The position numbers were made by a program, and so were the translations under genes. A stretch of DNA of 64,000 nucleotides from Bugula neritina (lineage: Eukaryota > Animalia > Bryozoa). The notes beneath the pieces were generated by a model that saw nothing but the letters and a program-made list of their open reading frames with translations, did not search any database and was not told where the DNA came from. Shown here in pieces: positions 1 to 64,000 of the stretch (its first letter is position 1; each line of letters opens with the position of its first letter). The stretch is taken from assembly GCA_964035545.1 (NCBI GenBank), contig OZ037772.1, positions 9,980,818 to 10,044,817 of the forward strand, written 5' to 3'.

Positions 1-34
<34 letters not shown>

Positions 35-1333
35 TAGATTGTAAATAACACGTACCATTTGAATCAGATTCTTCTGGCTGCACTATTCCAACAGATGAAC
101 TCATTATTAGGACTAAAAAAGACAAAGATTTCAAAATTTTTTGCTTTTCAAAAGAAAACATTTTATTGGAAGAAAGAAATCTTTATAGAAATTATCCTAT
201 TATCTGTTATTTCAGTTTATGTATCCTTGAATAGTCTAACAGGTAAACTAAAATATATTGTTTGGTATATTTCAACAAAGCATTACCTCAACTTAATTTG
301 TTAGCCGCACCAAAAGTATATACTGTGACAAACAATAAAACATAAATACATGTAAAGGAACACTTAGGAACACCAGCTTGTTCACTATAATACACTCTTA
401 CACTTTAATTTCTAGCACTTCCTAGTTTAAAACTCATGCTCTACTTATACCTTTCTCTATACCTCTCAAAATTGTCTTCGGCTTCTTAACTCATTACTAT
501 TTCGCCATGTTATACTCACTAGTATAAAGTGGGAGGTCGTTGTAAGTAATTTTTTATCTATAATAGTTGCTGGCCATTGTCATAAGCTGCCTTATTATGT
601 TAGGTTTGAGTAGTGTTCCGCATTTAGTTGAAGGAGGCAAAACGAGATAAGCTAAATACTACATCAGTACATGTGTTATCAACTTTTATTAGTTTTACGT
701 TATCACGAGCAAACTATATGATTCTAGCAACTATACGTGATAAGCCTCATGATCCTGTGCCATTATACTATCTAACAGAACTTCAGTGAAATATTCCCAC
801 ACTCAGAAAGCCAACAAGTTGGGCTGCCGAGACTTTTAAGAAACTATAAAGTAAAACGTCCATGTACACAAGTTTGTAAATTTGTCTATGTAAATTTACT
901 ACAGATAACAAACCAACACTTTTTAGCCAAAGTGTATTTGTTTAAGACTTTGAATGATATACAGCAAAAACATAGTGCAAAGCTGTTTAGTTATACTATA
1001 AAACAGTGTCATTGGCTATCGCAATACAAACTTGTTAATACGTACTGTGCTTCCAGCACTGCAACCTTCAAGTAGCTCCATACAAATGAAACTATATAGT
1101 TTTAGCATGCAATAGTGAATTTAGTTTACTAACCTGGGTTGTTTCATGCTCCAATGGCTAAATGAAAATAATACCCAGATGCCTGGTTAAATGAATTCAT
1201 CTTACATGTTTAGCAAGTGTAATCGGTTCTGATAATCAATAAAACACTCAAGAATTTTTCAATGACATTTCCTGGGCAAAGTCAATAGAAAATGTGAACA
1301 GAGTTATTCAACTGATGTCAACATATTGAGAGC

Positions 1334-1378
<45 letters not shown>

Positions 1379-1419
1379 GCACACACGCACACGCACACAT
1401 ATAAATTATAAATAAATAA

Positions 1420-1496
<77 letters not shown>

Positions 1497-1500
1497 ATAA
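1..1500. repeat. Segmental duplication unit head, copy 1 (homologous to about 15600-17500)
   Basis: Long collinear similarity in the order (AG)n, unique sequence, (CA)n, (TA)n. Weaker homology continues (1860-2900 vs 21123-22400). Confidence 0.9.
56..112 (-). other. Putative exon of an antisense (head-to-head) gene, MSSSVGIVQPEESDSN
   Basis: Pyrimidine tract plus AG acceptor and a G|gtacgt donor; conserved in the duplicate at 15666-15722. Confidence 0.4.
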
Positions 1501-4052
1501 CATCTATATTGTGTTGCTGCTCAATTGTTCAATTTACTTGCACTTATACAGAATAACTCTAAAATTATTGTGGGTGATATAAGTATAGACCACAGTAAAA
1601 TGTTATAATATGCACATTATACTGATAAATTTCTATTTCAACAACGTAGATTGCAAGTCTTAAAAAGTCGCATTATGATTCAATGAGGACTAAAACAAAA
1701 AATTATGGAACAAGTTTAGGTTCATAATGGAGTGAGACAGAGTATTGTGTAATTGTGAACTATTCTATATATAAGTTGCTGAACTTAAAGAAATATTCTA
1801 TTGGAGGGTTTGTTTGCGTTCAAAAATCTTTTGTGGTTATGCCTTAACGACAAACCCCACTAACTTCAATGGACTTGTATTGATTCTTTCAACTAGCATT
1901 AATTTGTATTGATTTTTACTAGTCACAAATTTTTTGAACAAACAAGTCTTTCAATCAATTTTCTTTTGTTCTATAGAGTTTACAGTTATATCATAGCATT
2001 ATCTGAACTGTGTAAGCTTTCACTGCCTGCATCTTGTGCAGTACATAGTGTGTATTGGAGTCTAGCGGTTCAAACTGTAGATGACTTTCAGTGAACCTAT
2101 ATTTATACAAGTTAGAAACAGCTCTACAGTAAGTCTACACTAGTAAGTTTGAACTACATTCTATATAAACTATAGGTTTACAAAAGCCTTGTGTATTTGG
2201 TTGACATGTATCTGCAAAGAATCACAACCTATAGCTATCTTAATCAATATTTAAGATGTCTTTGTTTGGTGGCATTTATCAATGATTTAAGTAGTCGCCT
2301 TAAAATTTTTCAGGCTTTCTCAGTCAATTCTTTTGATTTTTAACGCAGTATAGTTTCCAATTCATATACTACTAAAAGTTATTATGTAATAGTACATAAC
2401 ATATCGCATTAAATATAAGTTAGCTATATATTCAGTGATGTAAATTAAGAAATAAACAAACAAATTGTGCTGAGCCAAAGGTGGACTTTGTGGCTACATC
2501 TAAATAGGCTTCGGTGTATTTGGGTTCCACTTCTGTAACTTGTGACTATATATAGTTCAACTATACTTTGATATATGATATAGTACTTTGATATGCAATA
2601 TATAACTTTGAATTTACCCTGCTGCCGTCCGTGCATACTTATAGGCCTCATAGTTATTTCCATGTCTACAAAGTTGTAACTCTAGGGAAAACGTTTGCTT
2701 GGACAACACATGCAATGTTCTATGCAGGCTAAGATCTCAACTCCTGAAGGTGAATCCTAACAGCCATTAAAATATTATTTCTAGTTACCATTTGATGCAT
2801 AGTCTAAACTGCAGAATAGTCTTACATTATATGTTACCATTCACCATTATTTCACTGCTTCAAATTAATTTTGTATTATATTACACCTTGTAATGTTTCT
2901 AAACTGTTTAGCAGTATAATAATTTCATTTGAGACTGGGCTTACTGCAATTTGTAGTTTACACAGCAAAATTATCACCAGGCTATTTAACTTAGTTTTGA
3001 TAATAATACGCAAATGAAAAACTTTTGTATAGAAATATAATGCATAAGCAAACACTGTTCACGTAAAAATTGTATGTTACTTTTCTTTACTAAATGCGGT
3101 GCAGTGCATTATGCAGGCCTACATATTACAATAAAAATAACAACAGAATTATTTTATTAAATAACAATATTCGGAGCAATGAACCTGAGGGGATTAATGG
3201 TTCTTTGGAATGTTGACTATATACTATATAGTCACCCTGATCTTTATCACGAGCTGCCAATATTATAAAAAATGACATTTTAAAAATACCTGTAAGTGTA
3301 AGTGTTGAAATACTATTATAAGCAGAAGTTTAAAAGTTGCTCTGAAGTCTAACTTTGATGGTGATTATACAATGTTTTGATATGATACTTACAGCTAACA
3401 TTTAAAAGAATGCAGTATCAATATTATGAATAATGTATGTGTCTCAAATAATATATATATTCTCACTTATTGAAATAGTTAATTAGCTATTTTAGTAGAT
3501 ACTATGTTTACTTTATTTTTAATGTTGTTGTTTTTAATCATTGTAATAATTTAGGTACCCCTGTTTAGCATGACATAATTAAGTGCATTCCTTTCCATAT
3601 AAGGTTTGCCTGGAGTATAACTGAATTTAGTCACTAAAAGTTGGGTGCTCAACCTGCTTTGGATTCTTTGTGACAAGCAGGAGCTGTTTACCACACATAC
3701 CTGAGATTTAGTTTATGCTGGTAATGAGCTAATAATAATGATACAAAAAGTTGAATTGGATTTGCTTCAGTTTCTACCAATATTGCAATTCACATTCATT
3801 GCTCTAATACATTCTATGCCACAGTGTTCAAAATAGAAAGTTTTTCCCAATCTGCTAATAAAGTTCAAAAGTGATGCTACAGCTTGCAGTCCTATTTAGG
3901 GTTGTTATATACAAAGTCCTAACAACAGACTAACACTTTTATATATCTTTACTATGGCAAATTTAATCTAGTAAATTCAATATTTATTTAAATGTAGATG
4001 TGGCATTCACAATTTTAGTGTTAGTATACAGTCTTTGAGTGAAGCACTTACA

Positions 4053-7000
4053 ATGGATTTGTCTGTTTCCAAAAAAAGACCACCAGCGAAGACAGACTCA
4101 GATTTATTAGGTGAGAGAAGATTTTGCTAAATAGTTACTGCTTATTTACCTTAATTAGTCTAGAGTAAGTTGTAGGCCGTCATTTTTCTTGTGTTAAAGT
4201 CTTTTATTTTCCCACTTGGTGATTTCTATATGCAGTTTTTACAAATCCAGGCTTTGGATCAAATTTGTTACCTGTAATTGTACAGCCATATAGTGCTGAT
4301 ATTTTACTCTACTGGTTTATGATCCCTGGGAGGTTTGGCCTGTACTGTGCAAGATTCTCAGGTAAAAACACCTCTGGTTTGTGGAAAGTGAATCATTGTT
4401 TCAAGCTCAAATTATGGAAATGCGGCAACAGCGTTGATTCACCGCTTGAAGAAATTAGTTAATTAGTTAACTGAGCTACTATAGTTACTAGACCAGGTCA
4501 TGTAATGGTAATCATAATCTTACATGTAATGCTTCTGTTTAGTTACTTCTAGTTTAGTAAATTCAATGTGTTTTTATTTCAAATTCAATCTATAATTTAT
4601 TATTGTACTGACAGCACATGATGCTTTTGGTGCAGAGCTTCCAGTGGATTTGTCTACTTCCGCAAAGAGACCAAAATTGCAGAGTAACTCCAATATAGCA
4701 GGTGAGAGATGCTTATATTGATGAGTATTTACACTTTCTGAAAGATTTTTTGAATTTAGGCTTTGAATAAAATTTGTTACCTGCGGGTTTATCTCTGAGA
4801 AGTTTGGTATACTGAGCAAGAATGTTAGACAACACAGCTTTGGGTTCTAAAAATTGTTTGATGCACAAGTCATAAAAGTCCAACATTGTTGAATCACTGC
4901 ATATAGAGAAATTAGTTAATCAGTTAACTGAAGAAAGTGGTCATTATAGTAGAGTAGTAATTTCTAGACCAGGTCATGTAATGGTAATCATAATCTTATT
5001 GGTAATGCTTCTGTATAGTTATTTCTAGTTCAGTAAATTCAATGAGTTTTTATTTTAATTTAAATGTATAGTTCATAATTATATTGACAGCACATGGTGC
5101 TTTTGGTGCAGCAACTCCTGTAGGTTCATCTACTTCTGCAAAAAAACCAAAACTGCAGAGTAACTTGAGTTTAGCAGGTGAGAGAGGCTATTGCTTAGTA
5201 TTTACACTTTTTTGAATGAGTTTGAAACAAGAATGAATTTTAATTTTTTTGGTGTGTTTTTTATCACATAGGTACTACTGCTTCTCATGCTGGTACATTG
5301 AAATTTACTAAATATGTCCTTCCCAAAGGTATTTGCTTCTCAAACATTAAGTATAATATGTTAGTGCCAAACAAAAATGTTATGTTAATGCAAAGTGTAA
5401 TAGTAAAAGAACACAAATGCATGTGCATTACCATTATGTATTTGTCAGTACCGCATAATAAGGCTCTGGGTTCTGGATCCTTTGGAGCAGTATTTACTCA
5501 TGTTGACAAAATCACTCAAGTGCTGGCAGTGAAAAAGGTTGACCTTGGCATGGTTACCAGCTCCTCATATCAAAAGGTAGACCATATAATTATACAGAAT
5601 ATTGTAGAACAATTTTGCGAACTTAACTAATTGCAATGACTGCATGTTTATTGTTTGATTGGATCTTCTGAGTAAAAGTGGAACATCACACATTCCTTTG
5701 GTTTATTTGTCGGACACTAGCTCCTCTCAAAGTAAGACAACCCTAACTAAATCAATATATTAATTCTTCCAGAATTTAAAAATTATTTCATAATATAAAA
5801 AGATAATTAACATTAGTTCAGTTTCAATTATTGTTTTGCACCCGTTTTAACTGGACTCACTATATTTTCAAACTTTATTCAAAAATAAGAATAAATATTC
5901 ATTCAGTTTGTCTCAATTTATTTTGTTAATTTTAGTTTGTTTGGTCAAAACTTGTGGTACAACCAATCCACGTTTCCTGTAAACATGTAAATGTTGTATT
6001 GTGTGATCTCATGGTATAGTAGACACAATAATCACTTACACATACTAGTCTAGTAAATTTAGTCTGCTTTACAACCAACTACAAAACGATTTCTAGGAGG
6101 AATAAATCTATTTTCTTGATGCAAAGTGCTAACACTAGAAAAGTAATGAATTTTTAACACATAAATTCAGAGCAATAATTGAATATAATTATTCAATTAG
6201 TTGAATTTAATTTTGAGTATTCAGTTTTTAGCTGGACATCAACTGGATTGTACTCAAAGCTTATTTATTTTAACTGACTATGTTGGTATATTTATCAACA
6301 CTTCGTTATTCCATGGAATGGTTTTTTAGGAAATTGATCGTGCAATGAAGGAAGTTAAAATGATGGAGAAGTTGAAACATCATCATAGAATAGTCAGCTA
6401 TATCAAGCATGAGTTGATTTCACATGAGATATTTCATGGTATAACATTATATTTTGGTGGCAATCACCTATCATATTATCTAGAAGTATGCTTACATATA
6501 GAAAACAATATCAATGAATTTATGCTGATATTTTAGTGAAATAATTACTACATCAATAGGGATTTTAGTACCTACTTAATACCATTGTCATATGCATGCT
6601 GTTTACAACCTCATACTCATTAACCGTAATTTAAACGAATTATTTTCACTATTTTTCCAATTGTTTAAATTAGAGATTTATACTCTCTTACTGTCACTGG
6701 TCGCCTAATTGTTTCTTTTTCCTAAAATACCTGCATATTATCTCATAATATCAGTGTCAGTAGATTTATCAACATCTTCACTTCTTGTGGTAGACAAGAA
6801 GATTCTGTGTATATACATGGAGTACATGCCTGGGGGCTCAGTGAGTGGTCGGCTAGATTCATCTGGTGCCTTCTCTGAAAAGGAAACGAAACGCTGCATG
6901 CGTCAGATTCTGGAGGGTATTTCTTATCTTCATAGCAGACGTGTGATACACAGGGATGTGAAAGGTGACTCTAGTTCTTTTTTTATTGAAACCGAATTTT

Positions 7001-10000
7001 AGCAACATTTCAAAAGATCTGTTTGAGTTACCTAAACTGCCTTTTTATTTTACCAATTGTATTTTTCAGGTTCAAACATTTTATTTGATGCTAATGATGA
7101 CCTCAAACTGGTTGATTTTGGTGTATCAAAACAGTTGAATGAACTTTCTACATTCTCAGCCCGTACAAACACCGGCCAGATAGGAACTGCTAAATGGATG
7201 GCGCCAGAGGTTGTTGCTGATGACAAATACAGTAAAAAAGCTGATGTTTGGTTCGTGTTTGTTGTTAAATATACAGTTGCACTACAAAACCTCAGAAGTT
7301 GTCAACATTAATTACATATTTGAACTGAAACAATATTTTGCATACATAACAGTTTAAAAAATTAACACACTTACTACAGCATCTTATTGAAATAGTTTAT
7401 ATTCTAAGAAGTTTTAAAACGTACAGGATATCAAACAAACTGATCAAACATTAATTGAAAAGCTTTAGCTATAGTTATAGAACTATCTTCAAGTAGTAAA
7501 ATGGTTCTAAAGTAAAAACTTTAGAGTCTCAAGTTAGGCGGTTGATTACTTGATTAGCAAAACACTTAAGCATTAGGTTTATCCAGGGTGCTTTTCATGT
7601 ATGTGTAGTCTTTTCTAGTGTTTTTCTTGCTAATATATTGTAGGAGTGCAGGAGCTACAATGGTAGAAATGCTCACAAAAAAACCACCGTGGCCCAAATT
7701 GAAATCAGTTCAATGGACATTTAAGATTAACCAAAAGCAAAAGCCAGAATATACTCTGCCCCCATCAACTAGCCAGACAGCCCGGAACCTTCTAACTGAC
7801 ATATTCAACTATGATGACAGAATTCGACCCACTTCAGAGCAGTGTTTGGGCCACCCTTGGTTCAAGACACCAGAAATAGATAACCCTGGTGGTAAAATCG
7901 ATTAAATACTGTTGTTTCCGAAAAATTGTATTATTTAAGTTGCAGCCTTTAGTGTGAAGTCTCTTTCTACATGTATAGTATGAGAGCACAACTTTCATTG
8001 TAACTTGTATACTTTGTGTGGTGTTTGGTTAGCCCTCAGTAAGTTCAACCTCAACATGTCTGATGTGGTAGTATAATATTAACAAAGGGCGAACTTCACT
8101 CTGATAATATTAGGTTAGTGCTGCAAATATTCAAACTTTTCCATATTTACAACAGGACAATCATGTAGCTAAAAGTTTTATTTAGAGGCAAATTTTGACT
8201 TGAAAAAATGTTTGTGACACTTTTATGGGCTTTATTAAAACTTAGACCTACTCAAGCTGCCATATTACAGGTCAATTAAAAAAGTTTGTGTGAGTTGTGC
8301 AGCAACGTCCCAAAAAAAGCCTAGCCTATCAGATTGTAGAACAAAAATGTAAAAAAGTTATTTTGTTTCAATGCTAAGGGCTGCAGCACAAGATTTAAAC
8401 CAACACTTTGCCGTTGCTATCTTCTGTTTAATTATTATAATTAGCAATTACTGATTGCCTATTTTCAAAATATTTTTTGTTGAAATTGCTTATGCTGTCT
8501 TAGTTGTTCATAGTTATTTCGAACGTGTTGCATCTGCTTGTCTGCATTGGTGTCACCGTAGGTGATGCTGTGGTACTTTAAATAATTAATTTGTTGTATT
8601 TATACTAGTCAAATGTGATTATCACATATATATCTATATCTGAAGTGTTGTAGTGATATGTTCCATAAATCTCCTTGAGAAAAATTTCAATAATTAGAAA
8701 TTTTCCATCATTAGTTATCCATATAAGTCTTCCAGTTATACACAATTGATCCAGCCTATGCAGTGCAGCTGTGTGTATACTGCTTGATATGCCTGCTTCT
8801 TTTATAGCCTTTGTGTTCTTTGCAGCCTGTAGTCTATGTTATGTTTGTTTTTAGTGTGTTCAGTTCAGTTAGTTCCGATCTGTTTCAACAGTCTATAATT
8901 CATCAATATTCATTTTTTCATGGCATCCCGTTTCTACTATTTTGAATAAGTGTATCTAGCTAAGATATATATATATATATACATTATTCCATATTTTAGT
9001 AGCATATGATAAACCCTCTACTTCAATCATTAGATCAGGTCTATTTCAAAATCTTTGAGTACAGTATTTATAATAATATTGTCAACTCTGACAAGTGCTC
9101 ACAAAGTAAAATTAAAATACTTTTAGGTATGTTACAATTTCAGGAAACGTCACTAAAACTAGCATAAGCTCTTACAACTCTAATTCTCACCAGCAATTTT
9201 GTATATTGGAATGCAGCGTTTAATAAGCAGGCTTATTGATATAGTAAAGCACCTAATATTACATCTCCCTCATTCTTTCATTACACAATGACTTTGAAAG
9301 GGGAATGGGGATGTACATAGGACCACTTTTATACTCTTATATAATTTTCTTATTACCAATGAGTGCTATATTCACTAAACCATGCAACTCATTGTAATTC
9401 TTCACATATTACTTTTGTTAATATATAGACAAGAAGATGGAGGTGGAGAAGGAACCTGTAGCTGAAGGCAGTGCAAGTATCTCCTCTGAACAAAGATCAC
9501 CCCCTATAGCTATAGAACTAATAGAAACTGTATCTATTGAAGAAATCGTGTGTTCCGTTCATATGTATAATGGCATTACATATGTTGGCTGTGACAATGG
9601 TGTAAAGAGAGTCAACAGAAATAATAGAGTAGCTGAGAACTTTCTTTTTCGTATTGAGGACGGCGGCTTTGTGTTCAGTATCTCAGTACATAATGATAGG
9701 ATATACACTCTGTCTTCTGGCTTTACTGTAAGAGTTCATAACCTTGAAGGGAGGTCCATCACCAGCTGGACTCATACAGATGATAAATTAAAGTTGGTAA
9801 ATAATCTTGCCATCATAAACAACCAGATAGCTATTCCCAACAGGCTAAATAAGACTCTAATATTCTACTCTCTGAATGGGGAGGTAGTAAAAACTTTACC
9901 CTGTCCTCTACTCACTGATACTTTTGTACGTCTGTCTGCTGCAGATAACAACTCAATTATTATATCTCAGCATGACTCATCTCTAGTATCTAAAGTAGAC

Positions 10001-10477
10001 ATCACATCAGGTGACATTATCTGGCAGTGTAAAGAAGTGACTAATCCTGATGGAGTGACCTGCTATAGAGATGAGTTTGTATTTGTGGCTGTTAGTATAT
10101 CACTCTGTGTACTATCATTGCATACAGGTTGGTTACTGCAGATATTTCAGGTTATGCATGGTCAGTACTGTGTTGACATACAGATGTCTATTGTACACAT
10201 TGATATTTATTATGGTGATATTGATACTTAAGATGTACATGTAAAGAATTTATTCTTTTCGTATATATACATTCTACAGTTTATTACATTATTTGATAAT
10301 AATTTAGAAAGATCAACAATTATTTTTTGTGAAGAGTATACATGTAAGTACTTCACAGGCAGGCTCCTACACAGAATTCCTTCCCATGACATGATATCTG
10401 ATCTACACATAAATGGCTCTACTCTAGTGATAGCCAGAATGATTGAAGGAAAAGTGGATTTCTATAAAATAGAATAA
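4053..10477 (+). CDS. MEKK2/3 (STE11 MAP3K)-like Ser/Thr kinase fused to a C-terminal NHL-like beta-propeller, copy 1 (about 660 aa, 12 exons)
   Basis: Phase-compatible GT-AG exons: 4053-4110, 4615-4701, 5091-5177, 5272-5328, 5449-5576, 6330-6438, 6794-6964, 7070-7250, 7644-7891, 9000-9038, 9429-10127, 10359-10477(TAA). Intact kinase motifs GSGSFG, LAVKKV, KEV, MEYMPGGS, RQILEG, HRDVKGSN, DFG, GTAKWMAPE, ADVWSAG, VEMLTKKPPW, which closely match the MAP3K2/3 pattern. The propeller exon has repeated beta-strand blades (SISVHNDRIYTL, TVRVHNLEG, LAIINNQIAIP, PDGVTCY). The start codon and the kinase-to-propeller splice are inferred. Confidence 0.8.
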
Positions 10478-11390
10478 AGGTAAACTCAAGTAGTGTGAGG
10501 AAATGATAGGCTGCTATATCTGTTGCTATAAATAGCCCGTCAATCATATATCTATTACTTAGTATAGGGTAACTTGTTCGTACTCTATGGCTGCGTGTTC
10601 TTTCTACCCTGTAATATTTGCCAATGTTTGCTAGCTTAGTTTTGTTAACTTTATAACTCAGAGCTATAAACAATTTTTATATTCAGTTTAAACAGTCCAA
10701 TGTTGAACAGTTTTACATGCTAGTGTAGGGTGATAGGCAGTACAGTGATATAATTATAAACAAAGCTCTGCATTTTCATTCAAAAATCATTCCAACTTTA
10801 TTCAATACTGGAGCTCAATACTTATAATTTAAATGTTCCTCTGCTTTAGAAATTGGAATTCTGCATGGCGTTGAAGATACTTGTTTGATGAGCCAAGAAG
10901 TGTTTCTTTTTTCACTTTCATAGACAGATGACTCCTTAGAAATTCCACAACAACTCTCAAGTTCCACATTAAATGTTAATTTTATGCTTTTGCATTATTC
11001 CGAGCTTTAGGGTTTCTAAGCTACATATTATATTGACAATGTATTTGTAGAACCATGCAGTCTAACTTTAGTTATATGGCCTCACGGAGCTGTAGAATAT
11101 TTTATATTATATAACATTGTAAATGTGTGCGATTTAATTATAACCATACGTCTATTCTAGTGCCTTATTTAGTTTCCAATAACGAATTTTTTCAATTTCT
11201 TTTCAGTAAAAATTTTTTAGTGAACTTTTGAATAAAATTTATTAGTATAAATGCTATACATTTCTTTCGAGAAACACACAGGGTGCGATCAACATGTTAA
11301 CTGTATATAAATATGCTTATTTTGTCAACTTATGATTTCTGTTCTTCTTTCTCCAGGCATATAGATTATAGATTCCAAATTATATTCAGC

Positions 11391-11500
<110 letters not shown>

Positions 11501-14374
11501 ATTTATACTATATTATATATTCATTGTGTATGGTTATTTACTGTTACCATTATTCATCATAGCTGCATGTTCAACTTTTTTGTGAGCGATTCAAATAAAT
11601 ATGAATTTAAAGCTGTCAACCAATTCCTAATTGTAGGTGTTACTGCAGAGTAATTTTGTGCTTTTTGGAAATCTCGACTATTTACTGTGGTTATTACTTT
11701 ATTGTCAAATTATAGCCACATCCAAGTATATTGAAATTTTTTCTCTGTGATTAAGTTAAAAAATTTAGTTGAAAAAGATATTTTGAATTATAGCAGTGTA
11801 AATAATTGTGTACATACAACACCAAACCACTTTATTGCCTCTCAAAAAGCAAAATAATGTAGTTTATGTGGTTATCAGCCATAGCATGTGTAAAGGTACC
11901 ATACATTTCCTTTCCTATGTTACTGTAGAATTTCAACACTTAAAGTTAGGCTCAATTGATTTACAATTTCTTTTACGCATACACAATAATGAAACTACAT
12001 CCGTTTATTTATTTTCTACATGACATATGCTGTAGAAAATGCCATTTTTCCTAACTTAAATAAAAAGAAGTTTTGCAATATATTGAATTATTTAGTAGTT
12101 GTCTGTTCTGTTCGGTGAAGTCAAACCTGTCGTACATTGATTTTACTGTGTTGTGTTGATTGTGCTGTTTTGCTTTGATATTTTATAGGCTTGGTTGTAT
12201 GGGACTATTTCAAGTTTGATTGAATTTCTAATATTTTTCTCTTTCATTAAAATGCTTTGAATAAATTACTATACCTTCTGTATCAATTTATAAGCTTAAA
12301 AAGTTTCAAAAAAAATCATGAACACTTTTCAACCATAAAGTTTTGTTGGAACTATAAATATAATGATTTCACTCTAGTTATATAAAAACTTGTTGGTGGT
12401 ACATTATATCTATGCGTTTGCCACAACAGAAGCATTTCATTAGTTTGAGTACAAAGTAAGCATTGGTGTCTCTGGGACAAGCAGGATATAAGGTTGGTTG
12501 AAGGTCAGGGTAGCAGCTTAGGAGCTTTTTACTACACATACCTAAATAATTACTATTCATGTTTATATATTGGTAATGAGCTAAAGTGATGAATTGATTG
12601 TTAATGATAAAATTAATTAAATATTTGCTCTTTACGGGCATCTTGCCAGCTTACCAGTATAAGATTTCACTCTCAAATTGTTTTTATACACTGGATGCTT
12701 CATTTAACATGACAATTTTTGCTATGATGCTTATAGAGTTCTGAAGTGTTGCTAACTTGCAATCTTGAAATTTTTCGTATGTATGCGATATTTTATTATT
12801 ATTTTTCTCAAGCCAGGTGCTTGCCATTCTTTTTACCTACCTAAAAACAACCAGCTTTTCTTTTTTTCCATGAAACACACAGGGTGCGTTTCTAATCGTG
12901 ATCAACATATTAACTGTATATATATGCTTATTTTGCTAGTATGACTTTTAATCCTTTTCATAAAACACACAGATTAGGTTCCAAATTAACCTCAACATTT
13001 GAGATATATATATTAGTGTATATTATATTGTATATTAAATGTGTATGATTATTATGGTCATTAACCAGCGACATGCACTAAGCACCCTAGCTGTCTAACT
13101 TTATTATATGAGTTTCAAGTCAACATAACTAATATAAAGTCATTGACTGTTTTAAAATTAGAATTTTTGTGGCAAAGCATTTCTGGTCATTTCCAAAATA
13201 GCTTTAAAAATAAATATAATGACCGAATCAGTTAGGCCATCATGGACTTAGAATTAGTTACCTAGTGGTTCTAATTTGAAATTGCTCACATTTGCAAAAA
13301 GCTATTTTGAACCCGACCAAATACTAAGCACCCTCTCTGGACTAGGCCATGTTGAATATTCTTCATTTTCCAAATGTCATTTTCCAAATGTCTATTTTCT
13401 AATTGTCCATTTCCAAATAGGTGTTTTCCAATTGTCATTTTCGAAATGTCGTGGATTCATATAATAATAATTAACACATAAAAGACTGAGACTATAACTG
13501 AAGGGATTATAGACACTACTGTTCTACTGCAATAGAAATAAGGAGTTGGTGTTTAATAATGTTCACTTTACCATGAATACAATACTGTATAAATATACTA
13601 CGTAGAACTAAACTATATACCACCATAATATATAATATTCATGGTATGCCATATATGTAATATATCTTTTAATGTTATATAACATTGTATATTGTGATAT
13701 ACATAATATATAATGTGTTGTGTATGCCATATAATAAAATATAGCATATGTTACAAACAAAATATTGCAAATTGTAATATTACATACCTAAATTGTACTA
13801 CATTTCCAGTTACTTGTATTTGCATACTAATTCTAACATAATATTATATTATACATAGTAAACATGATATTTAATGTCATAATATTCATGCTTTATGTCA
13901 TACTAAATTTCTTTCTAACAACATGAATTAAGCATGTATCAAAGAGTTGCATTCTGATTATTTGAGGAGTAATATATAATTATGAAACAAGTTCACATAC
14001 TAGAGTTTAAGCTGCATTTTTAAACCACCGTCAAAGGTTTAGTAAAAGCTTACATAGTTGCTGTAATGTTGTATGCTTGTGAATTTTTTTGTAAAATTTG
14101 ATAAGCAAAAAAATATGTTAGTAGGTTTATTTGTTCGTAAGCTTGGGACCAGTAAAAATCAATGCAAATCGTTGTTAGTTGAAGGAATCAATACAATTAC
14201 ATTGAAGGTAGTCAAGTCAACTGTGATATGGTAGAAACGCACCTTAATAACAAGGGTTGCTAACTATTTCAATTTAATTTTATTGACTTTATTGATTGCT
14301 TTGCATTGATTTGCAAGTTTTACTATCCATAGGTTTTTTAAACAAGCAACTAATAATAATATAATAATAATTAC

Positions 14375-17501
<3,127 letters not shown>

Positions 17502-18232
17502 TATTATGTTACTTTTCAATTTATTTTTACCCACACATTAACTCTAATATATTATGTTATATAGTGCACAGGATGTAATATGATAACATGCATACTATAT
17601 GTCATACTGCATTCTTTTTTCAACAACATGGATTGCAAGTCTCAAACACTAGCAATATGATTCAGGGAGTGTAGTATAATGATGTTTACAATTGCTGAGT
17701 TATTTATATACCTAACAGTAATATGCTATTAATACATATGATGTCATAGATTTGTGCTTTATTCCTATGTTATATACATATATGTCTTGCACTCATGATC
17801 TGAAGAAGTTCTCTCTCTGCTGTCAAGCTGTATACTTTATACTTTACAATAATAAACGTCGCGATACATTATTCCAATGGTCTCATCTTAATCAATACCC
17901 ACGCAAATGTACAACAAACAAGAAACATTACAGGGAGGGCATAAATATAATTACGGAACAGATTAAATTTCATGGTAATGTAAATATGAATTGATATCTT
18001 CATAAAAGCTTCAGTATATAAAAGCTTACATAGTAGATGTAGTGCTATATATCCGCGAACTATTGTATATCATTAGCTGAACAAGAAAGAGTCTTTCGAA
18101 AAATAAAAATCAATACAAAACAATGCAAAGCAACCAATGAAGTCAATACAATTACAATGAAGGTAGTCAGCCGTTTTGTTTTAAGGACATTTATACCATC
18201 ACTGGTAACTCAACTAGCGTCAATGTAATTGT

Positions 18233-21122
18233 TGTTGAGGTAGAGGCTGATGCCATCCTATTTATGGTAATTATTTGGATCAAATAAGTAGAGTTGTAGG
18301 TCAAAAGATTGTTATATTTTATGTATAAGGAAGCGAAGGAACAGGAAAAAGATTGGGGGTAATGTAATAAAAATATCAGTACAGAATATTGAAAGTTATC
18401 CACTCTTGATAATTTAGACATAAGAGAGAATACAATTACTAGTATGAGCATTTATTATAGTATTAGTAGTATGTATATTATAACAATGTTTATTGTCATC
18501 GTAGTGAAGACTGCATCCTACCAACATGCTCTCTCAATCTGTAGCTGGATTTGAGTTGTGTAGCAGCAAAGGTGTAGTCTACTGTAGCCATGACGTAGTA
18601 ATCTTCTAGTAATTTTGGTAGTCTGTTGAGATTGTTAGAGTTGTCTGTTCATTATCAGTAGCTTGCTCTGTTTGCATTGGTGTAGTTTGTACTTCGTCAG
18701 TACATTCAATGTCAGAGTCCTGGTTTATATATATGTATGTTGCAACGTAGTCAGTATGCTATTGTTTCTGCTGTTCAATACATAATTTAGTGTGTTAATG
18801 CCTAGAAAAGTTGACATGCTGATCACGTGCGTAGAGCTTTTGCTTTCTGCTTTCAGTGTAGAATGTACAGGGCAAGCCAAATCTTGTATGTGCTTCATAT
18901 CTAGCTTCCTCTCTGTGAACATCTTTTAAACGGTAGCTCCAGTGCATCTTTGGTAAGCACAATTCCTCAGATGTTGAATGTAGCAAACAATGTAGGGCTA
19001 GCAAGACTTGTGTTATAGGGAAGAGTCAGATACTTAGCATCGGTCCATCTCCAGTAAACTTTGCCATGACTGTTCAGCTTTCCCGTTTTGATATGGAGTG
19101 TAGGGAGCAGTAGTGGAGTGTTTTATGCCATTGTTCCATAGAACAGTTTGAAATGTATTGCTGATATATTCTCCCCTGTTGTCACTATTTTCTTTTACCT
19201 TTCCAATAGGTGCTATGTCAGGAATGAACTTTCTAAGGGCAGTTGTTGCTTCATCTTTTGTGTGTAGAGTGTAGACAAGCAACATGCTAGTGTATTCATC
19301 TATAAAGTTTATCACATATTTGTGTCCTTCGTGTCCCTCCTTCTATCGGTCCACATATATCTGTATGCATACGTTCCAGAGGTTTTGTGGCAAGTTTTGG
19401 AGTAATGTCCTCTGATTTTGGTTGTCATGTAATTTTGTTATCTCTATACATACTTGGCAGTTTGTAGTTTTAGTGTTTTTTACTTTCATTGCTTGTGTCA
19501 CTTTCTCCAAGGATAGAATATCACCATAGTTCATGTGTCCTAAGGCTAGGTGCCATTCATGAAGGGTTTTGGCTGTCAAATTTGAGTCAGCAGGTTTTAT
19601 AGCTTTGTCAAGTTAGCTGTCTGCATGAGGTCTAGTTGCAGTTGTGTGGTAAAGTGTCAGGTCAGTCATAGTGGTTGCAGTCTGCTGCATTGTATTCATA
19701 AGCAAAAAGAATAGATTTCCTTCCTTGATGAAGTTGAAAGTAATGTTGTGGGAAATCAGTTTAGCTGTATTTTTAGTAAACATTACTGCACCTCCTGCAT
19801 CTGTTGCAGCTATTACAGAAAATAGGCTTGCTGCATGGAATTCTGGTGCTAGCAGTGCATTCGTGAGTTTGACTGTATATATGAGGTGTGTTGTTATCCA
19901 GTATGGTGTAATCAGCTACTCCTCTTGCTATAGCCAGTGTGTTGCTGCTGTGACCACCAGTAAGTTGTATATATAATGTTTATTTGGGTCAAAATCTGGG
20001 TCGCAACTTGTAAAGTAGCTTTTGTCATTTACAATGTGGCAAGTGGCTCCGCAGTCAACCAGTATTTTGTGTCTTGTCAAGTTTTGTTTGAGTGATTTGT
20101 GTGTAGTTGTGTCAACATGTGTTAGAGTGGCAGTAAATGTAAAGTTTGTAGGTTGCTGTGTTGATGTTTGTAGTACACTGCGTGTTTTCTTTTTCTAAAA
20201 ACATATGCTTTCAACATGTCCGTTTTTGTGGCAGAAGTTACATGTGAGCTTGGATTTCGATCTACATTCCTTGGTGATGTGGTTGGTGCGCCCATATGAG
20301 AGACATTGTTTGGCAGCTCTTATAGATTCCGTGTTAGCATGGTTGTGTAGAGCAGCTTTAAAGTTTTTTAATGTTTTTCTTGATTCACTTTGTGTGTATA
20401 CTGCCTCAAATGAATTATAAGATGTAGATAATCCTTTTAATAACATAGCTATCACTAAATCATCAGATATAGTGGCACCTGCTAGTCGGAGTCCTGTAGC
20501 AGCACGTTTAGCACGTATTATAGATAGTCAGTCACGTTTCCAGTGTCAGTCATAGTAATGGCAGTTGTCAGAGCATTACATCTATTGTGCTCAGCATCAT
20601 TCATTTAACGAGAATTGAAGTGATTTTTTATCTAGGTCTTGTACCAACTCAGCATATATCCTCTTCCTTTTTTCTGATTGAAATCTGTGTCTTCATTTTT
20701 ATCACTTGGTGGAGGAAGGGTGGATTTGTGTACGGCTGCACTGTCCAGTGTATATAAATAGTTTATAAATTGTGTTTCCTAATTTTTGTAAGATGTATAG
20801 AGTCTCCATTAAATTGTAGTTTGCTTCTGGGTCCATAACCTGTTGAGCTAGAGGCTGATGCCATCCTATTTATGTTAATTATTTAGATTAAATAAGTAGA
20901 GTTGTAGGTCACAAGATCGCTACATTTTATGTATAAGGAAGAGAAGGAACAGGAAAAGGAATGGGGGTAATGTAATAAAAATATCAGTACAGAATATTGA
21001 AAGTTATCCACTCTTGATAATTGGATATTTAAATAATTACTAGTATGAGCATTTATTAGTATTATAGTAGTCTTATAATAATGTTTATTGTCTTTAGAGC
21101 ATAAGATTGCATCCTATCAACA
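18233..21122 (-). mobile_element. Ty1/copia LTR retrotransposon, degenerate, lacking RT and RNase H
   Basis: LTRs at 18233-18526 and 20841-21122 (TG...CA); TSD ATTGT/ATTAT; PBS GGTTATGGACCCAG next to the 5' LTR; purine tract AGATTGAGAGAGCA before the 3' LTR. Coding remnants in copia order, with frameshifts and stops: gag zinc knuckle CNFCHKNGHVESIC, protease ILVDCGATCHI (about 20031-20068), WHLALGHMN, and integrase core (FIDEYT..SDNRGEY..APYTPYQNGKAE). Confidence 0.92.
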
Positions 21123-21890
21123 ATTATTGCATTGACTCCCTCAACTAGCATTGATGTGTGCAATGTATATTGATTTTTTTCTATTAACAAGCTTTTTGAA
21201 CAAAGAAAATCTACCAATGGATTTCTTTTTGTTCAACAAATTACATGCAAAAGTTCACAAGTATATTGCACTATAAGCTTTCACTGCCTGTGTTTTTTGC
21301 AGTAGATGGTATTTAATTGAGTTGCATCAAGTCTTCTATATGGTGGTGATAGATTGGAATAGCTGCAAGTGAAAGTTGATTTTTATTGCTGATATTTCCT
21401 GCATTTATCTATTGCAACTGTTGATGAGTTAGCAGTTCACTTTAATTTGTAAAAGTTACTCTGCATAATTAAGTCTGCACTACATTCTACATTCTATGTA
21501 AACTATAGGTTTACAAAAGCTTTGTGTTTATGGTGGGGATGCATCTGTCACGAATGACAACTCATGGCTATAACGCTTCAGTCAACATCTGTGATGTTTT
21601 TGTTTGGTGGCATGCGTTTATGACTTAGGTGACCACCATGAATTTTTGAGCTTTCTTATTTGATCCTTTTAATTTTTCCTATTTTGATATAATGTGCAGT
21701 GATGAGCTTACCCAGAGGTCTTGGGTTTGCACCCCAGTGAGGGCAATTATTTTACAAGCTACTTCAGTGTAGTGTAGTAGTACACCAAAGGAGTTGCGTG
21801 GTCAGGGAGCCTGACAATTGAAAGAGTAGTAAATAGGCCAGTAGAGTTCTTGAAAACGTAGGTGGGATGTAGTGTTGAGTTTGCCCAGCA

Positions 21891-21962
21891 GCCCCTGTGG
21901 TGTAATTGGTTAGCACACTTGCTTGCAAGCCAGAGGTCTGTAGTTTGAATCCCAAAGGGGCA
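21891..21962 (+). pseudogene. tRNA-like pseudogene or head of a second SINE family
   Basis: GCCCCT/AGGGGC acceptor stem, A-box TGGTGTAATTGG, B-box-like GTTTGAATCC; the T-stem is unpaired. A second 3'-half copy lies at about 21711-21745. Confidence 0.5.
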
Positions 21963-24619
21963 AATATTTCCATAATCATCATTTCAAATACCACTAAAAC
22001 CAACTATAGTTATATGTTTTTGAATCATCGTACATAACATATCACCTTATGAGATAGCTATATATTTAGAGTGAGGTAAATTAAAAAATAAACAAACAAA
22101 TTGCGCTGAGCAAAAGTTGGATCTTATAGATTTTGGTTCCACTCTACTTCCGTCCTTATGTACATGTCGGCTTCATAGTTATTCCCAAATCTACAACCAA
22201 AACTTTTGAAAATAAAGGTTTAATTGTACAACACATACTACAACCCATGCTAAGCTCTCAATTCCTGAGGGTAAATCCTTAACAACAAAGCAAAGTTATT
22301 ATTTATACCATTGCATGTAGTCTAAATTGTATAATAGTTATGTTGATATGTTGCCATCATTATTTTCCTGCTGCAAATTAATTTTTTAATACTACATTAA
22401 GCCTTGTTTTTGCCATAAGTACAAGAAGAAAATAGCAATTTTCATAAGTTAAACAGTCTAAATGTTAGAATTTTAAAAAATTTAGCTGTATTTTAATTCA
22501 TAAATTCAAAATATTACTGCATTGTGAAGCAACTTATAACATTATTTATGAAGTTGTTAAAAAACTGTAAGCTTGCTATAGCAGTTTATATGCTTAACTT
22601 CACATTTACACAATATAAATGATGTATGGTCATTTTTATGTGCTAGTTTTTAGCTTATTCGATATCTGTTGATCCAATGTTATCAATGTCTATCTTTAGG
22701 TGTTTCCCTTTAAAAGATTGCAAGAGAAAACGAATTTTCATTGAGACAAAAGATGGCTTCTTCTAGTATGTATTTGTGTGGTCTTATAAATTTTTGTGCC
22801 AGCATTGCATTTTGTGTATATATAATATTTATGCATTTTTACCTTTTTTACCTAACTCATCTAATCATTTCTTTATAACCCTATACATTAATTTGATACC
22901 CACTCACTTGACTTAATTTAAGTGCTAAGCTAGTTTCTACACACATTCTCTGTAAATCTTTATAAAACTATCACAGGCAATAATTCGGATGAAGATATTT
23001 TCCCTCCTGTTAATAAGAAGCAAAAACATCAATCAGGCTTGTCCACATTTAACACAATAAATTCACTTTTTATCACAAAAACCTTTGCTAACGGCATCCA
23101 ATGTAAAAAGTGAAATCAGTTATTCAATTTTTAAATCGAAAGACAAAAATAAGTATTAATAACTATTGTTTCACAGCTTTTGCATTTATCACAGTTTTAC
23201 TCTATCAAAACTACTATAATCTAGAGATTTTGTAGCTGCACAGAATAAATTGTGCTTTACAAAATGTGTTTTGTAATATTTTCTAAATATTTCCACCTAA
23301 TATTTGGTCAACTGCTACAGGTTTATATCATTTTCTTGATAAACACTATTTCGATGAACGCTCCTCCTCAGATGATGAATACACATACCTTCCATCCCAA
23401 TACCGAGCATTAAACAATTCACCTTCTTTTGCCAAGCAGAACCGGTTCTACAACTTTTATTACTAAATACTTTAAACTATCATTAACTTTGACAATAATT
23501 ACGGCTCATCACATCGGCTAAATATAGCTCGCACAAAATACATCTAGAACAACTCCCACTCAGTTTGTCTCAAGCTTTATATGACACTGATTTTGTACTG
23601 CTTAAACTTGTAAAAATAGATCATAATCACTGCGCGGAATAAATTGAAAATATGAATGCACACAAGGAAGCACCTATAAATCAAACTATTAAAATTTAAT
23701 AAAATGTTGAATCACAATTTGCTAAAATACATAGGCAGTAAAAGGATACTTCAAGTATTGAAATTAATTAGATTAATTCTTAAAGTTTTGGATTAAATTA
23801 CTGAAATATTATTACTTAATTTATAACTATAGCAGTGTTTTTTGTGATAATAGAAATATTAATCTCATGCATATTATTAATCAGTTCTGACAACATTGAA
23901 GCAAACCTCTTAGGACATTTAATTTAATATGATGATTGTTTATTGGTAATATTAATTTAAATACCATTTTTAGATTAATTGAGAACTTATATGTATTATA
24001 ATAATTTAGATAGAAAACTGCTTGGCATTGGCTCCTTTGGGTCAGTATACAGAGTGCATGACACTATAAGTAAAGGAATACTGGCTGTTAAGACAATCGA
24101 CCTCGGTCTAGTGGAAAGCTCTGAGTATGAACAGGTATAGCAAGAAACTGCCAAACTTCATTAGTAACACAATAAAACACTTTACCATATAGCATCGATG
24201 CTGCAACAGTGAGTTCTTTTTATAAAAATACTTCCATATTTTTGTAGTCACAATTAATACTTTCGAATTACTGTTTACTTTGTGCTTAAAATGTAATTTA
24301 TTTTTAGAACAATACTAAAGCCATGAAAGAAGTTGAAGCAATGGAACAACTAAAACATGAGAGAATAGTTCAATATATCAGACATGAAGTGAAACATGAT
24401 GACCGTGTCCCAGGTATTCGTCTTGTCAATTATTTCTCCTTCAAAGATTTGTGTATTTAAAAATATAAATGTCAACATTCAAATTTTTACATTGTGCTCA
24501 TTTTATATCTGACCAGTGCAAAATGTTTCTTTTTATGTGTATGTTTTCTGCTTATGTTGATTATTGGTCGAGTTTTACTTAAAAAAGTAATGTAAAACAA
24601 TTTTTTAAAGCTGGGCTAA

Positions 24620-25040
24620 ATAGGGCCTAAATGTGCTGAACATTGTGAGTGCAGAAAAAATGCAAAAGAGGCCTAAATGTGCTGAAAAATGACTAAGTTT
24701 GCTAATATTTGCTGAAAAACGATTAAGCATGCTGAATAATGCTGAAAAGTGCCTAAATGTGTACTAAAAAAAAGGTTAGAAAGTGCTATGAATTGCTATA
24801 GTGTTTGAATGGGTTAAAAAATGCCTAAATATGCAAAAATAGTGCTGGAAAGTGCTTAAATGTGCTGAAAAATGCTAAAGTGCATATATAGACGTGCTAA
24901 CATTAGTTGATTAATGCCTAAATCTGCTAAAAAATGTCTAAATCTGCTGATATTTGCTGAAAAACGATTAAGCATGCTGAATAATGCTGAAAAGTTTGTA
25001 AATGTGCTAAAAAATGCTAAATGTGCTACAAGGTGCTTCA
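24620..25040. repeat. Degenerate about 20-bp tandem repeat
   Basis: Recurrent CCTAAATGTGCTGAAAAATG. Confidence 0.7.
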
Positions 25041-25225
25041 AGTAATGTGTTAATTGGTCTCAAATAAAATGTTTATATTGCTGATAAGTCTGTTTAAACT
25101 GAAAATGTAAGGGAATTTTGAAAAATGAGTAAAATTGATCTGAAGGCTATATTTCTTGAATGAATGCTAAAAACAAAGAACAATCCTTAACTGGATTCGG
25201 ATCATTATGCAATTTCATCTTTCAA

Positions 25226-28134
25226 CACAGTTAGTTTAAGGTCATTACTTTCCAGATGCAGGCACTGCTTTATGTTATATATAAACGGTTTCCAGGGGAT
25301 AGCTCGAACAGTTTTTGTCTCACATTAACAAATTTTACATGAAAAGATAGCTCTTGCATTCTTCTTTCATATACTTTTTTAATTTTTCAATAAAAATTTT
25401 TTTGAGAAAGTTGCTGCATAATAAGTAAAATTTTACACCCTCCATGTTCCACTGCTGTAGCACAGGGGATTCATTTTATAAAGTCTAAAAGTTAAACTTG
25501 ACATTCCTTAATATGTTTTCTCTAATATACTTTCTTTGTTTTTTGAAATTCTGTTTATGCTCTTCACAATTTGGTAAAAACATACACCATTTTGCAAGTT
25601 TCACTGCAATTATCTAAATTCTTCATATGGTGGTTCTAGCTACGCTCCTGTGACTAATTATAACATTCCTAGTACGTTTGCCGCTCTGCGCTATCACAAT
25701 AACATATAGTACCCTCTCGCACAAATTGGCAATCTATTGGATTTCTGCCAATATAATGTTCCCTGTTTTACATTAGCACTTAGCTGAATCATCTCACTAT
25801 GTTACAATCTATTGACAATGCCTCAGCACAACATAATTCTTTGTTTGTTTGGCAGAGTTAATTTCAGCTAAATCACTTCACTTTGCAGTCTTGTCAGTAA
25901 AGGTCTGTCTATAGTGCAGCAGTTGTACTTCCAGTTTCTCTAATTCACATATGATTATTTTAAGTACATTGTATTCTATAAGATCAATTTAAAGTTTAGC
26001 CCAGTGTTCAGTAGCTAAGTATTATGCATGTATGTTGTCTTACTGTTGAACAAAAGTTAAAAAAAACTTTACAATTATAGCCATATTTATTATACATGCG
26101 TAGGATTTGCATAAATTGACAAAAAAAAATGCAGCATACTAGGATTGAACCATGACCAACCAGCTTCTCGCTGACGCCTTTAACCTCTAGACCACGCAGT
26201 CACCGTTAATAAATTGTCAACTATATGAGTAACTATGAGTACATAAATATTTTGCGCGCAAATGGGTTATAATTATTAGGCTGTCAATTCATGTTGATAG
26301 CAGTCAACTGTTGCAATAGTCTCGGGTAAGCCTAGGGCCACACTGTGCGTATTTTCGCATGCGAAAATTAAAATCACGGGTAGCAAAGGTGTCCACTGTA
26401 GCGTCAGTGATGCGTGATAAATAAAGCTTTCATTTTTAAATCGCACTCGCTTTCAATAAAACGCAATTTACTGGAATGTAGGGCTAAAATAAAGAAATTG
26501 GGCTCGCTTAATAATACCAGCCAATTAGGTGACGACGACAGAGACGATTCGCACTTGCGTTGAAAATGCAGAGCGACAAGTGCGAATGTTTTCTCAACGC
26601 GCACAGTGGACACCTTTGCTACTTGTGATTTCAATTTTCGCATGCGAAAATACGCGCCGTGTGGCCCTAGGCTTACTAGCAAAGCTAATGGTTTTGAACA
26701 AATAACCCAAAAGTTTAAAAATAAGTAGCTTGCGTATTACTAGCTACAAAAACAGGTCTGAAATAGACTGGTAAAGCAAGCTCTTATTGTAGAGTTTGCA
26801 GATGTGCTCTAAAATAAAACTCAAACTGTATGCTATTACATAAGTATTTGTATGCGAGAGATATAAATGGACATTACTGAGTTTCTGGAAAACAACATAC
26901 TTGAAGTTAACTTTGACAATGGTGTTTTCTTTTCATCATAGCTAGCCTATAGCATAAATCTCTAATCATATGAATCTTTATGAAGCCCACAGCTCATGTA
27001 AGGGTGGCAATGTAATTTGAAACGAACAATTATGTTGCTGCATTGTGTCTAAGGTATATTAGAGAGCAGAATTTGGTTTTACTAGCCTGCCCCAACGGCA
27101 TTCTACAATGCAGCTTATATGCTGGCAGTTGTAATAAGTACAGCCGATAGCAAGGTTACTATCACTGCTAGCTCTGTGCAGTATGTAACCTCTTGAATAA
27201 TTGCGGCAATTTTAAACTCTTGGAAGTTGGCCAAGTTATCATATCGCAGCCAGCCACCGGAAACAAAGCTTCAGAGCTATTCATATAATATTATACTGAT
27301 GCACTTGGTAGCAGAGTGGCTAATCTAATATAGTTCATAGTTCAACACCCTTTACTTTGGGAATACAGCCTCTTTTTTTAGGTTTACCTTACAAAGCATG
27401 AACATATCTAAACTGATATTCTGATAATTTAGAGGTACATTTTGAAAACTAGGTTAATTGCACTTGTTTGCACAACAACAATAATAAAATAGATATTATG
27501 CAGTATAATAAAAACACACATAATACTATATAATATATTATAATGATAATAATATAATATTATAAGTACCATTACTGCATTTTATAAATCACATGGTTGC
27601 CAAAAAAATGTATCACAAATTTTGTAATTATACATCAAAAATAGAACTATAGCTAGGCAGCAGGTTAGAATAGAGTAAATTTTTAAAACATGAAATCATG
27701 ATTTGACTATTGTTTTATTTAGGCCAACCAACCTAGGAGTACAAGATTGGGTTTTAGCTGACAGTTTATAACATTTAGCTTTTGAGCCAGCAGCACTGGC
27801 ACTTGTGAAGTATAGGCAAAGTTAGTGAAGCGAGACTAACAAGCACTCAAATACAAGGCATATTGAGACGCAATAACAAGTCAGGAGCGTATAAATTGAA
27901 AAGAATGTGGAAGGGGGACTATGTTTTTCAACAAGCTATAACTTAAACATGAATTGGCTTTTGAAAAAAATAAAAAAGTATATTGGAGAACATAAGTTTC
28001 TTTATCTTTTTATATTTTTTTTGTTCCTGTGACATTCAACCTGTTCGAGCTATCAGTGGAACATTGTTCATATAGAACATAAAGCACCTGGCAAAGAGCC
28101 AGAAAATGAAAAGTGTGACCTTAAACTAACTGTG
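25226..28134 (+). mobile_element. Non-autonomous TIR DNA transposon (CACAG termini, 2-bp TSD; CMC/EnSpm-like), copy A
   Basis: TIR CACAGTTAGTTTAAGGTCA...TGACCTTAAACTAACTGTG; TSD AA/AA; no transposase ORF; lies in an intron of kinase copy 2. Confidence 0.85.
26329..26673. mobile_element. MITE nested in copy A (Harbinger-like or TA-targeting)
   Basis: About 70-bp imperfect TIRs AGCCTAGGGCCACAC...TTTTCGCATGCGAAAA...GTGTCCACTGT, flanked by TA (or TAA/TTA). Absent from copy B at the equivalent site (about 31415). Confidence 0.85.
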
Positions 28135-28371
28135 AATTTGCTTGAGCCATAAAACTACATTATTAAGTAATGGTGTCATTATTCACCATATATTTAATAT
28201 ATTAGAAATTATCATACTATATTATTGCATGTTCAATAACTGATCACAGAATGGAGAGCCTGCACTTTGACTGAGATTTAACATTTCCATGTTTTCACAG
28301 TGTAATTTTTCCCAATGACATAATAATATTATGTCAACATGTAAGTCACACTGTGAAAAACAATTAGAAAA

Positions 28372-28562
28372 CTCATGCAAGTTTATAGTCACTATCCCTG
28401 TGAAAAAACCTCTAACGGAAAGGCTAAGGAATCATTTAAATATAGTACAGAAGCTGTTGTGACTGAATGCTTCTACTAACATCATCAATGATATTTGTCA
28501 ATGTGCAAACCCATGACCTCTATTTACTAAGCATGTGCTCTAACCCCTAGACCATGGCTACT
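28372..28562 (-). mobile_element. Degenerate SINE copy
   Basis: Family similarity (CTAACCCCTAGACCA, CAAGTTTATAGTCACTATCCCTGTGA). Confidence 0.65.
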
Positions 28563-29946
28563 CTGTACTTCAGGAAATAAAATGCTGTAAACTATTTAGA
28601 TGGTAATTAAAGCATGGACCTGCAGAAGATTCTAATATGTACTGCCAGATAGTATAGTACCCAACAGTTTTTTTATCTATCAACATGCTTTCACATGTTT
28701 ATAACAGAAAAGACGGTATTGCATATTTACATGGAGTACATGGCTGGAGGGACAATAAGCAAGCGTCTAAATTCTTCTGGCCCCTTCACTGAAAAAGAGA
28801 CCAAACGATGTATGAGACAAATACTGGAGGGCCTGGCATATCTTCACGGGCTAAATATATTACACCGGGATGTCAAAGGTGAATATTGTTTCTGGAATGT
28901 AGTAATTATATCTTCTGTTGAAAAGATTTTTTTGCTTATTGTATCAGTTTTTCAATATTGATGTTTAATATGAGCTGTAATCAAGGAGTGGAAATCTGTA
29001 TTGGTGAGAGAATAAAAATGCAGCATGTATTTGATTAAGTGAAGATTATTGCAAATTTTCTTTTATAGAAAGTTTTGCAAATTTCCATTTTTAATTTGAT
29101 ACTTGTTTAAAATAAATGCTGTAGTGTTTGCTATATTTTTATTTACCTTTTTCCAACAGCTAAATTTTATTTACCATTAGTAATTAATGTCATGACATTG
29201 ACTATTCATATCAATTTAAGCTATTAGTGCTATTTAGTGCTATAATATTGGTAAAATTGAGTAAAATGGAAAAGAAAGAAAAATTTCAGACTTGGTAATA
29301 TAAACATGAGTCCGATTCTGAACTTTCTCCCCGTATAGAGCTTCACCACATACCATAGTTTACTCAGTATCACCACAAGCCTTATATCAACATATGTTGC
29401 AGGTTCAAACATTTTATTTGATGAGAATGACAACATAAAGCTGTCAGATTTTGGTTTATCCAAACAGTTGAGCAATCTCTCTACATACTCCAGTACAGCA
29501 GCCAGAACCAACACAGGTCTTGTTGGAACTGCAAACTGGATGGCGCCTGAGGTTTTTGCGGAGAAGAAGTATGGCGTAAAGGCTGATATTTGGTACATAA
29601 CATAAGCATACATTGATATTGAATTATGCATTACACATGCCTGTGATAATATTCTTATTATTTATTGGTAGGAAGTATTAGCATGGTATGTAGTTGCTAT
29701 ACATACATTACATCATCATGTATCGCTGTTACACAAATTATGCCTGATTTAAAAAAAAACTAATATCACTTTTATTATTTAGATGTCATCATCAGAAACA
29801 ATCCCATGTCAAGTAAAACACTACATCTTTTAATGATGACACATGAAATCACAATGTTGTCAAACATGGCTGGAGTTGTCATTTTTAAGCAGTTTGATTA
29901 CTCTTTTAAGTAATATTGTCGAACATTTTAACTACTAAATTGCAGG

Positions 29947-32503
29947 CACAGTTGGTTTAAGGTCATACTTTTCATTTTCTGGCTCTTTGCCAGGTGCTTT
30001 ATGTTCTATATGAACAATGTTCCACTGATAGCTCGAACAGGTTGAATGTCACAGGAACAAAAAAAATATAAAAAGATAAAGAAACTTATGTTCTCCAATA
30101 TACTTTTTTATTTTTTTCAAAAGCCAATTCATGTTTAAGTTATAGCTTGTTGAAAAACATAGTCCCCCTTCCACATTCTTTTCAATTTATACGCTCCTGA
30201 CTTGTTATTGCGTCTCAATATGCCTTGTATTTGAGTGCTTGTTAGTCTCGCTTCACTAACTTTGCCTATACTTCACAAGTGCCAGTGCTGCTGGCTCAAA
30301 AGCTAAATGTTATAAACTGTCAGCTAAAACCCAATCTTGTATTCCTAGGTTGGTTGGCCTAAATAAAACAATAGTCAAATCATGATTTCATGTTTTAAAA
30401 ATTTACTCTATTTCTAACCTGCTGCCTAGCTAGTTCTATTTTTGATGTATAATTACAAAATTTGTGATACATTTTTTTGGCAACCATGTAATTTATAAAA
30501 TGCAGTAATGGTACTTATAATATTATATTATTATCATTATAATATATTATATAGTATTATGTGTGTTTTTATTATCCTGCATAATATCTAATTTATTATT
30601 TTTGTTGTGCAAACAAGTGCAATTAACCTAGTTTTCAAAATGTACCTCTAAATTATCAGAATATCAGTTTAGATATTTTCATGCTTTGTAAGGTAAACCT
30701 AAAAAAAGAGGCTGTATTCCCAAAGTAAAGGGTGTTGAACTATGAACTATATTAGATTAGCCACTCTGCTACCAAGTGCATCAGTATAATTTTATATGAA
30801 TAGCTCTGATGCTTTGTCTCCGGTGGCTGGCTGCGATATGATAACTTGGCCAACTTCCAAGAGTTTAAAATTGCCGCAATTATTCAAGAGGTTACATACT
30901 GCACAGAGCTAGCAGTGATAGTAACCTTGCTATTGGCAGTACTTATTACAACTGCCAGCATATAAGCTGCATTGTAGAATGCCGTTGGGGCAGGCTAGTA
31001 AAACCAAATTCTGCTCTCTAATATACCTTAGACAAAATGCAGCAACATAATTTTTAGTTTCAAATTACATTTGCCACCCTTACATGAGCTGTGGGCTTCA
31101 TAAAGATTCATATGATTAGAGATTTATGCTATAGGCCCTATCTGTGCTAGTGTATGATGAAAATAACACACCATTGTCAAAGTTAACTTCAAGTATGTTG
31201 TTTTCCAGAAACTCAGTAATGTCCATTTATCTCTCGCATACAAATACTTATGTAATACCATACAGTTTAAGTTTTATTTTAGAGCACATCTGCAAACTCT
31301 ACAATAAGAGCTTGCTTTACCAGTCTATTTCAGACCTGTTTTTGTAGCTAGTAATACGCAAGCTACTTATTTTTAAACTTTTGGGTTATTTGTTCAAAAC
31401 CATTAGCTTTGCTAGTAACCCGAGACTATTGCAACAGTTGACTGCTATCAACATGAATTGACAGCCTAATAATTATAACCCTTTTGCGCGCGAAATATTT
31501 ATGTAATGATAGTTACTCATATAGTGCGCGTCTTATAAACGATGAATGCGTGGTCTAGAGGTTAGAGGCGTCAGCGAGGAATTCTGTTTTGTCGCAATTT
31601 TTTTTGTCAACTTATGCAAATCCTACGCATGTATAATAAATATGGCTATAATTGTAAAGTTTTTTTTAACTTTTGTTCAACAGTAAGACAACATACATGC
31701 ATAATAATTAGATACTGAACACTGGACTAAACCTTAAATTGATCTTATAGAATACAATGTACTTAAAATAATCATATGTGAATTAGAGAAACTGAAAGTA
31801 CACCTGCTGCTCTATAGACAGACCTTTACTGACAAGACTGCAAAGTGAAGTGATTTAGCTGAAATTAACTCTGCCAAACAAACAAAGAATTATGTTGTGC
31901 TGAGGCATTTTCAATATATTATTGTAACATAGTGAGATGATTCAGCTAAGTGCTAATGTAAAACAGGGAACATTATATTGGCAGAAATCCAATAGATTGC
32001 CAATTTGTGCGAGAGGGTACTATATGTTATTGTGATAGCGCAGAGCGGCAAACGTACTAGGAATGTTATAATTAGTCACAGGAGCGTAGCTAGAACCACC
32101 ATATGAAGAATTTAGATAATTGCAGTGAAACTTGCAAAATGGTGTATGTTTTTACCAAATTGTGAAGAGCATAAACAGAATTTTAAAAAACAAAGAAAGT
32201 ATATTAGAGAAAACATATCAAGGAATGTCAAGTTTAACTTTTATACTTTATAAAATGAATCCCCTGTGCTACAGCAGTGGAACATGGAGGGTGTAAAATT
32301 TTACTTATTATGCAGCAACTTTCTCAAAAAAATTTTTATTGAAAAATTAAAAAAGTATATGAAAGAAGAATGCAAGAGCTATCTTTTCATGTAAAATTTG
32401 TTAATGTGAGACAAAAACTGTTCGAGCTATCCCCTGGAAACCGTTTATATATAACATAAAGCAGTGCCTGAATCTGGAAAGTAATGACCTTAAACCAACT
32501 GTG
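29947..32503 (-). mobile_element. Same element, copy B, inverted relative to copy A
   Basis: TIR CACAGTTGGTTTAAGGTCAT...ATGACCTTAAACCAACTGTG; TSD GG/GG; near-identical reverse complement of copy A without the nested MITE. Confidence 0.88.
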
Positions 32504-33949
32504 GGAGTGCTGGAGCAACGATGGTGGAGATGTTGACTAAGAAAGCTTTATGGCCAACCCTGGAAACATTTCAGCTAATGTATAAAATTTCAAAAAATGA
32601 CCCACCACAATATGACCTTCCTCAATCTGTTAGCAGTGAAGCAAGAGAACTATTGGATGCAGTCTTGATCTATGATCAGGGGAGAAGACCAACAGCAAAA
32701 CAGCTGCTTAATCACTGCTTAATCAGTATGGCGTTTACATATAAAGCCAAGACACAATTTCATGTTAATATAGATAGCATACAGCATTAACATCAATTAC
32801 TACATGTACATGAAATAATGAAATAAATGAAATAATACATTTATTAATATTTAATTAAGCAACTGCATGTTTACACAGCTATGACAAAAATATGTGTAAA
32901 ATTTTGCATTACTAATTGAAAGTTTTAAAACCTTGCAAACATATACATAAAAAGTTTTCCATGCAATGAATCACCAGAGTCTGTAATCAAATTTCTCTCT
33001 AGCCTTATATATAACTTTGGCTCTGAAATTCACCTGAGTCAATGTTAACTCCACTAAATGCATAGGTCTTTTCCTTCATCACTCCAACTTTGAAAGAGCA
33101 TAATTGGATGGACTAGAAAACCTACTTGTTTATAAGTGTATATTTCAACAACCTTTTGAGTTTCAGATTGATTTTCTGCTAAATGAATTTTATAAGCGTG
33201 TACTCCATTGTTTAATTCATGCATCCAAGTTCGTGTTTGAAACTTCATAACCATGAGGCTTCTTTTACAGAACCACTACCACCCAAGTCCGTAGAGGTGA
33301 TAAACTCTGTTGAAGTTTCTCCAAATTGCCACTCTGTGTACGCGTATAAAGGTGTCACATATGCTGGGTGTGATGAAGGTGTAGACAAAATAGATGAGAA
33401 CAACAAAGTTACTAAATCATTCATATCTATTAAAGGTAAAGAGGTGGTGAGTATCTCAGTACATAATGATAGGATATATACTCTGACTACTGATTCAACT
33501 GTGAGAGTTCATGACCTTGAAGGGAAGTTCGTCACCCGCTGGACTCATACAGAGAAACTTAACTGGACATGCCAGTTTGCCATCATAAACAATCAGATAG
33601 CTATTCCGGACAGGCTGAATAAGACTCTAGTCTTCTACTCTCTGACTGGGGAGGTAGTAAACACTTTACCCTGCGCTCTAATTACGGTTGCTGCTGTATG
33701 CCTGTCTGCTGCAGATAACAACTCAATTATTATATCTCAGCCCGACTCATCCCTAGTATACAGAGTAGACAACTCATCAGGTGACATCCTATGGCAGTGT
33801 AAAGATGTGGCCCAACCTCATGGAGTGACCTGCTATAAAGATGAGTTTGTACTTGTCGCTGATGATACTGAACCTACCACACTCTGCGCACTATCATTGC
33901 ATACAGGTTGTGGATAAATGTTACAACAATACACATATCACAAGTCAAT

Positions 33950-34020
33950 ATATGTGTGTACGTGTGTACATGTGTGCGTGTGTAGGTGTGTAGGTGTGTG
34001 TGTGTGTGTGTGTGTGTGCG

Positions 34021-34059
<39 letters not shown>

Positions 34060-34134
34060 AGGTATATGTATATAGGTGTATATATATATATATTCACATG
34101 TATATCTATGTATATGAACACAGATTGATACATA

Positions 34135-34166
<32 letters not shown>

Positions 34167-34170
34167 GATA
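33950..34170. repeat. (GT)n/(TA)n compound microsatellite
   Basis: Direct inspection. Confidence 0.9.
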
Positions 34171-36511
34171 TGTTATCTGCATGCATACAGACATAAATTA
34201 TCATAATGCATGCCTAAGTCCTATGCTTTTATAATCTGTAAATTTATAAGTAGCTTTTTTTAGATTATATTTTACAAATAACTTTATATTTTCCCAGTAT
34301 TTATGTGTACAGCAGTATACTATAATTTAGTCATTACATAAAATAATACTTATATGTGCCAAGCATTATATTTTAGGAGAATTACTATCCAGAATATCTG
34401 TTGGAATAATCGACACAATACTTGATTTGCATATTGCTGGCTCCACTCTGGTATTACCAAAATACCTTGCTAAAACGGTTGAGTTCCATCAGCTGAAATG
34501 AACGTTAGGGAAAATGTAAACACGAGGGCACCGAGGAGAAAACTATGAAAAATGTAAAACGAATATTTATATATAAGTTCGTGACATAATAGTTATTGTT
34601 TGCTAAAAGTAGTCTCATGTAGTATTTATATGACTAATAACATAGTTACCTATTGTTTACTTGAATAAAATTATTATTTATTATTTTAGCCATTAACAAA
34701 CTAGCTTGACATTACATGTTATTTACTCTTCACTGTGGAAAGAAGTTCTTAACACATAATCTATTTATTCATTTTGAAAATAGATTCAACACTAGATAGA
34801 TAGATAGATCGAATTAATATGGTTTAATTTTTTATAGGGCTGGAAATATTATTTTGAAAAAACTGAGCAAATTAAAAACATTTCAACAACAGATGGGTTT
34901 TTTAAAACACTTTAAACTAAATCAATAATGCCTGCGTGCTGTTTTACTCTTATATCTTTTTAATAGACAATTACATAATAATATGGTAATGTGTTTTTTG
35001 TTCTACTATGATATTTTGTATTTTGTTATAATTTATTGGGTTGTATTATATTTTTTATCTGATATTACACGATTTCGTAGGCACAAATCAACTGATCCTT
35101 TTTAACCTAACTGGTACAACTTACAATTGGTTTTTTTTACTGACTAGATTTGTAAGTTTAGTTTAAGTTACAATCACTTCAACCTCTATTCTAAACTTTT
35201 TATTTTTTAAGATAACGCACATTTGTAAAGCAGCATTCATTGTATAACTAAACACACCTGGGTTTCACTTAATCTTAAATTTTTAATTCCTTAACACCTT
35301 ATCATCAGTTTAATATTTGAAAGATTTGCATGTAGAGGCATTTAAATTCTTTTTCAAGATAATATAAACATTTTATAATCTTTTTAAGGGTGTGTATGGC
35401 TTGTGAGATATTGCTATATATAGACAACACGCTTATAACTTTCCAACGAGTAGCGGCTATAGTAACTTTTGTTATAATTGTCAAAAAAGCACCCAAATAT
35501 TTTATGCATGCACCAGCTACATAGAAAAACTGCAGGAACATCTATCAATACACTTATTTTATTGTTAACTAATTATTAGGTCTATTGTTTTCATAGAACA
35601 GGTTTAAAGCTTTTTTCTCATAATTTGTGAATGATTGCTAGTAGAAGTTAGCTCCTCTTTTTAACCGTGGCTTCCAAACTCAATTTAAAGGAGCAGATGC
35701 AAGTTGGAGGAGGCCAAGTTGGAACATTCGTTCTAGACTAGAAACACAATACAAAACCTGCTTCAATGAAATTTTAATTAAAAATTAAAAATTTAAGAAC
35801 TTGAGCTATTAAAATTTGTCCACTTAGCATACAAGCTTTTCCTAATTCATCTCTTACTGCAGCTGCCTTGTGTTTTCGATAGAATATCATTCGTTAAGAA
35901 GAATATATGAATTTAACTATTGGCACAAAATGCAAGTTTAACTCGCACAAAAAGAAAAGCTACAAGCAGTGCAAAACCATTTCATTACAATATTGAGTAT
36001 AGCCTTCATGAAATAAACAAGCATGCTTGAGTACAACACCATTGTTAAATATGAGAACTAATTTTTATTAAATGATACAGAAAAATGAAAATGTATTGGT
36101 TCAATTATTTATTTCAATTAAATATTTAATAACAGTATAATATGCCAATGGTCAATTCTTTCTCAGAAATAAAGATATACAAATTAAAAATTTCAGTTAA
36201 CCGGGCATTCAAAAGCAAAACGTGTGAACAACTACATACATATGGCATAACAGATACGGAAAAAAAATTTGACATAGTAAATGACTATAACAATTGGATA
36301 ACAACTGGTTTTGTGACCATTTTTCTCTAAATGACCTTGAGATAAGGTTAGTCTGTGTGACTATTTTAATCCATAAGCTAAGTCTTTCTGTAACGCAACC
36401 AGTTTCTCAGTCCCAGCTCCCCATTTACTAAACAGTCTATTCAGCTAGAAAGCAAACACACATGAGTCTAGCATGCACATTGTCTCTGCGTCTGATTGGC
36501 TGACCTATATA

Positions 36512-39500
36512 TCATCCCCCAGGAGTCATGTGATCAGGTATCTGAGGGTGGTATAGTCTAGATGACAATCTTTCCAAGGTGAGAGTGTAGATGGTGTACG
36601 ACCCAAACACATCCGGGTTACTCTGCAGTCAAGAAAGAGTGAGGAAATTAGTACACAGTGATGTTCTGTTTAAAGAAGGCTGAGATGATCCATTGAACCA
36701 TGTCTATTTTACCATCAAAACAAAACAAAACTCTCTTCCTCACAGAAACAGGATAATATGTTTGAATGCTCATTACAAGCACCAAGATCACCTGCTAATA
36801 GTGTCACATGTCCATAGTGTCGCCTGTCAATAGTGTCGAATAGTGTCGCGTGTCAATAGTGTCACATGTCAATAGTGACACATGTCAATAGCCTCACATG
36901 TCAATAGTGTCACATGTCAATAGTGTCACATGTCAATAGTGTCACATGTCACTAGTGTCACATGTCAATAGTGTCACATGTCAATAGCCTCACATGTCAA
37001 TAGTGTCACATGTCACTAGTGTCACATGCTAATAGTGTCACATGTCGATAGTGTCACATGTCAATAGTGTCACATGTCAATAGTGTCACATGCCAATAGT
37101 GACAGACATAAACAGCATGAGAAAGGAGAAATATCGATATTATGCAGATCATTTGAGTTGTTAAACTTTAGAAAAATTGACGCTTCAGTATTATGTTATG
37201 CCAGTGCCATGCAGGTGCTTCCTGGTGGTTACTGAGTCTAGCATCACACAGAGTGCCACATTTGATTCAATTGGAAAATTTCAGGTTTAGCCTGCGGCTT
37301 TAAGCAACAGCTGGGAGAGAAACCTCACCTAGAGTTGCCTAAGCTCAAACAAACAAACTACTACCAGGTGTGGAGTGGAGAGGGGTTATACAGATATTAC
37401 ATACATACCATGAGAGAGGTGAACATGTCCCTCGCTGTGATTGGCTCTTCTCTCTGCATCAGCGTACCAGATCTAGCCAATGACTGCACAGCTGTAGCCT
37501 CCTCTTTCTGAGCCAGAATTAGTGAGTTGGGGGCATCTCTACAGACAGACTGAGATAGTGAGGAATCATGACTATAGCTTACTGGAGAAATATGCCCAGT
37601 TTTAAAGCTGAACTTTTCACGAATGTCATGTTTAGATGGCATGGAAGAATAAGAGTTGAAATGTACACATAATTATTCAGTTGGTAATGAAGTTTACAAT
37701 ATTAACATGACAAATTATAGAATAAAGTAAGCCTGTCAGTATTTTATTAAAACTAACTTCCTCGTAACAGTCAATGCTTAGGCTTATTTCATGCATTCAA
37801 CCAGTTTGGTGACCAATGAGGCTGAAAGTCAAACTCATGATTATAAAGGGGGGAGGGGGTTATATTAATGAATATAAGTTTAGAATTCTCAGTGAAATTT
37901 ATTTTCAAGTACCGCAGGTATGATTGGTTGGACTTCCAAATAGGTAGCAGCTAGGAGCATTTAAATCCCTTCTCGGTCTACATTAGTGGGCTGCAGGTTA
38001 GAACTAGCTGTACACTATACTTTATTATACGATATATGTCATATACTATTTTACACTGTAATTTATAATATATGATTTACCATGTTCTATACTATATAGT
38101 ATATGCTATAGCAAACAATGTACTATATAATAAGAAGTGCAATATACTCTACTCTACATAATGCTATGCTTTTTCATACTGTTTACTATATACTTTACCA
38201 TATATTATACTGCATACTTTACTATGGAATATATTATACTACTATATGCTATATAAGTTACTACATATGCCACTATATACTAACCTATATAAATTATTGC
38301 ATACAATACTATATACTATACTATAAAATATATACACTTCTGTGTGCTATACTTTAGAGTTTAGAATATAAACCAAGTTTCTATTACTGGGGCGCCAACC
38401 CCCCCCCCCCACATAGCAGGAGCTAAGACAACTCACGCTGCCAACTGAGAGGCATATGCTGTCTCAAGGTAACACATCGGGGCATCTACACCAACGTACT
38501 GTTTGACTCTCTCAGTCTGCGAGATTCTGTATCCACGGCGACAGGAAATCACATGACTAACCAGGTTCTTCAACAGTTCCTGCATTCAACAGTATTGGTT
38601 ATTACACAAAGAAACTTGCATATACACAACAGTGTGAGCTGTTTAAACGTAACTGTAGTTACAGCTACAAGCATTAAAAGATTCACACAAGTTTATAGTT
38701 ACTATTCCTGTGAGAAACCTCTAATAGAAGGGTTTTTGTTAAATCAGGCTAAGGACTTATTCATATGTAGCACAGGAGCAATTATGACTGGGTGCTCTTC
38801 CTAACATCACCAATGGCCTTCGTCAGGCTCGAACCCATGACCTTGTGTTTACTAGGCAAACGCTCTAACCCCTAGACCACGGCTGCTCCCTACAGCTACA
38901 AGTAACAGCAAGTATACAACTGGTAGAAAATCAGTCAACCATCACCGAATTTCCATCGTATTTACTTGAATGCATTTTCATTTCCTTGATGGAAACAGTT
39001 ATATCGAAGGAAACCAGAACCATAAGTTAATGAGTAGTCATGGGAACGCAGAGAAAATCACATGTGAGAGTTGTCTTGCCTGTAACCAATAGATAAGCAA
39101 GTAAAATATTTATAACAATATTTAGTATTACTGAATATACTGACACCAGCTACTGTGTAAAAGTGGAGAAACTTCCTATGCAGTCACGTTTAGCCTCTAT
39201 TCCGATCACAAGTAGCAGCCAATGAGATTAGGGTGTTGTATGTTACAGTAATTACCTCTGTAGCCAATGAGATGAGGCGATAGATATCGCTTTGTACATT
39301 ATCTAAACCGGTTTCCCAGGCTGCCACGTAGAGCCTCCCTTCTACCATGCCAGGATCAGGTAGGAAACTTAGGCTAGAGCTGGAAAATGCTACAACACAA
39401 CGTCAGGAGGTATAAAACATAGAGTATAGAGTATAGAGTATAGAGTAGAGAGTATAGAGTAGAGACTGTAGAGTATAGAGTAGAGAGTATAGAGTATAGA

Positions 39501-42500
39501 GTAGAGAGTATAGAGTAGAGAGTATAGAGTATAGAGTATAGAGTATAGAGTATAGAGTATAGAGTATAGAGTATAGAGTATAGAGTAGAGAGCATAGAGT
39601 AGAGAGTGTAGAGTATAGAGTAGAGCACAGCACAGTGAATGAGCTATTTTTTAAGGTTCAAAAAATAAAATGCAACACCTTACAGAAAATAATGGTTTCT
39701 TTGCTGCAAGATACGCAGCCACTTGAAACAGCTTGTGGGTTCATAACTAATCTATGGGGTTATTTAGCAAAGAAATGATTCAATTCACTGTTTATAATGC
39801 TTAATTAAAATAGCAAAACTATAATCAATGCATATTAGGCATGATGAGAATAGGGAGCAACCGTGGTCAAAGGTTAGAGCGCTTGCCTAGTAAACATGAG
39901 GTCAATGGTGATCATAAGAAGAGCATCCAGTCATAATTGCTCCTGTACCACATATGAATAAGTACATAGCCGCTTAAACAAAAACTTTTCCATCAGGGGT
40001 TTCTCACAGGGATGGTGACTATAAACTTGTGTGAGCTTTTCTATAACTTACATGCTGTGACGGTTAGAATTATGTTAAAACTGCAAGAATATTGTTATGA
40101 GTAGACAATGATTTAATTTAATAACAGCCAGGTTGTCAAAGTTGACTTCCTTTTCTGTGAAGTTTTAATAGTTATTTGGTGAAAACAATTCTAAAGTATA
40201 CTCACTGATTTTGCTACTAGATGGAGGAGTGAGTAACCTTTGAACTTGTCTAAGCTGATTGGCTGGCTGGAATCTTTGCTACAACCAATGGAAATATAAG
40301 TAATATATATAAATGTATACATTATACATTCTACATGTTGAGACACATGATATAAATTTATACAGTATAAGTCTCTCACGATATGACACTATGTACACTA
40401 TACAGTATATATCCTTTATGATATGATATGTACACTATGCAGTATATACCTCATGATATGATATGTACACTATGCAGTATATATCCTCTATGATATGATA
40501 TGTACACTATGCAGTATATATCCTTTATGATATGATATATGTGTATAGAGTATAATGTACATACCGCATGGTATGATATATGTGTATAGAGTATAATGTA
40601 CATACCGCATGGTATGATATATGTGTATAGAGTATATATTACTCACAGTAAAATTAGTTTTAGCTGCAGCCTTGAGTTTCAAAGACTTCTGCTTGAGAAC
40701 TGTTGGGGGCGGAGACTTGATGTCCAACTTAGCAGGAAGTCCCGAGTTCAAATCTCTCGAACCTGTTTAAATAAAACATCTCGCTGTAACCTTAGAGAAC
40801 GGAACTTGTATATAGGAAAACTACTGACATCAGCTTAGTATCTGTCTCAGAGAGATGACGACTACTAATTATCAACATAATACAGTGAGAGTTTATATTA
40901 TATAGCAATACATGGTGAGATAAGGCCACGAAGTTAGACAAGTGGGACTATAGTAAACGAGAATATTCTGGCAAGTTCAGAACTCACCTAAAGTTGTGCT
41001 TATGGACTGGCAGCGATTGAGCATAGCCAATAGGAACTCGTTGTGAACTCGAACTACAAGATACAGTATTATAAACTCGCAATGAACTACAAGATACAGT
41101 ATTATAAACTCGCAATGAACTACAAGATACAGTATTATAAACTCGCAATGAACTACAAGATACAGTAGTATAAACTCGCAATGAGCTACAAGATACAGTA
41201 TTATAAACTCGCAATGAACTACAAGATACAGTATTATAAACTCGCAATGAACTACAAGATACAGTATTATAAACTCGCAATGAGCTACAAGATACAGTAT
41301 TATAAACTCGCAATGAGCTACAAGATACAGTAGTATAAACTCGCAATGAGCTACAAGATACAGTATTATAAACTCGCAATGAACTACAAGATACAGTATT
41401 ATAAACTCGCAATGAACTACAAGATACAGTATTATAAACTCGCAATGAACTACAAGATACAGTATTATAAACTCGCAATGAACTACAAGATACAGTATTA
41501 TAAACTCGCAATGAGCTACAAGATACAGTATTATAAACTCGTAATGAGCTACAAAGAGTTAGTAAAGTATATTAAAAACTCGAAATTAAGTACAATATTA
41601 ATACTTTCGTAGGGGACTTTGAAAATTGGTAAAAGACAAAAAACTAAGCAGGATTTATGTTTTCATTGTATACTATGATAGGTTGCTGGCTAAATAATCT
41701 GACCAATCAGATGGCATATTGGTTATTAGTTTGGTAATAATTAACCAATCAAATAACTACCTGTGTTATCAGTAAACAGCAACCTTGCATCACTGTCAAA
41801 CTCTTCTTTGCTTATCTAAAACAAGTATATGTAAGCTTATATCCTGAACTTATAGTTACAATACCTGCGAGAACTCCGGATAAAACGGATTTCTTAAAAT
41901 GGGTCAAGGACTTTTTACTATTGTGACAAAAGAGCTATTATGACTGACTGCTGTTCCTAACATCATCAATGGCCTTCACTGGAGATCGAACCACTGGCCC
42001 TGTGCTTACTAAGCTGTAACTACTAGACCACAGCTGGTTTTTAAAAATAAAACTTCTGGGATAAAATAAAACTTCGGGGAACTTCTGCGACCCAATTTAG
42101 CATACAATAAGCCACCAGAACTGTATACTACACAGAGAAAACTTAGAAACTAATCATGTGATGAGAAGCAAGACAACTCCCACTGTAGTTGATACAACAT
42201 TAGTCTCAAAACGTGAAGTGGTGGTAAGTGCCTACCTTGCCACGAAACCAGCTTCCCATCAAGGCCAGATATCTACAAGAGAACAGCTTGTGTAAAACAG
42301 GAAAGTAGACGATAGCTAAACATTCATCAGTCTTGTTACCTAGCAATTCAATGCTATGAAGTTCTAATTAGCAACATGATTCTGTAAACGGCTACCTAGC
42401 AACATACTGCTGGTAATTGTTGCTAAGTAACACAATACTGTTACTTAGCAACCTGATGCTGTCACTAAGCAAGATGACACTGGGTTTGGTTACCTAACAA

Positions 42501-42671
42501 TATTATGCTGCATACTCATACTTAGCAACAAATACAGCAACTTTATGATTTGTGGTAGTAAGTACTGAGCCCCAGAGAATAGTATATTTTACAACCAAAC
42601 CTTTTCATTTTGTCTTTTAGTACATTTTGGACTCTTCTTCTACAGACGTTGAGATTAGCGTTCAAGCTCAT
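36512..42671 (-). CDS. TADA1: Transcriptional adapter 1 (SAGA complex subunit), about 311 aa, 10 coding exons
   Basis: Exons (-): 42671-42601, 42272-42236, 41815-41761, 41053-40988, 40762-40647, 40278-40206, 39389-39256, 38579-38437, 37538-37409, 36622-36512. The translation contains WFRGKISKEEFDSDARLL, HNEFLLAMLNRCQ, QRFQP, EGRLYVAAWETGLDNV and YTLTLERLSSRLYHP, matching recalled TADA1 motifs (WFKQKISKEEFD, HNDFLLAILTRCQ, LEGRMIVTAYEHGLDNV, ERIITKLWHP). Confidence 0.9.
36795..37102. repeat. 16-bp minisatellite in the last TADA1 intron
   Basis: Unit TCAATAGTGTCACATG. Confidence 0.9.
38683..38890 (-). mobile_element. tRNA-derived SINE
   Basis: A-box TGGTCTAGGGG, B-box GGTTCGAGCC, body GGTGATGTTAGGAAGAGCA.CCAGTCATAATTGCTCCTGTG; multiple dispersed copies in the window. 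Confidence 0.85.
39420..39625. repeat. (AGAGTAT)n heptamer repeat
   Basis: Direct inspection. Confidence 0.9.
39853..40034 (+). mobile_element. tRNA-derived SINE (B-box deleted)
   Basis: Similarity to the family consensus. Confidence 0.8.
40380..40636. repeat. Compound AT-rich minisatellite
   Basis: Units ATGATATGATATGTACACTATGCAGTATAT.. and GTATGATATATGTGTATAGAGTATAATGTACATACCGCATG. Confidence 0.8.
41052..41553. repeat. 33-bp minisatellite (about 15 units) overlapping a TADA1 splice acceptor
   Basis: Unit AACTACAAGATACAGTATTATAAACTCGCAATG. Confidence 0.95.
41895..42032 (-). mobile_element. Degenerate SINE copy
   Basis: TTCCTAACATCATCAATGGCCTT..TCGAACC..CTAGACCAC. Confidence 0.55.
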
Positions 42672-43249
42672 CACGCAGTAATCTGTGTTACATTCAAGAA
42701 ATCAATAGATTATTGGCATAATGTATTTTACAACAAATTATTGACAATAAAAAATGATACATGTACTTTACAATGATTCAAAGATGTAATGCATTGTAAA
42801 ACAAAACATTAGTACAATATAATGCAAAAGAACTTTAAAATAATTCTTTTAATATTAACGACTAAAAAGTATAGTAAGCAATAATATCAAATATATTAAA
42901 CAGAAAATTAAATGGTACACTAATCATTTTACAAACTATTAGGTAAAATAAATATTAAAGAAAATTTCCATTGTAGCAATATAAATTTGTGTGCACGTAG
43001 ATTTTACATTAGGTTACAAGTAACAGATTAAGACAAGTTGTTTTATTGGTAGTCATGGTATCATCAGTAATTGTAAATTAAATGGTATAAATTTGTCTGC
43101 TTTTAAACCTAGCTCAGCAGAAGACCATGATAGAAAATAAAATCACTTACACTTAAGATTGTCAAATATCAGTTTTTGTGCGTCACTACTTTGAGCTTGA
43201 CTAACTTGCTTACAACTACTACCAGTATTACAGTGCAGGTACAAGACTA

Positions 43250-43490
43250 CAAATACTACTACTACTGCTACTGCTACTGCAACTGCAACTGCTACTGCTA
43301 CTACTACGTCTACTACTACTACTACGTCTACGACTATTAGTATTATGTCTGTACTGCTACCACCACCACTTCCAGTACCACCACAACTACCACGTCCACT
43401 ACTAGTACTACCACTAGTACTACTACTATTAGTAGTACGACTACTACTAGTAGTAGTCGTACTACTACTAGTAGTACTACAGTACAACTA
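43250..43490. repeat. Degenerate (CTA)n trinucleotide repeat
   Basis: Direct inspection. Confidence 0.85.
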
Positions 43491-44783
43491 CAAGTCAGTA
43501 CTAGAACTAGAAGTAGAGCGAGACTCAGACTCATTCTCAGAGCAGTAGAACTAGACGAAGTCATGGTTTCATAAGTAATTCTAAAAATCACTACTAAAAA
43601 TATAAAATGCTAAATTTAATGTAGTAATCACTAATCAGTAATCATTATCATCATCATGTAAATAAAAATTGTAATCAGTAAATCAAATTGTAATGACTAA
43701 TCAGTCTAATGAGTAATGTCAAACTAAATCAAATGAAAATATGAAAACTGAAAGTGAAATGTCAGTGTGAGCTAAACCTAATCGAAACGAGGTCAAATGC
43801 AAAGATATTTTCCTGTTTGCAAACTAATAGTAATATAAACAAATGTGTACTTAATTTCTAGCTACTATTAACTTCGAAGTTAAGTGGTCAAACTTTTTGT
43901 GTTTACTTTTTTCTCCATAGCCTGGGCACGGAAATGTGTTTTATTATGCAAAAGGGCTCGTTACTTTCGGACTTGAAGGCAAACATTGGGCTTCCGACCA
44001 AGTTGTCGGCAAAACGACTGTCAATCGTTACAACGATCATATTATTACACTTTGTGCAGCAGTTTTTCAAACTCTTTTTTGTTGAGTATACAACTCCGAT
44101 TATCTCAGTTACTGCCCAATTAAATTTACCACAATAGTGACATCACGTGGTGTAATGTGCAAGACATTGCATCATGCAGTTATGTAACATGTTTTGTAAA
44201 TATTATTATAGTTGTGCTGTGTCCCTTTGTGTCCTAAATCCCCTTTGTCTTAGTGGTTTGTATATAATATATATTATACATATAGTTGAGAATAGAACAA
44301 TAACTTAAAAATATAATAATACGAACTGCAGCACGTTGACACAAGTACAATAGGTTAAAAGGTAATGTGCAGTTGCTGCCCCTAGTAACAGATTGTGTGT
44401 GGCAGGTTACTCCAATAGTAGGCTGTCATTGCATACAGCTTTGCCTTATATGACAGGATCTTAGTGAAGTGTAGCGAAAACATATAGAAACGTTATTATT
44501 AGAAAGTTAAAAAATAAATAAGTATAATAATATTCTACTTTAAAATGCGATATAAGGATTAGAAAAAAAAAGAATTATAATATAAAAATATTCCAGAAAA
44601 AATACAAAAATAAAAATATAAGATGACTTCCAAACACTACAGAGATGATCATACCAGCGGAGAGTTTTAGATAATTTCACTTGTCTGAGCGCCCTGCTGA
44701 TAGTTTCACTGAACCTCGTTGAAAATATGGAAGATCACAGTTTAATATAAAAATATAGAATCATATAAAGTTTTAAATCATGA

Positions 44784-47700
44784 TTAGATGAAATCCTCGT
44801 TATCATAGACATGTTGCGGAGAATTCAGCCCGGCAGTAGGTTCATCGGTTACCATAATATCTACGTACATCGTGTCATCAACAACAAAACCTACAAAAAC
44901 AGCACCGAGTGAGGTAAAACATGACACGTCACGACACTGAGAGATAAACGGAGCATCACTACGTCTTCAGTGTTGAGACAAAGTTCATCAACAACAAAAA
45001 CTTTCTAGAATACTTCATCGGCAAAGATTAGTTAAGATTTGAACACAACATGGAAGTTCAAACACAAGTCACGCGCTACACAGAGTTAAATATAACTTCA
45101 AACTGGCAGAAAAGAATTATAAACCAGTGAGACAATAGATTTAGCAGCTTCATCAGTAATATTTGTAGAATGTAGATAATAATTGAGTGTGAGCTCACCA
45201 TTGTCTGGGTTGAAGACGTGAGCTTGTTCAGCAAACTGGGGACAACCAGACGCTATGTTCATCTCATTCTTGGGTCTCTGGAAAGAAGAAGAACTCGGCT
45301 CTGGTCTGAACTCCTCCACTATATCTGGTCGGTTCTTGGTGACATTTCTCAGCTTCATGGTAACCTGGGGAGAGGAAGTGAATGGAAACTCAGATAAGTT
45401 TAAATGGCTTGTCTAGTAACACAGGCTATGCGGTAACCTGCACACAGTTTAGGACCTGAACCAAAATATGATAAAAGGCCTGGCCTCACGGTTGTGAGAA
45501 TCACACGAAATCGTTTATTTGACACGAAAAAACATTTGTACAAGAAAATTTGAGAGAATTCAAACGAAATCATCTCCGTTGTGTACACCCAACGACGATG
45601 ATGGACGAAAAATATCAATCAACGATAAGCACCATTTGATTGGTTAATCGAATTTTAGCAACAGTAATCATTTCATTTCTACCATGTTTCTCTATTTGGC
45701 AATTTTTTGTTGTTTGTATCTTGTGCAAGACTCACTCACGGACTATTTATTATGTGTTTTGTGTTTCGTCTGACGAGTGTGTGGCTGGTCATAACGAGAG
45801 GATAACTCACGAAAATCGTCACACGATTTCGCGTGATTGATTCTCACTAATAAGAGGCCAGGCCTAAACTCTCCTATCATGAGTCAATCACCCCATGTCA
45901 AGTGTCAATCACCCCATGTCATGTGTCAATCACCCCATGTCAAGTGTCAATCACCCCATGTCATGTGTCAATCACCCCATGTCATGTGTCAATCACCCCA
46001 TGCCAAGTGCCAATAACCCATGTCAAGTGTCAATAACCCATGTCAAGTGTCAATCACCCCATGTCAAGTGTCAATCACCCATGTCAAGTGTCAATAACCC
46101 CATGTCAAGTGTCAATCACCCCATGTCAAGTATCAATCACCCTATGTCAAGTGTCAATCACTGCCATCACATGTCCATCACCTTCCATCACGTGTCAATC
46201 ACCCCATGTCACATGCCAATTACCCCTTATCATGCATCAATAACTCATTATTATACATGTGTGTGTAGGTTGTTTAGAGCAAATGCTGAAACCACAATTA
46301 TGTAATTATTATAGATGAGTGACTACTTCATAAATGGTACAAGAAAACTAACTTGATTATTTCTTTCTAGACAGCAACAAACCAGCACTTCCATAGATTG
46401 TTTATTGCTTATAGCAAAAGACAGACAAATAAATTGTATGAATCTAACAGTACAGTATATCCCAATAGTCCAAAAGACCGAAATACATGAATGTTACAAT
46501 TAGTTTTCTTATGCATATTGGTGCAATAGCGTAGAATATATTATATTAGAATATGGTATAACATAGCATAAACATTTAGATAACTGTAATATATTACCTT
46601 TTGCTGGAAAGGCCATGTCGGTAGAGCGTCATATTCTCCTTTCATCACAACAAAAAAGAGAGAAATGTGAGAGTTCTTCCCACTTCCATCACCTGAAATC
46701 AGGTGAGATGACATGTAATGCCTACAGCACAAACTCAAAATATCAACCAAGTAAATTTATATCTGCCATTTTTTGTTATACGATAAACAATCAACTTCTA
46801 TCAGAAAAAGTTCACCTGTTCAGCTCATGCATACTACCCAACAACAGATAATGACAACACAAACACTATAGAAAGACTCTTAATATTACAGCAGCCCTAT
46901 ATTTGAATAGAGATTGTAAGACAAAGAGCAGGGGGGGGGGGTGCATGACCTTCAGTTGACATTGGGACACAGTAAAAATAAAAGTGTAAGAAATGAACAA
47001 AGTAAAAAGGATAACACTCATATAGCTTTAGGGAGAGTATTGTTAGCAAAGATCAACTTGAACGTATAAACATTACAAGATCGAAGGGGTTTCAAAGAAA
47101 AAAATACGGTACAAACCATTGAAAAAGACCCTGGCACACATCTTGTATCCGTAGGTCTCGGTGTAGAAAGGGTGACTGTAGATGCTGTGTCTAGTTGCAG
47201 CCTCGTCCCTGTGTTTCTGTACGTCTGTGATCTTCCAGAGGAGATGCCCGTTGTACGAGGTCTGGAATGTAAGAAATCAGGCTAACCTTTATAGAGCCAA
47301 CGGAAATGCAGGTGTGCGAGACGAAAACAGTTAGGCAGTCGACAGAAAGTAAAATATTTGAATATTTTGCTTTTGAAAAATAAATCATTTCGCATAGAAG
47401 TGAATATATTCAGACAAAACACATGCTTTCACTAAAACATCAACATAAATGTAAACTTTTTCTCATATTTGGGAGGAATGTTCATCACAAAACTTAGCTG
47501 AGTTGAAAGATCCTTGTAGAGTGAACAGTTCTGTAGCAGAGACCCAGTGAGAGAACTCTGGTTAATAAAACAGAGAAATAAGAGAATCATACCATCTGCA
47601 GCTGATTCAGAAGAGTTTTCTGGTCTTCTATCTCTGCTACTCTGATGTTTGAGAGAGTTTCCAGACGGTTGAGTCGTTCTGTTGTTTCATTCTCAGTTTT

Positions 47701-50630
47701 GGATATCTTCTCGGTCAGAGCACGAAATGCAGCTTCATACGATTTGAGCCTGTGAGAGTGAAATCGGGAAAACTTTACACTGAATTTCGCAACGTGTTGT
47801 CATGTCTGTGATATGCAATAAATCCATCCATCAATCAATCAATCAATCAATAAATCAACAATACCAACAGTAGATAGGTTAGCAAACGGCTGGAAAACTG
47901 AGGCTAGACGTCGTTTAGTTTGCTTTCTTTCAAATTGATTTCAATAGAGTTGCAGTCAATCAAGTCTAGTTAGACAGAGGACCTATATAGGAGGACCAAA
48001 GCAGTAGGGAGGTCTGATAGAGACACCCGCACATAGTCACTTACTTGTGCACATCCTGAGCTACGGTTTTAAACAGATAATTCAAGTCATTGATATCCTG
48101 ACGGTTTCTCTGGGCCAGCTGTACATTCTCCATGAGTCCCTTGGCCATTTCAGGGGTCATGTGATGCACCTTGTCCATCTGTTTGAGAAATTATACAGAC
48201 ATACAAAACTCACTATAATTATGTAAGAGTAATCAGAACTATGAGAGAGCAGCCGTGGTCTAGAGGTTAAAGCATGTGCCTAGTAAACACAAAGTTATGG
48301 GTTCAAATCTCAATAAAAGCAATTGGTGGTGTTAGGAAGAGCATCCAGTCATAGTTGCTTCTGTGCCTCATCTGAATAAGTCCTTAGCTGCTTCAACAAA
48401 AAACCCTTTTTATCAGGGGTTCTCACAGAGATAGCGATTATAAACTTGAGTGAGCCCACGAGTATCAGAGAACAGTTATAGTATGACAGCCATTACTAAT
48501 ACTTTCTAATGACTCATGTGTTCAGAGTTATAATGTAAATCACTACTCACCAGCATTCTATCAGCTCGATCTGATTGGTTCTCCAGTGTCAAAAGTCTTT
48601 TCTGGAGATCGGAGAGTTGGGACTGGGAGATGACAGTTGCAGGGCCGCTACTACTCTGCGCTGTTGTAGTGCGTAACTCAGCCTTGATGAACCTCAGGTG
48701 TTGGTCCATACGCTTCCCTTCACTCAAGTGTTTCACCACATGAACTTTCTTGTTCTACAGAGTAATATATAGTGTAATATAATAATATAATATACAGTGT
48801 AATATAATGATATGATATACAGTGTAATATAATATGATATATACAGTGTAATATAATATGATATATAGAGTGTAATATAGACAGTCAGGTCATATTTTAC
48901 CTCTCCACAGTTGAGGGGACAATAAGCAACACATTTCATAAGATGGGAGGCTGCGTCTTCGTCAACACCAAAAGAGTTCTGACAGATGTTACACACTGGT
49001 GGTTTATTCTCACACTCATTCAAGTGTTGCTGTAAAATAACAAGAATGGTTACACTCTAACACAGGGCTGTGTAACAGGCGATCCCAGGGCCTACATTTA
49101 TGTGACTCTCAATGGTTAAACTTGGGACACAGAACCGGTAACTCTCTGAAGAGAATGTGAATTTTTGGAAGCTGTCATCAAGTGTTGACTTACTGCTAGT
49201 TCTTTGGCCCTCAAGCCAGCCACACCGCACTTGTTGGGACATTCCACAATTCTGAAAGGACAGGACTTGACAAGACAAGACTGAACATATTATAGTAGTC
49301 ATCGAGCTTTACCAAAAATGTTTACAGTCAGCATGTTTGGAGCGCTGGCTTAGTATGACATAGCTCGTGAGTAGGACAACTGGTGATTCTTTAATTGAAC
49401 TCTGGGGTTCTCACGGGAATGGAGATTGTAAACAAAAAGGGAGTATAATATATAAAAAAATCTTCACAAAATGCACGACACTGGTGAGTTTAAAAGCAAC
49501 ACTATCATTATAATATATAGAGATTTATCGTATAAAGTATATGATGCTGTGTGTAAACGGATAAATTAGCATTGCAAGAACCCTATAATCTATTAGAGAA
49601 TATAAAAAACGTACCTCCAAAGTTCCAAGAGTCAACTTTGTCGGCGTGTCACATCCATACGGACAGATCACCAAGAGCCTGCTAATTTTTCTGTGTGCGG
49701 CATTGTCTTTCATGGCGATTGAGAAATCTATGACAGCAAAACCCCGTGTACTTAATGGATGGAACACGAGTTAAGACTTAATGTGTAAAAACCTGACATA
49801 GTTACTCCAAGCCAACTGTGATTGGAAACAAATTAAAATGATGCTAAGAGAAACGAAACCTAGCAAAACAATAACTGTTATATTAACATAGGAACTACTA
49901 TCTAAATTACCAGGAAATCTATTGTACCTACCTATTTTGTAGGGTAATTCAGTTGGAATCTCATCTGCTAGACTGGGCTGTTGAGAAGTAGAAGGTGGGA
50001 CAGCGTCATAGGACATCCTATCTTTATTGAGAGAATCATGACCGGATGCTAACCTTAACCTTTTATCTGGGTTGTAATTTCCTTCATCAAAGAGTTCTTT
50101 CCTGCAGGCCTCGCATCGCTGCAGGTCTTCTGGTCTAAACACATTGTCAGCAAATTTCAACATCAACAACTCATACTGATCAACTACACTAAAATAAAAT
50201 TCATAAATTTAAAAACACATCGGTAAAAGTTGAGGTCAGTTAAAAGACATAAAACAAAGCAAAGTAACAATAAGATGAAGGATTTAATGAGTTAGCAGTT
50301 GAAAACTTACAGAGCTCTGAGTATATCATGACATTCTTTACACACTCTGTGCCCACAATTCAGCTGCCATGGCTCTCTTACGATCCTGCGATTATTAATC
50401 CCACACTCGGACCGAGAACAAAAATATACTCCTTTTTCTTCAAGAAAAGCCTACAATAATGTTCATACAAATATTTAGTCACTCGAATGATAAATCACTA
50501 CGGCACCCACAGAGTATTAGTATCAGATTGACTACTACTAACTCACCTTGTCCTCAAACAAGTCTACTGGCCAGCCAGAACCGTGCCAGGGCTCGATGCC
50601 ACGTCTCGCATTCCCTGATGTGGTTGTCAT
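44784..50630 (-). CDS. TNF receptor-associated factor, TRAF2/3/5-like (RING, TRAF zinc fingers, coiled coil, MATH), about 587 aa, 13 exons
   Basis: Exons (-): 50630-50547, 50450-50311, 50134-49932, 49727-49615, 49280-49194, 49029-48901, 48754-48551, 48178-48045, 47749-47593, 47261-47117, 46692-46598, 45364-45199, 44890-44784. RING: [19 protein letters not shown] (atypical C-x4-C-x15 spacing). MATH motifs: [79 protein letters not shown]. Confidence 0.9.
45476..45865. mobile_element. MITE (PIF/Harbinger-like) in a TRAF intron
   Basis: TIR AGGCCTGGCCTC..GTGAGAATCA..CGAAATCG with its inverse at the right end; 3-bp flanks AAA/AAA. Confidence 0.65.
45883..46230. repeat. About 21-bp minisatellite in a TRAF intron
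   Basis: Unit TGTCAATCACCCCATGTCAAG. Confidence 0.9.
48245..48454 (+). mobile_element. tRNA-derived SINE
   Basis: Similarity to the family consensus; A and B boxes present. Confidence 0.85.
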
Positions 50631-51913
50631 ATTGACCTAGAAAAAACTGACTATGATTATGTCAAATAAAATTGAATAACACAAAAAGGAAATAAAAATA
50701 TGATTGAAAGTTACTTTGTGCAATCAAAAGTTGAAAACCTGTACAGAATTTTATCGCCTTTTTATTAAACTCAAATTATATTCAATTAAAATAGTGGTAA
50801 ACGGCATCCTAGCTTTGGGTGTGGACTCACTCATGCTCAGTCCATTATTAACTCACGCCAATAATTAGTCTATGAAAATTTTGTTTATATGCAACACAAT
50901 AACTTGCTCTTCAATAAAGCTGACATAAATTGTATACTTAGTAGCAGTACAATAATAATTATTCCACATAACATGCATGACCTCCAACTCTAAATAATGC
51001 ACATTATAAAAAATAAGGATACAATTTAATTGACAGAAATCAAAGTAGTTAAATTAGATTTGAAAAAAGCATGCGATATACTCATACAGTTATCATCCAT
51101 TGCTACTGTGCTTTAATAGATTGTCTTGACCATTGAACTATTATAGTTTCAGTTCAGTGGTCTTGACCTTCAAGCAAATTATTCAAATAAAAAATGTGCA
51201 ACACAGAGATATCACTAGTCTATTAGTGGGATATTATATTCCTTGAGGTTTAAAAAAATGGTAATACAATATTTGACATTCTAGCCACTCTAATAAACCC
51301 CCAAAATATACAACTAAGTCATATCAAATACCAATTTATATGTGTTTTAAGTAGTTTTGGCTTGAATGAATAAAAATGAACATGGGTGCGCTAGCAATCA
51401 AATCCATGAACCTGTTGAACAAGAGCAGCCTAGTTGATAAATTACAGCAAAGCTGCATTGGTAATTCCAACATACTATTTTATTGTTTAATAATCACATT
51501 TAAGAGAGAGGTATTTTCAAATCAGCATGGGCAATCATTATGATTAATTAAGGATGCTGGATTTCATGTAACATAGCCAGATTTCAAAAATCAACAAAAG
51601 ATATGACTTTATTATTATAATAAAATACCACATTAGGAGATGAATTTTATTTAATTAACTTTATTTTTTCAGTTGAAGTGTAATAAGTTCAGATGTTAGC
51701 AGTTCTATTAGCATTACAGAGTTACAGTATTAGGCTACTAGAAGTATAAGTAAAATTACAACAGATAGGATTACGTACAATAGTTATCATTTATTCAAAT
51801 TATCAGTATTACCTACTAAAACTATTAGATTTTCAGTTAGTAATAATTATTAAATTATATTAATACCACCAGGCACTGGCACTAGTTGGGTAATCACATC
51901 CATCAATCACTCC

Positions 51914-51999
51914 TACTACTCCTAGCACTACTAGTACTAGTACTACTAGTACTAGTACTAGTACTGCTGCTGCTGCTGCTGCTACTACTACTACTAGAG

Positions 52000-52081
<82 letters not shown>
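51914..52081. repeat. (CTA)n/(CTG)n trinucleotide repeat
   Basis: Direct inspection. Confidence 0.92.
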
Positions 52082-52134
52082 GATAGTAATACTAATACTA
52101 ATAGTAATACTATAGTAATACTAGTAACTCTAAT

Positions 52135-52170
52135 ACTTGACTTACTTGAAGATGCAATCACGTTAGACCA
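52135..52170 (-). mobile_element. Extreme 3' tail fragment of the same LINE
   Basis: TACTTGACTTAC(T/C)TGAAGATGCAATCACGTTAGACCA matches about 59806-59842. Confidence 0.6.
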
Positions 52171-52589
52171 TATGATATATACAGTGTAATATAATATGAT
52201 ATACACAGTGTAATATAATATGATATATATAGTGTAATATAATAATATAATATACAGTGTAATATAATAATATGATATATACAGTGTAATATAATATGAT
52301 ATATACAGTGTAATATAATATGATATACACAGTGTAATATAATATGATATATACAGTGTAATATAATATGATATATACAGTGTAATATAATATGATATAT
52401 ACAGTGTAATATAATATGATATACACAGTGTAATATAATATGACATATATAGTGTAATATAATAATATAATATACAGTGTAATATAATGATATGATATAC
52501 AGTGTAATATAATAATATGATATATACAGTGTAATATAATATGATATATACAGTGTAATATAATATGATATATACAGTGTAATATAATA
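52171..52589. repeat. About 24-bp minisatellite (shorter homolog at 48765-48880)
   Basis: Unit ATACAGTGTAATATAATATGATAT. Confidence 0.9.
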
Positions 52590-52598
52590 GTATTTTAC

Positions 52599-55500
52599 CT
52601 CTCCACAGTTGAGGGGACAATAAGCAACACATTTCATAAGATGAGAGGCTGAGTCTTCCTCAACACCAAAAGAGTTTCCACAGATGTTACACACTGGTGG
52701 TTTATTCTCACACTCATTCAAGTGTTGCTGTAAAATAACAATAATAATGGTTACACTTCAACACATGGCTGTGTAACAGGCGGCTCCAGGACCGAATATG
52801 GCCCTCCCCCCAAAGCATAAGAAAAATTATTATTATACACACATATATATCAGAGAGGAGAAACACCTTTCTGATGCTTTATTTGAACATATGCTACAAA
52901 AAAACGCAGCCAGCAGTAGTTATAGGAATTTCATTGTGCAATAAAACATGAGAGTTTGGAATAAAGTAATTTTCAAAAATACTGATGCTGTGGCCCAAAG
53001 GTCGTCTCCGAGATGGAAAGCCACACTGATCATCTGACGAGGTGTTGATTTACTCGATACGAGTGTGTCATCATCTTATCCGTGTAGAATCTCTCTCACA
53101 CGCTGTTAGCTGCGTATCATATATTACCGTGTGTACTGCTATTATTTGTATATGTGTGTTATATGCTCTCACCACCAGAATATTCTATTTCAGTGGCACT
53201 CGGTCTAAAAAGGTTAGACACCGCTGATTTAGGAAAAAAATAACCTAATACACAGAACCGGCAACTCTCTGAAGAGAATGTGAATTTTTGGAAGCTGTCA
53301 TCAAGTGTTAACTTACTGCCAGTTCTTTGGCCCTCAAGCCAGCCACACCGCACTTGTTGGGACATTCCACAATCCTGAAAGGACAGGACTTGGTGGTGTG
53401 TTCAGCTCTCTCTGAATGTTTGATAACCTCAGCACATTTCTCACAGGGAACCTGTCTTTCTGGACACACTTCCATGTGTCTCTACAAATCATCAGTTCAT
53501 ACAAGTCAGGATATGACATCATAACAGAGAGAACATTAGTTTGGTGTCGGCCATTTTGAGAACATTATTGTATATTTGTGAGTCCTGCTACGGAACAGGA
53601 CAAAGCTACTAAGCGGAGATAGAATAGAATATTATTGTATATTTGTTAGTGCAATTAGAAACAGTACAAATGTGCATAGTATAGACTGCATCCTACCTAA
53701 CAACCATTAAACACTAACATAGCATTTCCACTATACATAGCATGTTTATTCAACCATACAAGTGGCTTTTATCTGTGATAACAGCACTTCACGTATCATT
53801 GATTATTGCCAACTCCATAGTGTAACAAAAAATTTATTGCGTAAATTTTGGGTTTTTCCAAGGGGTAAACCTTTATTTTCACCAACTTTGCAACTAATTA
53901 CTAGAAAATGCTGCCTGCTTCAATAAAAGCCTAGAAAAAACTTGTTTACTGCATGATTCTCTCACGTGAATATGGATAACCACATGCCGAAAAACCAAAA
54001 CGCTGCCATTCCCATCCCAATGACATAATAATAGGTAATGTATATACTGTAATGGTAGAGAAATCTTGTAATCAATTAAACTACTGATTTATTAGCCTGA
54101 ATGTCAATTCTCCATCAGGTGAACAATTAATTATTCTACTGAGACTGTCTGGCATACAGATATGAGCAACAGAAAACTTATTCTATAATTGAGAAGGACA
54201 ATTGTTAGACACGCAGCACGTTAAGTCAAACAATGGCTTTTGAATATCTTCTCGTAACACACCGAACTTTAGTTTGGTCAAAGTCTGTAAACTCAAGCTT
54301 TCCAGCCAAACAAATGGTAGTAGAGGTTTAATACACTAGAAGCTTCCAGAAAATATGATTAAAACTGCTCTCGATCTATTCATTTGACCCAAAATTCCAT
54401 CTCGGGCCAGCAGATTGTTTTGACTGTGTAGTGTGTTACTAAACTAGTCACAGTGATGAATGAGGAAGTGGCTTTCTATAGTAGGCAAGCTTTCAATGGA
54501 GACATATTTGTCGTCATTTTGAAAGTTTTATCAAAAATGTGTAAAGATTTATAGTTTATAATTAGAATGCTGGCATAGTAGGACAATTGGTGATTCTTTA
54601 ATTAAACTCTGAGGTTCTCACAGGAATGGAGCTTGTAAACAGAAGGGAGTATAATATATAAAAAAATCTTCATCAAATGCACGATACACACTCACGCAAG
54701 TTTATAGTCGCTATCCCTGTTGGAAAGGGTTTTTATTAGAACGGGCTAAGGACTTGTTCAAATGAGGCACAGGAGCAATTATGACTGGATACTCTTCCTA
54801 ACATCACCAATGGCCTTTGTCTGGGTTTGAGCCCATGGCTTTGTGTTCACAAAGCAAAGGCTCTAACCCCTAGACCACGGTTACTCCCTATCAAATGCAC
54901 GATAATGTTGAGTTTAAAAGCAACAATATCACTATAATATATAGAGAGTTATCATATAAGGTATATGATACTGCGTAAGAGAATAAATTAGCATTGCAAG
55001 AACCTTATAATCTATTAGAGAATATAATAAACATACCTCCAGAGTTCTAAGAGTCAACTTTGTCGGCGTGTCACACCCGTACGGACAGATTACCAAGAAC
55101 CTGCTAATTTCTCTGTATGCGGCATTGTCTTTCATGGCGATTGAGAAATCTATGACAGCAAAACCTCGTGTACTTAATGGATGGAACACGAGCTAAGATT
55201 TAATGTGTGAAAACCTGACATAGTTACTCCAAACCAACTGTGATTGGAAACAAATTTAAATGATTTTAAAATAAATCAAAGCTAGCAAAACAATAACTGT
55301 TATATAATTACTATCTAAATTACCAGGAAGTCTATTGTACCTACCTATTTTGTAGGGTAATTCAGTTGGAATCTCATCTGCTAGACTGGGCTGTTGAGAA
55401 GTAGAAGGTGGGACAGCGTCATAGGACATCCCATCTTTATTGAAAAAATCATGACCGGATGCTAACCAAAACCTTTTATCTGAGTTGTAATTTCCTTCAT

Positions 55501-56265
55501 TAATGAGTTCTTTCCTGCAGGCCTCGCATCGCTGCAGGTCTTCTGGTCTAAACACATTGTCAGCAAATTTCAACATCAACCCATAATGCTTATGTATATT
55601 CAAACTTATATAAATTAATAAATCTAGAACACACACAGATAAGACGTTGATGTGAGTGCCCTACAATACCTAAAAAACAAGTCAAATTAACAATAAACTA
55701 AAGAATTTAATGAAATTACAACGGAGCAACCGTGGTCTAGGGGTTGCAGCGTTTGCTTAGTAAACACAAATCATGGGTTCGAACTTCGACAAAGGCCATT
55801 AGTGATGTTATGAAGAACATCCAGTCATAATTTCTCCTGTGCCACATCTGAATAATTCCTTAGTCCAATTTAACAAAAACCTTTCTATCAGAGATGGTGA
55901 CTACATATTGTGTGAGTTTATTTAATGGGTTAGCAGTTGAAAACTTACAGAGCTCTGAGTATATCATGACATTCTTTACACACTCTGTGCCCACAATTCA
56001 GCTGCCATGGCTCTCTTACGATCCTGCGATTATTAATCCCACACTCGGACCGAGAACAAAAATATACTCCTTTTTCTTCAAGAAAAGCCTACAATAATAT
56101 TCATACAAATGTTTAGTCATTCAAATGACAAATCACTATGGCAACCATCGAGTATTAGTATCAGATTGACTACTACTAACTCACCTTGTCCTCAAACAAG
56201 TCTACTGGCCAGCCAGAACCATGCCAGGGCTCGATGATGCCACGTCTCGCATTCCCCGATGTCAT
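52599..56265 (-). CDS. Partial tandem duplicate of TRAF exons 1-6 (RING plus zinc fingers only; no coiled coil or MATH of its own)
   Basis: Exons (-): 56265-56185, 56088-55949, 55547-55345, 55149-55037, 53481-53317, 52727-52599. All are open with intact splice sites and are highly similar to the downstream copy. Homology stops in the intron-6 minisatellite at about 52170. Confidence 0.8.
54687..54889 (-). mobile_element. tRNA-derived SINE with a 15-bp TSD
   Basis: TSD ATCAAATGCACGATA at 54672-54686 and 54890-54904; the site is empty in the paralogous intron (about 49465). Confidence 0.9.
55723..55915 (+). mobile_element. tRNA-derived SINE
   Basis: Family similarity; flanked by an ATTTAATG repeat; absent from the paralogous intron (about 50285). 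Confidence 0.85.
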
Positions 56266-56497
56266 AACAAGTAGGCTAAAATTAATAAACTAAAACTGTT
56301 AAAACTAAAAACAAACAAAAGGATTTATTACAAAACACAAATAGTAACTATTGCATTAGCAGTATTGAAGTATAATAATCAGCAAATGGTAAATACTAAT
56401 ATAGTAGTAATACAACTCACACTAATAGTATGCTAGTTATATTTATTACTATCAGTCATTACTAAGTAATTTATTCCTAATACTAATATCATACCTA

Positions 56498-58279
56498 CAG
56501 TGCTGTGAAAAAGTTTAAGGACGCTTGCAAAAATTTCTATGTATTTCTATGTATTGTTTAATAGGCATTTCTTGGAAGTTCTAAGTATTTTCCTGCAAGT
56601 TCTATATATCAAAATGAGCCTTAGAATGTGCACTACAATTCCCACCATATAAATTCCTACTGCTGTGATGTTTTTTACCTATTTTCGGGCTAACTATACA
56701 AGCAGCTAGGAAAGCGCAACTCCTGTGTTTTTATGTTTCCAAAGTTTATCGTTTCTGATAATCACAAAAGGCTAAACAGTGAAATTTGACTTTGTACATG
56801 GCATCATGATACCATAAAGTATGACTTTCTTCCACAATTTAAAATCTGTCATTTAGTTGTAAGCTTTTACATGGTGTCCACTTAGGTGCTGCGCATAGAC
56901 AAAATGAGAGCTGTAAATTTTACTTCAAAAGCAAGGTTTGTAATAATTTTTTTGCATAACGAAGGTTATTCAATTAGGAAAATATCTGAAAAGGTTGGCA
57001 AAGCAAGGACAATTGTTTATCAAATTATCAAGAAGTTTATGGAAACTGGCAGTGTAGCAGATCGACCTGAAAGTGGACGACCAAGAATAAGCACACTCGG
57101 AGATGACAAGGTTTTCATTAGGATCAGCAAGAAAGATTGCCATAAAACAAGTCCTGAGTTGGCAAAGAATGATCAGAATCAACAGGAACAACAGCTTCGA
57201 CATCCCTGATAAGGCGAAGACTGCTGAGCCATGGTCTATGTGTCTGCAAAGCAAGAAGGAAGCCTCTACTAACCGAGAAGTAGCGAAAAAACCGGCTACG
57301 GTGGGCCAAGGAGCTTGGTAGTTAGACAGTGAATGATTAGAAAAAAGTAATTATTTCAGATAAATCTACATTTAATGTGAACAATCATGCTGGAAACTGT
57401 GTTGTTAGAAGATATCAGTGTGAGGAATATAACCCCTAATGTATTCTTACAACAATTAAGCACCCTATCCGTGTTATGTTCTGGGGTTGTATAACATCAA
57501 AAGGTGTAGGTCGACTCAGTAATTGCTCTAAAATGATGTTAATGCCCAAAAATATATAGAGAATCTCAATGCTAAACTTCTTCCAATCATAAAAAAACTT
57601 CTTTTTAAATGAAATTAACATATTTGAAGATGACAATGCACCATGCCATTGGGCAAAAACTGTTAAAGAGTGGATGAAAAAACAGAGGGTCTCAACGCTT
57701 AACTGGTCAGCTCAAAGCCGGGACTTGAACCCAATAAGAAATTCATGGTCAAGAATGGCTAAAATAGTCTCTTCACAGAAGCCAACAACTAAGGTGACAC
57801 TCATAGAGCCTGTAATTCATGCATGGCATCATGTGGTGACTGGAAACGAGTTGGAGAAGCTGTACGAGTCGATGCCTCGTCGCTGCCGACTAGTGATTGA
57901 GAATAAAGGCTGGCCCACAAAACATTAATACTAAAATTGAAAGCACTGTGTGTTGCAATGCTACTATAATGTGTAGAACAAATCACATACAATATTTTTC
58001 TATGTTTCAAGTAAAATATTCTGATATCCTACAGTACACACAAATTGTGAGAACATTGAATAATTCCCATATATGCATAGTATCTCATTATTTCACCCAA
58101 ATTTTGAAAGGAAGTGAAAAGAGACACTAATAATTTATATAAATGAGATAAGGAGATCTTAAGGATCATTTTGATAGGTATCATGCCTATGGAAATGCTT
58201 TTGTCATGCCTTAAAATTAGCTTGGAACATTGCTATTATGGAAAACAATGAGGCGTCCTTAAACTTTTTCACAGCACTG
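56498..58279 (+). mobile_element. Tc1/mariner (Tc1-type) transposon with an inactivated transposase
   Basis: Perfect 27-bp TIR CAGTGCTGTGAAAAAGTTTAAGGACGC; TA TSD on both sides. Transposase fragments: HTH (GYSIRKISEKVG..ESGRPR), IISDKSTFN, FEDDNAPCH, WSAQSRDLNPIRNSW (catalytic E replaced), SMPRRC..GWPTKH. Frameshifts and stops are present. Confidence 0.95.
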
Positions 58280-59801
58280 TATTTGTATTACGAATAAATT
58301 ACTCAGTAATGAAGACTAATAGCGATAAATAACATTATAAGTAAGTTGAACTTTTGAGGGGTAGTTATTCAAATAATGAAATATTTAATAACAGTTAACA
58401 AAAAAATTACACTCGCAGTGATACGCCATAAACTGTAATGAAGTATAAACTGACAGTTAATACTGAATAACAACATGTCATAATATTTTAACAATTAAGT
58501 GATGATGATATTGGTGATAACTATAATAGTTATTAATATTTCAGTCATCACTCATCAGTGTGACTGTCAATATCAATAACAATATCAATATGAATAAAAA
58601 TACTATAAATGTAAGACTAAGTGTATAACTTTAACTATAAAATCAAATATAAGTATATCCATTCAATTCCATATAAAATTATTATTAACACTTATACTTA
58701 TACCAACAATTAGTCTTAGAGTATCACTAATTGTAAAATTAGATGCGAGTTGAAACACTAGTGTAACTTCACTGTAAGTGTAATGCACCAACAGTAAGAC
58801 TAACTCTAAGTCAGTAAGTGTAACTGTATAACTACAACTACAAGTACAAAACTAAAATTAAAAGTTTATCATTATGTTATCACTATCACCATATCACTAT
58901 CAGTTACTGTTAGAATTATGAATAATTACACAATGTGAATGTCAATTCAATTGCCAATCATGAATCACAATCACAATGCAATTGAATTCAGAATTGGGTA
59001 TTCCAATTTAAAGATAAATCGCTATATAGTTCTAGTACAATCGACAGTCACAATTTGAATTACTGAATTAGTATTACTTTTACATTCCTTTTAATTGGCT
59101 TACTAATATTAATAGTAATACAGTAAATGTAATAGTACACTGGTACTGGTAATGCTAGTAATAGTAATTACTAATAAAGCTCTAAGGAGGTAGGCGCAGT
59201 AATGGAGGAATTGAGAAAAGCCTGCGTTCTAGATTAGTAATACAAATAGTCACCGCTAACCCGGAGTACATGCATTCCCATCAAATAAATTTATTTTCTT
59301 TCAATCAAAATAATATGTATACATAGCGCAGCATTATGTGGACAACAGGCTTTGAACCACGTGACAATGGGGAAAACCCAAATTTCCATGAATCATCGTA
59401 GTAATGTTTGTTGGGCGGCCATGTTGATAATACTAATAGTCGTAATGATGATGATAAAATTCAGTAATATTATTTTGAATTTAGTTCACCTTATTTTTCA
59501 GAAAGTACACTGAAACTGGTAAAATAACTAACAATAATAATTTAAGGCTATTCTAAGAAAGCTAGTAATGTTAACTTCACTAAAAATAGTTTGCTATTTT
59601 TACTAAAACTAAAAGTAAAAGGAAAACTAAAGTTTTACTGTAAAAGTAAAACTTAAACACTTAAACTTAAAGTTAAACAGTTATTGTTAAACTAAAACTT
59701 AAAATTGATGAGTTGATCTTTTTTTAATTTTTATATTATACTTTAAGTTTCTAGTTATAGAGTTATACTTAATCTTATAGTTTAACTTAATGTTATACTT
59801 C

Positions 59802-60352
59802 CACTTACTTGACTTACCTGAAGATGCAATCACGTTAGACCACTAGATTAGTGTAAGCGACGTGCCTCGCTTGGTGAACAGAATTATTAAATGTAGTTAA
59901 TACTTTTATCACATAGATGCAGTTCTGTTTAGGACTTTGGTGTCAGTACAGGGCCTTATGAGGCCTGTTTGTGAGCAGCATTTGGTGTTATTTTTATATC
60001 ACATATTGTTCTGGGTAGGAAGCTGTTATGAGGTGTTAGTCCTGAAAGTGGTGGGCATGCCATTTGACTGAGACTTGGTGGTAACTGATGTAGTGGGCTG
60101 ATCGATGAGGTGTTCATACGATTTTGAGAGTGAAGGATGATATCTCTCTTTGGCCAGGATCCGCATCAAGAGACTAAGTCGTAGGTCTTTGCGCCTGTTT
60201 TGCAGGGGCTTTAATCCAAGCCTAGATCTTGCCTCATCTGAGCTACCCCTGCCTTTAATACCTGCCACAAATCGCACAGCCTGCTCTTGCACTTGCTCGA
60301 TGTCTACTGCAGCCTTCTTGGAGCTAGGGTCCCACACAGCAGCAGCAGCATA
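59802..60352 (-). mobile_element. 5'-truncated non-LTR retrotransposon (CR1/L2-group-like ORF2 C-terminus plus 3' UTR)
   Basis: YAAAAVWDP..IEQVQEQAVRFV..LGLKPLQNRRKDLRL.. followed, after a frameshift, by HNSFLPRTICD, typical of the ORF2 end. 3' tail GGTAAGTCAAGTAAGT. Confidence 0.8.
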
Positions 60353-60358
60353 TAAATT

Positions 60359-60407
60359 AAAATATGGAACCCTTCACGAATTTGCATGTCATCCTTGCGC
60401 AGGGGTC

Positions 60408-60447
<40 letters not shown>

Positions 60448-60464
60448 ACCTCCGAAGAGAGTAC
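60359..60464 (-). ncRNA. U6: U6 snRNA full-length copy (probable retro- or pseudocopy)
   Basis: Sequence GTACTCTCTTCGGAGGTACATATACTAAAATTGGAACGATACAGAGAAGATTAGCATGACCCCTGCGCAAGGATGACATGCAAATTCGTGAAGGGTTCCATATTTT. The ACAGAGA box and AGC triad are present. There are 3 substitutions in normally conserved positions and no obvious upstream TATA at -30. Confidence 0.95.
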
Positions 60465-61864
60465 AGTACCACTATCGCATAAATTAAAAAAATGATAACC
60501 ATAATGATAATATTTCAGTATGAATTTTCCTTAAGTATCCTTAGCTAGATTCATCAAAGTAGTCATACTTTTAGTTTTACTTACACTTTGACTCATCAAT
60601 TTTAAATTTAAGTCAACTTGTACATTAGACTTAGTCTAATGTACAAGTTAATAACTTTAAGTTTAATGATTAGACTTAGTTGCAGTACGACTACTAGTTA
60701 ACCTTAAAATTAGGTTTAATGCTCTTACTGTATATAATTAGGTAATGCTAATAGTAATATTAATAGTAATTAGTAATAGTAAATAATAATACTTATACTA
60801 AGATTAACCCTTATCGCCATCACATTTACGATTACTGATTAGTGATGACTAGCCGACTGCATATTGATATTGATATAGAACCAATGAACTCAATAATTAT
60901 TAATATTCTAATAATAATTAATAATAGTTAATAATAATTGATAATTAATAATTATTAATAAATAATAATTAATTATTATTGATAATTAATAATTAATAAT
61001 AGTCTATTCCAGCTCAGTATATAGAACAACCGATTTCATTCACTCATTGCACCACTTCCGGTAACTAATAAAATTGATTTTAACTACAAGTGCAACTGCA
61101 AGTCACCATTAGTCTAAAATATTAATTATTTATTGATTTAATAACTAACTAACTATTCAAATTCTCATCAAAATCTATTCATTTATAATTTATATAATAA
61201 TGTTAAATTTAGAGTTACTCATTTTGACTTACAGTTACACATAGTCATACTGATAATCATAGTCATAGTGATACTGTTACTGCTACGTTTACAGTTAGTG
61301 TTTCTCCTACAGTAATACTATTACTAATAGTAATACTAATACTAATAGACATTCAGTGATTCACATACTCATAGTGATAGTGATAGTAATAATTATAAGT
61401 TATAGTATAAGTAATACTGATAATAACATATTCATAAACATTATTTATTCAAGTAATAAAATTAACTGAATAATATTAATAATTCTTTATTGTAATACTA
61501 ATAGTAATACTAAGAGTTAGAGTAAGTCTATTACTATTACAGTAATACTATTAGTATTACTATTAGTAGTACTAATAATAATACTAAGTCTAGTAATAAT
61601 TATTAATAATCATAATGTATTACTAATTACTATTACTATTGTATTACTATTAGTATTAGTATTAATAATACTGTATAAGTATTACTATTGATAAAATTAA
61701 GTAATAATTTGGCTCTACTCATTACTGCAACTTAAGTGATTTGTTTCAATGTTTGTGATCATCATGATAGTGATTAATAAATATAAATATAATATAAACA
61801 TATTAATTTAATAATCATCATGATCATCATCAACTTGAAGTTTTAAAATATTATAATTATTAAA

Positions 61865-62662
61865 GGTTTCATCCCAGATAGACGCTTCCCAGTTAGACGC
61901 TAGACTAAATTTCCCACTTGGACGCTTCTCAGTTACACGCTATTTTTTATTTTGGTGCAATTACATATAGTAATATTTTTATATAAATGTTGCAGGGATT
62001 GCTATATAGCTATAGCTAATAGCTATAACAGCCAATATAAATTATCTGGGATAATATTCCAATTTTCATGATAATATGTGTATAAAAAAAGCAGTAATGC
62101 ATTAATAATATATTATTTTTAATGAATACTTATTAACAAAATATCTTTTCAAACGACAAGAAGTATAGAAAATGTAAAATCAAGAAGTTAATGCATATCA
62201 AAAGAATTTATTTATGTGCTAAATAGCAAGCGATTGATCCAAGTTTATTTAAATGTACATATATTTCAATAAAATATAAATCAATGAAATCCTCAACCCA
62301 TAACATGAATACCCGTATTAACACCTTCAATGCTATAGTTTGCGATTCGAGCATATACCTGCAGGGTTTCCTGTTGCGCACTGTCCGGGAGCTCCGTTCG
62401 GGGGGGGGGGGCAGGGGAGAGATAGCGGCGGATTTCTGAGCCTGAATAGATCCGAGGGTCCCACAATTACTCTCTCCGAGAGGTCTTGGGACTTAACCCA
62501 ATCAAGATCAAGATCAATAATATTCAAATAAATTGCGCATAGAATATACATGGTACCAAAATAAATAAATAGTGTCTAACTGGGAAGCATCCAAGTGGGA
62601 AGCGTCTAAGTGGGAAATTTAGTCTAGCGTTTAACTGGGAAGCGTCCATCTGGAATGACGCC
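61865..62662. mobile_element. Non-autonomous TIR element with subterminal tandem repeats (MULE/Merlin-like)
   Basis: GG...CC termini; inverted arrays of TTCCCA(G/C)TT(A/G)GACGC; 8-bp flanks TTATTAAA/TTATTGAA. Confidence 0.65.
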
Positions 62663-63825
62663 TTATTGAATTATTAATAGTAATAGCATGTTTTAATTTA
62701 TGATAACGCTAACTCTACATCTTACTCTTAGTCTAATTATTGATGCAATTTGAATAATGAATTACACATTATGGTGCCTATATTTTACCAAGAAATTTTA
62801 AGGTCGGATCAATTATTCTGGATGCTAAATTGATGATTACTATTACTATTAGTTCATATTGATATTGTAATTATAAAGATTTAGTTTTGCCACTTTTCTT
62901 TAATTGGAGTCTTTCAAACCATTTCGTTTTATTAGTTTTTAGTAAGAAAACAATCATTATGGTTGCCAGAAATGTGACTATGACTACAAGTACAACGTGG
63001 TGACTGAAGCAGTCACAAAATAGCATTTTTAGTTTCAAATGTCAAAGGGTATTACTCATCTGGTTAGTAGTAAACATTACCAGGCCAGAGGTTTAGAAGA
63101 TATACAAAATACTATTAGTGAGAGTGTTTATGCTGAGATTTAGAAACAAGGCAATTTTATTACCGAGTTTAATGAATTTTCATCAAAATTACTTAATGTT
63201 TTGAAATTAATTTTACACTGATTCAGTGTGAAATTTAATGCTCAATCACTTATAGACAATTTTAAAAGTTTATTTGGAAACTTGGTGTTGCCTTTATTGG
63301 ACATGTCAAATTTCTCTTTTTGCAATTTTATTTACAAAAGGCAGTTTAATGTAATTATATATTTTAAATCACTTGCAGTTGTGTACTATATCTTTTTTGT
63401 CACATGTTTAGCTGTTTTCTAATTCTATTGTAAGTAAATTTTATGAAGATGCTTTCAGTCTTTACATAGACATTACAATGTATTCGTAACCTGAAACAAG
63501 GAAATTATAAAGTTGAAAGAACATTTAAGAGATTGTCACACATTACATCCTCAAAACTAATAGTGTAAATTTGTAGTTTTTTACACAATTTGCTAGATAT
63601 TTAATTAGTTAAACAACTTAAGACTGCACAACTTTCCGCACTATTCAAATTGAAACTAATAAATAACCAATGACATTAAATTTTAAAAAGCTTGTGGGTT
63701 TTAGCCTCCCTGATAAGTTTGATTAATTAGCTACAGTACTTACAGTTTATTTCACAGATCACTTGAAGGGGTCATAAGCAGGATACCAAAGTATATTTGA
63801 GGCTTAAGTTTGAGTTTACAAGACG

Positions 63826-63897
63826 ATGGCCCTTACATTTCATGTAGCTGAGCCGTGGTCCGGTACTGGGTGGCCTGTGTCCTTATTTGACGATAAG
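63826..63897 (+). CDS. First coding exon of a third, divergent TRAF paralog (gene continues beyond the window)
   Basis: Encodes MALTFHVAEPWSGTGWPVSLFDDK followed by gtgagt. It aligns with TRAF exon 1 ([16 protein letters not shown], gtgagt) and has the same phase-0 donor. Acceptor ttcacag ends at 63757. Confidence 0.75.
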
Positions 63898-64000
63898 GTG
63901 AGTTGATGTAACTTGTTACTACTCAACTTTGTGTCTAACAAATGAATATGTAGTGCCAAAACTCCCTTTTCAGCTTGGTCTATTGTCTAAACTATATGTT

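What the first reader, a model, noticed from the sequence alone, without database searches (positions are those of the whole stretch)
4053..34501. Tandem family of MEKK2/3-type kinase fused to an NHL-like beta-propeller: candidate sensor-kinase system
Seen: in both paralogs the last kinase exon has a phase-1 donor (7891; 32725) matching the phase-1 acceptor of a large propeller exon (9429; 33271). In copy 1 an optional 39-nt symmetric linker exon (9000-9038) lies between them. A homologous terminal exon follows in each copy, and the copy-1 catalytic motifs are intact. Established: MAP3K2/3 carry an N-terminal PB1 domain and end with the kinase, while NHL-type propellers usually cap TRIM (RING/B-box/coiled-coil) proteins and bind RNA or protein ligands. 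Inference: exon shuffling produced a PB1-less MAP3K with an integrated ligand-binding propeller, conceptually like plant kinase-fusion immune proteins. I do not recognise this architecture from described animal kinases.
Basis: partly seen in the sequence, partly recalled or inferred. Interest (0 to 1): 0.85.

Follow-up and report, generated by a model that had tools for sequence, protein, structure and literature searches.

The report
Stress kinase fused to variable propeller
In the bryozoan Bugula neritina, spare copies of a stress-signalling kinase (MEKK2/3) appear to have been joined to the fast-changing binding propeller of a large TRIM gene family, and elsewhere to a caspase, which would give one-piece sensor-kinase proteins; the joined RNA and the function are not yet shown.

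Summary
The coordinates hold. The genome matches Bugula neritina tzBugNeri2.1. Copy 1 gives a 660-aa, stop-free model: MEKK2/3-derived kinase without PB1, plus a six-bladed NHL-type propeller.

There are five kinase-propeller units on chromosome 8, and two are intact. The layout recurs in two other assemblies, with a conserved phase-1 donor and acceptor, unconserved read-through tails and no conserved start codon in the propeller exon. That favours one transcript. No RNA run was available.

The propeller comes from a TRIM family of at least 150 copies. It was captured at least twice and still exchanges DNA with TRIMs. Kinase dN/dS is about 0.27; propeller top-face loops show pN/pS 1.7-2.1 (pooled p about 1e-4). 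The same kinase family is also joined to caspases at two loci. The true MEKK2/3 (with PB1) lies on chromosome 1.

Best reading: a TRIM-type variable sensor rewired from ubiquitylation to phosphorylation. The function is inferred. The scan noted this architecture, the caspase fusion and the TRIM variability before on other DNA of this genome.

The parts
4053..5328 (+). Copy 1, four small 5' exons (4053-4110, 4615-4701, 5091-5177, 5272-5328): about 97 aa low-complexity N-terminus with three basic K-K/R-x-K/R-like motifs; two exons are a duplicated pair; no PB1. The true start may lie in a further upstream exon.
   Evidence: nuclear-signal reading is inference
5449..7891 (+). Copy 1 kinase domain, five exons (5449-5576, 6330-6438, 6794-6964, 7070-7250, 7644-7891); MEKK2/3-derived, catalytic motifs intact; phase-1 donor at 7891 (or 7888)
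9000..9038 (+). Possible 39-nt phase-1/phase-1 linker exon; use unproven
9429..10127 (+). Copy 1 large propeller exon (five blades), homologous to the propeller exon of the Bugula TRIM family; 3' part (9677-10138) is 87-88% identical in DNA to TRIM copies, 5' part more diverged
10359..10478 (+). Copy 1 terminal exon, inferred to complete the sixth blade; stop at 10476-10478; homologous to TRIM terminal exons
22701..23440 (+). Candidate small 5' exons of copy 2 with basic motifs; boundaries not settled
24010..29592 (+). Copy 2 kinase exons 1-4 (24010-24134, 24308-24413, 28708-28878, 29403-29592), open, motifs intact; closest to the kinase of the kinase-caspase gene on chromosome 1
25227..28134 (.). 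Intronic copy of the CACAG-ended non-autonomous DNA element, with a nested 0.35-kb inverted-repeat element at about 26326-26676
29947..32503 (.). 2557-bp CACAG...CTGTG element with 2-bp GG target duplication, inserted at the acceptor of copy 2's last kinase exon; no coding capacity (longest open stretch 70 aa); very high copy number in DNA reads
32505..32725 (+). Copy 2 last kinase exon, now without its AG acceptor; a weak in-frame AG lies 3 nt inside; phase-1 donor at 32725
33271..33906 (+). Copy 2 propeller exon; similarity to TRIM DNA (85-86%) starts at 33272, 79 nt inside the TRIM exon, right behind a non-TRIM acceptor
34377..34501 (+). Copy 2 terminal exon with stop

Best explanation
These are chimeric genes of a Bugula-specific, fast-turnover family. 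A duplicate of MEKK2/3 lost its PB1 and linker exons and gained a phase-1 donor a few codons after the kinase. That made it a portable front module. Next to a large TRIM array it was joined to the TRIM propeller exons, taking the place of RING/B-box/coiled coil; at two other loci it was joined to a caspase. Shown: gene anatomy, origin of both halves, selection on both halves, a variable top face, repeated exchange with TRIM genes. Inferred: one transcript and one soluble intracellular protein (about 85% likely). Inferred mechanism: the propeller's top face binds a changing ligand, probably foreign, as the TRIM paralogues are thought to; binding clusters the protein, the kinases dimerise through helix alphaG and autophosphorylate, and then phosphorylate a MAP2K that needs no PB1 (MKK3/6 or MKK4/7 type, so p38/JNK rather than MEK5-ERK5) or a local target. 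A ubiquitylation output is thus swapped for a phosphorylation output on the same recognition module.
For: Anatomy and phases. TRIM donor: RING, B-box and coiled-coil exons precede the homologous propeller exon through a phase-1 intron in L040, L042, L015, L016; no such exon lies between kinase and propeller in the fused loci. Fold: pLDDT 92 propeller, best profile matches are NHL domains of TRIM3, Thin, Brat, TRIM2. Selection: kinase dN/dS 0.25-0.34; propellers of two paralogues 0.21-0.31 against a related assembly; top-face entropy 1.41 against 0.56 bottom and 0.64 strands, p about 1e-6; top-face pN/pS 1.9 and 1.7 in two kinase-linked pairs and 2.1 in a TRIM pair, pooled p 1e-4. Top face = DA and BC loops = ligand face in Brat (PMC4015489). 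In copy 2 the TRIM-derived DNA begins exactly at an in-frame acceptor. Caspase sister fusions are open and in phase. MEKK2 self-activates through alphaG dimers and recruits MKK6 without PB1 (PMC12780230).
Against: No RNA junction seen. No full-length fusion protein in the databases searched. Three of five units in this haplotype carry lesions. Loss of the coiled coil removes the TRIM's own dimerising device, so how binding would switch the kinase on is a guess. The fast top face could partly be imported from TRIMs by gene conversion and not selected in the fusions. Loop boundaries were set by hand from a model, and the test is a simple pairwise count, not a site model. No ligand or expression data.
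Confidence: 0.58

Rival explanations
1. The fusion is real, but the propeller is a docking, localising or autoinhibitory module (replacing PB1) or a decoy that mimics TRIM targets, not a ligand sensor that switches the kinase on.
For: Propellers are common protein scaffolds; C-terminal propellers on kinases such as MAP4K-CNH act this way (own knowledge). Copy 1's top loops are net acidic, 6 K/R against 11 D/E. DNA exchange with TRIMs could import variability.
Against: A scaffold for a host partner should keep its face; here the top face changes faster than silent sites in two kinase-linked pairs, including L047-L048, whose propellers form their own clade apart from the TRIMs.
Confidence: 0.22
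2. Kinase and propeller are not one transcript: the kinases end at read-through stops and the propeller exons are orphan TRIM pieces or separate small genes.
For: No RNA. The canonical MEKK2/3 does end with the kinase. An AATAAA lies 32 nt after copy 2's read-through stop. Copy 1's propeller exon has an early ATG (9437).
Against: Read-through tails are unconserved while donor phase is fixed; the early ATG is absent in most paralogues; kinase and propeller are only 0.3-1.5 kb apart with no TRIM exons between; the propellers stay open and under constraint in three assemblies.
Confidence: 0.1
3. The chimeras are transcribed by-products of a recombination-prone gene array and are decaying without a selected function.
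For: Lesions in three of five units: stop and HRD-to-HRG change in one, ten copies of a 28-bp unit in another's propeller, the transposon in copy 2.
Against: The first two are intact at those sites in the related assembly L037 and show dN/dS 0.1-0.3; silent sites between copy 1 and copy 2 kinases are near saturation (dS about 2.2), so the family is old; birth and death is usual for immune arrays (own knowledge).
Confidence: 0.1

Closest known systems
MEKK2/MEKK3 (MAP3K2/3)
   Same: Best PDB match for the kinase exons (9p6a); same last three kinase exon boundaries as the genome's own MEKK2/3 on chromosome 1; catalytic motifs intact.
   Different: No PB1, no long linker, an added C-terminal domain, at least 15 derived copies. 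The true orthologue (C1:8.80-8.81 Mb) scores higher against MAP3K2 (84 against 60 bits), has a PB1-like exon and ends with the kinase.
TRIM-NHL proteins (TRIM2/3/71, Brat) and the expanded bryozoan TRIM-propeller family
   Same: Same C-terminal propeller, same exon pair and phase, same variable top face.
   Different: RING, B-box and coiled coil are replaced by a kinase. The propeller does not reach Pfam's NHL cut-off and copy 1's top loops are not basic, so RNA binding cannot be assumed.
Mycobacterium PknD (kinase plus NHL propeller)
   Same: N-terminal Ser/Thr kinase with a C-terminal six-bladed NHL propeller; its propeller is a profile hit (1rwi, E 3e-5).
   Different: Bacterial; membrane helix and extracellular propeller (own knowledge). 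Here there is no hydrophobic stretch in the linker and both halves come from animal genes: convergence.
Cereal kinase fusion proteins (Sr43, WTK4, RWT4, Pm13)
   Same: Lineage-specific kinase-plus-extra-domain genes described as immune receptors (PMC10260397; bioRxiv 2025.07.14.664643, 2025.08.26.672365).
   Different: Different kinase groups and partner domains, plants, genetically proven resistance. Analogy only.
Animal kinases with a propeller (MAP4K-CNH, LRRK2, Vps15, ASK1)
   Same: Kinase and beta-propeller in one chain (own knowledge, not tested).
   Different: Ancient, low-copy and conserved; not TRIM-derived, not known to be hypervariable.

Membership tests
MAP3K2/3 | Kinase domain closest to MEKK2/3 | tested here: met
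   MAP3K2 is the top PDB hit by a wide margin for both exons tested
MAP3K2/3 | N-terminal PB1 domain | tested here: not met
   PB1 and linker exons of the chromosome-1 orthologue find no match near any fused copy
MAP3K2/3 | Protein ends with the kinase | tested here: inconclusive
   Genomic evidence favours a spliced C-terminal domain; no RNA
MAP3K2/3 | Orthologue of MEKK2/3 in this genome | tested here: not met
   The locus at C1:8.80-8.81 Mb is the orthologue; the window genes are derived duplicates
MAP3K2/3 | Placement against MAP3K19 and other animal MAP3Ks in a tree | not tested
   No full-length outgroup sequences could be fetched with exon-sized queries
MAP3K2/3 | Catalytic activity and MAP2K phosphorylation | not testable with these tools
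   Motifs intact in copy 1; the activation loop has Gly where the orthologue has Thr, with a Thr one position earlier
TRIM-NHL | RING, B-box, coiled coil | tested here: not met
   No such exon in the fused loci; present in L040, L042, L015, L016
TRIM-NHL | Six-bladed NHL-type propeller | tested here: met
   Confident model with five blades from the large exon; sixth inferred from the terminal exon; NHL domains are the best profile hits
TRIM-NHL | Pfam NHL repeats above cut-off | tested here: not met
   No NHL hit for the window exons; weak hits in 8 of 142 relatives
TRIM-NHL | Basic top face that binds RNA | tested here: inconclusive
   Top loops 6 K/R against 11 D/E in copy 1, 7 against 5 in its nearest paralogue; no electrostatics computed
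PknD-type receptor kinase | Membrane helix between kinase and propeller | tested here: not met
   By inspection of the 660-aa model the linker is charged and Ser-rich with no 20-residue hydrophobic run; no predictor was run
Plant kinase fusion immune receptors | Confers recognition of a pathogen molecule | not testable with these tools
   Only the selection pattern is available

The most novel reading that the evidence does not exclude
Bugula has an animal counterpart of plant kinase-fusion immune receptors: a portable MEKK2/3-derived kinase cassette that is repeatedly plugged onto the ends of two large defence-type families, hypervariable TRIM propellers (sensor in, phosphorylation out) and caspases (kinase-controlled protease), and is refreshed by gene conversion from the TRIM repertoire.
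Probability: 0.4. Interest if true: 0.85.

Novelty: new variant of a known kind. Interest (0 to 1): 0.7.

Why it matters
Animal MAP3Ks are normally few, conserved and activated through adaptors. Here one seems to be wired directly to a recognition surface under diversifying selection. If the transcript is confirmed, the kinase gives a simple read-out (autophosphorylation) for finding what the large bryozoan TRIM-propeller repertoire binds, which is unknown. It is also a clear case of exon shuffling in progress: donor families, breakpoints, intron phases and dying copies are all visible in one genome. Bugula carries a well-studied bacterial symbiont, so its recognition systems are of interest in their own right.

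Tried and rejected
RNA: the one run search returned a single holder, X1, which proved to be DNA; junctions remain unseen. The joined 660-aa model was not searched or folded, as the operators' note requires; exons were searched one by one, and joined exons were used only locally for frame checks, trees and dN/dS. Searches for a stored kinase-plus-propeller protein found none: best 150 of 337 representatives, 51 close propellers, 9 Watersipora proteins near one TRIM; these are blind to most proteins of about 660 aa, so absence in Watersipora is not shown. JGI metagenome pattern scan: nothing. Pfam PB1 scan of the genome missed the split PB1 of the orthologue, so it was replaced by exon-level searches. 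A single-sequence fold failed (pLDDT 47). Foldseek did not separate NHL from WD40. AU tests did not reject one clade for kinase-linked propellers (p 0.16), so repeated capture rests on the DNA breakpoint, the dS contrast and the kinase tree. No C-terminal domain could be named for the eight other derived kinases. Helix alphaG varies more than the rest of its exon but below the silent rate. Paper searches found no description of this family.
Full report
Source. The window is G000:C8:9980818-10044817 in a genome of 216,009,554 bases and 321 contigs. Named relatives of the propeller are Watersipora subatra proteins.

The observation. Copy 1 joins into 660 aa over twelve exons with canonical splice sites and no internal stop; all catalytic motifs are present. 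Copy 2 is open in every exon, but its last kinase exon has lost its acceptor: a 2557-bp element with CACAG...CTGTG ends and a 2-bp GG duplication was inserted between the AG and the exon. DNA contigs of run X1 span both junctions with no differences, and no joint skipping the element was listed; contigs cannot prove that an empty allele is absent. A weak in-frame AG lies 3 nt inside the exon, so copy 2 is probably, not certainly, broken.

The family. Five kinase-propeller units lie within 60 kb on chromosome 8: g0 (9.960 Mb, +), gA (9.968, -), gB (9.978, -), copy 1 and copy 2. g0 is intact at 612 aa. gA has a stop and HRG for HRD; gB has ten copies of a 28-bp unit in its propeller. Both are intact at those sites in a contig from another run, about 89% identical in protein (L037). 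A second, more distant assembly has three further kinase-then-propeller contigs (L044, L047, L048) and one more kinase (L046). I take both for Bugula from their similarity; the tools did not name the organism.

One transcript? Not observed, since no RNA run was offered. The indirect case is strong. The fused copies have a phase-1 GT shortly after the kinase (codon 79-83 of the exon; 74 in copy 2) and a phase-1 AG opening the propeller exon. The tails that read-through would give differ freely, from 4 to about 50 residues. An early ATG in the propeller exon is missing in most copies. The gap is 0.3-1.5 kb and holds no TRIM exon. In copy 2, TRIM-like DNA starts at 33272, one base after the acceptor and 79 nt inside the TRIM exon, and is in frame, which is hard to explain unless that join was used. 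I put one transcript at about 85%. A kinase-only isoform may also exist (AATAAA at 32822).

Origin of the kinase. Human MAP3K2 is the best solved match. The genome's real MEKK2/3 is at C1:8.80-8.81 Mb: it scores higher, has an exon matching MEKK2/3 PB1 structures and ends with the kinase. At least 15 derived copies share its last kinase introns, show no PB1 in the DNA held, and mostly show a phase-1 donor after the kinase. Placement against MAP3K19 was not tested.

Origin of the propeller. At least 151 related exons exist in the genome, about 30 of them 62-70% identical and clustered on chromosome 8, one cluster starting about 110 kb downstream of copy 2. Long database relatives are RING/B-box proteins. 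In L040 and L042 the RING, B-box and coiled-coil exons precede the propeller exon through a phase-1 intron, followed by the same terminal exon. The exon folds as five propeller blades at pLDDT 92; the terminal exon should close the sixth (inference). A family profile ranks the NHL domains of TRIM3, Thin, Brat and TRIM2 first, though Pfam's NHL cut-off is not reached. 'NHL-like' is fair.

Repeated capture and exchange. Copy 1 and copy 2 kinases have dS about 2.2, but their propellers 0.49, and copy 2's propeller is only 0.24 from TRIM copies. Copy 2's kinase groups with a chromosome-1 kinase (support 99/96), and one clade of all propeller-linked kinases is rejected at p 0.024. Copy 1's exon starts at the ancestral TRIM acceptor, copy 2's inside the exon, and only the 3' part of copy 1's exon is 87-88% identical to TRIM DNA. 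This points to at least two captures or replacements, plus gene conversion. The propeller tree alone does not settle it (p 0.16).

A second partner. At C1:33.27 Mb and C6:13.62 Mb the same kinase is followed, in phase 1 and without stops, by six exons of a caspase with His and Cys in place; the Cys motif reads CSG where QACRG is usual, so activity and specificity are open. The caspase belongs to a family of at least 136 matches; the chromosome-1 copy is 90-94% identical to about fifteen others near which the kinase search found nothing, and 73% to the chromosome-6 copy. The two caspase-linked kinases are not one clade (p 1e-5). So the kinase behaves as a portable front module for two large families.

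Selection. The kinase is constrained (dN/dS 0.25-0.34 in most pairs). In the propeller, variation sits in the DA and BC loops: entropy 1.41 against 0.56 (bottom loops) and 0.64 (strands) over 40 close relatives. These loops form the top, ligand-binding face in Brat (PMC4015489). Top-face pN/pS is 1.89 for copy 1 against g0, 1.68 for L047 against L048 and 2.14 for a TRIM pair, against 0.1-0.8 elsewhere; Fisher p 0.014, 0.047, 0.018, pooled 1e-4. Loop limits were set from the model before the counts were seen, but this is a simple pairwise test with approximate silent-site totals.

How it probably works. Shown: anatomy, origins, constraint on the kinase, a driven binding face. Inferred: a soluble protein, perhaps nuclear (basic N-terminal motifs), whose propeller binds a changing ligand; clustering lets the kinases dimerise and autophosphorylate. 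MEKK2 does this through helix alphaG, needs PB1 to recruit MEK5, and recruits MKK6 without it (PMC12780230). A PB1-less copy should therefore favour p38/JNK-type output. The ligand is unknown; RNA is not favoured for copy 1, whose top loops are net acidic. Rivals: docking or decoy module (0.22), separate transcripts (0.10), decaying by-products (0.10).

Known or new. It works like a sensor-kinase fusion, a kind known from PknD and from cereal kinase fusion proteins, but it is a member of neither. It is a MEKK2/3 derivative, not the orthologue, and carries a TRIM-type propeller without being a TRIM. No stored protein or paper with this architecture was found, within searches that see long proteins poorly. 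Earlier scan notes on other DNA of this genome record the same architecture at g0, the caspase fusion and TRIM hypervariability; I had found the first two and measured the third before reading them, and count them as no support. Verdict: real, a new variant of a known kind, interest 0.70; the main gap is RNA.

Noticed in passing
G000:C1:33268000-33274922 (L029/L030) and G000:C6:13622900-13628500 (L031, minus strand): The same derived kinase joined in phase to a complete caspase domain; His and Cys present, Cys motif CSG.
   Followed up: yes
genome-wide: At least 136 caspase-exon matches, many in tandem arrays on chromosomes 1 and 6: an unusually large caspase family.
   Followed up: no
G000:C8:9676000-9717000, C8:9098000-9107000, C5:13898800-13905600: Eight more MEKK2/3-derived kinases without a propeller; two have DLG for DFG, two have altered HRD; the chromosome-5 copy is followed by a coiled-coil-like repeat; other C-termini unidentified.
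   Followed up: partly
window 44700-56300, minus strand: TRAF-like gene or genes (TRAF zinc finger, MATH exons) with a duplicated block, 48763-50621 similar to 52468-56262 at 88-97%.
   Followed up: partly
window 18233-21122: Decayed LTR retrotransposon between the two copies: 86% identical terminal repeats, integrase and zinc-knuckle remnants on the minus strand. Described only.
   Followed up: partly
window 1-2885 and 15603-22396: The 5' flanks of copy 1 and copy 2 are homologous (70-88%) although their kinases are distant, suggesting copy 2 is a three-part mosaic: flank, kinase and propeller from different sources.
   Followed up: partly
window 25227-28134 and 29947-32503: Two inverted copies (95-97% identical) of a non-autonomous CACAG-ended element in one gene; depth in DNA contigs is over a thousand times that of unique sequence, so it is an abundant, recently active family.
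   Followed up: partly
window 4322-4749 and 4791-5223: Tandem duplication of an exon with its intron in the N-terminus of copy 1; g0 has a single copy.
   Followed up: yes
G000:C8:9976450-9976700: Ten copies of a 28-bp unit inside the propeller exon of paralogue gB; one copy in the related assembly.
   Followed up: yes
window 56440-58331 and 60026-60337: Tc1/mariner-like remnant with inverted ends and an HTH hit; a short reverse-transcriptase-like remnant (by eye, no Pfam hit).
   Followed up: no
window 36000-43600, plus strand: A further multi-exon gene is likely; one exon at 39635-39778 looks PWI-like by eye but had no Pfam hit.
   Followed up: no
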